DNA of 58,273 bases, counting the filler, from Candidatus Desantisbacteria bacterium CG1_02_49_89 (GTDB taxonomy: Bacteria; Desantisbacteria; UBA1551), in assembly GCA_001871075.1 (NCBI GenBank). It is 3 parts of 3 records of this genome, joined end to end, with 100 filler letters (N's around TTAATTAATTAA, not from the genome) between each part and the next. Parts side by side here need not be neighbours in the genome. Positions count along the whole stretch, not along the records: positions 1 to 26,830 come from MNUP01000083.1; positions 26,931 to 37,615 come from MNUP01000145.1; positions 37,716 to 58,273 come from MNUP01000049.1. One strand, given 5' to 3'. This document shows, in pieces, positions 1 to 58,273 of the stretch; within the stretch, counting starts at the first letter, position 1, and the number at the start of each line of letters is the position of its first letter. Under the pieces are notes generated by a model that was not told the DNA's origin, made no database searches, and saw nothing but the letters and a program-made list of their open reading frames with translations. The position numbers were made by a program, and so were the translations under genes.

Positions 1-1
1 A

Positions 2-727
2 ATTGACTGCAGTGGCCAGTTGCCAGTTGTCAGCGAGATAAAAAAGGAAGAGAAACCCAAAGCCGAAGCAGTGAAGCCGAAAGCGGAGGCAGCAGGGGAA
101 CTGGGGGAAGTGTTCAGGGACGATTTTAGCAAGGGCGCGAAGAACTGGGATGTTCTCGGAGGGGAATGGGAGGTAAAGGACGGCAAGTATTTCGGGGCTG
201 AACTGGACGGGGGCAACGCCATTACTTATGCGGCCAGCGCGGCGGACATCGAGGCGGGCGCTTTTGAGGTGAAGGTTACCGTGACAGAGCGGGCTTTCGC
301 TGAGCAGTGGGCGTTCTTCGGGATAATAATAGGCACCGACGCTTCCAATTTCTGGCTGCTCGGTTTCACGGAAGGGCCTGCGCAGGAGCATTACGTGGAT
401 TTCCTTGAGAGCCTGGAAGGCACGTGGCAGGCGCAGAGCGAGGCAGCCACAAAGCTTAAGGCAAAGAACGAAAAGGACATGTACTTCAAATGGGAATACA
501 ATAAAGAATATAAGTTCAGGCTTGAGATGGGCGCGGACGGCATAACCGGCAAGATCGTAGATCTCAAGAAAGACAGCGTGCTGGCGCAGAGGACATGGGT
601 GTTCGGGGAGATGACCGCGGTCAGGATGGGCAAGCCCGGCCTGATATCAAGGGGCATGAAGGGTTATTATAAGGACGCGGTGGTGCTGGGCAAAGGCGTA
701 AAAAAAAATCTGAAGGATCTGCGATGA
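2..727 (+). CDS. 5'-truncated N-terminal part (concanavalin/LamG-like beta-sandwich) of a large glycoside-hydrolase-like protein; probably continuous with 724-4206 via a frameshift
   Basis: The frame is open from position 2. FRDDFSKGAKNWDV...HYVDFLESLEGTWQAQ closely matches the N-terminal domain of 7223-11452 (WSDDFTKGARDWEV...HYIDFLENLGGKWQAQ). There is an A9 run at 700-708. Confidence 0.75.
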   Translation: MDCSGQLPVVSEIKKEEKPKAEAVKPKAEAAGELGEVFRDDFSKGAKNWDVLGGEWEVKDGKYFGAELDGGNAITYAASAADIEAGAFEVKVTVTERAFAEQWAFFGIIIGTDASNFWLLGFTEGPAQEHYVDFLESLEGTWQAQSEAATKLKAKNEKDMYFKWEYNKEYKFRLEMGADGITGKIVDLKKDSVLAQRTWVFGEMTAVRMGKPGLISRGMKGYYKDAVVLGKGVKKNLKDLR

Positions 728-3700
728 AAACAGAGGAAGAAATGGCAAAACCCAAACCAGCTTTGAAAATAGAGGACGGAAAAGAAGGCAGGATCGCGGT
801 CCTGAAGGACGGGCTTCCCGGAATGGACCAGCAAGCGGTTGAACAGGCCGCGGCAGCCCTGCGCGCGAAGGGATTCGGCGTCACATTCCTTTCAGCTGAG
901 GATGCCTGCGGGGAAGACCTGAGCCGCGATAATTTTTTCCTTTACGTAATACCCAATTCAAGGTATTACCCGGCTAAGGGGATAGAGGTGCTGAGGAAAT
1001 ATATCCGCGGCAAAGGGAGCCTGGTCACGCTGGGCGGGCCGGCGTTCAAAAATATGCTGTGGAAGCAGAAGGTGGCGGGAAAGGACCAGTGGCTGGACAG
1101 GGAATCCTTCATAGAGCTGCTTTCAACTACCAAGCAGGAGAACATTTTCCTCAATTTCGAAGAAGACGATTTTTCCGGCTGGCAGCCTGCTACGAACGAG
1201 CCGGGCTCGGGTTCAATGGAGGCTGCGGCAGGCGGGGTTAAAGGCAAATGCCTGAAATTCGACATCTCAAACCTGAGCGGGTGGAGCACGTATTATTCAC
1301 CTTCCATCGACGGGATGTTCCCTGAGGGGCACGGCCTGCTGTGCTTCTGGGCAAAGGGGGACGACAAAACCCCGATGATGATAATAGAGATGAACGAGCA
1401 GGACGGGTCCAGGTGGATAGGGACCGTGAAGCTCACGGCCGGGTGGAAATACTACGTGATGTCGCCTGAGGAATTCCCCTACTGGCAGGATTCGCCCACG
1501 AAGGACAAGAGGGGGAAGCCCGGGGATTATTTCAATCCAGAGAACGCGGTAAAGATCAATTTCGGGATAGCGTTCAGCCACACGCCGATGGGAGGGGGGG
1601 CGCACACTTTCTGGATGGACGAAGTCGGCACCGCGAAGAATCCTTTCGGCAAGTTCGAGCAGGGGATGATGAGCGCTCCGCTTGTTATCGAGGCGATCTC
1701 GCCTTCATACAAGGTTTACAGGACAATGGAGCCGGTTTCTTCGGTTGCCGCGGACCAGGGCCAGGTAATAATAGACAAAAATACTTCTTTCGCCGCGCCT
1801 TCGGATTTTGTGTGCCCGGTGCACAGGCCTGTCGGGTCCGGCTACAAGAACAAACGCAGGCTGCGCTGGATCCCGCTTGCGAAATGCTTTGATAAGAACA
1901 AGGAAGAAAGGGGCGCCGTGATCTCAATTCTCGTGAACAACGCCCCGCCCTTCAAGGGCTCGATGTTCGCCGCCTTCGGAATGAACGACCAGGGGCTTTA
2001 CAAAGATGAGGCAGTGAAATCCGCGCTCGCGGAGGTCTGCCGCAGGATCAGGGACGGAATTTTCCTTTTTGAGGCAGGTTCCCAGTACTTCTCCTATTAC
2101 CCCGGAGAGGACGTTACGCTTGGGGCTGATGTCGTTAATTTCGGCGAAAAGGACGCGGACGTAACGGTAAGAATACAAATTATCCCCTCACCCCCATCTC
2201 AATCTTCCCCCGTCCCGCCCAGTAAAATTGGCGGGCAAGCCAAGGGGGAAGAGGATAAAACTAATGTAGCGGCAGGGCTTGCCCTGCAGCCTGTTTTTAA
2301 AAATGAATATAAAATTTCCTTGAAGGCGGGCCAGACCGGGTCCGCTGAATTCGCCTGGAGCCTTAAAGATCCGAAAGCGGACCTCTACGTTGTCAGGACC
2401 GAGCTTCTCAGGGACGGGAAGGTCATTGACGTTATAACCCACGAAATGGGCGTTCTGTCTGACAAGAAGCCCGCTCCGGATGATTTCGTTACGGTTAAGG
2501 ACGGCAATTTCTGGCTGAACGGGAAAAAATGGTATCCGGTGGCAATCAATTTCTGGCCCCTATATATTTCGGGCACTGAGCCGGGTGAATACCACCTTGG
2601 CTGGATCGACCCCGCGTACTACGAGCCGGCTGAGCTTGAGAAGGACCTTGAAAGGGCGAATGCACTGGGAATGACCATGCTCAGCGTCCAGATGGGCGGT
2701 AAGGGGAATGCGAGGAACCTTATGGATTTCCTGCGCCGCTGCGAAAAGCACGGCATAAAGGTGAACGGGTTCCTGAACGGCGCGTCTCCAATTGACTTCA
2801 ACGAGAAAACGGTAAGGGAATTCATGGAGGCCGGCAAATTAAAGGATAACCCCGCTGTTTTTGCCTATGACATAATCTGGGAGCCGGGCAATTCCATGTT
2901 CAATGCCGATGGCAGGAAGAGATGGGCAAAAGACTGGCAGGCATGGATAAACGAAAGGTACGGAAGCCTTGATAACGCTGAGGCGGACTGGGGCTTCACC
3001 ATACAGAAGGACGGCGCCAAAGCCCTGCCTCCAACAGACCAGCAGATGTCGCAGGACGGGGAATGGCGCGTGATGACAGCGGCTTATAGAAGGTTTATGG
3101 ACGACCTTATGAGCAGGAAGTGGAACGACGCGCACAGGAGGATAAAGAAGTACGATCCCAACCATCTTATAAGTTTCAGGCAGGGCAACACCCTTCCGCA
3201 CGATTTCGCTCTCACTGCCTGCTGCAAGCATATCGATTTCATATGCCCGGAAGGATATTCCATATCGAATTCAGATGACGGGTATAACGCTGCAGGCTTC
3301 ATAACCCGTTACGTCAACTTTACAACCCGGGGCAAGCCGATCTACTGGGCTGAGTTCGGGCAGAGCGTCTGGGATGGCTCAAGGATGGAGCCAAGCCTGT
3401 CCGCGATGAAGTCACAGGCTGAATACCATGACAGGTTCTACAGGATGGTGCTGGAAGCCTACGCGGTCGGCACAGCTCCCTGGTGGTGGCCGGGCGGTTA
3501 CAGGGTGGACGAGAAAAGCGATTACGGCATTATAAACCCTGACGGCACATTCAGGCCTTCGGCGCAGCTTTTAAAGAAGTATTCGCCGCTCATGCAGCAG
3601 GACAAGGCTTTACGCGTGCCTGACCACTGGATCACGTTTGACAGGGACACCCACGCAGGCGGCTACTGGTACATGGCTTTCCACGACGGCAAGGACGAGT

Positions 3701-4206
3701 ACAAGAAAGCGGTTTCATCTCAGAAGGTCCTGGGCATAAGATCCCCGGGTACAGGCATGAATTCCGCAAATGTCCTGCTGAAAGCAGTGGGAAACACCGC
3801 GTATAACGGCAAAAACCCGCCGAAATACCTTAACGCCGAGTTCAACTGGGTAAAGATAAAGGACGTAACAGGGGAATGGCAGGATATTTATTCAAGCAAG
3901 ACCATAGAGGTTGAAAAGGGAAAGCCGGTCCTGGCACAGGCAAGCATGGGGAACCTGGGTGAGGCTGAATGGTTCGCGCCCGCTCTTCATCCCGGCGCCG
4001 GAGGCGTGTGCCTCGGGTCCAGGGAAGGGGACGTGAAATTCAGCCAGCCTGTACCGAAGGATACGCTGTACCTCGCTGATGCCGTTATCGCGGAATTCAA
4101 GATTTGCGACGGAATAACAAGGGACGCGAAGGTCGTTTTTGAGATGAACGCGAAGGACCGCTGCTGGTTCGGCGAGAAACTAACAATAACCTTGATACCT
4201 AAATAA
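724..4206 (+). CDS. Large multidomain glycoside hydrolase-like protein (GATase-like, CBM11-like, Ig-like and GH-A-clan TIM barrel domains)
   Basis: 1160-aa ORF with VKDGNFWLNGKKW at the barrel start, YDIIWEP (acid/base position), WAEFG (nucleophile position) and FWAKGD (CBM-like). Collinear paralogue of 7223-11452. Confidence 0.7.
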   Translation: MKTEEEMAKPKPALKIEDGKEGRIAVLKDGLPGMDQQAVEQAAAALRAKGFGVTFLSAEDACGEDLSRDNFFLYVIPNSRYYPAKGIEVLRKYIRGKGSLVTLGGPAFKNMLWKQKVAGKDQWLDRESFIELLSTTKQENIFLNFEEDDFSGWQPATNEPGSGSMEAAAGGVKGKCLKFDISNLSGWSTYYSPSIDGMFPEGHGLLCFWAKGDDKTPMMIIEMNEQDGSRWIGTVKLTAGWKYYVMSPEEFPYWQDSPTKDKRGKPGDYFNPENAVKINFGIAFSHTPMGGGAHTFWMDEVGTAKNPFGKFEQGMMSAPLVIEAISPSYKVYRTMEPVSSVAADQGQVIIDKNTSFAAPSDFVCPVHRPVGSGYKNKRRLRWIPLAKCFDKNKEERGAVISILVNNAPPFKGSMFAAFGMNDQGLYKDEAVKSALAEVCRRIRDGIFLFEAGSQYFSYYPGEDVTLGADVVNFGEKDADVTVRIQIIPSPPSQSSPVPPSKIGGQAKGEEDKTNVAAGLALQPVFKNEYKISLKAGQTGSAEFAWSLKDPKADLYVVRTELLRDGKVIDVITHEMGVLSDKKPAPDDFVTVKDGNFWLNGKKWYPVAINFWPLYISGTEPGEYHLGWIDPAYYEPAELEKDLERANALGMTMLSVQMGGKGNARNLMDFLRRCEKHGIKVNGFLNGASPIDFNEKTVREFMEAGKLKDNPAVFAYDIIWEPGNSMFNADGRKRWAKDWQAWINERYGSLDNAEADWGFTIQKDGAKALPPTDQQMSQDGEWRVMTAAYRRFMDDLMSRKWNDAHRRIKKYDPNHLISFRQGNTLPHDFALTACCKHIDFICPEGYSISNSDDGYNAAGFITRYVNFTTRGKPIYWAEFGQSVWDGSRMEPSLSAMKSQAEYHDRFYRMVLEAYAVGTAPWWWPGGYRVDEKSDYGIINPDGTFRPSAQLLKKYSPLMQQDKALRVPDHWITFDRDTHAGGYWYMAFHDGKDEYKKAVSSQKVLGIRSPGTGMNSANVLLKAVGNTAYNGKNPPKYLNAEFNWVKIKDVTGEWQDIYSSKTIEVEKGKPVLAQASMGNLGEAEWFAPALHPGAGGVCLGSREGDVKFSQPVPKDTLYLADAVIAEFKICDGITRDAKVVFEMNAKDRCWFGEKLTITLIPK

Positions 4207-4330
4207 ACCACAGGTTACCACCCTCCTACGCCATTTGTGGGTTCTCCTGCAAGCACGACCAGCTGCGGCGGGCAGGCAGGTTAACACTGTTTAAGACTAA
4301 AATTGATTTTAACAGGGATTCAAAGAGAAT

Positions 4331-4471
4331 TTACTGAGAATCGCATAATACCTTGACAGTTGTCTTTGCGAGCGATAGCGAAGCAATCTCGTTTTTAACG
4401 ACGGGATTGCCACAGGCTTCGCCTTCGCAATGACATCAAAAAACGTCAACCAATTAAGCGAATATCAATAA
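4331..4471. mobile_element. MITE-like element with imperfect TIRs and an internal GTC(T)TTGCGAG...CGCAATGAC palindrome
   Basis: Left end TTACTGAGAATCGCATAATACCTTGAC versus the reverse complement of the right end TTATTGATATTCGCTTAATTGGTTGAC. The interior resembles 26595-26764. Confidence 0.6.
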
Positions 4472-4561
4472 GCTGCCTTTTAGATCTCTTAAGTTCCCTG
4501 TAAGGTATTTATTTTAAACTGTGTTCACCTGTGGTTAAAAAAGTTTTATTCCGGAGGATCT

Positions 4562-5092
4562 ATGTTCTTTTTTCTGACGAAGTTCATAACCAATATAATA
4601 AAGGAATTGCACTCGAAAGCAAGCCCGGCGCAGATGGGATGCGGGGCGGCCCTGGGCGCGATAGTGGGCCTGACGCCGTTCTGGTGCCTGCACAACCTTG
4701 TTATACTCCTTATTATAATGCTTGTGAACGTAAGCTCCGGCGCCGCTGCGTTCGCCGCCGTCATTTTCTCCCTGATAGCGTTTCTGTTCGACCCGCTCGC
4801 CAACGCCATCGGTTACTGGCTGCTGGCGGACGTTAAAGCGCTTGAGCCTTTCTGGACAAGAATCTACAACATGCCTGTTATACCCCTTACAAAGTTCAAT
4901 AACACTCTCGTGCTTGGAAGCCTTGTCCTGTCTTTGATCCTTTTTTACCCGGTTTACCTGCTCGCGATCTACGGCGTTAAGCAGTACAGGGCTCACCTGA
5001 GAGAGAAGATAGAGAAGATAAAGTTCTTCAGGATACTGAATGCAACGAAGTTCGCGCAGTGGTACCTTCAAGTTAGTGGGCTGGCAAAATAG
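4562..5092 (+). CDS. TIGR03546-family (DUF2062-like) membrane protein
   Basis: SPAQM..GAALG..VGLTP and IPLTKFNNTLVLGS motifs; GGAGG RBS; adjacent to its usual TIGR03545 partner. Confidence 0.85.
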   Translation: MFFFLTKFITNIIKELHSKASPAQMGCGAALGAIVGLTPFWCLHNLVILLIIMLVNVSSGAAAFAAVIFSLIAFLFDPLANAIGYWLLADVKALEPFWTRIYNMPVIPLTKFNNTLVLGSLVLSLILFYPVYLLAIYGVKQYRAHLREKIEKIKFFRILNATKFAQWYLQVSGLAK

Positions 5093-5224
5093 TTAAGACA
5101 TTGCAAAAGTCAAATTGCAAATTGTAAAATGTAAATTTAAATTCCTTAAATCTACAATCTGCAATATTTTAATCACCGTAATCTCTTTAATAATCACCGT
5201 AATCATTTTTTAAGCGGAGCGAAA

Positions 5225-7093
5225 ATGAGGTGGAAGAATTTTATTCCTTTCGTAATAATAGTCGTCGCGGGGACAATCATATACCTTTTCTTCCTTGACA
5301 CGATCCTTAAGTTCAGCATTCAGAACCTTGGCAGTAGTATTGCAGGTGCAAAGGTCGAGGTGCGGAAGGTCCATTTTGACATTTTGAAGCTTTCCATAGA
5401 CGCCAGGGACCTGCGGGTGGGGAACAAGAAGGACGAATGGCGCAATCTTTTCGAGGCCGGAAAAATAAAGTTCGCCATGAACCCAGGGTTGCTTTTTGAA
5501 AGGAAGTTCATAATAGACGAGATGACTGCCGAAGGTGTAAAGTGGAACACCAGGCGCAAAACTTCCTGCAGGATTCCGGAGAAAAAGAAAAAGAAGGAAG
5601 ACGGGGAGGAAGATACCGAGACGGATGAGGTCAGGACAGAGAAACCCTCCTTTTTCCAGACGATGCTGAGCAAGGTGGATATAAAGCAGATCTTTGACGT
5701 GAACAAGATAAGCTCGGTGGCGGGAATAACGTCCATGAAGGCGGACGTGGAAACGAAAACCGCTTTCTGGCAGAAGGAACTTGCCGCCAGCGATTACAAA
5801 GCGCAGGCAGAAGCCATAGGAAAAACCGTCTCGGAAATAAAGGTAGGCGCGGGCATGAGCGTTGAGGACGCCCGCGTTGCTCTTGCGAAGCTCAACGAGG
5901 CGAAGGTACAGCTTGACAGCCTGACAGCGGATTACAACACGGTGAAGGCAAGGTTTGATTCCGATTATAAAACGGTTTCCGGTTATCCGGCCAGGATAAA
6001 CGACCTGAAACTGCTGGACATAAAGAAAATGATCGGCGAGGCAAAGGGCGGGATCGAACCGCAGGGCATAGCAAGGTCCGTGTTCGGGCCTGTGTGGATA
6101 GACAGGACAAATTCTGCCCTTTTCTGGGTCAAGAAGGGCAGGAAAATGATGCCGAAGAAATACAAGCTCAAAGCGCCGAAAAGAAGCAAGGGAATATGGA
6201 TCGCGTTCCCCGGAAAAAGGAACATGCCGGTTTTCCTCATAAAGAAACTGCTGCTGTCCGGAGAAGCGCCTAACGGGGTCGTGTTCAGCGGCATTATTAC
6301 GGGCATAACTTCAAGCCCCCCGGTCCTCGGCGAGCCGATCGTGGCGGATATAAAGGCATGGTTCCCCAATATAAACTCCGAAAAAACGTTCGCGAATATC
6401 AGGGCGGTGCTCGACCATACGACCTCGGACGCGAAGGATGATTTTACCGTCCTTGCCAGGAACTTCCCCATAAAGGAATTCAGGATCGGGCAGAGCGATG
6501 TCCTGCCCACGACCATGCATATCGGCGGCGCGGATATAAACATGGCCTTCGGCCTGCACGAGAAAGAACTTGATTCGAGCATTAATGTAGATTTTAATAA
6601 TGTCGGTTTCACGTCTGACGCCCCGCCGCAGACCGACCTGGCGAAGATAGCCGCTGACGCTCTCAGCAATGTAGGCAGGATAAGCGCGAAGGGCAGGATG
6701 TACGGCCCGATGAGCGCGCTTAAGTTCGAAATGAGCTCAAGCATGGACAGCATTCTTTCGCAGAAGTTCAACGAGGCGGTAGGAAAGCGGCTGAAAGAGG
6801 AAGAAGCAAGGATACGCGCCGAGATAGACAGGGCGGTTGACGCGGGTAAACAGGATCTGCAGGCGAAAACGGACGATTTCAAAAAGCAGGCCCAGTCGCA
6901 GATAGATGCGTATAAGGCGTCCCTGGATGCCCAGGCGCAGCTCGTGCAGGCGAAGACAGACGAGGTGAAAAAGCAGGGTGAGGCGTATGTGGACCAGGAA
7001 AAGAAGAAGGCTGAGCAGGAACTGCAGAAAAAAGGCGAAGAGCTTAAGAACCAGGCAGCTGACAAGCTGAAAGGCCTTTTCGGCGGCAAATAA
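5225..7093 (+). CDS. TIGR03545-family protein (AsmA-like, N-terminal anchor, C-terminal coiled coil)
   Basis: N-terminal TM followed by GAKVEV and NLFEAG motifs; ends KLKGLFG; paired with the TIGR03546-like gene. Confidence 0.8.
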   Translation: MRWKNFIPFVIIVVAGTIIYLFFLDTILKFSIQNLGSSIAGAKVEVRKVHFDILKLSIDARDLRVGNKKDEWRNLFEAGKIKFAMNPGLLFERKFIIDEMTAEGVKWNTRRKTSCRIPEKKKKKEDGEEDTETDEVRTEKPSFFQTMLSKVDIKQIFDVNKISSVAGITSMKADVETKTAFWQKELAASDYKAQAEAIGKTVSEIKVGAGMSVEDARVALAKLNEAKVQLDSLTADYNTVKARFDSDYKTVSGYPARINDLKLLDIKKMIGEAKGGIEPQGIARSVFGPVWIDRTNSALFWVKKGRKMMPKKYKLKAPKRSKGIWIAFPGKRNMPVFLIKKLLLSGEAPNGVVFSGIITGITSSPPVLGEPIVADIKAWFPNINSEKTFANIRAVLDHTTSDAKDDFTVLARNFPIKEFRIGQSDVLPTTMHIGGADINMAFGLHEKELDSSINVDFNNVGFTSDAPPQTDLAKIAADALSNVGRISAKGRMYGPMSALKFEMSSSMDSILSQKFNEAVGKRLKEEEARIRAEIDRAVDAGKQDLQAKTDDFKKQAQSQIDAYKASLDAQAQLVQAKTDEVKKQGEAYVDQEKKKAEQELQKKGEELKNQAADKLKGLFGGK

Positions 7094-7222
7094 CTCGTTC
7101 ATCGTGCTTCGTGCATCGTTCATCGCTGAAATAATATCCAGTAACAGTGTCCAGTATCCAGTAAAGACAAAATTCGCGGAAATTCGTGCTAATTCGTGGT
7201 TAAAATGTATTTAGGGGGAAAA

Positions 7223-10200
7223 ATGCGTAAAATAATATTTTTAGTTCTAATAACGTTTTTAACTTTCAACTTTCAACCTTTAACTTTTAACTGCGCGCCA
7301 GCGCAAGCGCAGGACAAGCCTCTCTGGTCCGACGACTTCACCAAAGGCGCCAGGGACTGGGAGGTCATAGCCGGCGACTGGGAAATAAAGGGCGGGAAAT
7401 GCCTTATAGCCGAACCGGCGCAGGCGTGGATCGTTTCCAGCAAGGCGCCTGACCTGGAGCAGCAGGTCCTGGAAGTGAAGATGACCGTGCAGGAAAGACT
7501 GAGCGAAGACGGCTGGTCTGTCGCCGGAATAATGATGTGGATAGACGCGGACAATTATTTCATGCTGGGGTTCACTGAGGCGCCTGATAAAAAACAGCAC
7601 TACATAGATTTTCTTGAGAACCTCGGCGGGAAATGGCAGGCTCAGCAGGAAGAGGGCACAAGGCTTAAGGCACTGAAGGAAAAGAACATGGCGCTGAACT
7701 GGAAATACAACACGGAATACAAGCTGCGTTTCGAGCTGGACAAGAAGGGGGTCACGGGAACGGTCCTGAACCCAGAAACGGACAAGGTTATTTCCCAGAG
7801 ACGCTACGAGTTCGGTGACGCGGAGGCGATACGCAGCGGCAGGTTCGGCATGCTTGTATGGGGCCAGACTGTTTCATACAGGGAACCTGCTGTCTGGAAA
7901 ACGCTTCCGGCTGTTGCGCCGGCTGCTGCTGCTCCTGCGGCTGTGCCGGCAACTCCGGCAGAGGTGAAGAAAGAAGTGAAAAAATCCGAAGGGACCCCTT
8001 TGGGGGAGGAGCCTGCTGCGGCTGCTGAACAGAAGAAGGAGGATGTTGTGAAAAAGAAATTTTCGGAAAAGATCGCGATCTTCGTTGAGCCTGACCTCGG
8101 GGCGGATAGATCCGCCGCGGAATCCTTAAAGAGCGCCCTGGACCAGGCAGGCCTGAAATCCAGGCTTATCAGCGGGGACGAGCTCTGCGACGGGGATTTT
8201 TTCAACCGCGGTAATTTTGACGTCGTAATTTTTCCCGCGGCAAAGACCTACCCCGCGGCCGGAGCGGCAAACATAGAGAAATTCCTCGCGAAAGGCGGCA
8301 ACCTTATAGCCGCGGGGGGGATCCCTTTTTCGAACCCCGCATGGAAAAAGGACAACAGGTGGATGGACAAAGAAACATTCATGCGCAGGCTCGCGGAAAT
8401 AAAAACAGAGAACATGGTCTTTGACTTTGAGGACGGAGACGTTTCAGGCTGGCAGAGAGGAGCCAACGATATGAATTCTCCCTCTGCGTTTGAGGTCCAG
8501 GACGGCGGTTTCAAGGGTTCCATGAACAGCCTGCTCATTGATATCGAGAACCTGTCCGGCTGGGATACCTGGAGGAAGGATTTCTCGGTCCCTCAGGGGC
8601 ACAACCTGTTCTGTTTCTGGGCGAAAGGCGACGACAGGACCGGGATGGTCTCGATCGAATGCGTTGAGGACGATTCTTCCAGGTGGATAGCAAGCGTCAG
8701 GATCTCGGACAAATGGGAAAAATACGCCATCTACCCGGAGGAGTTCAAATACTGGAAGGACAACCAGAGCAAGGGAAGGGGCGGCCCGAAGGACACGGTA
8801 AAGTTCGAGAACGTGAATGCTATTTCCGTGGGGCTTTCTTTCACGCACACGGCCGCGGTGGGGCCTGGACGGCACAGGCTCTGGATGGATGAGATAGGGA
8901 CCACCCAGAACACGCTTGGGAAACTTGACCAGCACAAGGAAATGGTTATCGACGGTCTGTGCCCCGCTTATAAGATGTTCCCGATGACGAATTACGCGTC
9001 AGCGAAGGTGGATGCTGGCCAGCTTTTTGTGAAGGACGCGGCAATACCCCGGGTCAAAGACCCGTTCTCATCAAGCCCCAGGCCCAAAGGGACCGGGTTC
9101 GGCAAGAAAAGAAGGATGCGTTTTATACCGTTGGTCAACGCCTATGACAAGAACGGCAAAAGATGCGGTTACCTTGCGTGGATGTTCGTCAACAATTTTT
9201 CCCCGCTGAAGGGCAGCGCGCTTGCCTGCCTCGGCATCACCCAGCAGGAGCTTTTAAAGGACAAAGCGTTCGCCGGGATGATCATTGACCTTGCGAAGAA
9301 GATGACGGACGGCGTTTATCTTTACGAGGGAGGGTCCCAGCTGCCTGTTTATTACCAGGGAGAAAGCGTGAAACTCGGGGCGCAGGTCGTGAATTTCGGC
9401 CAGAGTGAAAGCCAGGAACTTATTGCGCGGATAAAGGTCAAGCCCAGGGGTAAAGAAGAGATCGCTTTCCAGAAAGAACTGCCTGTCGTGATCGCGGACA
9501 AATCCATATCCGTGGATTGCGCCTGGGAGCCGGGCAAGTTCGCGGACAGGCTCTACGACGTCACGACCGAACTCGTCAGGAAAGGCCAGGTAATAGACAT
9601 GGCGCGGCAGGAACTGCAGGTATGGGAGCCAAAGCCGCTTGAAAAAAGGAATTACATGACCGTGAAGGACGGGGATTTTTACCTTAACGGAAAGAAATGG
9701 TACGCGCACGGCGTTAACTATATGTGCTCGACCGAAATAGCCATAGAGGACGGGGAGTATTTCGAGCAGTACTTGAGCGCACGGTCCTACGATCCCGATA
9801 TAGCGGAAGAGGACCTGGACAGGATGAAAGAAATGGGAATGAATATGGTCAGTATTTTTATATACCATCCCGCGCACAAGGCGCGCAACACCCAGGACCT
9901 TATGATGAGAAGCGAGAAACACGGAATAATGGTGAACCTTTCACTGCGGCCCAATGCCGATCCCCTGATGTTCAAGTGGAAGGAAGTAAAGGGGATGATA
10001 GAGGATATGCGCGCGGCTGAGTTCGACGTTCTTTTCGCCTATGACCTTGCCTGGGAGCGCACCTGGGGCACGTACGAATCCAGCTACGGGAACGCGAAAG
10101 GCAGGAAAGGATATGACAAAGAATGGGAGAAATGGATCATAGAAAGGTACGGCAGCATAGAGAACGCTGAAAAAGATTGGGAATTCCCGATCCCCAAAAA

Positions 10201-11452
10201 AGGCAAGGCAATCACCGGTCCGTCCGACCATCAGGTGCGGGAGGAAGGCGAGTGGCTGAAAATGGTCAGCGCTTACCGCAGGTTCGTGGACGACTTCGTG
10301 AGCAAGAAGTGCACTATCGCGACGCGTCTCATAAAAAGCATTGATCCGTACCATTTTGTGAGTTTCAGGATGGCGCATTCAGGCGATCCCACTGTCGCGC
10401 CCGAGGCATACGGCTACGATTTCAGGGCGTTCAGGTCCTTTGAGCTTGTGGAGCCTGAAGGGTACGGCAGGATAGGTGACTGGAACCGGGTGCGGGACGG
10501 AGCGTTCACCACCACTTACGCGAGATACACCGCTCCGGGAAGAGCGGTGATGTGGGCTGAGTTCGGGAACACGTCATGGTCAGGCACGAATTTCGGCCTT
10601 GCCCCTAACGTTGAAGCAGGCAAGGGGAAGCTTTACGACGATTTCTACAAAATGATAGTTATTTCCTATGCGAACGGAAGTTCATGCTGGTGGTTCCCGG
10701 GCGGGTTCAGGTTCGGGGAGAACAGCGATTTCGGGATAATAGGCCCTGACGGCTCCTGGCGCCCCACAACAGAGATGATAAGCAAATACGCGCCGCAGAT
10801 CACAACCCCGCGCCCGATGCCTGAAGTGGCAAAGTGGTTCGTGGTGGACAGGGACCTGACAGTGCGGGGGATAGCCGGAGTTTACGAAAAGATAAAGGAC
10901 GAATACTGGAGACTGCTTGACGCGGGCAAGTTGCCCGGGCTGAAAGACGAGGCAACAGGCACGAATTCGCTGAACACTCCCTTGAAAGCTGTGGGGAACG
11001 TGGAGTATAACGGCACAAACCCGCCCAAGTACCTGAATGCCGAGTTTAACTATGTCAGGATAAAGGTTGGAGTAGAGCCTTCCCTGCCCGCCAACGTATT
11101 AGTGGAGGGAGGCTCGTGGATTGAAGTTGAGGATGGCGCTCAAATAGAAGTTGCGGCCGGTGCTCCGGTGCAGTGCGTTGCATCCGCGGGAAATCTGCAG
11201 TCCGCGGCATGGATCGCGCCTGCGAATGCGAAGGGCGCGAAAGGCGCGGTTTACCTCTCAACCCCGAAAGAATCCGAGATACAGGCAAAGGCCGGGATAG
11301 CGAAAGACGCACCCTATTTTGCGGACGCGGATGTTCCTGAGTTCTTGCTGAGCAAGGGCATAAGCAAGGAAACGAAGGTGGTCCTGCAGATGACCGCGCT
11401 TGACCGTGCCTGGTTCGGCGAAAAGATCGAATTCACCCTGGTACCTAAATAA
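7223..11452 (+). CDS. Large secreted multidomain glycoside hydrolase-like protein (LamG-like + GATase-like + CBM11-like + Ig + GH-A-clan barrel)
   Basis: ATG at 7223 after a GGGGG RBS; signal peptide MRKIIFLVL...AQA; Ala/Pro linker; YDLAWER and WAEFG motifs; paralogue of 2-4206. Confidence 0.75.
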   Translation: MRKIIFLVLITFLTFNFQPLTFNCAPAQAQDKPLWSDDFTKGARDWEVIAGDWEIKGGKCLIAEPAQAWIVSSKAPDLEQQVLEVKMTVQERLSEDGWSVAGIMMWIDADNYFMLGFTEAPDKKQHYIDFLENLGGKWQAQQEEGTRLKALKEKNMALNWKYNTEYKLRFELDKKGVTGTVLNPETDKVISQRRYEFGDAEAIRSGRFGMLVWGQTVSYREPAVWKTLPAVAPAAAAPAAVPATPAEVKKEVKKSEGTPLGEEPAAAAEQKKEDVVKKKFSEKIAIFVEPDLGADRSAAESLKSALDQAGLKSRLISGDELCDGDFFNRGNFDVVIFPAAKTYPAAGAANIEKFLAKGGNLIAAGGIPFSNPAWKKDNRWMDKETFMRRLAEIKTENMVFDFEDGDVSGWQRGANDMNSPSAFEVQDGGFKGSMNSLLIDIENLSGWDTWRKDFSVPQGHNLFCFWAKGDDRTGMVSIECVEDDSSRWIASVRISDKWEKYAIYPEEFKYWKDNQSKGRGGPKDTVKFENVNAISVGLSFTHTAAVGPGRHRLWMDEIGTTQNTLGKLDQHKEMVIDGLCPAYKMFPMTNYASAKVDAGQLFVKDAAIPRVKDPFSSSPRPKGTGFGKKRRMRFIPLVNAYDKNGKRCGYLAWMFVNNFSPLKGSALACLGITQQELLKDKAFAGMIIDLAKKMTDGVYLYEGGSQLPVYYQGESVKLGAQVVNFGQSESQELIARIKVKPRGKEEIAFQKELPVVIADKSISVDCAWEPGKFADRLYDVTTELVRKGQVIDMARQELQVWEPKPLEKRNYMTVKDGDFYLNGKKWYAHGVNYMCSTEIAIEDGEYFEQYLSARSYDPDIAEEDLDRMKEMGMNMVSIFIYHPAHKARNTQDLMMRSEKHGIMVNLSLRPNADPLMFKWKEVKGMIEDMRAAEFDVLFAYDLAWERTWGTYESSYGNAKGRKGYDKEWEKWIIERYGSIENAEKDWEFPIPKKGKAITGPSDHQVREEGEWLKMVSAYRRFVDDFVSKKCTIATRLIKSIDPYHFVSFRMAHSGDPTVAPEAYGYDFRAFRSFELVEPEGYGRIGDWNRVRDGAFTTTYARYTAPGRAVMWAEFGNTSWSGTNFGLAPNVEAGKGKLYDDFYKMIVISYANGSSCWWFPGGFRFGENSDFGIIGPDGSWRPTTEMISKYAPQITTPRPMPEVAKWFVVDRDLTVRGIAGVYEKIKDEYWRLLDAGKLPGLKDEATGTNSLNTPLKAVGNVEYNGTNPPKYLNAEFNYVRIKVGVEPSLPANVLVEGGSWIEVEDGAQIEVAAGAPVQCVASAGNLQSAAWIAPANAKGAKGAVYLSTPKESEIQAKAGIAKDAPYFADADVPEFLLSKGISKETKVVLQMTALDRAWFGEKIEFTLVPK

Positions 11453-11748
11453 CGTTCATCGTGCATCGCCCTGGCGGGTCGCGCATCGTCAAAAATAACC
11501 ACAGAGGCACAGAGGCACGGAGAAAAATTTCCACGAAAGCACTCCGCCCGTCTTCCAGCGGGCGAGACTTCGCCCACCTGAAAGGATGGGTGAGGAAACC
11601 ACGAAGGCACGAATGATTCAACTTCTTCCTCTCCCTTGACGGGAGAGGAAAGAGGTGAGGGTGGATTAAGCGTAACTCAGGGCTTTTCGAAGACCCGCCA
11701 ATCTTTAAGGAGGGAGCCCTGATTAATTGAAAATACGAGGAGCATCCC

Positions 11749-13272
11749 ATTCGCATAAAAAAAGTAATTTTAATCTTGGCGACTATTTTGTTCTGCGTGG
11801 TTTCAGCGCTTGCTGATGTAACCCTGCGCACGCCATTTAAAAACCACGCGGTTTTCCAGCGGGGTATAAAGATCCCGGTTTGGGGCACGGCTGACCCTGG
11901 CGAGAAGGTCTTGGTTGAACTTGGGAAACAAAAAGCAAACGCTGTTGCAGATGCCGCGGGAAAATGGATGGCAAGGCTGGATCCGATGGAAGCGGGCGGG
12001 CCGTTTGAAATGACGGTCAAAGGCAGCAACGAGATAACCGTTACGGACATTCTTATCGGCGACGTCTGGATCTGTTCCGGGCAGTCCAACATGGAATTTC
12101 AGGTGAACAGCGGGCTAAACGCCCGGCAGGAGGTAGCGGAGGCGGATTATCCGGAGATAAGGTTCCTGGCAGTGACAAAGAAGGTCGCGGACGAACCGCA
12201 GGAAAGCACGTGGGGTTCCTGGACTTTGTGCAGCCCGAAATCTGCCGGAGGATTCTCGGCAGTCGGGTATTTCTTCGGAAGGGAATTATACAGGGAGTTG
12301 AAAGTCCCTATAGGCCTGATAAACAGTTCCTGGGGTGGAACGCCGATCGAAGCGTGGATGAGCCGGGAGGTCCTTGAATCAGAGCCTTCATTTAAGGTAT
12401 TTATCACGCGCTGGGAAAGGGCAAAGGAAAGTTACGACAGGCAGAGGCAGAGATATGAAGAACAGCTCGCTGAATGGGATATTCTTTCAGAGAGCGCGGC
12501 GCTTGCGGGAGAGCCTGCTCCTAAAAGGCCCAAACCGCCCGTAGCGCTTAACGAATTCCTGATGAAACCGGCCTGCCTTTTCAACGGGATGATCTACCCG
12601 CTCATACCGTTCGGCATCAAAGGCGCCATATGGTACCAGGGAGAATCCAACGCGGGCGAAGCGCGCAAGTACCAGAAACTTTTTCCGGCCATGATCCGGG
12701 ACTGGCGCAGCCGCTGGAACCAGGGGGATTTCGGTTTCATGTTCGTGCAGCTCGCGAATTTTATGGCGGTCCAGAAAAGGCCGTCGGAAGGCGGTTGGGC
12801 TGAACTGCGCGAGGCGCAGCTCATGACGCTCTCAGTGCCGAAAACCGGAATGGCGGTGATAACCGATATCGGGGACGAAAAAGACATTCATCCCAAAAAT
12901 AAGCAGGATGTCGGGAAAAGGCTCGCACTCGCGGCGCTGGGGACCGTCTACGACAAAAAGATCGTTTATTACGGCCCTATATACGATTCCATGAAAGTCG
13001 AGGGGAGCAAGATCCGCCTGAGTTTCAAGCATGCCGGGACCGGCCTGGCTGTAAAAGAGGGTGAGGAGCTGAAAGGATTCGCGATCTGCGGGGAAAACAA
13101 GAGTTTCAAGTGGGCGAACGTGCAGATTGACGGGAACACGGTCCTTGCCTGGAACGACGAAATAGAGATACCGGTTGCAATAAGGTACGGCTGGGCGAAC
13201 AACCCTATCGGCAACCTATATAATAAGGAAGGCCTTCCCGCAACACCCTTTAGAACTGACGCGCCAAATTGA
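11749..13272 (+). CDS. Sialate O-acetylesterase (SASA/SGNH family), secreted
   Basis: GDVWICSGQSNM, IWYQGESN and DIHPKNKQDVG motifs. Start placed at ATT 11749 (GAGGAG 6 nt upstream) to give a complete signal peptide; the first canonical start is TTG 11776. Confidence 0.9.
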   Translation: MRIKKVILILATILFCVVSALADVTLRTPFKNHAVFQRGIKIPVWGTADPGEKVLVELGKQKANAVADAAGKWMARLDPMEAGGPFEMTVKGSNEITVTDILIGDVWICSGQSNMEFQVNSGLNARQEVAEADYPEIRFLAVTKKVADEPQESTWGSWTLCSPKSAGGFSAVGYFFGRELYRELKVPIGLINSSWGGTPIEAWMSREVLESEPSFKVFITRWERAKESYDRQRQRYEEQLAEWDILSESAALAGEPAPKRPKPPVALNEFLMKPACLFNGMIYPLIPFGIKGAIWYQGESNAGEARKYQKLFPAMIRDWRSRWNQGDFGFMFVQLANFMAVQKRPSEGGWAELREAQLMTLSVPKTGMAVITDIGDEKDIHPKNKQDVGKRLALAALGTVYDKKIVYYGPIYDSMKVEGSKIRLSFKHAGTGLAVKEGEELKGFAICGENKSFKWANVQIDGNTVLAWNDEIEIPVAIRYGWANNPIGNLYNKEGLPATPFRTDAPN

Positions 13273-13331
13273 ATAAAAGGCGCTCAATAGTCCAATAGTT
13301 CATTAGCTCATTCGTATTCGTAAAACATCAT

Positions 13332-13883
13332 ATGGATTTTAAGACCGTATTAAAAATATTGCTTAAGAACTTCCGTAAAGAAAATATCCGCTATGCGTTG
13401 ATAGGCGGTTTTGCTCTTGGCGCGCTTGATACTCCGCGCTCGACCGTTGATATTGATTTCCTTGTTCATCTTGACGACATGCCGAAGGTTGACGAGATCA
13501 TGAAAGGCAGCGGTTACGAATGCAGGTTTAAGAGCGGGAATGTTTCGCAATACGTTTCACCGCTTGAAATGTTCGGGGAAGTGGATTTCCTGCACGCTTT
13601 CAGAAAAACCGCGGTAGCCATGCTTGAAAGAGCGGTTGAAAAAGATATTTTTAAGAAATTAAAAATCAGAGTTCTTCAGCCCGAGGACATAATAGGCCTG
13701 AAAATACAGGCGGCCGCCAATGACGAGAACAGAGTTGAACGGGAATATTCGGACATAGGAACGCTGATGAAGAATTACGGGAAGAAATTAAACTGGGATC
13801 TTTTAGAAGAATATTTTAGCATATTTAAAGAGAAAAAAAGATTCTCGGATCTAAAAAAGAGGTATCATAATGCTGAGCGCTGA
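13332..13883 (+). CDS. Nucleotidyltransferase-fold protein (AbiEii/DUF6036-like)
   Basis: YALIGGFAL...PRSTVDIDFL motif; EDIIGLK and a C-terminal R..D. Confidence 0.75.
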   Translation: MDFKTVLKILLKNFRKENIRYALIGGFALGALDTPRSTVDIDFLVHLDDMPKVDEIMKGSGYECRFKSGNVSQYVSPLEMFGEVDFLHAFRKTAVAMLERAVEKDIFKKLKIRVLQPEDIIGLKIQAAANDENRVEREYSDIGTLMKNYGKKLNWDLLEEYFSIFKEKKRFSDLKKRYHNAER

Positions 13884-14091
13884 AATCAAGAAAGAAATGC
13901 GGGAGCTTGCAAGATCATCCAGACTCCGGGAAGATATGAGATATGTAGCAGAGGGCAGGCACAATCCGTTTTTCGTAGATGGTAAAACGGACATGAACCG
14001 CCTGATCGAATTCCTGACAGAGTCAAACGCGTTTATAAACCATAAGCGCCGGCCTTTCCGCCGCATTAAAGATAAGATCATGAAATTATAA
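13870..14091 (+). CDS. Small hypothetical protein coupled to the nucleotidyltransferase (possible TA partner)
   Basis: 73-aa ORF overlapping the upstream stop; GAGG RBS. Confidence 0.65.
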   Translation: MLSAEIKKEMRELARSSRLREDMRYVAEGRHNPFFVDGKTDMNRLIEFLTESNAFINHKRRPFRRIKDKIMKL

Positions 14092-14201
14092 TTTTGTTTT
14101 ACTAAAGACCACCCGTATTTACCGCAAACGTTTGTTTTTCGGATTTAGCAGTTCCTTGTAAACTTGTAAACTTATAAACTCTGCAAACTGTTTATTTTTA
14201 C

Positions 14202-14319
14202 GAAATCGGGGCGTAGCCCGCCCAGCAAGATTGGCGGGTAAACTCCTCAAAAGTGGAATTGTCATAATTCGGGAAATCGGGGCGTAGCCCGCCCAGCAAG
14301 ATTGGCGGGTAAACTCCTC
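14202..14319 (+). repeat. Two 47-bp direct repeats, each made of the tRNA-Pro 5' end plus a CCCGCCCAGCAAGATTGGCGGG palindrome
   Basis: GAAATCGGGGCGTAGCCCGCCCAGCAAGATTGGCGGGTAAACTCCTC at 14202-14248 and 14273-14319. Confidence 0.9.
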
Positions 14320-14383
14320 CTGTTTAGCGCACACGCTTACGGCGGGTAAACTGTAAAAGTGGAATAATCGTTAATCAGTGAAT

Positions 14384-14457
14384 CGGGGCGTAGCGCAGCC
14401 TGGTAGCGCACACGCTTGGGGTGCGTGGGGTCATGGGTTCAAATCCCGTCGCCCCGA
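14384..14457 (+). tRNA. tRNA-Pro (anticodon GGG), CCA not encoded
   Basis: Acceptor stem CGGGGCG/CGCCCCG-A, D arm GCGC-AGCCTGGTA-GCGC, anticodon arm CACGC-TT GGG GT-GCGTG, T loop GGTTCAAATCC. Confidence 0.95.
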
Positions 14458-14895
14458 TTGATTTTCTGCTTTGCAGAAAATCTGGAGTCCCGATGTTACA
14501 TCGGGACGGTCTATTGCTCAATTTTCTATTTTCGGAAAGATTTGTCGCCACTTCGGCGACCCGCCGATGAGGCGGGAAGCCAACTTTCGCGCATCCATAC
14601 GGATGAAAAGCCCGAAGGGCGTCAGCGAAAGTGGCCGGCTTCGGATGGTGAGTGGTCCGACGAATAAGTCGGACCGAGTTACGAACGCCACCGAGATGGT
14701 GAGGTGGCCGGGCGAGCAGAGCGACGAGGGAGAAGAAATCCTCCGTCGCCTCGATTGATTTTCTGCTTTGCAGAAAATCTGGAGTCCCGATGTTACATCG
14801 GGACGGTCTATTGCTCAATTTTCTATTTTCGGAAAGATTTGTCGCCACTTCGGCGACCCGCCGATGAGGCGGGAAGCCAACTTTCGCGCATCCAT
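14446..14895 (+). repeat. 153-bp direct repeat starting in the tRNA 3' end (14446-14598 and 14743-14895)
   Basis: Near-identical copies 297 bp apart. The second copy is preceded by AAATCCTCCGTCGCCTCGA, a variant of the tRNA 3' end AAATCCCGTCGCCCCGA. Confidence 0.9.
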
Positions 14896-14930
14896 TATTA
14901 AAAATAGAAAAAACAAGCATCTAGGAAAAA

Positions 14931-15562
14931 ATGATAATTTTAGGAATTATTTTTATTATAATTGGTTTAATACTTATTCAATGGCATGGTAGAAATTATC
15001 TAAATCGTGGAAAAAGACCCTTTTCAATTGTTAATTCCTCGATTTTTAATTGGTTTTTTTAATAATTGAGAATGTTATAATTATTAGCGGTTTTATACTT
15101 ATTTTTAGATCTTCTATTTTAGCTGGATTCATTATTTTAGGTATATATTTGTTTATTTTTATTTGGATGCAAATAGGCGGTAGTACAAAATCAACGAGAA
15201 AGACAATGCTGAGTGCATATATTAATATAAAAAAAGCGAATCCTCTTAAAGAAGAGTTAAATGAAAATAAAAAAGAAGAACATGAAAAAGAAATTTTATT
15301 TTTAACATTAGTATCAAGATTTCGTATTGCACGATGGTACAACAATGATATTTCTATCACTAACCATATTTTAAAAGGAATGGTCAATGAATGCCCTAAT
15401 ATAGATGACCTGAGTAATTTTGTTATACTTTTTGAATTTAATGAAAACCCTGGAATGGATATTATGGATATTCAGGAAGTATTTGAAAAAACACAATATG
15501 AATTTTATAAGATAAAGAAAGCCGGTATTAATATAGAGGATTATATAAAAAAGCTTGAATAA
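14931..15562 (+). pseudogene. AT-rich membrane protein gene split by a frameshift at the T7 run 15054-15060 (may be a sequencing error)
   Basis: ATG 14931 reads MIILGIIFIIIGLILIQWHG...FNWFF* and continues in the -1 frame as LIIENVIIISGFILIF (ORF 15050-15562). One extra T fuses them. Confidence 0.6.
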
Positions 15563-15642
15563 TAAGCAAAAAAGTAAAAACAAATGAAAATTGGTAAGTT
15601 CAATATTGCAAATCTTAATAAATTCTTAAAGAGGTGATTATG

Positions 15643-16857
15643 ATGAAAAACCCAATTTTTATTTCAGAATTAATTCTAAAAAGGTTCAGAAGCATTCTTT
15701 CTGCTAAAATCCCTTTTGAAAATCTAACTTTTTTAGTCGGTAGAAATGGAGCTGGGAAAAGTAACATTGTAGATATATTTCAATTCCTTTCTGACTTAAT
15801 GACTGTCCCTTTAAAAGCAGCTCTTGATACACGCGGAGGATTAGATGCAGTTCGTCATAGAAGTTCTCAAAGAGGTTATCCTGCTAGTATGGGTTTAAGA
15901 TTAAATTTTACTATACCTATGTCAAATAATATTAAAAAAAAAGGAATGTATGCTTTTGAAATAAAAGCACTTCCTAAACACCAATTTGAGGTAGTTAGAG
16001 AACAATGTAGATTAGAAGGAAATCAAGAATTTGAATGGTTTGATCGCCACGTTACTTCTTTTTCATCGAGTTTGGGACTTAAACCTTCACTTGATCCCCA
16101 ATCCCTTGTTTTACCTATTATTGGTGGCACTTTTGAATTTATGCCAGTTCTAAAATCAATAGCTTCTATGCAGGTTTATTCTATTGTGCCTTCTCAAATA
16201 CGTGAGCTTCAATCTCCAGATAGCGGGCTAAGGTTGCAATCAGACGGAAGTAATATAACTAGTGTATTGCAGGAGCTACAAAGATCACACGAAGATGTAT
16301 TTAAAAACTTGGGTGAATTATTAAAAGCAGTAGTTCCTGGAATAAATAGCGTTCGTACTAAAAAGCATGCAAAAAAGTTATCTTTAGAATTTACACAATC
16401 ATGGAGTAATGGAAAAAATGGGCAAAAAAGCAAAGAGATAAAATTTGAATCTTTTTCAATGTCAGACGGAACTCTTAGGGCAATCGGTGTTTTGACTGCT
16501 CTTTTACAACAACCGATTCCGTCACTTATAGTAATAGAAGAACCAGAAGCAACTATTCATCCAGGTGCTCTCGGAGCACTTATGGATGGCGTTCGAACTT
16601 CATCAAGAAATACACAGATTATTTTAACAACTCATTGCCCAGAAATACTTGATTTTAAATGGCTTAATCCAGATCAAATTAGAGTTGTTGATTGGCAAAA
16701 GGGAGCTACGCAAGTCTATAAACCATCTCAAGCTGCTATCGAATCGGTAAGGAATAATTTAATGGGATTAGGTGATCTTATGAGGAGCGGTATTTTAGAA
16801 AGTGGCAATGAGCTTTTTGAACCGCATATAGCTCAACTTAATTTATTTGAGGATTAA
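15643..16857 (+). CDS. ABC-type ATPase (AAA_21/AAA_15-like)
   Basis: Walker A GRNGAGKS, signature MSDGTLR, Walker B IVIEEPE, H-loop TTHCP; low GC. Confidence 0.9.
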   Translation: MKNPIFISELILKRFRSILSAKIPFENLTFLVGRNGAGKSNIVDIFQFLSDLMTVPLKAALDTRGGLDAVRHRSSQRGYPASMGLRLNFTIPMSNNIKKKGMYAFEIKALPKHQFEVVREQCRLEGNQEFEWFDRHVTSFSSSLGLKPSLDPQSLVLPIIGGTFEFMPVLKSIASMQVYSIVPSQIRELQSPDSGLRLQSDGSNITSVLQELQRSHEDVFKNLGELLKAVVPGINSVRTKKHAKKLSLEFTQSWSNGKNGQKSKEIKFESFSMSDGTLRAIGVLTALLQQPIPSLIVIEEPEATIHPGALGALMDGVRTSSRNTQIILTTHCPEILDFKWLNPDQIRVVDWQKGATQVYKPSQAAIESVRNNLMGLGDLMRSGILESGNELFEPHIAQLNLFED

Positions 16858-16859
16858 AA

Positions 16860-17519
16860 ATGGAGCCATTAATAATTCAACCCATAGTTGAAGGACATGG
16901 TGAAGTAGATTCCGTAGGGATTCTTTTAAGAAGAATGCTTGCTGAAATTCAAATATATAATGTTTTTATAAAGAGACCAATGCGTTGGCCCAAAAGCAAA
17001 CTTATAAATGTTGAGGAATTAAAAAAACGAGTTCAGCTAGCAAATATAAATTTGGGTGCAGCAAACAAAAAAGCTATTATTATAATATTCGATGCTGATG
17101 ATGATTGTCCACGTGATTTGGTAAACAGACTTTTGGGACCAGTAAAAGTTGTTGCGGGAAACACACCTTGTACAATTATAATAGCAAAACATGAATATGA
17201 ATCTTGGTTTTTAGGTTGCATAGAAAGCTTGCGAGGAAAAAGATCAATTAATACCGATGCAACCTTTAATGAGGATCCTGAAAATATTAGTGGGGCAAAA
17301 GGTCGTTTAGAGGAGATGATGAATCGTTCTTATCAGGAGACAACCGATCAAGCAGCACTTACTGCGCAAATGAATTTTGAGAACTGTTATCAAAATTGTC
17401 GGTCTTTTCGTAAATTGGCGAAAGATATTTTCGTAATAGTTCGTGATTTAGGATACGTTTATTTTACAGAAACTAATTGGGGAAATTTAATTGCTAACGA
17501 GATAAGAAATAATGTATAA
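16860..17519 (+). CDS. DUF4276-like (TOPRIM-like) protein
   Basis: IVEGHGE, DADDDCP, EYESWFL, DPE...AK, YQETTDQ and CRSFRK motifs; directly after the ATPase. Confidence 0.8.
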   Translation: MEPLIIQPIVEGHGEVDSVGILLRRMLAEIQIYNVFIKRPMRWPKSKLINVEELKKRVQLANINLGAANKKAIIIIFDADDDCPRDLVNRLLGPVKVVAGNTPCTIIIAKHEYESWFLGCIESLRGKRSINTDATFNEDPENISGAKGRLEEMMNRSYQETTDQAALTAQMNFENCYQNCRSFRKLAKDIFVIVRDLGYVYFTETNWGNLIANEIRNNV

Positions 17520-18072
17520 TAGACTTAAAGAAGCTTTTAATTGTTTGAATAAAGAATATAGAAATAATCACTTTAGTCCAATTATCGAAGATGATTTTCT
17601 GGCAAGAATTTATTATCATATCTTAAAACATAATAAGGAACTTAACTCTAAAATATTTTTAAAAACTCGAATTTTTCAAAATATACCGCAATTAAGAAAA
17701 AATAAATATGATTTAGTTGTTGGCGAAAGAATAGAAAATAGAAATGAAGTATATGTGGAACCAGATCTTGTTGCTGAATTTAAAATATTCCCCGTTGGTT
17801 TTAGCTCATCAATACTTAGCAAAAGGCGAAATCAATCAGCCGAAGATATCTCGAAATTAAATGATATTTTTACATATTCTCACAACAAAACATGTCTAGT
17901 TTTTTGTTTTTTTGATGTTATAGGATGGCTAAAAGGTTCTAATCAAATAGATAATAATACACGTCTAGAAAAGTTAATAGAATTTCGCGATTCAATTAAC
18001 TCATCAATTAAAATATTGGGAATATCTGCTATCAACAAAGATGATAAAAGAACCCAAATTATAGAATTTTAA
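17512..18072 (+). CDS. Hypothetical protein, possible PD-(D/E)XK nuclease
   Basis: IIEDDF, KYDLVV...AEFK and DISKL pattern; overlaps the upstream gene; very AT-rich. Confidence 0.55.
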   Translation: MYNRLKEAFNCLNKEYRNNHFSPIIEDDFLARIYYHILKHNKELNSKIFLKTRIFQNIPQLRKNKYDLVVGERIENRNEVYVEPDLVAEFKIFPVGFSSSILSKRRNQSAEDISKLNDIFTYSHNKTCLVFCFFDVIGWLKGSNQIDNNTRLEKLIEFRDSINSSIKILGISAINKDDKRTQIIEF

Positions 18073-18159
18073 TAAAAATATAAAAGTAATTTCATTCAAA
18101 AAATTAATATCTATAATAACATTATTAGCGACAAACATGTACGAGAATGGAGTTTAATA

Positions 18160-18876
18160 ATGTACGAAGAGCGCATTTACCGCCGCGATTATATAACCGA
18201 GGACCTTAAAGGTTTTGAGGTGATGGTCAAGGAAAGCGACCTTTACATATGCGCCGCATCCGACCTTTCTTCCGAGGCGATCGAATCCACGCTCAAGTAC
18301 CGCTCCCAGATAGAGGAATATATAAAAAAGCACCCGCAGTTCCTCAGCAGTCTGACACCGCTGCCAATCGATGTTCTCGCGGCTCCCATAGTGAACGAGA
18401 TGCTGCGGGCGGGCGAAACCGCAGGCACCGGACCGATGGCGGCTGTTGCCGGAGCGATAGCGGAATACGTTGGCAGGGACCTTCTGAAATATTCGCCTGA
18501 AGTCATAGTGGAGAACGGCGGCGATATTTTTTTAAAAAGCCTGAAGAACCGCAGGCTCGGGATACATGCGGGAAACTCTCCCTTAAGCGAGAGGATAACG
18601 GTGGAGATCGAGGCAAAGCAGACGCCGGTCGGCGTATGCACTTCTTCCGGCACTGTCGGCCCGTCGCTCAGTTTCGGCAGGACAGATGCGGCACTTGTTG
18701 TCGCGTCTTCCGCGGCATTAGCGGACGCCTGCGCCACGGCGATAGGCAACATCGTCAAGGAACCCGGGGATATTAAAAGGGCTCTTGAGTTCGGAAAGAA
18801 AGCAAAGGGCGTCAGGGGAGTGCTTATAATAATGAAAGACAAGCTTGGTGCATGGGGAGCCATTAAAATCGTATAA
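18160..18876 (+). CDS. UPF0280/ApbE-superfamily protein
   Basis: GPMAAVAGAIAE, VENGGDI, CTSSGTVGPSLSFG and ADACATA motifs. Confidence 0.9.
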   Translation: MYEERIYRRDYITEDLKGFEVMVKESDLYICAASDLSSEAIESTLKYRSQIEEYIKKHPQFLSSLTPLPIDVLAAPIVNEMLRAGETAGTGPMAAVAGAIAEYVGRDLLKYSPEVIVENGGDIFLKSLKNRRLGIHAGNSPLSERITVEIEAKQTPVGVCTSSGTVGPSLSFGRTDAALVVASSAALADACATAIGNIVKEPGDIKRALEFGKKAKGVRGVLIIMKDKLGAWGAIKIV

Positions 18877-18997
18877 AAAAACGTTCATCGTTCTTCGTTC
18901 ATCGTTAAAACTCCTTTGTTCCATATTTTTCAAAGAGGAGTAGCAGGGGCATTACAAAGCACGACGCACGATGAACGATGCACGACCGGAGGTCATA

Positions 18998-19813
18998 ATG
19001 AAACTGTGCATAAACGGCGCCACAACAATGCCGTATCAGCTTCAGGAAGATATTGTTTTCGCGCATAAAGCCAAGTTTACGGGAATAGAGATCTGGTATG
19101 ACAAGCTGAAAAAATTCCTTGCCGACGGCAACACCCTCGTAAAACTGCAGGAGCTTCTCTGGAGCGCGGAGCTGGAGCCGGTTTCTCTCTGCCCGGTCCC
19201 GCTGATAGCGTTCTCAGATAACGAACAGGCGATACAGGAAGCGGTAAAGGCGGCGCAGATCGCGGCGCAGATCGACTGTTCAACCATTCTCGTGTACCCG
19301 GCGGACGCCCAGCCGGAAGGCGTTACCAAAGAGGATGCGAAGAAAAAAGCCGCGGCAGCCCTGAAGGCCTACGCTGAGGCGATCCAGTCCTGCAAGGTAA
19401 AGATCGCGTTTGAACCCATAGGGATGCACCCGTATGTTCCAAAGCCGCAGGACGCGCTCGAAATAATAAGCGCAGCCGGCAGCGATAACCTCGGGATAAT
19501 GTTGGATACGTTCCACCTTTACAAGTCAGGCGTGACGCTTGAAGAGATAAAGAGCGTTCCGGTTGAAAAGCTGCTTCTAGTGCACGTGGGTGACTGCGAG
19601 GACGCGCCCAGGGAAAAGCTCGGGGCTGAACAGCAGGTTTACCCGGGCCTGGGGGTTGTTCCGCTCGTGGACATTTTCAGGATCCTGAGGGATAAAGGCT
19701 ACAAAGGATTCCTTTCAGTGGAGATATTCAGGCAGGACTACTGGAAGGAGAACCCTGAAAAGATCGCGGCTGACGCCAAGAAATATCTGGACGCTTTGCT
19801 TGCCAAACTGTAA
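18998..19813 (+). CDS. Sugar phosphate isomerase/epimerase (xylose isomerase-like TIM barrel, IolI-like)
   Basis: AFEPIG, LDTFH, VHVGD, PGLG and SVEIF motifs; GGAGG RBS before ATG 18998. Confidence 0.85.
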   Translation: MKLCINGATTMPYQLQEDIVFAHKAKFTGIEIWYDKLKKFLADGNTLVKLQELLWSAELEPVSLCPVPLIAFSDNEQAIQEAVKAAQIAAQIDCSTILVYPADAQPEGVTKEDAKKKAAAALKAYAEAIQSCKVKIAFEPIGMHPYVPKPQDALEIISAAGSDNLGIMLDTFHLYKSGVTLEEIKSVPVEKLLLVHVGDCEDAPREKLGAEQQVYPGLGVVPLVDIFRILRDKGYKGFLSVEIFRQDYWKENPEKIAADAKKYLDALLAKL

Positions 19814-19941
19814 CATCGTGCATCGTAACATAGTAACATCGTCAGGACAGTTAAGCCTGTTATGCCTGTTTAGCCAGTTTGGCCTGTTTGAATAATCACT
19901 GTAATCATCTTTTAAAATCACCGTAATCAAGAAAGGAAACA

Positions 19942-20994
19942 ATGATGAAGAAACTACGGCTGGGGTTCGTGGGCGCAGGTTACATGGGGCAGCTCGCCCA
20001 CATTGAGAACTACTATAAAATGCCCAATGTGGAAATGGCAGCGCTTGCCGAGGGAAGGGCCAGGCTTGCCGAGAACGTGGCGCGCAGGTACGGCATCGCC
20101 AAGGTTTACCCGACGCACAGGGAGATCTGCGCGGACAAGGACATAGATGCGGTTGTGTCCATTATGTATTACTCGCTCAATTACGGGGTGGTGAAGGACC
20201 TGCTGAACGCGGGCAAGAACGTCATAACGGAAAAACCCATCTGCCTAACCTCGGAGGGCGGTAAAGAGATCACGGGCATCGCGGGCCGAAAGAAACTCAT
20301 ATACCAGGTCGGATACATGAAAAGGTTTGATCCCGGCGTTATCGCGGCAAGGGAAGCAGTGCAGGAGATGAAATCAACCGGCAAATTCGGAAGGCTTATG
20401 TACCTGCGCATATGGTGCGCCTACGGGGACTGGACCCAGCTCAGCCTACCGCCCTTAAGCACGGACGAAGCGCCGCCTGCGTATCCTATAGATATGGAAA
20501 AGTTTCCGGAATGGATGTCTAAGCCCCAGATAGAAAAGATCAACTGGTGGCTTAATTTCTACAGCCACCAGACAAACCTGGTGCGCTATTACCTTGGCGA
20601 GGATTACTCTTTTGACTACGCCAACCACGGGGATAACGGGACATACCTGCTTGGGAAATCCGAGAGCGGCGTGAACGTATTCATGGAAGCGTACCCGTAT
20701 GCCCACAACCACTGGGATGAGGGATGCAAGATATATTTTGAAAAGGCAACGGTAGAGGTGAGGAATCCCGCGCCGCTCGCGAAACAGCAGGCTGCCTCAG
20801 TAAGGATATTCAGGAATGAGGGAGCGCATTCAGCTATCACGGAGCCCGTGATACAGCAGCTTAACGCGTTCGACGCCCAGGCAAGGTCGTTCGTGGACTG
20901 CGTGCTGAACGGCACGCCCGTTCTTTCGCCGGCTTCAGAAGCGCTGAAAGAAGTGGAGCTCGCGGAGGAACTCGCGAAGAAATTTTTTAAATAA
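19942..20994 (+). CDS. Gfo/Idh/MocA family oxidoreductase
   Basis: GFVGAGYMG, EKP and VGYMKRFDP motifs. Confidence 0.9.
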   Translation: MMKKLRLGFVGAGYMGQLAHIENYYKMPNVEMAALAEGRARLAENVARRYGIAKVYPTHREICADKDIDAVVSIMYYSLNYGVVKDLLNAGKNVITEKPICLTSEGGKEITGIAGRKKLIYQVGYMKRFDPGVIAAREAVQEMKSTGKFGRLMYLRIWCAYGDWTQLSLPPLSTDEAPPAYPIDMEKFPEWMSKPQIEKINWWLNFYSHQTNLVRYYLGEDYSFDYANHGDNGTYLLGKSESGVNVFMEAYPYAHNHWDEGCKIYFEKATVEVRNPAPLAKQQAASVRIFRNEGAHSAITEPVIQQLNAFDAQARSFVDCVLNGTPVLSPASEALKEVELAEELAKKFFK

Positions 20995-21018
20995 CGTGCA
21001 TCGTGCATCGTACGTCGC

Positions 21019-21106
21019 AATCCCCCCCCGTTTCCCCCTTTAGAAAAGGGGGATTGAGGGGGATTTCTAAACCTCCCCCTTTGAAAAAGGGGGATTGAGG
21101 GGGATT
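21019..21106. repeat. Tandem pair of CCCCCTTT-N-AAAGGGGGATTGAGGGGGATTT hairpin repeats
   Basis: Two copies are directly visible between the oxidoreductase and riboflavin synthase genes. Confidence 0.85.
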
Positions 21107-21116
21107 TTAAAACAAG

Positions 21117-21716
21117 ATGTTTACAGGCATTGTTAAGGAATTGGGCATAATAAAAGGCATAGCCCGGAAAGGGCTTTCGATAGAGATCACGGTCCAGTCA
21201 TGCCTTGCGAAAGGCCTGAAGCCCGGTGACAGCGTTTCAATAAACGGGGTATGCCTCACGGCCACGGAAACCAAAGATGGCGAATTCAGGGTTGACGCGG
21301 TCGCTGAAACCCTCGGAAAAACAACGTTTGGGAACCTGGGGGTCAGGGAAAAGGTTAACCTTGAGCCGGCTCTTGCCTCAGGCCAGCCGATGGGCGGCCA
21401 TATCGTGAACGGCCATGTGGACGGCGTTGGGATAATCAGGAGCAGGATCCAGAAAGGTAATTCGGTTATTTTTGAGTTTTCCCTTCCTTCAGAGGTCCGC
21501 GGGCTGTCAAAATATATCGTGGACAAAGGCCCTGTAGCGGTTGACGGCATAAGCCTTACTGTTGTCGAGGCTAAAACCTACGCGTTTACGGTTTCCGTCA
21601 TCCCTTTTACCATAGAAAACACGACCCTTGGTTTCAAGAAAGTCGGTGAAAAGGTTAATATCGAGGTTGATATTATTGCCAAATATGCAGAAAAAGCGGG
21701 TAGCCGCAACCTTTAG
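21117..21716 (+). CDS. ribE: Riboflavin synthase alpha chain
   Basis: MFTGIV N-terminus, GDSVSINGVCLT, GGHIVNGHVDG and KGPVAVDGISLTV. Confidence 0.95.
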   Translation: MFTGIVKELGIIKGIARKGLSIEITVQSCLAKGLKPGDSVSINGVCLTATETKDGEFRVDAVAETLGKTTFGNLGVREKVNLEPALASGQPMGGHIVNGHVDGVGIIRSRIQKGNSVIFEFSLPSEVRGLSKYIVDKGPVAVDGISLTVVEAKTYAFTVSVIPFTIENTTLGFKKVGEKVNIEVDIIAKYAEKAGSRNL

Positions 21717-21748
21717 GTTGCGTGGCGCGGACTAAAGTCCGCGGCTAC
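21700..21748. repeat. Inverted GTAG-type REP doublet overlapping the riboflavin synthase stop
   Basis: GTAGCCGCAACCTTTAGGTTGCG...CGCGGACTAAAGTCCGCGGCTAC. Confidence 0.8.
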
Positions 21749-21765
21749 CATTATTGTAGAATACA

Positions 21766-22617
21766 ATGAAATCATATAAAAAATGCATCGCCTGTTTTTA
21801 TAAGCAGGCGAAAAGAACCACAAATCTTGTTACAGATGATCCTGAAAAACTTAAAGAGATAAACAGGAAGATAGCGTCCTATCTTAAAGGCGTTTCTTTG
21901 AAACGCGCGCCTGCGGACCTTTCCACCTGGACCGTGAAATTCGTTTACGGCGTTACCGGCTGCGCTGACCCGTACAAGAAATTAAAGGATAAATACAACC
22001 GCATCGCGAAAAAGGCCATCCCGTGGCTGAAAAAAATGGTCGTGAACGCTCCTGACCCGATCCTGATGGGCCTGAAGGTCGCGGTGGCGGGCAACATAAT
22101 AGACCTCGGCATCCTGACAGAGTTTGACCTGGACGGCACGATCAAAAAGGCAATAGGCGGCGGGTTCCCGCTTAAAAGCTATAAAGAGTTCCGTAAGGTC
22201 CTGGACAGGTCGAAAAAGATACTCTACATCCTTGATAACTCCGGCGAAATTGTGTTTGACAGGCCATTGATCGAAGAGCTGATAAAAAACCACGCGGTTA
22301 CGGCCGCGGTCAAAAGCGGGCCCATACTTAATGATGCCACGATGGAAGATGCGGCTTTTGCAGGCCTGACAAAGATAACAAGGGTGATAAAGACCGGTAA
22401 CAGCTGCCTGGGCGTGAACTGGCGCCTTTCTTCGAAGGAATTCAAAAAGGCGTTCAGGGAAGCCGGCCTGATAATTTCAAAAGGCCAGGCGAATTACGAA
22501 ACACTTGACGGTATGAAAACCAAAGCCCCGGTTTTCTTCCTTATGCAGTCCAAATGCCCGGTGGTGGCGAAATACATGGGTGTAAAGCTCGGCGTGGTCC
22601 TGTTCCTTAGAAAATGA
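21766..22617 (+). CDS. DUF89/ARMT1-like damage-control phosphatase
   Basis: CxxC N-terminus, DPY, AGNIID, DNSGEIVFD, ILNDAT, SKGQANYETL and KC motifs. Confidence 0.9.
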   Translation: MKSYKKCIACFYKQAKRTTNLVTDDPEKLKEINRKIASYLKGVSLKRAPADLSTWTVKFVYGVTGCADPYKKLKDKYNRIAKKAIPWLKKMVVNAPDPILMGLKVAVAGNIIDLGILTEFDLDGTIKKAIGGGFPLKSYKEFRKVLDRSKKILYILDNSGEIVFDRPLIEELIKNHAVTAAVKSGPILNDATMEDAAFAGLTKITRVIKTGNSCLGVNWRLSSKEFKKAFREAGLIISKGQANYETLDGMKTKAPVFFLMQSKCPVVAKYMGVKLGVVLFLRK

Positions 22618-22723
22618 ATGGTCGTACGTCGTAAGTCGTACGTCGTGCGTAAAATCACTTAAAGCATCTAACGTAAGACGTATGACGTTCGACCTACGAC
22701 GGATAAAAATGGAGCGCAGCGCA

Positions 22724-23584
22724 ATGGAAATAGGATTTTATGTTAACAACTGGATATTCGGGGACGCTGAACTTGAAGAAGTAGCCGGGCGTGTCGCAAA
22801 ACTCGGTTACGACGGGATCGAGCTGGTCGGGGAGCCCGGGATATATCCTGTCAAGGAAGTGAGCGGGCTTATGAAGGACAGCGGCCTTAAGGTCTGTTCC
22901 ATCTGCGGGATGTTCCCCGGGTCCGGAAAGGATGACCTGCGCGCGCTCTGCCATTATGACGCGAAAGAAAGGCAGAAAGGCATCGATTATATTAAGGCAT
23001 GCGTGGACCTCGCGAACGGAGTGGATGCTAAGAGCGTGCTTGTTGTCCCCGGTCTTGTAGGCCAGCCGGCTTATTTCAGATCTAAGGAAGAAGACTGGAA
23101 GTTCGCGGTTGGCTCACTTGCAAAGGCGGCGGAATACGCCAAAACCAATAAAATGGTCCTCACCATTGAGCCCATAAACCGCTATGAGGTCGGGCTTGTG
23201 AACAGCATTGAGGACGCTTTGAAGATGGCGAAAGAAATTAACAGTCCTTTTATGAAAATAATGGGAGATACTTTCCATATGCAGATAGAGGAAGGGGACG
23301 GCATACCCAACGCTATAAGGCGGGCCGGGGGAGAAATGCTGAAGCACATGCACGCGGCTGACAACACCAGGGAGGCGCCCGGCATGGGAACCATGAACTG
23401 GCGCGAGATCCTGCGCGCGCTCCGCGATATTGACTATAAAGGGGCGGTTTCGCTTGAGCCGCTTCCGAAAGGCGCTTCGCCTTACGACGCGCGGGACGGC
23501 AAGATCCCCAAAAAGAGCCTGGACGAAGGCCTGAAATACGGACTTGAGCACCTGCGCCGCGAGCAAACGAGAGTTAAAGGTTAA
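22724..23584 (+). CDS. Sugar phosphate isomerase/epimerase (ketose 3-epimerase-like)
   Basis: GYDGIEL, IEPINRYE, DTFHMQIEE and HAADNTREAPG motifs; start is uncertain (22709 or 22724). Confidence 0.85.
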   Translation: MEIGFYVNNWIFGDAELEEVAGRVAKLGYDGIELVGEPGIYPVKEVSGLMKDSGLKVCSICGMFPGSGKDDLRALCHYDAKERQKGIDYIKACVDLANGVDAKSVLVVPGLVGQPAYFRSKEEDWKFAVGSLAKAAEYAKTNKMVLTIEPINRYEVGLVNSIEDALKMAKEINSPFMKIMGDTFHMQIEEGDGIPNAIRRAGGEMLKHMHAADNTREAPGMGTMNWREILRALRDIDYKGAVSLEPLPKGASPYDARDGKIPKKSLDEGLKYGLEHLRREQTRVKG

Positions 23585-23735
23585 AAGATTTCCACGAAAT
23601 CACGAAAGTATCACGAAAGCACGAAATTAACCACAGAGAACACAGAGAAATCTTTTCTAGTTTCAAACTTGACTCTTGATACTGAAAATAATCACCGTAA
23701 TCATCTTTTTAAAATCACTGTAATCCCAGAAAAAA

Positions 23736-25211
23736 ATGGACTATAAAATAGTTGTGCTGGACATCGGCAAGACAAACAAGAAGATAGTGGTGTTCTCTAA
23801 GGACCTTAAGATCCTTTCAAGGGAATCCACCCGGCTCGGGGACAAGCTTGTCAAAGGCGTTCTCTGCGACAGGATCTACGACCTTAACAGGTGGGTCCTC
23901 GGCAGGCTGAAAGCGATAAGCGGGAAACACAGGGTTAAAGTGATTTCCGCGACCACTTACGGCGCGACCATCGCCTGCATCGGAAAAGACGGAGACCTTG
24001 CGTTCCCGGTTGTTTCTTATATGCACGAGCCGGGCGAAAAAACCCGCAAGAAATTCTATTCGGCACTCGGTTCAGCGCAGGACCTTTACGTCAGGACAGC
24101 CACCCCGCTCTTTGAAAAATTGCTCAGCGTAGGCATGCAGTTGTTTTGGTTGAAGGAAAAAAGGAGGCCCGATTTTAATCGGGTAAAAAATATCCTGTTC
24201 CTCCCGCAGTATGAAGGATACGTTCTTACCGGAAAAAAAGCCGTTGAACTCACAAGCGTTGGCTGCCACACGTACCTTTATGACTTCTGCCGAAGGTCCT
24301 GGAGCGAAACGGCAAAAAAACTCGGAGCAACGGGAAAGTTTCCAGCGCGGTTTTCAAAGTCCTGGGATGATCTCGGCAGGATAAGCCCTCAAATAAGCAG
24401 GGCTACGGGGCTTGCTCCGGATTGCGCTGTTTCCGTGGGCATACACGATTCAAACGCGTCCCTGCTTCCGTACCTCCTTGCCAAAAAGGGCAGGTTCATA
24501 CTGGTAAGCACAGGCACCTGGGGTATACATATGTTCAGCGGCAGTTCCTTTTATTTATCCCCGGAGGATATGAAGAAGGATACGCTCTATTACCTGGATG
24601 TTTTCGGCAGGCCGGTCAGGGCGGCAAGGACCGCCATGGGCATGGAGCACGATCATTACAGCGGGTTGATCGAAAAGAAATTCGGTTTTGACCCGCGCAG
24701 CATTAAGCCGGATGCCGGCCTGATAAAAGAAATAATATCGGAAAATAAGTGCTTTATTATCCCGACAGTCATAAAGGGCACAGGCCAGTTCCAGGATTCA
24801 AAGCCCGGCATAACCGATCGCAGGTTCTTTTACAGGGACGCGAGAACCGCTTACACGGTTTTGAATATATCGCTCGCGCTCCAGTCCTATTTCGCCATCA
24901 AGCAGGCTTTCGGCAGGGAGGAAAGTAAGAGCATTCCGGTTTACGTGGAGGGAGGGTTCCGCAATAACGGGATCTACCTGAACGCGCTTTCCGCTCTTTT
25001 TACCGGGCAGCCCGTTGTCGCGACTGAGATACAGGAGGCAACTGCGCTGGGCGCCGCGATCTGCGGAAAGTGCGCCGCAGAGGGCATAAGCCCTCGGGAC
25101 ATAGACCCGCGCCTGATAAAGATCAGCGAAAAGCCTGTTTCAAAACTCGGTACCGATCCAGAAGTAATCCGTCAATATATTATCAGCTTCGAAAGACACT
25201 GTTTAATATAA
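23736..25211 (+). CDS. FGGY-family carbohydrate kinase
   Basis: LDIGKTNKK, TSVGCHT, GIHDSNASL, STGTW and ATALGAA motifs. Confidence 0.85.
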   Translation: MDYKIVVLDIGKTNKKIVVFSKDLKILSRESTRLGDKLVKGVLCDRIYDLNRWVLGRLKAISGKHRVKVISATTYGATIACIGKDGDLAFPVVSYMHEPGEKTRKKFYSALGSAQDLYVRTATPLFEKLLSVGMQLFWLKEKRRPDFNRVKNILFLPQYEGYVLTGKKAVELTSVGCHTYLYDFCRRSWSETAKKLGATGKFPARFSKSWDDLGRISPQISRATGLAPDCAVSVGIHDSNASLLPYLLAKKGRFILVSTGTWGIHMFSGSSFYLSPEDMKKDTLYYLDVFGRPVRAARTAMGMEHDHYSGLIEKKFGFDPRSIKPDAGLIKEIISENKCFIIPTVIKGTGQFQDSKPGITDRRFFYRDARTAYTVLNISLALQSYFAIKQAFGREESKSIPVYVEGGFRNNGIYLNALSALFTGQPVVATEIQEATALGAAICGKCAAEGISPRDIDPRLIKISEKPVSKLGTDPEVIRQYIISFERHCLI

Positions 25212-25308
25212 CGCAAAAGTTTTCGTAGGGCAAGGCTTTAGCCTTGCGTTATTGTCTTGTAAGCATGTAATGTAGTGGCAGAGCTTGCTCTGTATAAGGA
25301 GTAAAAAA

Positions 25309-26277
25309 ATGAGAAAATTAATTTTGATCCCATTTTTAATACTATTTACAGCAACTACTTTTGCCCAGGATACAAAAACCACAACAGCTGCGGTGATGGA
25401 CTGGGAAGCAAAGCAGGGAGTGTCTGCCGGATTAGCCTCCATGCTTTCCGACTATCTTAGAGTCCAGCTTGTCAATACACAAAAATATACCATTGTCACC
25501 CGTGAAAACATGGAGCAGGTGCTGAAAGAGCAAAATTTCCAGATGTCAGGATGCACCAGCAACGAATGCGTTGTGCAGGCTGGCCAGCTTTTAGGTGTGC
25601 GCAAGATGTTTGCAGGCTCAGTAGGGAAGATGGGCAACATTTATCTTGTAACTATTAAAATAATAGACGTTCAGTCAGGATCGATTGAAAAGGCAGATTC
25701 AGAAAACGCTGCCAGCGAAGAGTTGCTATTACAGGCAGCATCCAGCATCTCCAAAAGAATAACAGGAGTTTTAGTTCCAAGTCAAGCTGCAAAAACAGAG
25801 ACAAAAACAGAGAATCTCGTAGTAGGCAAAAATCTTGTAGAAAACGGCGGATTTGAGGACGACCTTCAGTATGGATGGCAGATTGGTGAAGGAGCAGAGG
25901 TAGTTACAAAACCTGTACGTTCCGGTTCATATGCGCTTCTTCTGGACGGTGGTGATAAAATTCAAGCAACTGAATACCAAATGATTAATGTAAAGGGAGG
26001 AGAGAACTATTTAATTGAAGGTTTTGTGAAGTATGTATCAGGAGGAGAGGGCACAAATTCGATATACCAGGTGGCGATCTCCTGGCGCGGCGCTGATGAA
26101 AAAAACATTTCTGTCAGTAATGACTGGAAGGGAGCAGATAGACCTGTGAATTTTAAATCCCATGGCGGTGTATTCAAGGCGCCTTTGAAAGCACGCAGGG
26201 CTTATGTTGTACTGGCTGTTAGTAAAGGAGTAAAATGTATTTTTGACGACATTTCCTTCGCTCAAATATTGGAGTAG
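25309..26277 (+). CDS. Secreted protein with a CsgG/HfaB-like N-terminal domain and a CBM4/9-like C-terminal domain
   Basis: Signal peptide; VTRENMEQVLKEQNFQMSGCT...GQLLGV; NLVENGGFE...FDDISF; AAGGAG RBS. Confidence 0.75.
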   Translation: MRKLILIPFLILFTATTFAQDTKTTTAAVMDWEAKQGVSAGLASMLSDYLRVQLVNTQKYTIVTRENMEQVLKEQNFQMSGCTSNECVVQAGQLLGVRKMFAGSVGKMGNIYLVTIKIIDVQSGSIEKADSENAASEELLLQAASSISKRITGVLVPSQAAKTETKTENLVVGKNLVENGGFEDDLQYGWQIGEGAEVVTKPVRSGSYALLLDGGDKIQATEYQMINVKGGENYLIEGFVKYVSGGEGTNSIYQVAISWRGADEKNISVSNDWKGADRPVNFKSHGGVFKAPLKARRAYVVLAVSKGVKCIFDDISFAQILE

Positions 26278-26457
26278 ATATAGTTTTAAAGATGAAAGAG
26301 AGGAAGTCGAAAAGTAGATAGCAGGTAGATCAGGAGTTGATGGGGCGGATCAACCCAAGCTTTATCCTCAAGTGGCTTTTTTAATTTTATTTAAGTTTTA
26401 AAAGTTCTTATTTAAGTTCAAATATATAATAAGATCATATAAAAATAGGGAGGCAAA

Positions 26458-26598
26458 ATGTCCACAGAAAGTGGGAAGAAAGCATGGTTAACTCGGTCAA
26501 TCAATCAGTATAAAAAAATTCGATTGAAAGCGGTTGAAGAAGAGGTAAGAATCTTGGAAAGAATTTTCAAGAAACTTCTTGAAATTAAAAGAATCTAG
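26458..26598 (+). CDS. Small basic hypothetical protein (46 aa), below the ORF-track cutoff
   Basis: GGGAGG RBS 5 nt upstream; MSTESGKKAWLTRSINQYKKIRLKAVEEEVRILERIFKKLLEIKRI*. Confidence 0.5.
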   Translation: MSTESGKKAWLTRSINQYKKIRLKAVEEEVRILERIFKKLLEIKRI

Positions 26599-26764
26599 TG
26601 TGGTGTCGCATAAATCCCTTGACATTTGATTCTGCTTTGAGTTGTCATTGCGAGCGACCAAAGGGAGCGTGGCAATCTCGATTTTTAGGTCAAGATTGCT
26701 TCGTCGTTAACACTCCTCGCAATGACAGCCCAAATGTAAAGATCTGTTAGAGACACTACACTAG
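26595..26764. mobile_element. MITE with CTAG at both ends, about 35-bp imperfect TIRs and an internal GTCATTGCGAG...CTCGCAATGAC palindrome
   Basis: CTAGTGTGGTGTCGCATAAATCCCTTGACATTTG ... CAAATGTAAAGATCTGTTAGAGACACTACACTAG. Confidence 0.8.
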
Positions 26765-26830
26765 CTCACTTCAAATATTGGATAGCGTTTAAAAAAAATG
26801 TGCTAATAGGTTCTTTGACTGAATCTTTTC

Positions 26831-26930
26831 NNNNNNNNNNNNNNNNNNNNNNNNNNNNNNNNNNNNNNNNNNNNTTAATTAATTAANNNNNNNNNNNNNN
26901 NNNNNNNNNNNNNNNNNNNNNNNNNNNNNN
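26831..26930. other. Artificial contig linker (N44-TTAATTAATTAA-N44)
   Basis: N runs around a six-frame stop linker. Confidence 0.98.
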
Positions 26931-27783
26931 TAGCCTTGAAATTATTCGTGCCGAAACCGAAACCTGCCCTCCATCCTATCGTATCAGTCCTTGCCCACAT
27001 GCCGTCAAGCTCCACTTCGTTCGCCCTTACCTGCAGCCAGTTCTCGATACCCAGGCCGAATTTGAAATCTCCGTCCCTGTAACTGCAATCCGCGTTCATA
27101 ACATAATCCTTGTTGCTTCCCAGCCTGAATGACACCCCGCATTTCAGGTTGAAAGGCACCGGGTCGTTCCTTTCGAGACTTATGTCAGGCTGGTTTACAT
27201 CCCCCAGGAACACGCCCAGCGAGATATCGTCGGTAAAACGGCAGAGCCCGCCTATGTCAACGCTGACGCCCTGGGCTGAAATGCCGTTCTGGAAAACAGG
27301 GTCAAGCTGGGAAGGATCCGTGGTGTCGTATTCGGCTTTGTAATATTTGTAGCGGTATTTCATGGAAACGCCTATGGAAAAAGGCTGGGCTCTTTTAAAC
27401 TCCCTGCCGTATGTGATCATGGCGGTCCTCTCGCCGTATAGGTCTGAGATCCTGCGTTCCGTGTAACCGGCTCCCACAGCCCCGAGATCACCCTTAAGCG
27501 GTTGCGCGTACATTATTATGCCGTCGGAAAGCGAACTGTCATAAGTAAGGCCGGGGTGGAGCTGGACATAGCAGGCACCCAGTTCGCCGCACCTTATGCG
27601 CGATATGCCCGCAGGATTATAGAAAAGCGCGCTGACGTCATCAGCCATGCCCACGAAGGCGTTTCCCATGCCTGCCACTCTTGCTGCGGCAGCCACGTCC
27701 TCGAAAGCGGCGTCGCAAAAGGCACATAGCAAATGGCATATGGCACATATCAGTAAAACACAGACTTTTTTTATTGCTGGCAT
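26931..27783 (-). CDS. PorV/PorQ-like outer-membrane beta-barrel protein, 3'-truncated by the contig end
   Basis: Signal peptide followed by ARVAGMGNAFVGMADDVSALFYNPAG. Confidence 0.75.
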
Positions 27784-28045
27784 GATGCCCCCTTGAAAAA
27801 ACAATGTTAAACCACAAGCCATAAATTTATCTTTAATAGCTCAAAGGTCAAATCGCCCCCAAGGGATCCCAGCGTCCAGTCCCGATATGCAATCGGGACT
27901 GCGGGGACAAATCGCCCGCCCTGCGCAAAGGCAGGGCAAGGTTTCGCCCCAAAGGGGCGGACAAAATTCCTTACCTTTGACTTTTAACTTCCAATATTTT
28001 TATTTTTCAACCATGAGCCATCAGCCATGAGCTATGAGCCAAAAG

Positions 28046-29314
28046 CTACGTGCCCATCTCCCAGCTTTCCAGGTATTTGTGCTGCTCTTTGCTCAGCGTG
28101 TCTATTTTTACGCCCATAGATATGAGCTTAAGCCTCGCTATTTCACGGTCTATCGCTTCCGGAACCGGGTACACCTTGTTATCAAGCTGCTTCCCTTTCC
28201 TGACCATGAATTCCACTGAAAGCGACTGGTTTGCGAAGCTCATGTCCATCACGGACGCGGGATGCCCTTCCGCAGCTGCCAGGTTTATAAGCCTTCCCTC
28301 GCCAAGCAGGAATATCTTTTTCCCGTTTTTCAGCCTGTATTCCTCCACGGAATCCCTGACAACTCTTTTGCCGGACGAAAGTTTTTTCAGGTCGGGTATT
28401 GACAACTCGACGTTGAAATGCCCGGAGTTCGCGACGATCGCCCCGTCTTTCATCCTGAGGAAATGCCTTCTGTCAAGGACGTTTATGTCCCCGGTGGCAG
28501 TGACGAAAACCTCTCCGATCCTGGCGGCCTCAAGCGTGGACATAACCCCGTATCCGTCCATTATCGCCTCAAGCGCCCTTACCGGACTTGCCTCGCAGAC
28601 GATGACATTGGCGCCCATTCCCCGAGCCCTCATCGCTATTCCCCTGCCGCACCAGCCGTAGCCGCAGACCACGAACCTGCATCCTGCAAGCAGCTTGTTT
28701 GTGGCGCGCAGCACCCCGTCTATCGTGCTCTGGCCGGTCCCGTAGCGGTTATCAAAAAGGTGCTTTGTCTGCGCGTCGTTTACCGAGATTATGGGGTATC
28801 TCAGCACACCCTGTTTCGCCATGCTCCTCAGGCGTATCACGCCTGTGGTCGTTTCCTCGGTTCCCCCGATCACTTCTAACACGTTGACACGTTGACACGT
28901 TGACACGTTTTTATGCAGCATGCTGACCAGGTCAGCTCCGTCATCCATGGTCACATGCGGCTTTATGTCAAGCGCGCTTCTGATGTGGCTGTAATACGTC
29001 TTGTTGTCCTCGCCCTTGATCGCGAAAATGGGAATGCCGAAATCCCTGACAAGGGAAGACGCAACATCATCCTGCGTTGAAAGCGGGTTTGAAGCGCACA
29101 GCCGGACGTCAGCGCCACCGCACTTGAGCACATCCATAAGGTTGGCTGTTTCGGTAGTCACGTGCAGGCAGGCGGAGATCCTTATGCCCTTCAGGGGCTT
29201 CTGCTTCGAGAACCTTTTTCTTATAAGCTTAAGCACAGGCATGCTCTGGCCCGCCCACTCTATCCTCAGCTTTCCCTTTGGAGCAAGTTTCATATCTTTA
29301 ACGTCGTATCTCAT
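28046..29314 (-). CDS. ahcY: Adenosylhomocysteinase
   Basis: [44 protein letters not shown] and [11 protein letters not shown]. Confidence 0.97.
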
Positions 29315-29502
29315 TCATCATCCTCCTTTAAACTCAAATTATGAGTTATGAATTATGGAATTCGAAAGCATTCTGCAAAACCACACGAGAATGTTGCCCG
29401 AAGGGCAAAATTATAAATCAGGGCTAAAGCCCTGAGTTACAATAAACACCCTTGCAGTTGATTCATAATTCAGCATTCATAATTCATAATTAATTACCTG
29501 TA

Positions 29503-30699
29503 TTAAATGCCGGCTTCGCGCCTCAGGGTCTGCGCCATGTCGGTTTTTTCCCAGGCGAAACCTTCTCCCTCCCTGCCGAAATGCCCGTAAGCAGCCGTCT
29601 TGACGTAACCCGGTTTAAGAAGGTCCAGCTTTTTGATCATGCTCCTGGGCCTGAAGTCGAAATGCTTCATTATAAGCCTTTTTATCTCTACCTCTGGCAC
29701 CTTGAAGGTCCCGTATGTGTTCATTGTTATCGAAAGCGGCTCCGCCTTGCCTATAACGTAGGAAATGTGCAGTTCGCACCTGTCAGCAAGCCCAGCCTTC
29801 ACGACGTTCTTCGCAACGTACCTTGCCATATATGCGCCTGAGCGGTCAACCTTTGTCGGGTCCTTGCCTGAGAACGCCCCGCCTCCGTGAGCGCACATCC
29901 CGCCGTACGTATCCACTATTATCTTCCTTCCGGTCATGCCCGTATCGCTCTGCGGGCCGCCTATAAGGAACTTGCCTGTCTGGTTGATGTGGTATTCGGG
30001 TTCAACCTTGCGCATAGACGCGGGAATAATGGGCCTTACCACCTTTTCTATTATTTCCTCTCTCGCTTTTCTGCTCATCTGGTTCTTGTTCCTGGGGTCC
30101 AGCGCCTCTTCGGTATGCTGGGACGCTATGACAACCGACTTCACCGCAATCGGTTTCCTGTTCCTGTATTCAACGGTGACCTGGGATTTGCCGTCAGGGC
30201 CGAGATATTTTAAAATACCTTTTTTCCTGACTTCAGTAAGGCGCCTTGTGAGCTTGTGAGCGAGCATTATCGGCATAGGCATAAGCTCCGGGGTCTCGTT
30301 GACCGCGAACCCCACCATCATGCCCTGGTCGCCTGCTCCGCCCTTGTTGACCCCCTGGGCGATATCCGGTGACTGCCGCCCTATGACGTTGAGTACCGCG
30401 CAGGTCTTATAATCGAACCCGTATTTGGCATCAACATATCCTATGTCCCTGAGCACGCCCCTTGCAAGGCGGTGAAGGTCTAAGTAGCAGTTCGTGGTAA
30501 TTTCCCCGCCCACAACAACCATGCCCACAGTCACAAAGGTCTCGCAGGCAACGCGCGCAGCTTCAACGCAGCCGCTTCTGCTCTTTAACTCCCCGCCCAG
30601 TATTTCGTCAAGGACCGCGTCCGATATCTGGTCGCAGACCTTGTCCGGGTGGCCCTCCGTGACCGACTCCGAAGCAAACAAATAATTACCCTTGATCAT
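29503..30699 (-). CDS. metK: S-adenosylmethionine synthetase
   Basis: [32 protein letters not shown] and YGHFGR. Confidence 0.97.
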
Positions 30700-30876
30700 T
30701 CTTCCCTCCTTTTAACTGAAGATTACGGTGATTTTTAACTGCGATTACGGTGATTATTTAAAAACTGATTGCGGTAACAAAACAACCACTATAATCTCTT
30801 TCGTAATCACTGTAATCATCTTTTAAAATCCCGCCACTTCGGCGGGTCGCCGCAGGGGCGACACTGTAATCAGTTT

Positions 30877-31917
30877 TTAGTCGAGCTGGACTATCCCGTC
30901 GAAAACAGAAATGCTTTCTGTGACCCTGGCGTTCCTGCCGATTATGCAGTTCTCTATGCGCACCCCCTTTCCTATATAAGCGTTTTCCCATATTATGCTG
31001 TTTTTCACTATTGCACCTTTACCGATGAATGAGCGGTCACCCACAACTGTCGCGCCGCTGATCTCAACACCGGAACTTATGCGGCAGTTATCGCCGACCA
31101 CAAGGGGACCCGCAAGCCTTACCGAATGGTCTATCTCGCAGCCTCTGCCTATCCAGTTCTTGCCCCTTCGTTCGCCGTTCAGTTTTATCCTGACCTTTCC
31201 GTCCAGTATATCTCTGTGGGATATTCTATATTGCTGTATGTTGCCTATATCGCACCAGTAGCTGTCCGTGTAATAAGCCGTCATCTTTTTCTTTCTCCTC
31301 ATCAGCACCGGAAAAAGGTCTTTCGCGAAATCATATTCCTTTCCGGGAGGGATAAGGTCTAGCACCCAGGGTTCCAGGACATAAATACCTGTATTCGCTC
31401 CGGCGCGCTGTCCACTTGCGGCAAAACACTCGCTCCATTTCGGCTTTTCAAGGAAGCGCGTGATCCTGCTCTTCCTGTCCGTCGCTGCCAGGCCGTATTC
31501 CAGTTTTGCCTCGATCTCTTTCAGGACCATCGTGACGTCGCTGCCGCTTCTTTTGTGGAATTTCAGCAGATCGGTAAGGTTTATATCCGTCAGGCCGTCC
31601 CCGCTCATTACCAGGAACGTGCCGCCCTTGAACATTTTCTCCTTCCTCTTAACGCCGCCCGCCGTGCCCATCAGCTTCTTTTCGACCGAATACTTAAGGT
31701 CAACTCCGTACCGCCTTCCGTCGCCGAAATAATCCGAGATCTGCCCGGGCTTGTAATGCAGGTTTGCCACGACTTCGCGTATCCCGTGATCCGCAAGAAG
31801 TTCCAGCGTGTATTCGAGCACCGGCCTGTTTGCCACGGGGACCATAGGTTTCGGAACACTGTATGTCAGCGGGCGCAGCCTTGTTCCTATGCCCGCGCAC
31901 ATCACGAAAGCTCGCAT
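30877..31917 (-). CDS. NDP-sugar pyrophosphorylase (mannose-1-phosphate guanylyltransferase-like)
   Basis: AGIGTRLRPLT..PKP, EKP and YWCDIG motifs; C-terminal hexapeptide repeats. Confidence 0.9.
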   Translation of the reverse strand: MRAFVMCAGIGTRLRPLTYSVPKPMVPVANRPVLEYTLELLADHGIREVVANLHYKPGQISDYFGDGRRYGVDLKYSVEKKLMGTAGGVKRKEKMFKGGTFLVMSGDGLTDINLTDLLKFHKRSGSDVTMVLKEIEAKLEYGLAATDRKSRITRFLEKPKWSECFAASGQRAGANTGIYVLEPWVLDLIPPGKEYDFAKDLFPVLMRRKKKMTAYYTDSYWCDIGNIQQYRISHRDILDGKVRIKLNGERRGKNWIGRGCEIDHSVRLAGPLVVGDNCRISSGVEISGATVVGDRSFIGKGAIVKNSIIWENAYIGKGVRIENCIIGRNARVTESISVFDGIVQLD

Positions 31918-31919
31918 TT

Positions 31920-32375
31920 CTACCTCCCGGGATTTTTCTCTTCCGGCTGGCCGGCTGGCAAAAGAAGCATCCTGTCGGCTTCGTCTGCAAGGATCCTTAT
32001 TTTTTGCTTTGCTTTCCTGACATCCAGACCTTCAATATCAGCCTGGATCTCTTCGGTTACGCGTTTAATATTTTCGTTGATTATCCCGGCTCTTCCCGGA
32101 AAAACCACGGTTTCCTTTGACAGGAGCTCTTTTACTAAAGCTATCTCTTCCCCCGCTATGCCGAAATTCTTTTCCAGCAGCGCGACAAGCGCGGCTTCGG
32201 CATGCCACTTTATCCTCAGCACGCCGGCCTGCAGTTCCTTCTTCTGTGCTTCCAGTTTCAGGGCGTTTATTTCCGAATTAAGCCCTGACACCTTTGCGGC
32301 ATTCATAAAATATCCCGTTCCGAATGCAGCACCTCCCGCTATGAGCAATATCACAATATATCGAAATATTTTCAT
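31920..32375 (-). CDS. Hypothetical membrane-anchored helical protein
   Basis: 151-aa ORF inside the operon; GGAGG RBS; N-terminal TM. Confidence 0.7.
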   Translation of the reverse strand: MKIFRYIVILLIAGGAAFGTGYFMNAAKVSGLNSEINALKLEAQKKELQAGVLRIKWHAEAALVALLEKNFGIAGEEIALVKELLSKETVVFPGRAGIINENIKRVTEEIQADIEGLDVRKAKQKIRILADEADRMLLLPAGQPEEKNPGR

Positions 32376-32389
32376 CCTGCCTCCCGAAA

Positions 32390-33376
32390 CTAAGATTTTT
32401 TCTGGGTTTTTTCAGACTTTTCGGCCTTTTCGATTTCGGTTTCGTACCTTCTCAACAGATCGTCTATCTCTGTGACCGAAGGTACTGCCTCTGTAACAGG
32501 CAATAATTTACCGCTGTAACTCTTTATTTTATATTTACCGCTGCTGTCTTCGGAAATTAAAAGATCGAGCCTTCCAAGGTATATACCCCACTTAAACGCC
32601 TGGGCTATAACCGTCCTGCCTGCCCTGACGGGTTTCTGCAGTTTTGTATTCGAATAGCCGCCTATTATAACGTCGATACCCGGAACTGCCTCGGCAAATG
32701 CCTCGGCAAGGCCGCAGTCATATTCAAAACCGCAGTTCGAAATAACAACCACGATGTCGGTTTTCCCCTTGTTTTTTTCAAGAAGGTCTTTTATTATTTT
32801 TTTTGGGCCCATGTATTTCGCCTTTGTTCTGCCGTCAGGAGAGAATCCCACTGCCGCGTCCGCTCCGGCGATCCCTATTATTCCGATCCTAACATCCTGG
32901 AAAGTTCTTATGACCATAGGCTCGAACAGGGGCTTTCCGCCCTTTTCGGAAACAATGTTGGCGCACACAAAGGGGAACTGCGCTTCTTTTTCTCTCTGCG
33001 CCAGTATCTTATGGCCCAGGCCGAATTCGCTCTGGCCCGGCGCTGCTGCGTCATAACCGATAAGGTTCATCAGTTCTATATCCGCCTTGCCTTTCAGTAC
33101 CGAAGATTTGGCGTTTTCCTGGAAAATGCCGCCCGCGTCAAGCAGCATCACGAAATGCCCGGTCTCGATCCGGGTTTCCTTGACAAGCTCTGCCCTGCGG
33201 CTGATCCCGCCCGCGATCTTCGCCCCGCCATAGCTGAAAGGCATGAGACGGCCGTGCGTATCGTTTGTATGCAGGATCGTCAGGTTTATTTCTTTAGGAA
33301 AAGCGCGGCCAGCGGAACACAACATAAGAGCCGCCGCAATAAAACACGCTATATTCTTTACAACACCTTCTTTCAC
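32390..33376 (-). CDS. 5'-nucleotidase-type metallophosphoesterase domain protein with degenerate metal-binding motifs
   Basis: ILHTNDTHG is retained but other motifs read DAGG, GQSEF, SNCG and GGYSN. Start chosen at GTG 33376 (GGAGG RBS); 33409 is an alternative. Confidence 0.75.
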   Translation of the reverse strand: MKEGVVKNIACFIAAALMLCSAGRAFPKEINLTILHTNDTHGRLMPFSYGGAKIAGGISRRAELVKETRIETGHFVMLLDAGGIFQENAKSSVLKGKADIELMNLIGYDAAAPGQSEFGLGHKILAQREKEAQFPFVCANIVSEKGGKPLFEPMVIRTFQDVRIGIIGIAGADAAVGFSPDGRTKAKYMGPKKIIKDLLEKNKGKTDIVVVISNCGFEYDCGLAEAFAEAVPGIDVIIGGYSNTKLQKPVRAGRTVIAQAFKWGIYLGRLDLLISEDSSGKYKIKSYSGKLLPVTEAVPSVTEIDDLLRRYETEIEKAEKSEKTQKKS

Positions 33377-33405
33377 TCGATCCTCCGTGCGGATATCTGC
33401 AAAGA

Positions 33406-34467
33406 TCACTCCCCGGGCGTTTTGTCCTTGTTCCCTATCCTTCTTTTCAGTTCTTCACCTGTCGTAAACATAAGAAATACGATGATCGCGAACACGCAGA
33501 GCGCCTGTACCAGAAGCACGGCCGCGTCTTCTCTGCCCACGTGCGGCAGCAGCATTGAGGTAATGCCCGCGCAGAATGAAACAAGGTAGATGAATAATAC
33601 CGCCTGGGGCTGGTTCATGCCCAGCCTTACCAGCCTGTGGGAAAAGTGGTTCATATCCGCGGTGAAGATCGATACGCGCTGCCTTAACCTTATGATAACC
33701 ACGGAAACTGTGTCGAAGATCGGCACGCCCAGTATCAGGACCGGCGTAATGACCGGCAGGTGCGTGAGAAGACTGCCCCTGAGGTATGTGCCCATGGAAG
33801 ATGTGCCGCCTATGAGGAAACCCAGCAGCAGCGCGCCGCTGTCCCCCATTATCACGCTGGAAGGGTAGAAATTATAGCGAAGGAACCCGATAAGGCTGCC
33901 CATAAGAATGAACAGGAAAGTATTCAGGCTTTCAAGTCCCTGCCTCTGGTACACCAGCACGAACATCAGGCACGATACAGCCCCAACCCCCGCGGAGAGC
34001 CCGTCCATGTTGTCCAGCAGGTTGAACGAATTGGTGATCGCGACTATCCATATCACGGTAACTATGCCTGAAAGCACAGGGTTATGTATAAACAAACTTA
34101 TCATTACGCCGTGGTTGACCAGGATTATCGCCGCGAAGATCTGCACCGCGAGCTTTATCCAGGATCGTAAATTTACAAAATCATCGATCAGCCCTATCGC
34201 GAAAACGATCGAGCCCCCGATGAGCAGGCCGCGGAATTCATTCCTGTATGCCGCGGCAAAAAAACCGAGCCTGTGGCATACGTAGAAAGCAACAAGAATG
34301 GCAACCGCTAAGCCGGCGCCGCCGAACCTTGGCTTGGGAACCTTGTGTATCTTTCTGTGCCCGGGCTGGTCCATGACATTCATCTTCACTCCCAGCCACC
34401 GCACCACAGGCGTTATGAAATACGATACCAGGAAAGAAACTCCCAGCGCTATCAGGTATTTGTGCAT
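33406..34467 (-). CDS. Undecaprenyl-phosphate GlcNAc-1-phosphate transferase (MraY/WecA family)
   Basis: RKIH..PKPRFGG, GLIDD, NSFNLLDNMDG, MGDSG and HFSHRL motifs. Confidence 0.9.
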   Translation of the reverse strand: MHKYLIALGVSFLVSYFITPVVRWLGVKMNVMDQPGHRKIHKVPKPRFGGAGLAVAILVAFYVCHRLGFFAAAYRNEFRGLLIGGSIVFAIGLIDDFVNLRSWIKLAVQIFAAIILVNHGVMISLFIHNPVLSGIVTVIWIVAITNSFNLLDNMDGLSAGVGAVSCLMFVLVYQRQGLESLNTFLFILMGSLIGFLRYNFYPSSVIMGDSGALLLGFLIGGTSSMGTYLRGSLLTHLPVITPVLILGVPIFDTVSVVIIRLRQRVSIFTADMNHFSHRLVRLGMNQPQAVLFIYLVSFCAGITSMLLPHVGREDAAVLLVQALCVFAIIVFLMFTTGEELKRRIGNKDKTPGE

Positions 34468-34666
34468 TTATTACTCCTCTGGAGTCAGCTCATAGCTCAT
34501 AGTTCATAGCTCATAGTAAGAATTAAATTTTAATTTGTTACCATGAGCCATCAGCCATGGGTTTTATCTGCTGAAAGCTAAATGCTGGTTGGAAAATGTT
34601 AAAATCTATGTCCATCCGTAGTTAAATTTGCATTTTACAATTTGCAATTTGACTTTTGACTTATTA

Positions 34667-35974
34667 TTATAATCTTACTATCTTGTCCCTGCAGCCTTTC
34701 ACGCCTTTCAGGGCGTTCCTTGTGTCAAGTATGCATTTCGCGTGCCTGGCTATCCATTCGTAATCATAGTCCGGATGGTCTGTCACCACAACAACGCAGT
34801 CAGCCGACCTTAAAAGCTTCGATGTGAGCTTCGAAGACCTATAGATCTTCCCTCCCCCGTGCTCGCGCAGGCTCGTGCTGGGAACGTAGGGATCGTTGTA
34901 AAGGACATCAAAACCTTCTTTCTGCATAAGGTCCATTATTTTCAAAGAGGGCGAATTCCTCATGTCCGATATTCCTTTCTTGAACGCGACTCCCAGGACC
35001 AGGACAGTGCTGTCCTCTGGTGATTTTTTCCTCAATAACGCGTTCACTTTGGACACAACGTAATAAGGCATGTTCGAGTTGACCTCTGCCGCGAGTTCTA
35101 TGAACCTTGTGTGGAAATCAAATTCCTTGGCCTTCCAGGAAAGGTATACCGGGTCAACCGGTATGCAGTGGCCGCCCACTCCCGGCCCCGGCATGAACGA
35201 CATAAAACCGAAAGGCTTTGTCTTTGCTGCCTCAACCACTTCCCAGATATTTATTTTCATGCGGTCGCACAGCAGCATAAGCTCGTTGACCAGGGCGATG
35301 TTCACGTTCCTGAATATGTTCTCCAGCAGTTTTGTCAGCTCCGCAACCTCCGGGCTTGAAACAGGTATGACCTTTATTATGAACTGGGAATAGAATAGCT
35401 TCACCATTTCGGTGCACCTGGGAGTTATGCCTCCCGCTACCTTGGGCGTGTTTGTGGTGTGGAAATCGCTGTTACCCGGATCTATCCTTTCCGGGGAAAA
35501 CGCGAGAAAGAAATCCCTTCCGGGTTTCATTTCCTTTTTCTTGAGCACCGGAAGCATTACCTCCCTGGTGGTGCCGGGATACGTGGTGCTCTCAAGGATC
35601 ACGAGCTGTCCCTTACGGGAATTCTTCGCTATAAATTCCGTGGCTTTAAGCACGTATGAAAGGTCCGGTTCCTTGTAAACATTGAAAGGAGTTGGGACCG
35701 CGACGCATATCACATCCGCTTCTGAAAGGATCCGGGGGTCTGTTGTCGCGCTCAGGGCTCCTGACCTGATAACTCTTTTAAAATCCTGTTCTTCTATATC
35801 CGATATATAAAGTTTTCCCCTGTTGACATTGTTGACCTTGGTCTTGTCCAGGTCAAAGCCGAAAACGCGGAACCCCGCGTTCGCCGCCGCGACAGCTTCC
35901 GGCAGGCCGACATAGCCCAGGCCTATTATGCATACCTTAGCCTTCTTGCTCAGTATCTTTTCTTTTAGCAACAT
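34667..35974 (-). CDS. Nucleotide-sugar (UDP-GlcNAc-type) dehydrogenase
   Basis: GLGYVGLP, ESTTYPGTT, SPERIDPG and GPGVGGHCIPVDP motifs. Confidence 0.92.
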   Translation of the reverse strand: MLLKEKILSKKAKVCIIGLGYVGLPEAVAAANAGFRVFGFDLDKTKVNNVNRGKLYISDIEEQDFKRVIRSGALSATTDPRILSEADVICVAVPTPFNVYKEPDLSYVLKATEFIAKNSRKGQLVILESTTYPGTTREVMLPVLKKKEMKPGRDFFLAFSPERIDPGNSDFHTTNTPKVAGGITPRCTEMVKLFYSQFIIKVIPVSSPEVAELTKLLENIFRNVNIALVNELMLLCDRMKINIWEVVEAAKTKPFGFMSFMPGPGVGGHCIPVDPVYLSWKAKEFDFHTRFIELAAEVNSNMPYYVVSKVNALLRKKSPEDSTVLVLGVAFKKGISDMRNSPSLKIMDLMQKEGFDVLYNDPYVPSTSLREHGGGKIYRSSKLTSKLLRSADCVVVVTDHPDYDYEWIARHAKCILDTRNALKGVKGCRDKIVRL

Positions 35975-36972
35975 GCCTTTGCCCCTCCTTTTGAGATCCT
36001 TATCCTGGCGTCCTCTATCATATTTTCCAGCGTGTCCTTTAAAGTATATCTGATCCTGAAACCTGTCAGCCCGTGTATTTTAGCTGTGTTAGGGAACCTG
36101 TGGCGCATATCCTCAAATCCTTTCGTATAGACTTTTTCATACGGGACCAGCTTTATGGCTGACCTGCTTCCTGTCATTGTGACTATCCTTGAAGCAAGGC
36201 CCGCGATCGTTATACGCTCTGAACTGCCTATGTTGAATATTTCGCCCACAGCCTTCGGGTTCTTAGAAAGAGAAACGATCGCCCTGACCGCGTCGTCAAC
36301 GTACAGGAAAGAACGGGTCTGCCTGCCGTCCCCGTAAACCGTTAACGGCTTATCCCTAAGCGCCTGCTCGATGAACCTCGGGATAACCATCCCGTAGTCG
36401 CTTACCTGCCTGGGCCCGCACGTGTTGAAAAGGCGCACTATGATAACAGGCAGTCTCTTTTCACGCCAGTATGCAAGCGCCAGGAATTCGTCCATTGCCT
36501 TAGCGCAGGAATAGCTCCAGCGGCTGATAGTCGTGGGGCCCATGACACGGTCATCCGTTTCTTTGAAGGGTATTTTTTCATTCTTTCCGTAAACTTCCGA
36601 AGTGGAAGTGATCAGAACTTTCTTCCTGCGGTTACCGCGCGAGAGCTTTTCCGCGAGCTCAAGCACTATCTCCGTGCCCTTCACGTTTGTCTGGATTGAG
36701 CGCAGGGGATTTTCAATGACATACTTCACCCCGACAGCCGCGGCCAGGTGGTAAATGAAATCGGCTTTGGAAACAAGCTTCGACATAAGCTGTTCGTTAA
36801 GTATTGTGCCTATGCGGACCGTGAGGTTTTTGTCGCAGGTAAGGTGCCTGATGTTATCTATGCGCCCGGTTGACAGGTCGTCTATAACCGTGACCTTATG
36901 CCCGTCTTCCAGCAGTTTCTCTACAAGGTGCGAACCCACGAACCCAGCCCCGCCTGTTACGAGTATGTTCAT
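35965..36972 (-). CDS. NAD-dependent nucleotide-sugar epimerase/dehydratase
   Basis: TGGAGFVG, HLAAAVGV, STSEVYG, YSCAK and RLFNTCGPRQ motifs. Confidence 0.9.
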   Translation of the reverse strand: MNILVTGGAGFVGSHLVEKLLEDGHKVTVIDDLSTGRIDNIRHLTCDKNLTVRIGTILNEQLMSKLVSKADFIYHLAAAVGVKYVIENPLRSIQTNVKGTEIVLELAEKLSRGNRRKKVLITSTSEVYGKNEKIPFKETDDRVMGPTTISRWSYSCAKAMDEFLALAYWREKRLPVIIVRLFNTCGPRQVSDYGMVIPRFIEQALRDKPLTVYGDGRQTRSFLYVDDAVRAIVSLSKNPKAVGEIFNIGSSERITIAGLASRIVTMTGSRSAIKLVPYEKVYTKGFEDMRHRFPNTAKIHGLTGFRIRYTLKDTLENMIEDARIRISKGGAKACC

Positions 36973-37101
36973 CTATTCTCCTAATTTTTGATTACGGTGA
37001 TTTTTAACTACGATTACGATGTTAAATCTATAATTTTCCCGCCCAATCAGTCAGATTGGGCGAGGTCTCGCCCGCTGAAAAGACGGGCGGAGACTTTTGA
37101 C

Positions 37102-37615
37102 TTATATTTTTAGCCTTTTCTCCCGTATAAGTTCTTCATAAAGATTCTCAATATCGGAAATAAGCCGCCTGATGCTGTATCTCGGGTACGCGCGCTCCCT
37201 TGCCTTCCTGCCCATCTCTTTCATTTTATTCGCATCCGATAAAACCGCGCAGACGCCTTTAGCCAGAGCTTCAGGGTCCTTCGCTGGCACGACAAATCCC
37301 GTTTCCCCGTCTGCCACAAGCTCCCTGACCCCGCCGACGTCCGTTGCCACAACCGGCTTTGCCGCGGTCATTGACTCGATTATCGCTACAGGCAGGCCTT
37401 CGTTCAGGGATGAAAGCACTACAACGTCCATGTCCGCGTAAACCCTTTCAAGGTCGCTCCTGAACCCGGCCCATACTATATTCCCGGAAATACCGAGTTT
37501 CGAGGCGTATTCTTCCAGTTCCTTCCTCAGCTCCCCGTCACCCACGATCACGAATTTGACGCCAGGCATTTTTTCAAGCGCCTTTTTTGACGCCTCAAGG
37601 AAGTACTTATGCCCT
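37102..37615 (-). CDS. GT4-family glycosyltransferase, 5'-truncated by the contig end
   Basis: VGDGE, SLNEGLPVAIIE and VVATDVGG motifs. Confidence 0.9.
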
Positions 37616-37715
37616 NNNNNNNNNNNNNNNNNNNNNNNNNNNNNNNNNNNNNNNNNNNNTTAATTAATTAANNNNNNNNNNNNNNNNNNNNNNNNNNNNN
37701 NNNNNNNNNNNNNNN
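37616..37715. other. Artificial contig linker
   Basis: N runs around TTAATTAATTAA. Confidence 0.98.
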
Positions 37716-37823
37716 CCAAAAGATCCTTTACCTTCTTCTTCACCTAAATAGGGCAAGAGAATAGAGATTGCTTCGTTTTCACTCGCAATGACTGAATAAG
37801 TTCGGTAGAAAGGAATTGATAAA

Positions 37824-38963
37824 ATGGGAAATGTTTTAAAAAAGCAAAATTATTCGAGGCTTGTTGCTGAACTCGCTTCGTTGATTGAACAGGGGCGCAG
37901 GGTAGCGGTGCGGTATGTAAATACCGCCTTGGTGGCAACCTATTGGCTGATGGGTAGGAGGATTGTTGAGTATGAGCAGAAGGGCAAGGAACGGGCGGAA
38001 TATGGGGAGAAATTGCTGAGAAAGATATCTCATGATTTGACTCCGCGATTTGGGAAAGGCTTTACCGAAAGGAATCTTGAACATATGCGCCAGTTCTACC
38101 TTATTTATTCAGAGATTTCGCACACAGTGTGTGCGAAATTGCTAAAAAGGACAGAAAAGAAATCGCACACAGTGTGTGCCGAATTGATTCCAATATCCCA
38201 GACAGTGTCTGGGATTTCCGAAATACTGTCTCGGAAATTTCCACTATCGTGGTCTCATTATCGCCTGATTATGCGGCTTGAAGAAGCCTTCAAGCGCGAA
38301 TTCTATGAAGCAGAATGCGTCCGTGGCAACTGGTCAGTAAGGCAATTGGACAGGCAGATTCAATCTATGCTATACGAAAGGACCGCGCTATCCAAACGCA
38401 AGCTTGCAGTAATTGCAAAAGCCCACGAAAGACCAATAATCCTTAAGCCCGAAGATGAAATTAAAGATCCCTATGTCCTGGAATTTCTTAATCTAAAAGA
38501 TGAATATTCGGAAACACAATTAGAAGAAGCTCTAATCAGGTATCTTGAGCACTTCCTTCTTGAGTTGGGAGTCGGTTTTGCTTTTGTCGCGCGGCAGAAA
38601 AGGATTACGCTTGAAGGCAGCCATTACCGGCTTGACCTCCTTCTCTATCACCGGATTCTGCGATGCCTTGTGGCAATAGACTTAAAAATCGGCGAGTTCA
38701 CTCACTCGGATGCCGGGCAGATGAATCTTTATCTGAATTATCTGAAAGACAAGGAAAGATTTTCAGAAGAAAATGACCCGATAGGCATTATTCTTTGCAC
38801 GGATAAAAAGAAAACAGTTGTTGAATACGCGCTGGGCGGGATGAACAACAGAATATTTGCTTCAAAGTATAAACTGCAGCTACCCGACCCCGAGACCTTA
38901 AAATCAAAAATAGAGCACGAAAAGCAAAGACTTTTGGAAATGAAAATTGTCAAAGCAAGATAG
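37824..38963 (+). CDS. YhcG/DUF1016-family PD-(D/E)XK nuclease protein
   Basis: YWLMGRRIVE, LSWSHY, WSVRQLDRQI, KDPYVLEFL, FLLELG.GF, DLK and GQMNLY motifs. Confidence 0.92.
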   Translation: MGNVLKKQNYSRLVAELASLIEQGRRVAVRYVNTALVATYWLMGRRIVEYEQKGKERAEYGEKLLRKISHDLTPRFGKGFTERNLEHMRQFYLIYSEISHTVCAKLLKRTEKKSHTVCAELIPISQTVSGISEILSRKFPLSWSHYRLIMRLEEAFKREFYEAECVRGNWSVRQLDRQIQSMLYERTALSKRKLAVIAKAHERPIILKPEDEIKDPYVLEFLNLKDEYSETQLEEALIRYLEHFLLELGVGFAFVARQKRITLEGSHYRLDLLLYHRILRCLVAIDLKIGEFTHSDAGQMNLYLNYLKDKERFSEENDPIGIILCTDKKKTVVEYALGGMNNRIFASKYKLQLPDPETLKSKIEHEKQRLLEMKIVKAR

Positions 38964-39182
38964 ATTGCTTCACTATGTTCGCAATGACAGAATGAGCCCC
39001 CTCACTTTAATTCTCTCCCACACTGGGGAGAGAGAAATTGATTCAATGGCATCAGGGCTGAAGCCCTGAGTTACGCCTCTGTGTCTCCGTGCCGTGCCCG
39101 CCAATCTTCAAGGCGTGGTCTCTGTGGGTAATTTTTCTACGATGAACGATGCACGACGAACGATGAACGAGAAGGAGTTGCT

Positions 39183-40136
39183 ATGACGCCCAAAGAGCGT
39201 TTCAAGATCGCGCTGGAATGCAAGCCGCCGCCAAAAGGCCGCGTGCCCCATTTTGAGCTGGTGTTTTTCCTGACCATGGAGGCGTTTGGCAAGGTCCACC
39301 CTTCCCACCGCAGCTTTCACCAGTGGGACCAGATGAGCGAGACAGAAAGGCAGGTCCAGAGGGAGGATATGGCTGACATCTACGTGAAGACAGCTGAACG
39401 TTACGAGCACTCCGCCATATTCCTGCACCCCAATCCCGGAAGCTTTGAAGAGGTCTGCCGGCTCATTGACATCGTGAAGGAAAAAACCAACGATAAATAC
39501 ATGATCATGATCCACGGCGGAGCCACCTACGGGATCCCAAACGGAACCGAAATGGCGAATTTTTCATACTGGCTTGCCGATAAGCCTGACGAAGCGAAAA
39601 AGAACGCGGATACCATGGTCAACAACGCACTTGACACGGCCGCGAAATATAAAAAGCACGGCGGGCTGGACTGTTTCGCTATGTGCACGGACTACTGCCT
39701 TAACACAGGCCCGTTCCTCAGCCCAGGCCAGTTCTCGGAATTCGTGACCCCATACCTTATCAAGCTTGTAAAAGGATATAGGGATATGGGTTTTTACACC
39801 ATAATGCACACGGACGGCAATATTATGCCTATACTTGACCAGCTTGCGCAATCAAAACCTCACGCTTTGCAGTCGCTTGACCCGCAGGCAAAGGTTGATA
39901 TAAAGGAAGTAAAAAAGCTCGTGGGTGACAGGATATGCCTTATAGGGAACGTGAATTGCGGCCTGCTTCAGACAGGCACGGATGAACAGGTCATCGAGTC
40001 AGCAAGATACTGCCTGAAACACGGGATGCCGGGCGGCGGGTACGTATTCTCCACAAGCAACTGCGTTTACACCGGAATGGCGCTGAAGCGGTACGAGCTT
40101 ATTTTGGATGTCTGGCGCAAAAAAGGCAACTACTAA
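39183..40136 (+). CDS. Uroporphyrinogen decarboxylase/methyltransferase-superfamily protein
   Basis: HTDGNI, IGNVNC and GGGYVFSTSN motifs. Confidence 0.85.
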   Translation: MTPKERFKIALECKPPPKGRVPHFELVFFLTMEAFGKVHPSHRSFHQWDQMSETERQVQREDMADIYVKTAERYEHSAIFLHPNPGSFEEVCRLIDIVKEKTNDKYMIMIHGGATYGIPNGTEMANFSYWLADKPDEAKKNADTMVNNALDTAAKYKKHGGLDCFAMCTDYCLNTGPFLSPGQFSEFVTPYLIKLVKGYRDMGFYTIMHTDGNIMPILDQLAQSKPHALQSLDPQAKVDIKEVKKLVGDRICLIGNVNCGLLQTGTDEQVIESARYCLKHGMPGGGYVFSTSNCVYTGMALKRYELILDVWRKKGNY

Positions 40137-40303
40137 AGGATTAACCACGGAGGCACGGAGGCACAGAGAATTCTTCGGCTTTTACAAATGACAAATGACT
40201 AATGACTGCCCTTTAACCACGAATTAACTCGAATTGTTTGCTTCGCAACATTCTTTGTGGGTTACGTCGATAAACGACGAATTGCACGAATTTTGAATTC
40301 CAG

Positions 40304-41328
40304 TTTTAAAATAAATTCCTTGCTGTTGCGTTGACACGTTGATACGCTGACACGTTGACACGTTTTGAAAAAGGAGGCAGCAATGAAAGTCGGATTAAGC
40401 AGCTACAGCTTGATACAGGCGATAAACGCGAAGGAGATGGACCTGCCGGGCGCGGTGGCGTGGATAAAGGAGAACGGCGGCGAGCACGTGGAGATAGCGT
40501 ATGACATCTTTGACCAGCCGCAGATGGCGGAAACGCTGAAGAAGAAGGCGAAGGACGTGGGGATAGATATTTCAAGTTACACGATAGGCGCCGGGTTCCT
40601 GCAGGCGAATAAGGAAGATTTTGAAAAGGAAGTAGCAAGGGTGAAAAAGCAGGTGGACATAGCCGCGGCGATGGGGGTTAAGCTTATGCGCCACGACGCG
40701 GCGTCCAGGCCGCCCAACGAGTGCGTGATCGAGCAGTTTGACAAAGACCTGCCCCAGATAGTTGACGGTTGCGGCAAGGTCGCGGACTACGCGAAACAGT
40801 TCGGCATCACGACAAGCGTTGAGAACCACGGGTATTTCATGCAGGCAAGCGATAGAATAAGGCTGCTTGTCAAAAAAGTCAACAGGGAAAATTTCAGGAC
40901 AACCCTGGACGCGGGGAATTTCATGTGCGTTGACGAGGACCCGATAGCCGCGACAAAGAACAACATATCCATCGCTTCCCACGTTCACTTCAAGGATTTC
41001 TATTTCAGGCCCGCTCACGCGAATCCCGGAGAGGGCTGGTTCCCCACCCTGCACGGCAATTTCCTGAGAGGCTCGATCGTGGGCCAGGGAGACATCGACA
41101 TAAGGACGGTTCTTAAGATCATAAAGGATTCCGGGTACAACGGATGCCTGTCAATCGAGTTCGAGGGCTTAGAAGAATGCAAGATGGGCTCAAGGGCGGG
41201 AATGGCGTTCGTTAAGAAGGCTCTGGCTGAGATATAAATAAGTCCACAGTCCACGGTCCACCGTTTAAAGCGTGTCAACGTATCAACGTATCAACGTGTC
41301 AGAGCAAAAACAAGGAATTTATTTAAAA
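40304..41328. repeat. About 65-bp inverted repeat pair (40304-40370 / 41264-41328) bracketing the isomerase gene
   Basis: TTTTAAAATAAATTCCTTG...(TGACACGT)n...GAAA versus its near-exact reverse complement after the stop. Confidence 0.9.
40383..41237 (+). CDS. Sugar phosphate isomerase/epimerase
   Basis: MRHD, VENHG, LDAGNF, HFKDF and SIEFEG motifs. Confidence 0.88.
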   Translation: MKVGLSSYSLIQAINAKEMDLPGAVAWIKENGGEHVEIAYDIFDQPQMAETLKKKAKDVGIDISSYTIGAGFLQANKEDFEKEVARVKKQVDIAAAMGVKLMRHDAASRPPNECVIEQFDKDLPQIVDGCGKVADYAKQFGITTSVENHGYFMQASDRIRLLVKKVNRENFRTTLDAGNFMCVDEDPIAATKNNISIASHVHFKDFYFRPAHANPGEGWFPTLHGNFLRGSIVGQGDIDIRTVLKIIKDSGYNGCLSIEFEGLEECKMGSRAGMAFVKKALAEI

Positions 41329-41421
41329 CCTCAGTGAATTCAGCGGTAAAATCGGTATTTATCCGTATGCATCCGTATTTTCTAATCCGTATGCATCCGC
41401 GAACACAAAAGGAGAAGAACA

Positions 41422-42522
41422 ATGGAGAAGATCAAGATTGGGGTGATAGGGTGCGGGAACATAAGCCCTATTTATTTCACGAACCTGAAAAAGTTTGATT
41501 TTCTGCAGGTCGCGGCGTGTTCGGACCTGCTGATCGAAAGGGCGAAGGCAAGGGCGAATGAGTATAAGATACCGAAGGCTTGCAGCGTGAAAGAACTGCT
41601 GGCTGACCCGGAGATCAAGGTAGTGCTGAACCTTACAATACCCATTGTCCACGCTGAAGTTGACCTCCAGATACTGACAGCGGGTAAGCACTCATACGCG
41701 GAAAAACCGCTTGCCGCGAACCGTAATGACGGCAAAAAGGTAATGAGCGAGGCAAAAAAGAGGAGCCTGCGCGTAGGCTCTGCGCCTGACACGTTTCTTG
41801 GCGGGGGCATCCAGACCTGCAGGAAGCTCATCGATGACGGTTTTATAGGGAAACCTGTTGCCGGAACATCTTTTATGCTCTGCCACGGCCACGAGACCTG
41901 GCACCCTGACCCGGACTTCTACTACCAGAAAGGCGGAGGCCCGATGTTCGATATGGGCCCCTATTACCTGACAGCGCTTATCAACCTGCTGGGACCGGTA
42001 AAGCGGGTCGCGGCGTCAACAAAAATGACTTTTCCTGAGCGGCTTATCACCAGCCAGCCGAAAAATGGGACCATTATAAAGGTAAACACTACAACCCATC
42101 TTGCGGGAGTTATGGATTTCGCGAACGGAGCCATTGTTTCAATGATAACCAGCTTCGACGTCTGGTCAGCAGGCCTTCCGTGCATAGAAATATACGGGAC
42201 AGAAGGTTGTATCAGGGTGCCTGACCCCAACGGTTTCGGCGGGCCGGTGGTCGTTTTCAAGAAGGGCTCAAAAGCGTGGGCTGAAACTCCCCTTTCCCAT
42301 GGCTACTCTGAGAACAGCCGGGGTCTGGGTGTCGCGGATATGGCAAAAGCGATTATCTCCGAAAGGAAGCACAGGGCGAGCGGTGACATGGCATTCCACG
42401 TGCTTGACATAATGCAGTCTTATGACGAATCCTCGGATGCAGGCAGGCATATTGAGATCAAGAGCACGTGCGAGCGCCCCCAGGCATTGCCAGCGGGATT
42501 GGGGTTCGGCCAAGTCGATTAA
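41422..42522 (+). CDS. Gfo/Idh/MocA family oxidoreductase
   Basis: GVIGCGNIS, EKP, APDTFLG and DMGPYY motifs. Confidence 0.9.
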   Translation: MEKIKIGVIGCGNISPIYFTNLKKFDFLQVAACSDLLIERAKARANEYKIPKACSVKELLADPEIKVVLNLTIPIVHAEVDLQILTAGKHSYAEKPLAANRNDGKKVMSEAKKRSLRVGSAPDTFLGGGIQTCRKLIDDGFIGKPVAGTSFMLCHGHETWHPDPDFYYQKGGGPMFDMGPYYLTALINLLGPVKRVAASTKMTFPERLITSQPKNGTIIKVNTTTHLAGVMDFANGAIVSMITSFDVWSAGLPCIEIYGTEGCIRVPDPNGFGGPVVVFKKGSKAWAETPLSHGYSENSRGLGVADMAKAIISERKHRASGDMAFHVLDIMQSYDESSDAGRHIEIKSTCERPQALPAGLGFGQVD

Positions 42523-42636
42523 AAACATTTCAAATTTCAAATTGCAAATTTCAAATTGCAAATTTAATCCCTTGAACTTCGGAACCTTTTTAACATCCAG
42601 CATTTAGCATCCAGCATCCAGCAAATAAAGGGAAAC

Positions 42637-43434
42637 ATGGAACGCATACCTGTGTTATTATGGGAAAAAGACGCGCCCGGAGCAACGGGCACAGGGCCTG
42701 AAGACTGCCCGCGGCTTACTTCCTATCTCTTGAAAACCGGCAAGCCGGACAGCGTGGTAATAGTCTGCCCGGGCGGAGGGTATGCTGCAAGGGCTGACCA
42801 CGAAAAAGAACCGATCTCTTTATGGCTGAACTCAATAGGCGTTTCAAGTTTTGTGCTGGACTACAGGGTCGCGCCTTATAAGTATCCTGTGCAGCTGTGG
42901 GACGCGCAAAGGGCCGTAAGGCTGGTCCGCCACAAAGCTAAGGAGTTCAATATTGACCCGAACCGCGTTGGAATGCTGGGTTTTTCAGCCGCAGGCCATC
43001 TTACGTCAATGCTTGGCACTCATTTTGACAGCGGAAAAAAGGATGACCCTGACCCGGTTGAAAGGCAGAGCTGCAGGCCTGACCTGATGATCCTGTGCTA
43101 CCCGGTCATTTCAGCCGGGCAATTCATTGAGCCGGGTTCTTTTTCAAACCTTCTCGGCGAGAAAGCCACAAAGGATTTGCTGGATTCCATTTCAAGCGAG
43201 AAACAGGTGACTGCAGACACCCCTCCCGCGTTTATATGGCATACCCGGGACGACCAGGCTGTGTCGGTCGAGAACTCCATTCTTTTTGCGGAAGCTCTTA
43301 AAAAATTCAATGTCGCTTATGAATTGCATATTTTTGAGAGCGGTCCGCACGGCCTTGGACTTGCAAGCGATAACCCAAGTGTAAGCGCCTGGACAAAGTT
43401 ATGTGAAAAATGGCTCAAAAAGCAAAATTTCTAG
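42637..43434 (+). CDS. Alpha/beta hydrolase (carbohydrate esterase-like)
   Basis: CPGGGY, GFSAAGH nucleophile elbow, D and HGLG catalytic motifs. Confidence 0.88.
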   Translation: MERIPVLLWEKDAPGATGTGPEDCPRLTSYLLKTGKPDSVVIVCPGGGYAARADHEKEPISLWLNSIGVSSFVLDYRVAPYKYPVQLWDAQRAVRLVRHKAKEFNIDPNRVGMLGFSAAGHLTSMLGTHFDSGKKDDPDPVERQSCRPDLMILCYPVISAGQFIEPGSFSNLLGEKATKDLLDSISSEKQVTADTPPAFIWHTRDDQAVSVENSILFAEALKKFNVAYELHIFESGPHGLGLASDNPSVSAWTKLCEKWLKKQNF

Positions 43435-43574
43435 CAGTCTGCATCTGTAACTCAGGACTTTTCGAAGACCCGCCAATTCTTAAGGTGGGAGTCCTGAGAA
43501 TCTCAAACCTAAAGGTTTGAGTTACTCAAAACAGTGTTTACCTGTGTTAACCTGTGGTAGAAAAGGAGGTTTTA

Positions 43575-44743
43575 ATGCCGGAATTTTATTTAAAGGACAA
43601 ACTCGACTTCGCCGCGCACAATGAGGAAGTTTCGAAGGTCCTGGACGCCTATAATAAAGGAACGCCAACCCGGGTACCTGTGCAGTTATCAATGAACCCC
43701 AGGATGATACTGCTGAATCCCGAGCTTAACACAAAAGGAATTACCTGGAAGCAATATTTCGAAAAACCCGACACGCGCTGGGAAGTGGACCTGCAATTCC
43801 AGAAATGGGTAAGGTTCAACGTCATGCAGGATGTTGAGATGGGCTTTCCGCAGAAGGAATGGGGCGGCATAGGAGTAGGATATTCAAACTGCGACGAAGC
43901 AGCTTGGTTCGGCTGCCCTATCGTGTATCCGAAGAGCGATATGCCGTTCATTGAGCCAATACTGAAAGAAAATAAAAAAAACTTTATGACATACCAAACC
44001 CAGCGCCTTTTGACAGCCCTATTATGAGAAAATCGATCGAGGACCACGAGTACCTGGAAGAAAAGCGTAAAAAGACGGAATTTGAAGGAAAGCCGGTTGG
44101 CAGGGGAAGCATATTCGGGGGCGGGACAGACGGCCCCCTTACGATCGCCTGCAATCTTCGAGGAGCAAGCGAAGTCGCGATGGATTTTTATGAGGACCCC
44201 AAATACACGCACAACCTACTGTCTTTTATAACAGATTCGGTGATAGCAAGGATAAAAAAGGTATATGAATATATGAAGATAGAATATCCCGGGCAGGGCT
44301 GGGGATTCGCGGACGACAGCGTAGAGCTTATCTCTACCGAAATGTATAAGGAGTTCATCCTTCCCTACCATAAAAAATTACTGGCCGAATTCTCAAAAGG
44401 CGGGCCGAACGGCATTCACCTGTGCGGCAAAGTGCAGAGGCATATGAAGTTCCTGAGAGATGAAATAAACATAAAGACCTTTGACCTGGGTTTTCCCACG
44501 GATATGGGAAAAGCCAGGGCTGAACTGGGGGAAGACGTGCTTTTGATCGGCAACATCGCGCCGCACCTGCTGAAACTTGGGCCTGAGCAGGCGATTATAG
44601 ACGCTGTAAAGGACCTGTGCGGGTCAGGAGTGATGAAGGGCGGGAAGTTCATCCTGCACGACGGCAACAACTGCGCCCCGCTTACGCCGGTAAGCCACTT
44701 CCGGGCGATGTATGAGGCGGGGAAGCAGTATGGGATATACTGA
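43575..44743 (+). pseudogene. UroD-superfamily protein split by a frameshift at the A8 run 43974-43981 (may be a sequencing error)
   Basis: ILKENKK continues in the -1 frame as LYDIPNPAPFDSPIMRK into ORF 44024-44743 (GPLTIA, ADD, IHLCG, GNI). Confidence 0.75.
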
Positions 44744-44773
44744 AGTTAAAGGTGAAAAGTTGAAGGTTAAAGG

Positions 44774-45970
44774 TTGAAAACTATACTGCTTACTATATTT
44801 TTAATTGGGGTGGGTTTAAATACCGGAGTTACAGCGGAAGGAGCAAAATTGGAGCAAAAGACAGAGGAGTTTTTTCCTATAGGGGTGTGGTTTGAGGGAG
44901 CTCCGGGACCGGCTGAATATCCTGCTGACAAGGCAGGCGCGAAGAAATATTATGACCGCTGTTTCGCAGACCTTGCCGCTCACGGGTTTAACTGCGTTGC
45001 TGTGCCGAACTGCCCTGAATCTTTGTGGCAGACGCTCCTGGAGTCAGCGCAGGAGAACAAAATAAAAGTCATTCTCGAGGTCAGACCGCTTGTGGAACTT
45101 ATCTGCCGGGACAAACCCTTGAAAGAAACGGAAGTTTACAAGACCGTGAAAAGAGTTGTTGATAAGATAGGCAATTACTCTTCCCTTCTGCGGTACCAGG
45201 TCAGGGATGAACCCCCTCCTGAGCAGGTCCAAAACTGGCTTGTGGTCAGGAACGCGCTCGAAGAGATCGACCCGTCCCGCCCCGCGTTCTCCTGTTTCTG
45301 CAACCCGGATTCTCTGAAGGCCGCGACTGACGCCGCTAAATTCTCCGAAACATGTTTTGATATCTACCCGCATTACGCGAAAGTGCCTGCGCAGACCCTG
45401 GGTAATTTCATAGAATTGCTTTATAAATTCAAAAGGGCGTCCAGGGATAATGCGATGTGGGCGGTGCTGCAGTCCTTTGCCAAGCCTGAAGCGTGGCGGT
45501 ATCCTTCGCCTGAGGAACTGCGAGCAGTGACATATTTGTCTATTGCGGCAGGAGCAAAAGGTATTTTCTATTTCCTTTACCAGACAATGCCGAAGCATTC
45601 AGAAGTGCTTGACGGGCTTATTAACGTTGACGGCAGCCCAAGGCCATTATATTCCACGGCTGAAACGCTCGCGCGCGAGCTCGGAAAGCTTGCCCCGCTC
45701 TTGATGTCTCTGAAGCCTGCGGAACAGACGGCTGAAATTTCCGGGCCTGCCCGCGCAGGCAGTTTTAAGGACCCGAATGGCAATCCTGTTTTGATAGTGG
45801 CAAGCGCGCGGCCCGGTGAGGGTGTGACCGTGACCGTGAGCGTGACGACGCTTGAAACAGGAAGCTGGAAGGACGCGCTGACCGGCGAGGTATTTTCCGC
45901 CAAGAACGGAGAACTCGCGATCCCGCTCGCTCCCGGCGCCGGCCGAGTCCTCAAAAGCACAAAAGATTAA
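44774..45970 (+). CDS. Secreted hypothetical glycoside-hydrolase-like TIM-barrel protein
   Basis: Signal peptide; FFPIGVW, GFNCV, RDEP, DIYP and GAKGIFYF motifs. Confidence 0.65.
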   Translation: MKTILLTIFLIGVGLNTGVTAEGAKLEQKTEEFFPIGVWFEGAPGPAEYPADKAGAKKYYDRCFADLAAHGFNCVAVPNCPESLWQTLLESAQENKIKVILEVRPLVELICRDKPLKETEVYKTVKRVVDKIGNYSSLLRYQVRDEPPPEQVQNWLVVRNALEEIDPSRPAFSCFCNPDSLKAATDAAKFSETCFDIYPHYAKVPAQTLGNFIELLYKFKRASRDNAMWAVLQSFAKPEAWRYPSPEELRAVTYLSIAAGAKGIFYFLYQTMPKHSEVLDGLINVDGSPRPLYSTAETLARELGKLAPLLMSLKPAEQTAEISGPARAGSFKDPNGNPVLIVASARPGEGVTVTVSVTTLETGSWKDALTGEVFSAKNGELAIPLAPGAGRVLKSTKD

Positions 45971-46508
45971 CCACGGAGGCACGGAGACACAGAGGAATAT
46001 TTGGCTCATATTAAAAACTTACCACGGAAGCGCGGAAAGACGGAAACACGGAGAATTCTTCGGCTTTTACAAATGACTAATGACTGTTTTTTTAACCACG
46101 GATTAGCACGGATTTCCACGGATAAGAACCTTTTGGGAACTGTAATAGAGCCCTAGGAGTAGAGCACTGGGAGTAAACCCTTTAGGGTCGTTTAAACGGG
46201 GCTCCCTCCTTAAGGACTGGCGGGTCTTCGAAAAGCCCTCCGAAGAGTCCGTATACTCCGTCCTTTCGGAGTCATCGGACCTACTCCTAAATAATTTCCA
46301 CGAAAGCCCTCTGCTGCTCCGAAGAACTTGTAGCAAAACGCGAGGACCTCCGGGTCAGAACTGAGCTAATGACCCTACGGCACTGAAGGCACAGAGACAC
46401 AGGGAAATCTTTTCTGGTTTCAAACTTGACACTTGATACTTGGCTCTTGATACTTAAGATAATCACCGTAATCGCAGTTGAAAATCACCGTAATCAAAAG
46501 GAGTCAAA

Positions 46509-47507
46509 GTGATAAGATTTGGCCAGATCGGGGTCGGAGGGGAAGGCACTATATACACGCCGATAATAGCGGAAAATCCCGCGTGCAGGCTTGCAGCGGT
46601 GTGCGACATCAACAAGGAAGTCCTTGACAGGGTTGCCGGGGAACGGAAGGCGAATGCTTACACGGATTTCAGGGAAATGATAGAGAAGGAAGACCTGGAT
46701 GCGGTTGCCATAATCCTCCCCCACTATCTTTATCCTGAGGCAGTGGGGCTTGCCGCGAAAAAGAACCTTCACATCCTGCAGGAAAAGCCGTTCGCGAGGA
46801 ACCTGCCAGACGCGAAAAAGATAGTCAAAGCGCTGAAAGGCTACAAAGGAATATACATGCTGAGCGCGCAGAGGAAATACAGCCCTGCTTTCCAGAAGGC
46901 GAAAGAGATAATAAAGAGCGGCAGCATCGGGAAAGTCCAGCTTATCGAGGCGTACGCGCAATACAGGTTTACCAGGACTTCTGAGTCTTTCGGGTGGAGG
47001 ACGAAAAAGAAGCTTTCCGGAGGGCTTGCTATAATTGATTTCGGGTGGCATATGCTTGACACGATATACTGGATAAAGGGCATGCCTTCAAGGGTTTACG
47101 CGAATACCTGCGGCATAAAAGCGCTTGAGGGAAAGAACGACATAGACGAAACCGCGAACATAATACTTGAATACGCGGACGGTTCATCAGCGGTGGTGCT
47201 GACCTCTATTACCTCCATCGGCAGGTGCTGGGAGTTCACATTTCAGTGCACCAAGGGTACAATAAAATTCTCGCCCTGCTTAGTTGAAACCTATGACAAG
47301 GAAAAACTGATTGAAAAGCTGGATATCACGAAAACAGAGCCTGAAATGTTCGCGGCGCAGTTCAACGTATTCCTGAACGCGGTGCAGACAGGGAAAAAAC
47401 CGCTGACAGGCCCAGCGTACGGCCTGAACCTTTCCCGCATCGCCGAGGCCGCGTACCGGTCAGCTTCGTCCGGCAAGCCAGTGCTCCTTAAAAACTTAAC
47501 TGGTTAA
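46509..47507 (+). CDS. Gfo/Idh/MocA family oxidoreductase
   Basis: Rossmann start, EKP and GG..IDFGWH motifs; AGGAG RBS. Confidence 0.88.
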   Translation: MIRFGQIGVGGEGTIYTPIIAENPACRLAAVCDINKEVLDRVAGERKANAYTDFREMIEKEDLDAVAIILPHYLYPEAVGLAAKKNLHILQEKPFARNLPDAKKIVKALKGYKGIYMLSAQRKYSPAFQKAKEIIKSGSIGKVQLIEAYAQYRFTRTSESFGWRTKKKLSGGLAIIDFGWHMLDTIYWIKGMPSRVYANTCGIKALEGKNDIDETANIILEYADGSSAVVLTSITSIGRCWEFTFQCTKGTIKFSPCLVETYDKEKLIEKLDITKTEPEMFAAQFNVFLNAVQTGKKPLTGPAYGLNLSRIAEAAYRSASSGKPVLLKNLTG

Positions 47508-47618
47508 AAGGGTTAAAGGGGTTAAAAAGGTTAAAAGTTGAAAGCTTATGCCCGAGCTTACAAGCTAACAAGCTTATAAGTTTACAAGCAAGTTTGATTT
47601 AAAAAGAGTACTTTGATT

Positions 47619-48533
47619 ATGAGCAAAAACAAAAAGATAGCTTATTTTATATTGTTGGAAATATTGGCAATTATTTTTGCTTACTTTCCATCAATGTTGT
47701 TTAAATTAGAAGCAGAAAGTTTTAAATTTAACCATATTTTATCAATTATTTATGTGCTAATACCATATATTAGTTTCATGCTGCTTCCTTTAATAATATT
47801 TGTTTTAGGATTTGCAAGAAAATTAGATAAATTCTTAACTGCAATAGCTTTAATTCTATTTATTTTATGGCTTGCGTTTATAGCATATTTAGTCTTTGCT
47901 TGTAACAAAGGCTTTTCGCCAATTATTTTCTCCTTCTTGACAGCCCTCCCTGCTGCGGTTTTTTTTGGCGGAGCAAGTATAATAGGTTATTTATCAAACC
48001 AATTAAGAAAATCTTCTGAAAAAGATATGAAAGAGGAACCATTAATAAAAGAATTTAGTATCTATGAGATAAATTCTAAGGAGAATTTACTAGATATACA
48101 AGGCTATCTTCATGATGCAAAATGTAATGATAATGAGATTAAATATGATACAGAAAGCGGAAAGATCGACATCATTTTTGACAGGCAAGGTTTAGGGGAT
48201 TCTTTCAATAAAAAAATTAAAACTGACTTTATACTTTTTCAAATATTTGAATACCCAATTGTTAGAAGCCTTCTTCACCTGGAAGACATATCTTCCTGCA
48301 AACTAACTCCTACAGCTAAAAATATAAAGGTTCATACTTTTGATGGAATTCGGTTTGAGAACGATAAATACCGCCTTTATTTTTACTGGTTAACAATGGA
48401 TATAGATTTTAAAACATCACCCAAGGGATTCCTGAAGGATTTGGAATTAAGTAAAGATAAGATCGGCAGATATACTGGTTTTAAATACGTCTTTCCATTC
48501 GGAAGCTACACAGTGAAGCGTATTAAAAAATAG
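47619..48533 (+). CDS. AT-rich hypothetical protein, four N-terminal TM segments plus a soluble domain
   Basis: About 304-aa ORF with markedly lower GC than its neighbours. Confidence 0.7.
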   Translation: MSKNKKIAYFILLEILAIIFAYFPSMLFKLEAESFKFNHILSIIYVLIPYISFMLLPLIIFVLGFARKLDKFLTAIALILFILWLAFIAYLVFACNKGFSPIIFSFLTALPAAVFFGGASIIGYLSNQLRKSSEKDMKEEPLIKEFSIYEINSKENLLDIQGYLHDAKCNDNEIKYDTESGKIDIIFDRQGLGDSFNKKIKTDFILFQIFEYPIVRSLLHLEDISSCKLTPTAKNIKVHTFDGIRFENDKYRLYFYWLTMDIDFKTSPKGFLKDLELSKDKIGRYTGFKYVFPFGSYTVKRIKK

Positions 48534-48720
48534 TCTACTATTTCATTTCGTGCTTTCGTCCGTAGCGCCATCCGCTCAGCTCTGGCGCGCAGGCCCCTGC
48601 GTTGAGCTGCGCAGCAGCTGCAGGGGGCACTTTCGTGCTTTCGTGGAAATCCTTTACACCGTAATCTCTTAGATAATCACTGTAATCATTTTTAAATAAT
48701 CACTGTAATCAGGGGGCTCA

Positions 48721-50670
48721 ATGGAGAACTGGCATTCAAAGGGATTTTTCGGGATCCACTACGACCTGCACCCGAAAGCGACTGACACAGAACTCGGCAG
48801 GGAAGCGACGTTCGACCATATATATAAGGAATTAAAGAAGGTAAAGCCGGATTTCGTGAATTATGACTGCAAGGGCCATCCGGGATACGCGGGGTACCCC
48901 ACAAAGGTCGGCACCCCTTCACCCGGTATAGTGAACGACGCTTTGAAGGTCTGGAGAGAGGTCACGAAAAAGCTGGGCATACGGCTTGCTATCCATTATT
49001 CCGGGGTATGGGACGAGATCGCCATAGAAAAACATCCGGAATGGGCAAGGATCGGAACTGACGGGAAAAGGGACAAAGCCTCCACCTGCCGCAATCACGG
49101 TTATACCGAAGACCTTATGATACCCCAGCTCCTCGAAGTTGTTAAAGAATACGACCTGGACGGAATGTGGGTGGACGGCGAGAACTGGGGTTCAGGCCTC
49201 TGCTATTGCGATAAATGCACGGAAAGGTTCATGAAGGAAACCGGGATCGCGGATATCCCGCAAAAAGCTTCCGACCCCAACTGGCAGAAATGGCTTGCCT
49301 CGAACAGGCAGTGGTTCGAGGAACACGTGAAAAAATATATGGATGCGGTGCACAGGCTCAAACCGGACTGCCTGGTGTGCTCGAACTGGATGTATTCTGT
49401 GCGCGAACCGGATGAGGTAAAGGTGCAGATGGATTACCTCAGCGGTGATTTTGACCCGTCTTTCGGGTGCGAAAGGGCAATGGCCGAGTCAAGGTTCCTG
49501 GATAGCCGCGGCATAACCTGGAATCTTATGGCGTGGGGATTTTTCTTTCCCGGGGGCACAAGGACTTTCAAGAGCGATGTCCACCTCTGCCAGGAAGCTT
49601 CCGAGGTAATGGCGAACGGCGGCAACCTTTTCATTTACGACCAGCCTAAAAGGAGCGGCCGCATTATCGGGTGGCACCAGGATATAATCGCGAAAGTCGC
49701 GAGGTTCTGCCGCAGGCGCCAGAAATTCTGCCAGGATACAAAATCTGTACCGCAGGCGGCAATTCTGCACAATAGCGCCCACCTTTATTCAAAAATGGAT
49801 CCCCTGTTCTCTTTGAGCAACGGTCACTGCGAGATGGAAGGCGCTCTGCACGTTCTTCTTGAAAAAGGACTGCACGTTGATATTTTGAATGAGTTTGATC
49901 TTGCAAGGCGTATTTTCGAATACCCGCTGGTAGTGATACCAGAGCAGACCCTTCTGCCGAAAAAGCTCATAACCGCGGTAAAAGAATACGTGAAGAACGG
50001 CGGTTGCCTGCTTGCCAGCGGCGCTGAGCCCGCAAAGGCGTTTGCTGACATTCTGGGCATCAAGCCCGAAGAAGGAGAACTTAATAACTGCTTTGTTCCT
50101 GTGAGGAACGAAACAGTGCTTATCAACGGGCCCTGGCAGAAAGTGATGCTGTCCGGCGCGAAAGAGCTCAGCCCGGCCTTGAAAGGCAATGAGGTTTCCA
50201 GAGATGTCGAAGACGGAAAAGCAGGATCTCCCGCAGCAACAATAAACAAATATGGGAAAGGTCTTGCAGCAGGCATATACGGCCCTGCGTTCCTCGTGTA
50301 TTATAACAGCCGTTTGCCGCGCATCCGGGAATTCATAGGAAGCGTGCTTAAAAAACTGGACAACCCGAAACTCATAAAGATGGACGCTCCTGCAAGGGTT
50401 GAGCTCTCTGTCAGGAAAAAAGACAATAAGATCATGCTAAACCTTGTGAACCGCGGCACCACCCATCCCCTTTCCACAAGGAACCACGCGGTTGAGGGCG
50501 TTCCTGCCATCGATTCCGTTAAATTAAGGGTCCCGCTGAAAGAAAAACCGAAAAAGGTAAGTCTGGGCGTTGATGAAGGAACAACGCTGAGAACAAAATA
50601 CGCCAAAGGCTGGCTTTCCTGCGAAATCAGGAATTTATATATTCACAACATGGTAGTTATAGAAGAATAA
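48721..50670 (+). CDS. Glycoside hydrolase-like protein (alpha-L-fucosidase/GHL6-like barrel + beta-galactosidase trimerisation-like domain)
   Basis: HYDLH, DCKGHPG, DGMWVDGE and YLSGD motifs. Confidence 0.7.
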   Translation: MENWHSKGFFGIHYDLHPKATDTELGREATFDHIYKELKKVKPDFVNYDCKGHPGYAGYPTKVGTPSPGIVNDALKVWREVTKKLGIRLAIHYSGVWDEIAIEKHPEWARIGTDGKRDKASTCRNHGYTEDLMIPQLLEVVKEYDLDGMWVDGENWGSGLCYCDKCTERFMKETGIADIPQKASDPNWQKWLASNRQWFEEHVKKYMDAVHRLKPDCLVCSNWMYSVREPDEVKVQMDYLSGDFDPSFGCERAMAESRFLDSRGITWNLMAWGFFFPGGTRTFKSDVHLCQEASEVMANGGNLFIYDQPKRSGRIIGWHQDIIAKVARFCRRRQKFCQDTKSVPQAAILHNSAHLYSKMDPLFSLSNGHCEMEGALHVLLEKGLHVDILNEFDLARRIFEYPLVVIPEQTLLPKKLITAVKEYVKNGGCLLASGAEPAKAFADILGIKPEEGELNNCFVPVRNETVLINGPWQKVMLSGAKELSPALKGNEVSRDVEDGKAGSPAATINKYGKGLAAGIYGPAFLVYYNSRLPRIREFIGSVLKKLDNPKLIKMDAPARVELSVRKKDNKIMLNLVNRGTTHPLSTRNHAVEGVPAIDSVKLRVPLKEKPKKVSLGVDEGTTLRTKYAKGWLSCEIRNLYIHNMVVIEE

Positions 50671-50929
50671 GAATTTCCACGAAAGAAGCTTTTTACAGGG
50701 ATCTTCGAAAGAGATTTAAAAAACCAAGCTATAGATTCACAAGATTTCCACGAAATCACGAAAGTGTCACGAAATCACGAAAGAATAACCACGGAGGCAC
50801 GGAGATTACAGTTTTAACTTGACACTTGATACTTAGCTTGCCCGCCAATCTTGCTGGGCGGGACTCTTGACACTTAAAATAATCACTGTAATCGTCAGTT
50901 CGAAAATCACCGTAATCAAGGAGTGAAGG

Positions 50930-52105
50930 ATGAACGACATTATAATGGTGACCGGCGGGGCCGGGTATATCGGAAGCCACGTTGTCAAGCTGCTGCTTGA
51001 AAAGAAGCAGAAGGTTTTCATATTCGACAACCTTTCAGCAGGCCACAACCAGGTGCTGGAGTTCTTTAAAAAAACATACGGCGCGGACGCAGACAGCTTT
51101 ATTTTCATTAACGCTGACACCCTTGACGAGGAAGGGCTGAGAAAAGCCATTGACAGCGTCAGGAAGAATCACTGGATATCCGGCATCATTGATTTCGCCG
51201 CAAAGATAGCTGTGGGCGAATCCCAGCAGAAGCCCCTTGATTACTTCACGACCAATGTCGTCGGGTTCAGGAACCTGCTTATGGCAACCGATCACATCCC
51301 CCTTGTAAAATCGTCAACAGCTGCTGCTTACGGCAGTCCTCTTGAGGAAGACATACCTTTGAAAGAGAGCGTGATCCCGAAAATGATCGCCGCGAAAAGG
51401 TATGACAGGAGCCAGCTCCTGCCCGCGTCTGTCCCGTTCGAAACCCTTATCGAGTGGTATACAAAGGAAGTTGTGGAAAAATACCCATTTTTTTACCTGG
51501 ATAAAGCTGACCTTGAATTCCTTCACATCCCCGTTAATGTTTACGGTGTGACCAAGGTAATATGCGAGATCATGCTCAAGAAACATGAAAAGGAAGCAGG
51601 CAGGAAACACATGGCTCTGCGGTATTTCAACGCCGCGGGGGCTGATCCATCCGGGCTTATCGGAGAGGACCACATACCGGAAACGCACCTTGTGCCCCTT
51701 GTCCTGAAGGCGGCGATGGGCAAGGTGAAATGCATAACGGTGTTCGGGGACGACTACGACACCCCTGACGGCACCTGCATAAGGGATTATATCTCGGTGA
51801 TGGACCTTGCCGACGTGCACATTATCGCCCTGAACTACATAATAAAGGGAGGGGGGAGCAGGACCTATAACCTGGGGACAAATAACGGTCAGACCGTGAT
51901 GCAGATAATCGAAGCGGCTAAAAAGGTCACAGGCAGGAACATACCCGTGGAAATGTCAGGCAGGAGAGAGGGAGACCCTACCGCCCTTGTGGCGGACGCG
52001 TCTTTGATAAAGAAAGAACTCGGGTGGAAGGCGAAGCGGGGCATTGACGAGATCGTGTCTTCCGCGTGGAAATGGCACAGTTCGCACCCAGACGGATATA
52101 AATAA
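50930..52105 (+). CDS. galE: UDP-glucose 4-epimerase with an internal insertion
   Basis: GGAGYIGSH, VGES, SSTAA, YGVTK, LRYFNAAGA and GTCIRDYI motifs. Confidence 0.88.
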   Translation: MNDIIMVTGGAGYIGSHVVKLLLEKKQKVFIFDNLSAGHNQVLEFFKKTYGADADSFIFINADTLDEEGLRKAIDSVRKNHWISGIIDFAAKIAVGESQQKPLDYFTTNVVGFRNLLMATDHIPLVKSSTAAAYGSPLEEDIPLKESVIPKMIAAKRYDRSQLLPASVPFETLIEWYTKEVVEKYPFFYLDKADLEFLHIPVNVYGVTKVICEIMLKKHEKEAGRKHMALRYFNAAGADPSGLIGEDHIPETHLVPLVLKAAMGKVKCITVFGDDYDTPDGTCIRDYISVMDLADVHIIALNYIIKGGGSRTYNLGTNNGQTVMQIIEAAKKVTGRNIPVEMSGRREGDPTALVADASLIKKELGWKAKRGIDEIVSSAWKWHSSHPDGYK

Positions 52106-52256
52106 TAGCCATAAGGACATTGCAAAAGTCAAATTGTAAATTGCAAATTTTAAATTTAAGTCACGGGATCCCATAATTTTACAATTTACATTTTGCAATT
52201 TGAAATTTGAAATGAATTCTGCCGACGTATCTCTCAAATATTATTTAGGAGGCTGA

Positions 52257-53336
52257 ATGAGCAAGTACAGGGTGGCATTCATCGGGACGGGCAAACCGGG
52301 CAATCCGGGATTAAAAGGTTACGCTATGGCGTACCAGCACGCGCTTGGGTACAAGGCGCTTGCTGACTGCGAGATGGCCGCGTGCGCTGACATAGTCAGG
52401 GAGAACGCTGACGCGTTCGCGAAGCAATTCGGGATAAAAGGCGTGTATACCGATTACAACGAGATGCTTAAAAAGGAAAAACCGGACGTTGTCAGCATCG
52501 CGGTCTGGCCGCACCTTCACGCGGAAATGATAATTGCCTGCTGCAACGCGGGGGTAAAGGCGATCCACAGCGAAAAGCCGGTTGCGACTACCTGGGGGGA
52601 CGCGAAGAGATGCGCGGCTGCGGCTGAAAAGGCCAGGGTCCAGCTCACGTTCAACCACCAGAGAAGGTTCGGCAGGCCGTTCAGGCTTGCCAAAGAGAAA
52701 CTGCGCGAGGGCGCGATAGGGAAACTCCAGAGGATGGAGTTCGGGCTTGGCGACATCTACGACGGCGGCACCCACTGGGTGGATATGATGAACATGTTCA
52801 ATGACGAGACGCCCGCGGAATGGGTCATAGGCCAGATCGACACTCGCCAGATAAGGCTGGCGTTCGGCGCCCCTATCGAATGGCAGGGGATCTTCCACGT
52901 GATGTATAAGAACGGGGTGCAGGGGGTTTATTTTACAGGGGTGGAGACCGGGCGCAAGCTTGGTTTTAATACGCGGCTTTACGGCACAGAAGGGATAATA
53001 GAGCTGGGCTGGGACGCGCTGCCGGGATGGATAGTAAGGTGGCTGAAGTATGACAAAGGCACCTGGACAGGAGACATGGCTAACGGGGAATCTTTGCACG
53101 ACCCTAATTTCGTGGAAAGGGCGATAGCGGACACCATAGAATCTCTCAGGACAGGAAGGGAGCCGGAGCTCAGCGCGCGCAGGGCGATGAACGCGACAGA
53201 GATCATATTCGCGTGTTACGAGTCAAGCCGCAGAAGGGCGCGCATAGACCTTCCGCTTACCATAGAAGACTCCCCTATCCAGTCCATGATGGACAAGAAT
53301 GAAGTGAAGTGGGAATACGCCCCCAACGCTAAATAA
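52257..53336 (+). CDS. Gfo/Idh/MocA family oxidoreductase
   Basis: AFIGTG, EKP, NHQRRF and DGGTH motifs. Confidence 0.9.
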   Translation: MSKYRVAFIGTGKPGNPGLKGYAMAYQHALGYKALADCEMAACADIVRENADAFAKQFGIKGVYTDYNEMLKKEKPDVVSIAVWPHLHAEMIIACCNAGVKAIHSEKPVATTWGDAKRCAAAAEKARVQLTFNHQRRFGRPFRLAKEKLREGAIGKLQRMEFGLGDIYDGGTHWVDMMNMFNDETPAEWVIGQIDTRQIRLAFGAPIEWQGIFHVMYKNGVQGVYFTGVETGRKLGFNTRLYGTEGIIELGWDALPGWIVRWLKYDKGTWTGDMANGESLHDPNFVERAIADTIESLRTGREPELSARRAMNATEIIFACYESSRRRARIDLPLTIEDSPIQSMMDKNEVKWEYAPNAK

Positions 53337-53725
53337 TAAAGTTAAAGGGGTTAAAAAGGTTAAAAGGGTTAAAAGTTAAATCCGTGCGAATCCGTGGAAA
53401 TCCGTGGTTGCAGAAGCAGCCATTTTTAAAAAGCTAAAAACTTATAAGGTAGTCTCCCGCCACTTCGGCGGGTCGCCGTAGGGGCGACAGTGAATTCAGT
53501 GAACTCAGTGGCAAATTTTTAAAGCAGTTTATAGAGTTTACAAGTTTACAAGTAAAATTCGTGCAAATTAGTGCCGTAGGGTCATCGATTCGGTTCTGAC
53601 CCGAAGGCCCCAGCGTTACGGTTTCGTAGAAACCTGCAGGGGTTAATTCGTGGTTAAAGTGAATTTTTTCGTGCTTTCGTGGTACTTTCGTGCTTTCGTG
53701 GAAATCTTTAGTTGTGGGGGTTGAT

Positions 53726-56170
53726 TTGAAAGAGCCGTTTGACGGCAGCGCTTTCTGGGTATGGTCTTCCGAAGGCCACTGGGCGACCCAGGCAAGGCAG
53801 GACCCTTACCGCGTAAGGTATTTCCGAAGGGCCTTTGAGGTGAACGACCTGCCGGCAAAGCTCCTGATCCATGTTTCAGCCGATTCCAAATACATCCTTT
53901 ACGTAAATTCGCAATTCGTGTGCAGAGGGCCGGCAAAAGGCGATATCGCCCACCAGTTTTACGAGACCGCGGACGCAAGCAGGTTCCTTAAAAAAGGCAG
54001 GAACGTTATCGCGGCTCTGGTAAAGTATTACGGCGACTCTTTCCCGAATTACGGAATGGGCGGAGCTCCTGACTCTGTGATGTCAGAAGCCCCGGGCTTC
54101 ATTGCCGACGCGGTTTTGAAATACGGCGGCAAAGAGATAAAGCTGCACACGGACTCAACCTGGAAAGTACTTGTTGATGAGGCGTACAACCACAAGGCCT
54201 GCGCAGGCAACTGCGTATATACCGGATACCGCGAAATATTCGATTCCCGCAAATATCTGCGAGGCTGGGAAAGCCCGGATTTTGACGATAGTTCCTGGGA
54301 GAACGCTGTCCAGATATGGAAAGGCGAAACTATTTCCCGCAGGAATGACAGCGCTGTGCCGCATATCCTTTATCCCAGGATCATACCTGCGCTTGAAGAG
54401 GATCCCCGCAATTTTAAAACGGTTTTCGGCTCTGACAACAGGACCTGCGCCGGATTTGAAAAGGTAATCGCGAATAACGGCGTTTTTGAAATACCCGCCG
54501 GATCGTCAGTTGACATTTCCCTGGATGCCGGGGAGCTTGTTACCGGTTTTCCCCTGCTTGAGGTCTCGGGAGGCAGGGACTCGGAAATAAAACTTGTTTA
54601 TTCAGAAGCCCTGTTTGGGAAAAAACCGGGCAAGATGCCTTTGCCATGGGAGGAAAAAGGCCCTAAGATAAACCGCAACGATACCGAAGGCGGCGCTGTC
54701 CAGGGTTTATGGGACACGTTCATCCCTGGCGGCGGCGAATCAACATACAAACCTTTCCAGTGGGCCGCGTTCAGGTTCATGCGCCTGATCGCGGACGTAA
54801 AAGACGAACCGCTTATTATAAGGAAAATAGGGTATATATACCACGCGTTCCCTTTCAGGCAAACCGGTATATTTTCAAGCTCCGACCCCGGATTTTCCAG
54901 GATACTTGACGTAAGCACCCGCACCCAGCGGCTTTGCTCGCACGAAACATACGAGGACTGCCCTTATTACGAACAGCTCCAGTATGCGGGCGACACACAG
55001 GTGCAGGCTCTTGTTTCGTATTACCTTTTCAGCGACGCGCGGCTCGCAAGGCAGGCAATACGCCATTTTGACTGGTCGCGCAACAGCGAAGGCATAACTG
55101 CCAGCAGGTACCCGTCAAGGGTGGGGCAGATAATACCTTTCTGGAGCCTTCACTGGATAATGATGGCCTGCGAATACTGGAAATACACCGGCGATGCCGA
55201 AGAAGCGGAAAGAATGGTTCCCGGTATTTTCGCGGTGCTGGGATGGTTTGAAAGGCATATAGGCAAAACCGGGCTTCTTGAAAAACTCCCCTACTGGTGC
55301 GTGGCTGACTGGTCTCCGGAATGGACAGACAAAAAGGATGGCGCGGGCGTTCCTCCCGGAACAAAAACAGGGGTCTCGGCCCTTATCAATTTCCAGTATA
55401 TATACTGCCTTGAAATATTCGCAGGGATGCTTGAAGCTCTGGGACAGCGGGACAAAGCCGTAAGCCTGAAAAAAACCGCATCCGCGCTGAAGAAAAAAAG
55501 CAAAGCTGTTTTCTGGGACAATAAAAAGGGATTGTTCAGGGATTCGCCGTCTTATCCCAGGGATTTCAGCCAGCTTGCCAATGCCTGGGCAGTGTTATGC
55601 GGAGCTGCCGATCCTGCCTGCTATAAAAAGATCGCTGCCGCGCTTGAAAACCCGGATGGCCTGTCAAGGGCTTCTTATTTCGGGCTTTTCTACTGTTTCA
55701 GGGCTCTTTCCAAGATGAACGAATATGACAGGGTTTTCAATATGCTCGAACCCTGGAAGGAAATGCTTAAGCTGGGGCTTACGACCTGGAGCGAGGATAT
55801 AGTCAGCCAGAGGAGCGACTGCCACGCCTGGTCAGGCGCGCCCGCATTTGAGTTTTTCAACGAGGTGCTGGGCATCAAGCCCTTACTGCCGGGTTTTAAA
55901 AAAGTGCTGATACAGCCCAGGCCAGGGCCGCTAGAGCACGCTGAAGGCAGGATCGTGATACCATCATTAAAAGATTACCACGGAGGCCACGCCTTAAAGA
56001 TTGGCGGGCGCGGCACGGAGGCACAGAGAAATACAATTGAGGTAAGCTGGTTTAAGAAAAACGGTTGTATGGTAATAAAAGGAAAGCTGCCTGCGGGAAT
56101 TACAGGCTTGGTTTCTTTCAACGGCAAAAGCGTTAACGTTACCCAGTCTTTTAAAACCATATTTAAATGA
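53726..56170 (+). CDS. Alpha-L-rhamnosidase (GH78-like)
   Basis: SADSKY, GPAKGD, DCPYYEQLQYAGD, TTWSE and SDCHAWS motifs; start is uncertain (TTG 53726 after GGGGG). Confidence 0.88.
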   Translation: MKEPFDGSAFWVWSSEGHWATQARQDPYRVRYFRRAFEVNDLPAKLLIHVSADSKYILYVNSQFVCRGPAKGDIAHQFYETADASRFLKKGRNVIAALVKYYGDSFPNYGMGGAPDSVMSEAPGFIADAVLKYGGKEIKLHTDSTWKVLVDEAYNHKACAGNCVYTGYREIFDSRKYLRGWESPDFDDSSWENAVQIWKGETISRRNDSAVPHILYPRIIPALEEDPRNFKTVFGSDNRTCAGFEKVIANNGVFEIPAGSSVDISLDAGELVTGFPLLEVSGGRDSEIKLVYSEALFGKKPGKMPLPWEEKGPKINRNDTEGGAVQGLWDTFIPGGGESTYKPFQWAAFRFMRLIADVKDEPLIIRKIGYIYHAFPFRQTGIFSSSDPGFSRILDVSTRTQRLCSHETYEDCPYYEQLQYAGDTQVQALVSYYLFSDARLARQAIRHFDWSRNSEGITASRYPSRVGQIIPFWSLHWIMMACEYWKYTGDAEEAERMVPGIFAVLGWFERHIGKTGLLEKLPYWCVADWSPEWTDKKDGAGVPPGTKTGVSALINFQYIYCLEIFAGMLEALGQRDKAVSLKKTASALKKKSKAVFWDNKKGLFRDSPSYPRDFSQLANAWAVLCGAADPACYKKIAAALENPDGLSRASYFGLFYCFRALSKMNEYDRVFNMLEPWKEMLKLGLTTWSEDIVSQRSDCHAWSGAPAFEFFNEVLGIKPLLPGFKKVLIQPRPGPLEHAEGRIVIPSLKDYHGGHALKIGGRGTEAQRNTIEVSWFKKNGCMVIKGKLPAGITGLVSFNGKSVNVTQSFKTIFK

Positions 56171-56271
56171 TCACCACAGAATTTAACCACAGGTCAATAC
56201 AGGTAAACACTGTTTTGAGTAACTCAAACCTTCTCGAAGACCCGCCAATCTTTAAGGAGGGAGGTTTGATA

Positions 56272-57308
56272 TCAGGGCTGAAGCCCTGAGTTACAATAAA
56301 ATTCCATGCCGTTGATTCATAACTCATAATTCATAACTCATAATTATATTTAGCGGAGCAGCGATGAAGGCGATATCGTTCGGCGAAGTGCTTTGGGACA
56401 TAATCGAGGGAAAGGAATACCTTGGCGGCGCCCCTTTTAACCTTGCCGCGCACCTCGCGAAGCTGGGATGCAGTTCCCGGATGATCTCAAGGGTCGGTGA
56501 GGACGAGCGCGGCAGCAAGGTGCTTGAAGAAATGAAACACCTTGGCGTGGACCCCTCTTTCATGCAGAAGGACAAGGACCACCCAACAGGCACGGTCAAC
56601 GTCAGGCTTTCATTCGCAGGCGAGCCGGAGTTCACCATAAACAAGAACGCGGCTTATGATTTCATAGAGTTTGATAAAAAGCTTGAAGCCGGGATAAAAG
56701 AAGAAAAATTCGACGCATTCTGCTTCGGCACCCTTGCGCAGAGGAGCGATGTCACTAAAAAAACGCTTTACACCCTTCTGGGCAGCGTGAACTCAAACCT
56801 GTTCTTCTACGACGTGAACCTGCGCCAGAAATATTATTCCAAAGAGATCATTAATAAGTCCCTTTCAGTTTCAGGCATAGTGAAGCTTAACGATGACGAG
56901 GCAAAGGTCCTGCCTGAGATCGTTTTCAATAAGAAAATGGATGAAAAGGAATTCGCAACAGAGCTGTGCCGCGGATACCGGGTAAAGATCGTGTGCGTAA
57001 CAAGGGGCGGGAACGGGTGCGCTGTATATTCGGGCGGTGAATTCAGGGAGATCCCGGGCATAAAGGTGAAGGTCATAGACACGGTCGGCTCAGGTGACGC
57101 TTTCAGCGCTGGTTTCCTTTTCAAGCACTGCTCAGGCAAAGACCCGTTTGAAGCCGCGGAATTCGCCAACAGGCTGGGCGCGTTCGTCGCCTCAAAGCGC
57201 GGCGCGATACCGGACTACGACCTTAATTATGAATTATGAGTTATGCCCCTCGGGGCATTATGAATCAACGGCAAGGATATTTATTGTAACTCAGGGCTTT
57301 AGCCCTGA
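56272..57308. repeat. About 75-85-bp inverted repeat pair (56272-56346 / 57224-57308) bracketing the PfkB gene
   Basis: TCAGGGCTGAAGCCCTGAGTTACAATAAA...GCCGTTGATTCATAACTCATAATTCATAA versus its reverse complement, which carries an extra 17-nt hairpin. Confidence 0.9.
56364..57239 (+). CDS. PfkB-family carbohydrate kinase (fructokinase-like)
   Basis: GGAPFN, DVNLR, KLNDDE and DTVGSGDAF motifs. Confidence 0.92.
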   Translation: MKAISFGEVLWDIIEGKEYLGGAPFNLAAHLAKLGCSSRMISRVGEDERGSKVLEEMKHLGVDPSFMQKDKDHPTGTVNVRLSFAGEPEFTINKNAAYDFIEFDKKLEAGIKEEKFDAFCFGTLAQRSDVTKKTLYTLLGSVNSNLFFYDVNLRQKYYSKEIINKSLSVSGIVKLNDDEAKVLPEIVFNKKMDEKEFATELCRGYRVKIVCVTRGGNGCAVYSGGEFREIPGIKVKVIDTVGSGDAFSAGFLFKHCSGKDPFEAAEFANRLGAFVASKRGAIPDYDLNYEL

Positions 57309-57331
57309 ATACGAATATATAAGTGGTTTAG

Positions 57332-57412
57332 GGTAGCGGTCCCGATTTATCGGGACATTTTCGCGTAGGGGCGGGCTTGCCCGCCCTTCGTAGGGCAAGG
57401 CTTTAGCCTTGC
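57332..57412 (+). repeat. Cluster of three tandem GTAG-type REP-like hairpins
   Basis: GTAGCGGTCCCGATTTATCGGGAC, GTAGGGGCGGGCTTGCCCGCCC and GTAGGGCAAGGCTTTAGCCTTGC (the last also occurs at about 25225). Confidence 0.8.
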
Positions 57413-57472
57413 GGAACGTCATTGCGGCCCGCTGAAGAGGCGGGGAAGCAATCCCGCGGGAGAGAATTTATT

Positions 57473-58273
57473 ATGCCAGTTTCGTTAACTTCTCAGGAAC
57501 TGAAGGATATAACAACTGATTCGTTCAGTCTTTACAAGAGAAATCTGCCCTTATTCTTTAAGATATCCATATTCTATTTAGTATCCTACACACCGCTTAT
57601 GTTTAGCAAAAATATGATTTAACCCCCCGCGGCTTGCCGCGGGGTAATTCAAAGCTTCATTAAATTCTCCAAAAATTCAAACGTTAGCTATATCTATTCC
57701 TGTTTTATTATCTGGTATTTCATTAATTTTATCATTACTTCTTAATCTTATGGTCACCGATACAGTATCAGGTATATATACAAACCGGAAAATCAGCTTA
57801 ATACATTCATACAATTATTCCATTAAGCATTTCTGGCCGTTTTTAGGGATAAATCTACTTATAGGTTTAATTGCTCTATGTATTTTTATCATATGGTTGA
57901 TAGTAGCTGGTTTTCTTTTTAAGGGTTTTTTTAGCAAAGTTGCATTTTGGTGGACCAGTATTTTAATTATTATTATAGCGATGATTATGATAAGGTTTAT
58001 TTTTGTCCCGGCGGTTTTTGTCATAGAAAATAATACGAGTAAATTAGCATTAAAGAGAAGTGCGGAATTAGCCAAAGGCGTAAAAACTAAAATAACTGCA
58101 ATAGAGATATATTTACTATATTTTATTGTTGGATATTTCCCTTATTTCTTTGTCCCAAAGGAAACCTGGAAAAATATAAGTCAAATTTATAATATTATAG
58201 TAAGTTCTGCGGGAACTCCATTTATCCAGGTCTTTTTTATAGTATTATATTATAAATTGATAACAAAAGAAAT
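57473..58273 (+). pseudogene. AT-rich multi-pass membrane protein gene interrupted by a palindromic insertion; runs off the window end
   Basis: MPVSLTSQ...KNMI* stops at 57622; after the GC hairpin a +1 frame (KASLNSPK...RFIFVPAVFVIENN...ALKRSAEL) stays open to the window end. Confidence 0.7.
57619..57652. mobile_element. Solo IS200/IS605-type terminal hairpin (31-34 bp)
   Basis: CCCCGCGGCTTGCCGCGGGG hairpin followed by TAATTCAA, GC-rich within an AT-rich ORF. Confidence 0.6.

Follow-up and report, generated by a model that had tools for sequence, protein, structure and literature searches.

Why are the spaces between genes in Candidatus Desantisbacteria bacterium CG1_02_49_89 filled with short tandem repeats, and why does each kind of repeat face a fixed way relative to stop and start codons? 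We addressed these questions in a 58,273-nt stretch of three joined parts of this genome (hereafter the window), for which a sequence-only reading had described polarised repeat mosaics and proposed an integron-like exchange of cassettes. The polar arrays are real and non-random, and the spacers are a many-family case of a known, unexplained repeat class. We put the probability at about one half that the arrays are decayed, gene-less shells of small, selfish hairpin cassettes resembling rRNA intervening sequences (IVS).

Tandem arrays in the spacers

A detector of periods 6–11 masked 1,003 of 7,954 non-coding bases (12.6%) versus 286 of 50,319 coding bases (0.57%); 20 spacer shuffles averaged 4.7 masked bases (maximum 26). 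With overlaps removed, TRF reported 73 arrays of these periods in the window, of which 51 are intergenic and 22 lie in coding sequence. The latter are weak and mostly two-copy. At least one array is present in 27 of the 36 window spacers of 30 nt or longer, in agreement with the view that most spacers are tandem-repeat mosaics, and the window arrays form 17 single-linkage clusters, some merging two families, so the earlier figure of more than ten families is correct. The motif positions given by the sequence-only reading were all located within a few bases, although those at 19813 and 20993 lack the exact TTCATCG word and hold the degenerate variants CATCGTG and TGCATCG. Neither of the two spacers in a low-G+C island (14.9–18.1 kb) carries an array.

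Window positions 2814–13767 agree with an independent metagenome assembly (L117) at 10,953 of 10,954 bases, arrays included, which excludes an assembly artefact as the source of the arrays. Three pairs of near-identical assemblies differ at 1, 3 and 2 of 10,954, 5,400 and 3,186 aligned columns, respectively, with no difference inside arrays, and thus give no demonstration of rapid slippage. The array-flanked genes are housekeeping genes (for example metK, ahcY and riboflavin synthase in the window; L32, plsX, fabG, acpP, fabF and purine genes in the 21 extra contigs described below) and not promoterless accessory cassettes.

Table 1. Repeat features of the window, in window coordinates.
Position	Strand	Feature
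4207..4561	+	Inverted end words ACCACAGGT (4207) and ACCTGTGGT (4527) around GTCATTGCGAG-type hairpin repeat
5100..5204	+	Stop-side ATTGCAA array 5100–5137; start-side double box ATCACCGTAATC 5172–5183, 5193–5204
7095..7163	+	Hybrid: stop-side TTCATCG-type array 7095–7125, TATCCAG array 7135–7163; folding no better than shuffles
11453..11538	+	Stop-side TTCATCG array broken by 15-nt GC hairpin (~11469–11483); CACAGAGG x2.9 at 11500–11522; CCACGAAA word at 11531
11672..11738	+	CAGGGC...GCCCTG hairpin, filled copy with 28-nt element in apical loop
18882..18986	+	Full palindrome: TTCATCG arm 18882–18906, CGATGAA-type arm 18959–18986; RNA fold z −3.17
19810..19928	+	Stop-codon-overlapping array 19810–19842; 9-nt array 19855–19890; double box 19895–19906, 19917–19928 ahead of next start
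20995..21111	+	Stop-side TGCATCG array 20995–21011; G-rich GGGGGATT units and C-rich complements 21033–21111
22621..22650	+	Stop-side GTCGTAC array x4.3
23593..23725	+	Composite spacer (5-prime module): CACGAAA and CACAGAGA arrays, ACTTGAY units, then double box 23691–23702, 23714–23725
28011..28041	-	Stop-side GCTCATG array; family forms arms around four-helix-bundle gene in contig L122
28879..28909	-	TGTCAACG-family 8-nt array x3.9 within ahcY; frame open throughout, 10 residues encoded
29337..29491	-	Full palindrome in metK–ahcY spacer: TTATGAA arm 29461–29491, TTCATAA arm 29337–29362, enclosing GC hairpins; RNA fold z −4.46
30721..30872	-	Box palindrome upstream of metK: double box 30721–30732, 30743–30754, facing inverted copies 30806–30817 and one split by two GC hairpins (~30830–30872); RNA fold z −4.96
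34487..34662	-	Four arrays: stop-side AAGTCAA, ATTGCAA 34625–34662; GCTCATG pair 34541–34559, 34487–34516
36990..37001	-	Start-side box; degenerate second copy adjoining
39139..39170	+	Start-side CGATGAA array x4.6; start codon 12 nt on
40146..40364	+	Stop-side CACGGAGG 40146–40168, ACAAATG 40184–40206; start-side CGTTGACA array 40329–40364
41241..41301	+	AGTCCAC and TGTCAACG arrays, both stop-side; TGTCAACG complementary to the start-side array of this gene
42527..42623	+	Hybrid: ATTTCAA/ATTGCAA array 42527–42565, start-side CATCCAG array 42594–42623; fold z −0.87
43446..43556	+	CAGGAC hairpin with 28-nt loop insert; empty CTCAAACC...GGTTTGAG hairpin; start-side CCTGTG array 43534–43556
44745..44775	+	GTTAAAG array spanning 30-nt spacer, stop to start
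45972..46495	+	Long spacer: CACGGAGG-type arrays 45972–46052, ACCACGGATT 46095–46123, ACTTGAY array with -35-like hexamers 46424–46455, double box 46462–46473, 46484–46495
47502..47589	+	GGTTAAAAG array 47502–47537, beginning 6 nt before annotated gene end and so overlapping stop codon; start-side AGCTTACA array 47555–47589
48540..48710	+	TTTCGTG array interrupted by ~70-nt cluster of GTAG-tagged GC hairpins; double box 48676–48687, 48699–48710
50749..50917	+	CACGAAA array, CACGGAGG words, ACTTGAY array split by CCCGCC hairpin (50841–50862); double box 50882–50893, 50906–50917
52131..52213	+	Full palindrome with AAATTGY and TTTGCAA-type arms; RNA fold z −2.60
53341..53700	+	Six arrays, stop-side GTTAAAAGG through start-side TTTCGTG; GTAG-tagged hairpins mid-spacer
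56186..56343	+	Hybrid spacer 56171–56363: ACCACAGG words, CTCAAACC hairpin with 28-nt insert, complete CAGGGC hairpin, then start-side TTCATAA array 56317–56343
57225..57330	+	Mirror half-element after pfkB-family gene: TTATGAA array overlapping gene end, split by 11-nt hairpin; CAGGGC hairpin next

Orientation, pairing and nesting

Polarity was assessed in the window together with 21 metagenome contigs (256,723 nt, 226 intergenic arrays). The contigs were chosen because they share the window's non-coding 12-mers, shared repeat words being the sole basis of their lineage assignment, and their genes were predicted with our own ORF caller. Each family places one strand after stops and its complement before starts. 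For arrays no more than 25 nt from a gene end, the family's majority rule is kept in 77 of 84 spacer-level observations (null mean 52.7, maximum 63), and under stricter clustering in 75 of 77 arrays (null mean 50.9, maximum 61); over all distances it holds for 123 of 146 (null 93.7, maximum 109). All seven families found beside genes on both strands retain one rule. Base composition supplies no such rule (purine-rich arrays are 54 of 79 on the stop side and 21 of 44 on the start side), nor do stop codons within the family units, tallied by hand.

Orientation also switches only once per spacer. Among spacers with at least two typed arrays, 35 of 38 follow the order of left arms and then right arms (L*R*; shuffle mean 20.1, maximum 28), with 31 L-to-R transitions versus 5 R-to-L. 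The earlier description of polarised mosaics with stop-side and start-side arms is supported. Where a co-directional spacer has an array at either end (37 cases), the two sides share a family in 15, which exceeds chance (null mean 5.25, maximum 12), and differ in 22, matching the description of many spacers as hybrids. Matched arms flanking one gene show no clear excess (6/28; null 3.4; P 0.10). The four spacers singled out as long hairpins do fold better than their shuffles (z −3.2, −4.5, −5.0 and −2.6), and three hybrids fold no better (z +1.3, −0.9 and +0.3). Hairpins are confined to a minority of spacers, for which RNA processing stems are possible. A same-family inverted partner in the same spacer was detected for 32 of the 226 arrays, and 28 of 160 unpaired arrays have at least one inverted "ghost" word in their spacer; most arrays therefore bear no trace of a lost arm.

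Nested insertion is directly visible. A 28-nt insert occupies the loop of two of six CAGGGC hairpins and one of two CTCAAACC hairpins, and GC hairpins interrupt four arrays. By reading of the sequence, GTAG-tagged GC-rich hairpins also occur in the window, for example at 25220–25245, 53470–53490 and 57350–57420.

Box pairs, gene-bearing cassettes and recombinases

The 12-nt box (Table 1) points toward a start codon in 15 of its 16 window occurrences, and its 10-mers, in a wider set of 36 flanks, face a start in 28, with the complement facing a stop in 6. At nine distinct sites across the window and extra contigs, before nine different and unrelated genes, the boxes belong to a conserved 5-prime module with the order CACRGAK array, ACTTGAY array, A/T junction, box, about 10 nt, box, SD, start. 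The module carries -35-like hexamers. In all, 34 promoter-like sites were counted where 19.4 ± 4.2 were expected, and two of these lie inside the array at 46426–46460. This module hints that some repeats are used by the cell. At least 118 metagenome stretches, spanning 0.23 to 0.66 in G+C, contain the box pair. In another organism, a ~150-nt element bounded by terminal inverted repeats has this pair as its core and is present at 10 loci with unrelated flanks.

The sequence-only reading mentioned four-helix-bundle and GxxExxY genes beside similar repeats in other genomes, and both were found in other metagenome contigs. GCTCATA arms bracket a TIGR02436 four-helix-bundle gene in contig L122 (4103–4480), a 2+2 box palindrome surrounds a GxxExxY gene in L158 and L151, and a further GxxExxY gene in L122 is flanked by CCACGAAT palindromes; TIGR04256 was scored on the L122 copy, and the genes of L158 and L151 were identified as homologues by tblastn. 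The window itself has neither a cargo gene nor a copy whose arms are nearly identical; on the cassette reading it holds gene-less shells and single arms only. For array-armed elements of this lineage, neither a target-site duplication nor an empty site was found. The 44 window proteins include no integrase or transposase, as had been noted. Among the extra-contig ORFs scanned (148 of 162), there is no integron integrase, and the sole tyrosine recombinase is XerD-like (132.6 bits versus the integron-integrase cut-off of 265).

Origin of the arrays and related systems

An ORF-bearing IVS of 23S rRNA consists of a long stem of inverted arms with a small S23p/four-helix-bundle gene (Pfam PF05635) in the loop. 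The L122 layout is alike, with a PF05635-type gene inside an arm family that is present in the window. The elements described here differ in lying between protein genes and not inside rRNA, in having a second cargo type (GxxExxY) and in their gene-less shells in the window, and RNase III excision would here be putative. We propose that the founder of each family was a hairpin, [array X ... array rcX], whose arms consisted of short tandem words. Complete forms, present in other metagenome contigs, carry a small loop gene encoding either a four-helix-bundle "23S rRNA IVS protein" or a GxxExxY PD-(D/E)XK protein. Because a palindrome is identical on both strands, the X arm would always adjoin the upstream stop and the rcX arm the downstream start; descent from palindromes would thus account for polarity without a base-composition or stop-codon rule. 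New elements inserting into older ones would leave one switch point per spacer and arms of mixed families. Slippage may lengthen arrays and let them drift. Small GC-rich REP-like hairpins and the loop-seeking 28-nt element nest in arrays, hairpin loops and even genes. On this view the spacers are both a graveyard and a nursery for small, non-coding palindromic repeats.

This origin is suggested by the near-absolute polarity (75/77), the single switch (35/38), the same-family arms (15/37), the window arm families that enclose genes in L122, L158 and L151, the spread of the box pair and its ~150-nt element, the nested inserts and the array-free low-G+C island. The arrays, their polarity, the single switch, the nested inserts and the arm families shared with gene-bearing cassettes are observed; the cassette origin and mobility of the window copies, and any effect on RNA, are inferred. 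Counted against it are the few partnered arrays, the lack of window cargo and of a target-site duplication or empty site, the identity of arrays in near-identical assemblies, the 5-prime module and the linkage of contigs by repeat words alone.

Alternatively, the arrays may be cis-acting UTR elements whose arms pair into intercistronic stems, as in rRNA intervening sequences, that are cut by RNase III or protect message ends, with solitary arrays binding a single-strand-binding protein of ~7-nt footprint (cold-shock, S1 or CsrA-like). Base pairing alone gives functional sense to the reverse complement before starts, four spacers fold, arrays lie 0–25 nt from stops and starts and sometimes overlap the stop codon, and, by reading of the sequence, CACGGAGG units hold a Shine-Dalgarno-like GGAGG after stops and its complement, CCTCC, before starts. 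Arrays unchanged between near-identical assemblies agree with this, and MacGregor (2015; PMC4679880) argues for a post-transcriptional role of comparable repeats. We nevertheless consider it a tentative possibility, on the unlikely side: 22 of 37 two-ended spacers are hybrids, and those folded gained nothing over shuffles; arms show no sense-strand G·U excess (35 G·U versus 47 A·C, P 0.22) and are not clearly matched around one gene; terminator-like sites are not in excess (23 versus 25.1 expected); no Rfam match was found; and at least 17 unrelated word families would require many different binding proteins.

It is more doubtful that the mosaic is in part a portable module of promoter and leader, in which ACTTGAY arrays supply tandem -35-like hexamers, the A/T-rich junction a -10-like element and two ATCACYGTAATC boxes an operator or leader immediately 5' of the ribosome-binding site, other arrays being slippage by-products. 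The common order at nine sites, the orientation of the boxes and the excess of promoter-like sites all fit, but the -35 to -10 geometry varies between sites by our reading, the box pair is also a palindrome arm, a mobile-element core elsewhere and a bracket of GxxExxY genes, and stop-side arrays are left unaccounted for. The exchange of cassettes at attC-like palindromic hubs by a site-specific recombinase, as first proposed, we regard as highly improbable. Hairpin-capable sites do lie directly 3' of many reading frames, left and right arms often differ in family (22/37) and the pfkB-family gene (56364–57239) sits between mirrored half-elements ~70 nt long; against this stand the failure to find an integron integrase in the window or in the 148 of 162 extra-contig ORFs scanned, the core metabolic and translation genes, some with promoter-like modules, the absence of a common core site among at least 17 arm clusters and the lack of enrichment of same-family arms around one gene. 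Moreover, each half of the hybrid spacer 56171–56363 has its own complete central hairpin, which indicates juxtaposition and not crossover at a shared centre.

The palindromic spacers resemble integron attC sites in forming imperfect palindromes directly downstream of reading frames, and differ in that no integron integrase was found among the proteins scanned, and in the housekeeping genes, the many unrelated arm families and the arms before starts. In the case of the cyanobacterial STRR heptamers and the "small dispersed repeats" of Nostoc, tandem heptamers in intergenic regions reportedly coexist with tiny GC-rich hairpins, which insert into other repeats. This combination is shared with the window; phylum and words differ. 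To our knowledge, strict polarity with a single switch per spacer has not been described for these cyanobacterial repeats.

Polar heptamer arrays are already in print (Rehm et al., 2015, PMC4692102; MacGregor, 2015, PMC4679880). Rehm et al. (2015) describe G-rich heptamers (GGGNATC and GGGGA(C/T)T) in Xanthomonas and Nostoc. Their tandem 7-nt units are enriched in the gaps separating co-directional genes and mostly sit no more than 50 bp from an ORF end; past a stop they are found on the coding strand, and ahead of a start on the non-coding one. They show no tie to surface genes and generally no link to mobile elements. The window arrays follow the same mirrored rule, and the GGGGGATT units are the sole family here resembling these heptamers. 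Unlike those heptamers, the arrays form at least 17 clusters, most not G-rich and without quadruplex capacity, and are degenerate, 7–10 nt in unit and often hairpin arms. MacGregor (2015) reports TAACTGA direct repeats in marine Beggiatoaceae, some Cyanobacteria and Bacteroidetes, mostly just upstream of starts in one orientation, with occasional reversed sets after stops; they overlap stop codons, their patchy cross-phylum distribution suggests horizontal spread and a single-strand-binding protein with a ~7-nt footprint is proposed. Heptamer direct repeats near starts and stops in opposite orientations, overlapping stop codons, are shared with the window. That work presents one word with hardly any inverted pairs (one indirect repeat), in contrast to the many families and hairpin pairs here, where a 12-nt box and not a heptamer immediately precedes ribosome-binding sites.

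For the REP, BIME and REPIN elements and RAYT transposases treated by Bertels and Rainey (2011; PMC3116915), the difference is that our tandem-word arms are not REPs and that the Y1 transposase of contig L162 scored above the cut-off of the IS200 model (150.2 bits against 55) and below that of the RAYT model (42.6 bits against 80). The likeness lies in extragenic mosaic palindromes after stops, in the GTAG-tagged GC-rich hairpins and in the hairpins that flank the L162 transposase gene, one of which recurs in the window at 57625–57650.

Tandem-repeat arrays and their orientation

The window of this carbohydrate-degrading bacterium encodes approximately 45 genes, including glycoside hydrolases, GFO/IDH/MocA oxidoreductases, xylose-isomerase-like barrels, sugar kinases, metK, ahcY, riboflavin synthase, and a polysaccharide cluster; these lie on the plus strand up to ~26.3 kb and again beyond 37.6 kb, and on the minus strand between 26.9 and 37.6 kb. 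The spacers between them are rich in arrays, that is, blocks of 6–11-nt tandem repeats. A simple period-6–11 repeat finder, with shuffled spacers as background, masked 1,003 of the 7,954 non-coding bases (12.6%) vs. 286 of the 50,319 coding bases (0.57%), and the shuffled spacers gave a mean of 4.7 masked bases (~0.06%). By TRF, once overlaps had been removed, 51 arrays were found in the same 7,954 non-coding nucleotides and 22, mostly two-copy, in the 50,319 coding ones. At least one array is present in 27 of the 36 window spacers of at least 30 nt, and the window arrays fall into 17 single-linkage clusters, which bears out the description of these spacers as repeat mosaics in an earlier, sequence-only reading; the motif positions listed there were all recovered, off by a few bases at most and with degenerate units at two of them. 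The repeats are real and not an assembly artefact, because L117, a contig of an independent metagenome assembly, matches window positions 2814–13767 at 10,953 of 10,954 bases, arrays included.

For comparison, metagenome contigs were scanned for the double box, a pair of 12-nt words preceding a start codon, which yielded at least 118 stretches; as their G+C content spans 0.23–0.66, many different organisms carry the double box. By density of non-coding 12-mers in common with the window (at least 8 per kb), 23 loci were chosen, with L117 left out as a duplicate of the window and L165 later dropped as a duplicate of L123, so that 22 loci remained (the extra contigs). The TRF array table covers 21 of these and the window (256,723 nt), L121 (1,653 nt, one called ORF) standing outside this total. 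Genes were taken from our own codon-usage-scored ORF picker for the extra contigs and from a hand-curated list for the window. This set holds 226 intergenic arrays, 125 nearest to a stop codon and 101 nearest to a start codon, and 68 coding ones.

Arrays were assigned to signed families by their common words and scored per spacer against the family's majority configuration, namely a word X read on the sense strand downstream of a stop codon, or its reverse complement rcX upstream of a start codon. Of the 84 observations no more than 25 nt from a gene end, 77 follow the family rule (null mean 52.7, maximum 63); stricter clustering (8-mers, same period) gives 75 of 77 in the window and 21 contigs (null mean 50.9, maximum 61), and the orientation relative to the nearest start or stop that had been proposed from the sequence thus stands against its null. 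Across all distances, 123 of 146 arrays conform under the stricter clustering (null 93.7, maximum 109), and the same rule is kept by all seven families that adjoin genes on both strands. At the 10-mer level, the mirrored rule holds in 975 of 1,088 cases for array sequence (null 66.7%) and in 1,920 of 2,318 for non-array repeats (null 65.0%), the latter consisting mostly of the box, which obeys it in 34 of 36 flanks. Order within spacers is likewise regular: where a co-directional spacer has at least two typed arrays, all stop-type arms precede the start-type arms in 35 of 38 cases (shuffles: mean 20.1, maximum 28 of 38), the types being defined on the same data, and adjacent array transitions number 31 L-to-R vs. 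5 R-to-L, again with family types from the same data.

Base composition does not explain this polarity, since 54 of 79 stop-side arrays and 21 of 44 start-side arrays are purine-rich. Nor do stop codons within the repeat units: in a hand tally, they occur only in the start-side form of five families, only in the stop-side form of three, in neither form of three, and in both forms of three. Terminator-like sites are without excess (23 vs. 25.1 ± 5.8), and the sole Rfam match is a tRNA-Pro.

Box modules, hairpins, and spacer palindromes

The 12-nt box ATCACYGTAATC occurs 16 times in the window vs. 0.31 expected, and 15 of these copies point at a start codon, usually as pairs ~22 nt apart directly upstream of the ribosome-binding site. 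Among the metagenome loci, an ORF start follows 61 of 133 boxes (117 non-duplicate loci) vs. 885 of 3,000 random positions, a background too high for a clean test. No publication with the four box 12-mers in a relevant context was found, judged by titles. Several of the paired boxes belong to a conserved composite of ~100 nt (the 5-prime module) that reads, in order, CACRGAK words, an ACTTGAY array, an A/T junction, a box, ~10 nt, a second box, and the ribosome-binding site. Standing before unrelated genes, this composite may be a portable promoter or leader. In another organism (G+C ~0.41), the boxes form the core of a ~150-nt element, in which a box pair faces an inverted pair (a 2+2 box hairpin) between inverted ends (GTAATAGGTTAGTT... 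/ ...AACTTAACTCTTAC), with an extra 22-nt hairpin insert in some copies. As regards MITEs, the copies in the window are degenerate, and it is this element of the other organism that recurs with inverted ends at 10 loci.

Insertion of one repeat into another can be seen among the smaller hairpins. A 28-nt sequence lies exactly in the apical loop of two of six CAGGGC...GCCCTG hairpins and one of two CTCAAACC...GGTTTGAG hairpins, the remaining copies of both being clean empty sites for it. Other GC-rich hairpins split arrays, and small ones lie within genes whose reading frames are unbroken. These GC-rich hairpins alone resemble the short, GTAG-tagged, extragenic imperfect palindromes of the REP/REPIN class; the tandem-word arms of the window fall outside the REP definition. 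A Y1 transposase gene in L162, which scores above the cut-off of the IS200 model but below that of the RAYT model, has CCCCGCGG...CCGCGGGG hairpins on both flanks, and this flanking hairpin recurs once in the window. No Y1/RAYT gene flanked by its own REPs was found in the window, and the window copy of the CCCCGCGGCTTGCCGCGGGG hairpin, which together with a common left flank is found on both sides of the Y1 gene in L162, looks like a solitary element end.

In 15 of 37 cases, the arms at opposite ends of a spacer belong to the same family (null mean 5.25, maximum 12), as against 6 of 28 for arms around a single gene (null 3.4, P 0.10). The natural palindromic unit is therefore the spacer and not the gene.

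Positions of repeats, elements, and genes in the window and, where an L-number is given, in metagenome contigs
Feature	Position	Remark
GC-rich hairpins splitting arrays	11453–11490, 48540–48645, 50826–50880, 57225–57265	some GTAG-tagged
CCCGCC...GGCGGG-type hairpins	2214–2235, 11087–11111	inside frames 724–4206 and 7196–11452
GGGGGATT units	21033–21111	G-runs
Arrays of the GCTCATA arm family	28011–28041, 34487–34559	
8-nt array, TGTCAACG family	28879–28909 (−)	3.9 copies, 100% matches
5-prime module	23632–23735, 46380–46508, 50790–50929	six further sites in L109, L122, L126, L129, L168, L198
~150-nt box-core element	L083, L085, L093, L096, L098, L112, L171, L181, L182, L197	unrelated flanks
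Y1 transposase gene	L162 9585–10037	
Hairpin as on flanks of the Y1 gene	57625–57650	
CCCCGCGGCTTGCCGCGGGG hairpin with common left flank	57600–57650; L162 9100–10560	once in window; both sides of Y1 gene in L162
Four-helix-bundle gene	L122 4103–4480	TIGR02436
Tandem palindromes before GxxExxY gene	L122 8490–8915	at least three 100-nt units
tRNA-Pro	14383–14458	
Partial tRNA-like pieces	14200–14330	two, upstream, CCCGCCCAGCAAGATTGGCGGG hairpin in each
Direct repeat with CCCGCCGATGAGGCGGG hairpin	14535–14600, 14832–14897	at least 65 nt, spacing 297 nt
Low-G+C island	14921–18159	G+C 0.33–0.37, directly downstream of tRNA-Pro
N runs	26831–26874, 37616–37659, 37672–37715	176 in total
YhcG-type nuclease genes (DUF1016)	37824–38963; L173 5580–6596	

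Cargo genes and the origin of the arrays

The sequence-only reading had placed similar repeats beside four-helix-bundle and GxxExxY genes in other genomes, and this proved right outside the window, in L122, L158, and L151. A Pfam scan of 148 of the 162 ORFs of the extra contigs (the 14 longest or end-cut ORFs omitted, the one ORF of L121 included) recovered one four-helix-bundle "23S rRNA IVS" protein and, by PF13366, two GxxExxY proteins, the copy in L122 also passing TIGR04256; tblastn added further GxxExxY genes in L158, L151, and L190. In L122, a GCTCATAG arm and a CTATGAGC arm (GCTCATA arms), of the same family as two window arrays, enclose the four-helix-bundle gene, while the GxxExxY gene of this contig, within a polysaccharide gene cluster, follows tandem units that are each a CCACGAAT/ATTCGTGG palindrome, copies of which surround it. 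In L158 and L151, which derive from two organisms and encode proteins ~66% identical, the GxxExxY gene sits inside a 2+2 box palindrome beside a tRNA gene. The gene contexts in L173 and L190 are less clear than in these three contigs. None of the 44 window proteins matches PF05635, TIGR02436, or TIGR04256, and the window would hold only gene-less arms and shells, that is, hairpin cassette remnants. Judged by title, no paper among the literature matches listed connects GxxExxY or IVS proteins with repeat arms.

We consider it about an even bet (roughly 0.5) that the array families began as palindromic hairpin elements and have since decayed, an origin that is plausible but unproven. Each family would have been founded as a hairpin element of the form X ... 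rcX and, because the two strands of a palindrome read alike, X would always face the upstream stop and rcX the downstream start. A palindromic origin needs no composition rule, which fits our finding none. New elements would insert inside older ones, keeping a single switch point and permitting hybrid spacers with left and right arms from different families, and slippage and decay would leave solitary arms; insertion within an older element is observed directly for the 28-nt loop insert. Further signs of selfish, nested elements are the splitting of arrays by GC-rich hairpins, the ~150-nt box-core element of another organism, and the absence of arrays from the low-G+C island. The main weakness of this reading is that about three quarters of the arrays are without trace of a partner: a same-family inverted partner was detected in the same spacer for only 32 of 226 arrays, and a single inverted word elsewhere in the spacer for only 28 of 160 unpaired arrays (4.39 per kb vs. 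2.31 in other spacers). Neither an empty site nor a target duplication turned up for any array-armed element of this lineage. The arrays are, moreover, identical in three near-identical contig pairs, a small sample of consensus assemblies, which also weakens this reading; the variation in unit number between close strains that characterizes contingency (phase-variation) repeats was not found in these pairs.

A role at the RNA level, as intercistronic stems or protein-binding arrays, is rather unlikely in our estimate. Four spacers described as hairpins in the sequence-only reading, at 18882–18986, 29337–29491, 30721–30872, and 52131–52213, do fold better than shuffles (z of -3.2, -4.5, -5.0, and -2.6), and the RNA processing stems suggested there are possible for this minority; folding of three hybrid spacers was not better than shuffles, and an excess of G·U on the sense strand is absent (35 G·U vs. 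47 A·C, with 137 transversions, in 20 spacers; P 0.22), which makes strong selection for an RNA stem on the sense strand less likely. Flank-to-flank RNA duplex energies per gene were dropped as a test, because flanking sequences overlap where spacers are short and the energies mainly reflect self-complementary GC hairpins. Unlikely, in our estimate, is an explanation by a promoter and leader role of the ACTTGAY/box module, although the module is common to nine sites and promoter-like sites are in excess (34 vs. 19.4 ± 4.2). Both the RNA-level and the promoter or leader role are compatible with a selfish origin. An integron-like model, in which cassettes are exchanged at attC-like hubs, is highly improbable: the palindromic hubs and hybrids on which it was built are real, but none of the 44 window proteins is an integrase, and the sole tyrosine recombinase in the 148 scanned ORFs is XerD-like and below the cut-offs of the integron models. 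The arms come from 17 clusters, and the genes flanked by arrays, such as metK, ahcY, riboflavin synthase, L32, plsX, fabG, acpP, fabF, and pur genes, are not accessory cassettes; those adjoining arrays in the extra contigs are housekeeping genes, which also include S20, ATP synthase, trigger factor, and genes of purine, histidine, and tryptophan synthesis.

Returning to descent from hairpin elements, a broader version can be put forward tentatively. A single, very widespread and unpublished class of hairpin cassette might have left behind the tandem-word arms, the pairs of 12-nt boxes, and the hybrid hubs alike as its remnants; complete forms of this class would carry a gene for a GxxExxY PD-(D/E)XK nuclease or a four-helix-bundle protein. 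Spread by insertion into hairpin apices would build up spacers nested like an onion, each with only one switch point, and some shells would later have been co-opted as modules with a promoter or leader function. If true, this would explain the mirrored polarity of bacterial heptamer repeats (STRR, GGGNATC, TAACTGA) generally.

Relation to known repeat classes and local features

STRR heptamers are known from cyanobacteria and small dispersed repeats from Nostoc, and polar heptamer repeats of this kind have reportedly been described since 1990. To our knowledge, no mechanism has been given for them in the reports since 1990 and 2015. A mirrored placement rule holds for G-rich heptamers of Xanthomonas and Nostoc, with the coding strand after stop codons and the non-coding strand before start codons (Rehm, 2015; PMC4692102). 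Start-proximal TAACTGA heptamer repeats are distributed across phyla (MacGregor, 2015; PMC4679880). The window arrays share with this polar heptamer-type class (STRR; Rehm, 2015; MacGregor, 2015) the ~7-nt tandem unit, the enrichment in non-coding DNA, and proximity to ORF ends with mirrored strand (75 of 77). They depart from the G-rich, quadruplex-capable units of the Rehm subclass in that just 48 of the 79 stop-side arrays have more G than C, and 22 have more C than G; G-runs occur only in the GGGGGATT units. The window arrays are thus a many-family, very dense form of a known repeat class, and they show the placement rule in extreme form, with 17 or more word clusters, arrays in three quarters of the spacers, almost absolute polarity at gene ends, and a single orientation switch in each spacer. 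In the species-genome collection, MetK identity is 63% at best, and the top relatives come from many candidate phyla; among the 80 MetK-relative loci examined, the box is absent from all and none reaches the array density of the window.

The arm families are tied to gene-bearing hairpin cassettes of other contigs and, if that tie is true, a testable origin would be available for a repeat class of many phyla, together with a genetic context for two very large uncharacterised families, the GxxExxY and four-helix-bundle "IVS" proteins. Arrays run across stop codons, are found inside one enzyme gene or more, and take up positions where a ribosome-binding site or promoter would be expected; they therefore affect gene calling and expression models in uncultured lineages. 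The 8-nt array of the TGTCAACG family lies within the open frame of ahcY (S-adenosylhomocysteine hydrolase), where it encodes a peptide between two conserved domains.

Several local features accompany the arrays. The low-G+C island has the look of an acquired island of the defence type and codes for an AAA_21/AAA_15 ATPase, a DUF4276 protein, and unannotated ORFs; neither of its two spacers (14.9–18.1 kb) holds a repeat array. A hairpin-bearing direct repeat stands right after the tRNA-Pro gene, and runs of N fall in two spacers of the window. Finally, GTCATTGCGAG/CGCAATGAC-type repeats lie on either side of a gene for a YhcG-type PD-(D/E)XK nuclease in the window, and a second gene for a nuclease of this type is present in L173.

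Follow-up and report, generated by a model that had tools for sequence, protein, structure and literature searches.

A 28-base sequence recurs in the genome of Candidatus Desantisbacteria bacterium CG1_02_49_89, lodged between the arms of hairpins that are also found without it. This raises the question of whether these 28 bases form a unit that moves by itself and, if so, what moves it. To our knowledge, precisely moving elements of 21–28 bases have been on record since 2008, and we know of no mechanism for them. In the present case the element sits in a well-defined structure, the TTYA loop of REPs, whose cognate HUH enzyme is encoded next door, so that the question could be put to the test with oligonucleotides and one purified protein. 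Our starting point was a window of 58,273 nt, filler included, which joins three contigs from a 2.48-Mb assembly (150 contigs, rated 93.5% complete).

Filled and empty hairpins in the window

A preliminary description of this DNA had placed the 28-mer, exactly or as close variants, at four sites in the window, and it is present at all four with 0, 3, 2 and 0 mismatches, the third copy (46204–46231) lying on the minus strand (Table 1). None of 100 dinucleotide-preserving shuffles contained a match, which rules out a chance repeat. As had been proposed, each copy separates the two arms of a host hairpin (GGGCT/AGCCC, GGACT/AGTCC, GGGCT/AGCCC(C) and AACCT/AGGTT) and lacks a target duplication: the left flank ends in CTTT or CTTC, the right flank begins with AG, and no flanking base is repeated. 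The five empty hosts listed there were also found on reading the sequence.

When the filled form GTAACTCAGGGCTTTTCGAAGACCCGCCAATCTTTAAGGAGGGAGCCCTGA is set against the empty form GTAACTCAGGGCTTTAGCCCTGA, the difference is exactly 28 bases, located after the third base of the TTYA loop and before the fourth. Copy 1 is made up of a 5' tail, TCGAAGA (7 nt), and a 6-bp stem, CCCGCC/GGAGGG, with G.A at the fourth pair and a 9-nt loop. Another type of host hairpin, whose loop is TTGAC, lies empty in the window and is filled after TTG in two copies elsewhere in the genome (C61, C30).

Table 1. Copies of the 28-nt element, their host hairpins and empty hairpins in the window.
Feature	Position	Strand	Details
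Host of copy 1, 5' half	11672..11686	+	REP; head GTAACT, 5' arm of the stem, loop bases 1–3 (TTT)
28-nt element, copy 1	11687..11714	+	consensus form, 0 mismatches
Host of copy 1, 3' part	11715..11722	+	loop base 4 (A), 3' arm of the stem
Filled REP, complete	11672..11722	+	GTAACTCAGGGCTTTTCGAAGACCCGCCAATCTTTAAGGAGGGAGCCCTGA
Host of copy 2, 5' half	43447..43461	+	REP; stem CAGGA
28-nt element, copy 2	43462..43489	+	3 differences; fourth stem pair G.T
Host of copy 2, 3' arm	43490..43498	+	REP
Empty partner REP	43503..43525	-	stem CAAAC, inverted; REPIN-like doublet with 43447–43498
Host of copy 3, 5' arm and loop	46232..46241	-	hairpin of other REP-like family (GGGGC stem type); loop TTT
28-nt element, copy 3	46204..46231	-	2 differences
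Host of copy 3, 3' arm	46197..46203	-	
Host of copy 4, 5' half	56219..56233	+	REP; stem CAAAC, loop TTC
28-nt element, copy 4	56234..56261	+	identical to copy 1
Host of copy 4, 3' arm	56262..56269	+	REP
Empty partner REP	56272..56294	-	stem CAGGG, inverted; doublet with 56219–56269
Empty REP	29418..29440	-	stem CAGGG
Empty REP	39052..39074	-	stem CAGGG
Empty REP	57286..57308	+	stem CAGGG, loop TTTA; GTAACTCAGGGCTTTAGCCCTGA
Empty hairpin, second host kind	11627..11649	+	loop TTGAC

The hosts are REPs with neighbouring RAYT genes

The host hairpins have the properties by which REPs are recognized, namely a GTAG-like head, a short perfect stem, a four-base loop, high copy number and an arrangement in inverted doublets, and the empty 23-nt form folds at -6.7 kcal/mol (z -3.5). 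The REP/REPIN and RAYT systems, in the available text of three papers (PMC3116915, PMC8266576, PMC3733652), are like them in their GTAG-like head, perfect stem of 6–8 bp, inverted doublets and flanked RAYT genes, and the loop resembles the TTNA loop of the Marinomonas REP as given in the text available of one of these (PMC8266576).

A look for HUH transposases, advised in the preliminary description, turned up 10 Y1_Tnp matches in the genome and two RAYTs lying among REPs on contig C23. The latter are ORFs of 160 aa that score 99.7 and 94.7 bits on the NCBIfam model NF047646 REP_Tyr_transpos (cut-off 80), and in their translations an H-L-H motif can be read, as can a tyrosine that precedes an NP motif. 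Arrays of these same REPs lie on either side of each gene; three of the REPs are filled, and one of them overlaps the stop codon of the gene. Relatives of these RAYTs, at 38–58% identity, are spread over many phyla. Of the 80 relatives' loci retained for comparison, 73 are flanked by GTAR-headed hairpins; their loop is nearly always CTTTAG or CTTCAG among the examples listed, and in two Deltaproteobacteria MAGs stem and loop agree letter for letter with those found here. The REPs beside related RAYTs in other phyla have the empty form. The one IS200-like gene, on C83, is flanked by different, unrelated hairpins.

For the Marinomonas RAYT, the available text reports that the first, second and fourth bases of the TTTA loop are needed for activity and the third is free; RAYTs are stated there to cleave CT or CA dinucleotides on the 5' or the 3' side of the hairpin and not in the loop, guided by the GTAG head, the tetranucleotide 5' of the hairpin (PMC8266576). 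By that loop requirement, the 28-mer lies within a conserved recognition loop and adjoins its one free position.

Genome-wide census

Thirty-five copies of the 28-mer were found in the genome by a fuzzy search allowing up to five substitutions, and a covariance model built from 23 aligned copies gave 74 matches, 68 to the full model and six limited to its 21–25-base hairpin core. Empty REPs, taken as a perfect 5-bp stem around CTTYAG, number 211, or 237 when the Y position may be any base, and the ratio of empty to filled REPs is about 3 to 1. The stem families are CAGGG (86), CAAAC (50), CAAGG (21), GCAGG (19), CAAGC (10), GCAAC (9) and CAGAC (8), and the heads are the GTACT-type variants GTAACT, GTAGGG and GTAGCC. 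At least seven stems occur in the filled state (CAGGG, CAAAC, CAAGC, CAAGG, CAGAC, CAGGA, GCAAC), in addition to the GGGGC-type family, and a GTAR head lies within 17 bases upstream of the insert in 29 of 39 filled copies.

The preliminary description had named randomly varying boundaries as an outcome that would tell against insertion. The junctions proved constant throughout the genome: AG follows the insert in 39/39 cases, and the insert is preceded by CTTT in 28/39 and by CTTC in 11/39. The boundaries are unique as well, since a 28-base frame moved by one base predicts empty loops reading CTTGAG, and G occupies that position in only a handful of the 237 empty hairpins. Reversed inserts in head-strand loops were sought across the genome, and there are none.

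Stem mismatches occur in 8 of 39 filled and 41 of 237 empty REPs; chimeric stems, considered as a sign of recombination, are thus not enriched among the filled ones. With ORFs called crudely, from stop to stop at a minimum of 100 aa, the head strand of REPs between co-directional ORFs is mostly the sense strand (25 vs 3 for filled REPs, 109 vs 37 for empty ones). Overlap with an ORF was seen for 13 of 47 filled copies, which, the ORF calls being crude, should not be taken as intragenic copies.

The insert as a discrete unit

We consider it very probable that the 28-mer is a discrete unit that has been inserted or excised at REP loops by itself, given its single orientation, its presence in at least seven stems, the exact 28-base difference between filled and empty forms, and the fill states of REP doublets. 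An alignment of the 23 copies shows host and insert behaving differently, as host stem pairs have changed on both sides at five of seven positions and insert stem pairs are invariant at four of six. Spread of a single composite, which would leave identical extended flanks, had been named beforehand as the finding that would speak against independent insertion. The 39 simple copies that have 60 or more bases of flank form 741 pairs; no pair shares both outer flanks, seven share the upstream flank only and eight the downstream flank only, and so the copies are not one duplicated composite locus.

Metagenome contigs supply comparisons of filled and empty sites. A scan of such contigs gave 53 loci, about two thirds of them near-identical to this genome. 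One contig, L037, is ~85–90% identical to contig C80 of this genome, beside a RAYT-like gene; it carries the 28-mer in a GTAGCC-headed REP that is empty in C80, and the alignment gap is exactly 28 bases. Two neighbouring bases differ at this site too, and the change could be an insertion or a precise loss. On contig C109, a 105-base tandem duplication has one copy with an empty REP and the other with a filled REP; the duplicate copy is absent from the metagenome contig L029.

REP doublets point the same way. One doublet type occurs at 20 distinct loci, with neither REP filled at 11, REP A filled at six and REP B filled at three. Where REP B is filled, the insert follows REP B's own head strand; both strands are thus used within doublets, and orientation follows the REP rather than the locus or the replication strand. 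A rare variant of the insert was found in two different host stems and families. Composites spread too, as one and the same filled doublet, rare variant included, is present at different loci (C71, L056).

Taken with the many host stems, the L037/C80 difference, the C109 tandem and the doublet fill states bear out the earlier suggestion of independent insertions at one structural position. The description of the 28-mer as a minimal, non-autonomous element that targets REP loops is likewise supported by the range of stems, the orthologous indel and the fill states, as well as by the identity of its hosts as REPs with cognate RAYTs.

Anatomy and folding of the insert

Members of the insert family consist of the tail TCGAAGA, a 6-bp stem of CCCGCC with GGAGGG, and a variable loop of 9–11 bases; the tail and the two arms hardly vary, either here or in a relative of the same order (G001). 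The hairpin is single and flush with the 3' end. Among 48 copies retrieved by regular expression, a few of them off-family, the first stem pair is C-G in 34 and T-A in eight, and the fourth is G.A in 34, G.T in seven and G-C in seven. The T-A copies, in which the first pair has changed in a compensatory way, may form a single sub-lineage, and the support from covariation is modest for that reason.

In the predicted single-stranded DNA fold, the insert stem stacks on the host stem and the tail forms a 9-base bulge. This composite fold has z scores of -2.2 to -4.2 in three of the four window copies, and for the isolated 28-mer the fold is no better than that of shuffles (z -0.69). The GAAG of the tail is complementary to the CTTY that precedes the insert, and the pairing is used in one predicted fold. 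Copies with a changed tail (TCGTAGA, TCGCAGA) still follow CTTT, which makes this complementarity a lead only; tail and target showed no covariation among the genome copies compared.

A MITE was considered and rejected, since the ends, TCGAAGA and GGAGGG, do not form inverted repeats and the target is not duplicated. A search for circle or tandem junctions, with the 3' end joined to the 5' end, gave only chance-like matches, apart from a single tandem pair on C65 that belongs to a related variant.

Distribution

Within the collections searched, the sequence family occurs only in this genome, in one relative of the same order and in groundwater metagenomes. The same-order relative (G001, 87% complete) has 10 copies by the covariance model; their REP heads are the same, and empty REPs lie next to them. 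The pattern of the 28-mer had no locus in a set of one genome per GTDB species, none in viral contigs and, with up to two mismatches, none in 40 other genomes; the set of relatives comprised G001 and 39 genomes related at the domain level only. The covariance model likewise gave no copies in 11 other genomes, nor, at an E value of 0.01 and with 150 candidates scored in each, in five genomes containing the closest RAYT relatives. At gathering thresholds, Rfam reported tRNA only across the whole window, with no family for the 28-mer.

The window region is present in 24 groundwater or aquifer DNA runs in the form of Logan contigs. Compared with window positions 38300–58273, the contigs of four runs are broken at repeats, with pieces ending at 43516, 46206, 56228 and 56317, so that the presence or absence of the 28 bases is not readable from those four runs.

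How the insert may move

The 28-mer encodes nothing, and a trans-acting enzyme must therefore move it. The explanation that we favour, with confidence a little above even, is that of a non-coding micro-element, composed of a 7-base tail and a 6-bp hairpin, which is moved in trans, in our preferred mechanism by a Y1/HUH enzyme. The REP would be extruded as a hairpin of single-stranded DNA, its exposed loop would be nicked by one of the genome's Y1/HUH enzymes, the RAYTs flanked by the same REPs being the prime suspects, and the same enzyme would join in the folded 28-mer, perhaps with the tail in the role of guide. Filled REPs and REP doublets are then able to spread as composites too.

That a Y1/HUH enzyme inserts the element into folded, single-stranded DNA is a tentative proposal, which we hold with less than even confidence. 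The proposal fits a target at the tip of a hairpin, the fixed orientation to the GTAR strand, the lack of duplication, the exact ends, the insert's own hairpin and the HUH genes among the hosts. In the preliminary description, insertion without target duplication at hairpins had been read as typical of HUH chemistry. That reading holds in part: HUH genes are present and adjacent, but the insert has one hairpin rather than two, no autonomous parent for it was found, and published cuts lie outside the hairpin. The position of these cuts counts against the HUH model. With the first, second and fourth bases of the TTTA loop needed by the enzyme, the insert may spoil RAYT recognition rather than result from RAYT action. 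Bolder still, and in our judgement rather unlikely, is a guide-directed HUH micro-transposon with a single hairpin, the smallest of its kind, in which a RAYT or another Y1 enzyme would nick after TTY, GAAG would pair with CTTY, and the REP loops of this clade would serve as a landing pad across phyla. If true, it would explain the movement of cyanobacterial elements of the SDR type.

No dedicated enzyme would be called for if REPs acquired the insert from one another through template switching at stalled hairpins (copy-choice) or through short-patch gene conversion, with the shared loop bases and partly similar stems as microhomology. All hosts have CTTY and AG in common and many have CA..C stems; a filled REP on C18 combines the head of one family with the tail of another, and the two differing bases that adjoin the L037/C80 insert are what a conversion patch could yield. 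Against this stand the junctions, exact in 39/39 copies despite differing stems although the return switch would have two shared bases only, the stem mismatches, no commoner in filled than in empty REPs, and the TTGAC-loop host, which has a different stem and is filled at the equivalent place; we think such exchange unlikely to be the source of the pattern. Passage through RNA, with a transcribed hairpin reverse-spliced or reverse-transcribed into transcribed REPs, has reportedly been proposed for cyanobacterial small dispersed repeats. It would suit the sense-strand bias of filled REPs, the tolerance of G.T (G.U) at the fourth stem pair and the one RVT_1 match in the genome. Yet empty REPs have nearly the same strand bias, which therefore belongs to the host; in doublets the insert is found on the opposite strand too, the reverse transcriptase is represented by one fragment, located at the end of a contig, and no Rfam family matches, which leaves an RNA route quite improbable.

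The remaining explanations do away with repeated insertion. Insertion could have been very rare, limited to one or a few events, with a RAYT thereafter copying filled REPs and doublets as composites whose stems drifted later. The filled doublet shared with its rare variant by several loci (C71, L056), the filled REPs that flank RAYTs and the occurrence of the family in the same-order relative would all agree with this. It is hard to reconcile with filled stems and heads that exactly match abundant empty families, since independent drift would not give that, with one doublet type in every fill state, with the exact indel at an orthologous REP (L037/C80) or with one insert variant in two host families, and we give it little credence. 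Finally, the filled hairpin could be a selected functional module rather than selfish DNA, such as a protein-binding site, an RNA structure or the functional end that this RAYT clade recognizes, from which empty REPs degenerate. Such a role would account for the near-invariance of TCGAAGA and both arms here and in G001, and for filled REPs directly beside RAYTs, here and, with another insert, in the contig L088 described below. It sits badly with the numbers, given that there are about three empty REPs to each filled one, that the empty form is the one beside related RAYTs in other phyla, that the model found no filled form in the five RAYT-relative genomes (150 candidates scored each), and that the 28-mer alone folds no better than shuffles; we regard it as highly improbable.

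Relation to known repeats and mobile elements

The closest parallels are with the small dispersed repeats of cyanobacteria. In 2008, Elhai and colleagues reportedly described eight families (SDR1–8), of 21–27 nt, in Nostoc punctiforme and its relatives. Some SDRs are said to be hairpins with compensatory changes; SDRs are said to nest within one another, within heptamer repeats and within small transposons, and one of them to lie exactly within the HIP1 palindrome. The available text of a later paper places SDR5 exactly between the third and fourth base of that palindrome (PMC4390886), and in the portion available of another, SDRs are listed among repeats of unexplained origin (PMC3116915). 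Like the 28-mer, SDRs are tiny and non-coding, in some cases hairpins, precisely inserted in other repeats, nested, and found beside heptamer arrays. By the features that characterize SDRs, a size of about 21–27 nt among them, the 28-mer has 28 nt, 74 model matches, a presence/absence difference at an orthologous site, and nested modules of 25, 26 and 42 nt. SDRs, which we compared by description only, differ in lineage (the 28-mer belonging to Candidatus Desantisbacteria) and in sequence family, and on that same comparison the 28-mer differs in its target: it occupies the TTYA loop in REPs of the RAYT type, and the phenomenon is thereby connected with a known HUH system. The lack of pattern matches in one genome per GTDB species makes it unlikely, as far as sequence can tell, that the 28-mer is a Nostoc SDR.

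Members of the IS200/IS605 family and the PATEs, which are moved in single-stranded form by the Y1 HUH enzyme TnpA, share with the 28-mer the lack of terminal inverted repeats and of target duplication, strict orientation and a hairpin. Insertion directly 3' of a fixed tetranucleotide, here CTTY, and a tail whose GAAG is complementary to it are further likenesses to IS200/IS605. These elements, however, have two subterminal hairpins where the 28-mer has one, flush with its 3' arm; the 28-mer is also far smaller than IS200/IS605 elements and PATEs, no parent IS with its ends was found, and no covariation of tail with target was seen.

Other elements seek out REPs as well. IS1397 targets the palindromic units of E. 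coli, and REP-targeting IS (IS1397, ISPpu9) make short target duplications. According to the available text, ISPpu9 targets REPs in Pseudomonas putida (PMC8450116). As with the 28-mer, a REP hairpin is the preferred landing site of both, but they are kilobase-sized and encode a transposase, in contrast to a non-coding insert of 28 nt that causes no duplication. The 28-mer is also unlike a REP: it lacks a GTAG head, lies within the loop of a REP and does not occur in the REPs that adjoin the closest RAYT relatives of other phyla. Yeast mitochondrial GC clusters and the double-hairpin elements of Allomyces are very small, structured, non-coding and apparently mobile. Unlike the 28-mer, these belong to eukaryotic organelles, are unrelated in sequence and have no link to REPs or RAYTs.

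Loop inserts go unmentioned in the compared portions of the REP and RAYT literature (PMC3116915, PMC8266576, PMC3733652), and micro-inserts in REP loops were not found described in the literature searched. The novelty lies in the lineage, in the family of sequences and in the target, the loop of RAYT-type REPs; tiny mobile repeats as such are known, mainly from cyanobacteria. The 28-mer appears to rank among the smallest mobile DNA elements. Its presence shows that cargo can be accommodated in REP loops, which matters for studies of REP and REPIN populations, for gene calling and for assembly in repeat-rich uncultivated lineages.

Nested and related micro-elements

Longer forms of the insert, of 53–55 and 70 nt, are 28-mers that carry a further hairpin module of 25, 26 or 42 nt inside them, and in one copy yet another element lies within the nested module. 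No autonomous parent with the ends of the 28-mer was found in the genome, the longer inserts with the same tail being these nested, non-coding micro-elements. The 26-base module is also free-standing. Metagenome contig L067 has an extra segment of 65 bases in a heptamer array, with flanks otherwise identical to those of contig C53, and this segment comprises the 26-base module and a 32-base element with two hairpins; other families of micro-elements are thus polymorphic between near-identical populations. A related 25-base family, with a four-base tail and the same kind of hairpin, occupies further hairpins of this genome, and a Candidatus Scalindua contig holds one example of it. In one of the 80 loci of RAYT relatives, L088 from an unrelated MAG, REPs on either side of the RAYT carry a different insert, of 30 bases and with two hairpins, at the same loop position and beside an empty REP. 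Two further loci, L155 and L160, are weaker candidates for loop inserts like that of L088.

REPs and inserts beside related RAYTs in other phyla

Relatives of the RAYT that adjoins 28-mer hosts on contig C23 occur in many phyla, and at 73 of the 80 loci compared (L081-L160) the gene is flanked by GTAR-headed REP hairpins, the loop of which is almost always CTTTAG or CTTCAG. Stem and loop together are identical between the genome under study and two Deltaproteobacteria MAGs. At one of these loci, from an unrelated MAG (L088:1010-1790), REPs on both sides of the RAYT carry a different 30-base insert, composed of two hairpins, at the same loop position; an empty REP adjoins the insert-bearing ones, and the stop codon of the RAYT falls within a GTAG head.

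Relatives of the 28-mer

On a Candidatus Scalindua contig (L104:2770-2810), a 25-base module is located within another hairpin. It consists of a four-base tail and a 21-base hairpin that differs very little from the 28-mer's core. The distribution of this core module may be wider than that of the 28-mer itself. A related variant, with the same tail as the 28-mer and a different hairpin, is present in two head-to-tail copies on contig C65 of the genome under study (near 4729).

Polymorphic micro-elements and duplications

Some micro-elements other than the 28-mer are polymorphic between near-identical populations. Compared with contig C53 of the genome (8068-8075), metagenome contig L067 (982-1046) has 65 extra bases inside a heptamer array, with flanks that are otherwise identical. 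This extra segment is made up of a 27-base hairpin module, whose family is also found nested within the 28-mer, and a 32-base two-hairpin element. On contig C109 (11640-11900), a 105-base tandem duplication has the REP filled in one copy and empty in the other, and the duplicate is missing from one metagenome contig (L029). Likewise, on contig C3 a filled REP is carried in a 376-base tandem duplication of which metagenome contig L043 has a single copy.

Other repeat systems and the tRNA locus

The arrays that flank a third RAYT, on contig C111, are made of another hairpin repeat, and the genome therefore contains several REP/RAYT systems. Tandem heptamer words of the CATAACT or CATAATT type directly adjoin REPs in the window (56310-56350 and 29450-29480), and likewise several filled REPs elsewhere.

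At 14384-14900 in the window, a tRNA precedes a direct repeat of roughly 300 bases in two copies, both of which start with what looks like the 3' end of the tRNA. Each copy holds one two-hairpin element, of a family whose copies elsewhere lie within heptamer arrays. A stretch of much lower G+C (0.33-0.37 at 14001-18000, against 0.44-0.55 in the remaining window) begins at this locus.

Coordinates of the third RAYT and of features at the tRNA locus
Feature	Location	Basis or remark
Third RAYT	C111:7531-8076	99.8 bits on NF047646 (NCBIfam RAYT model)
tRNA	window 14384-14457	Rfam
34-base two-hairpin element	window 14553-14586	one per ~300-base repeat copy
34-base two-hairpin element	window 14850-14883	one per ~300-base repeat copy
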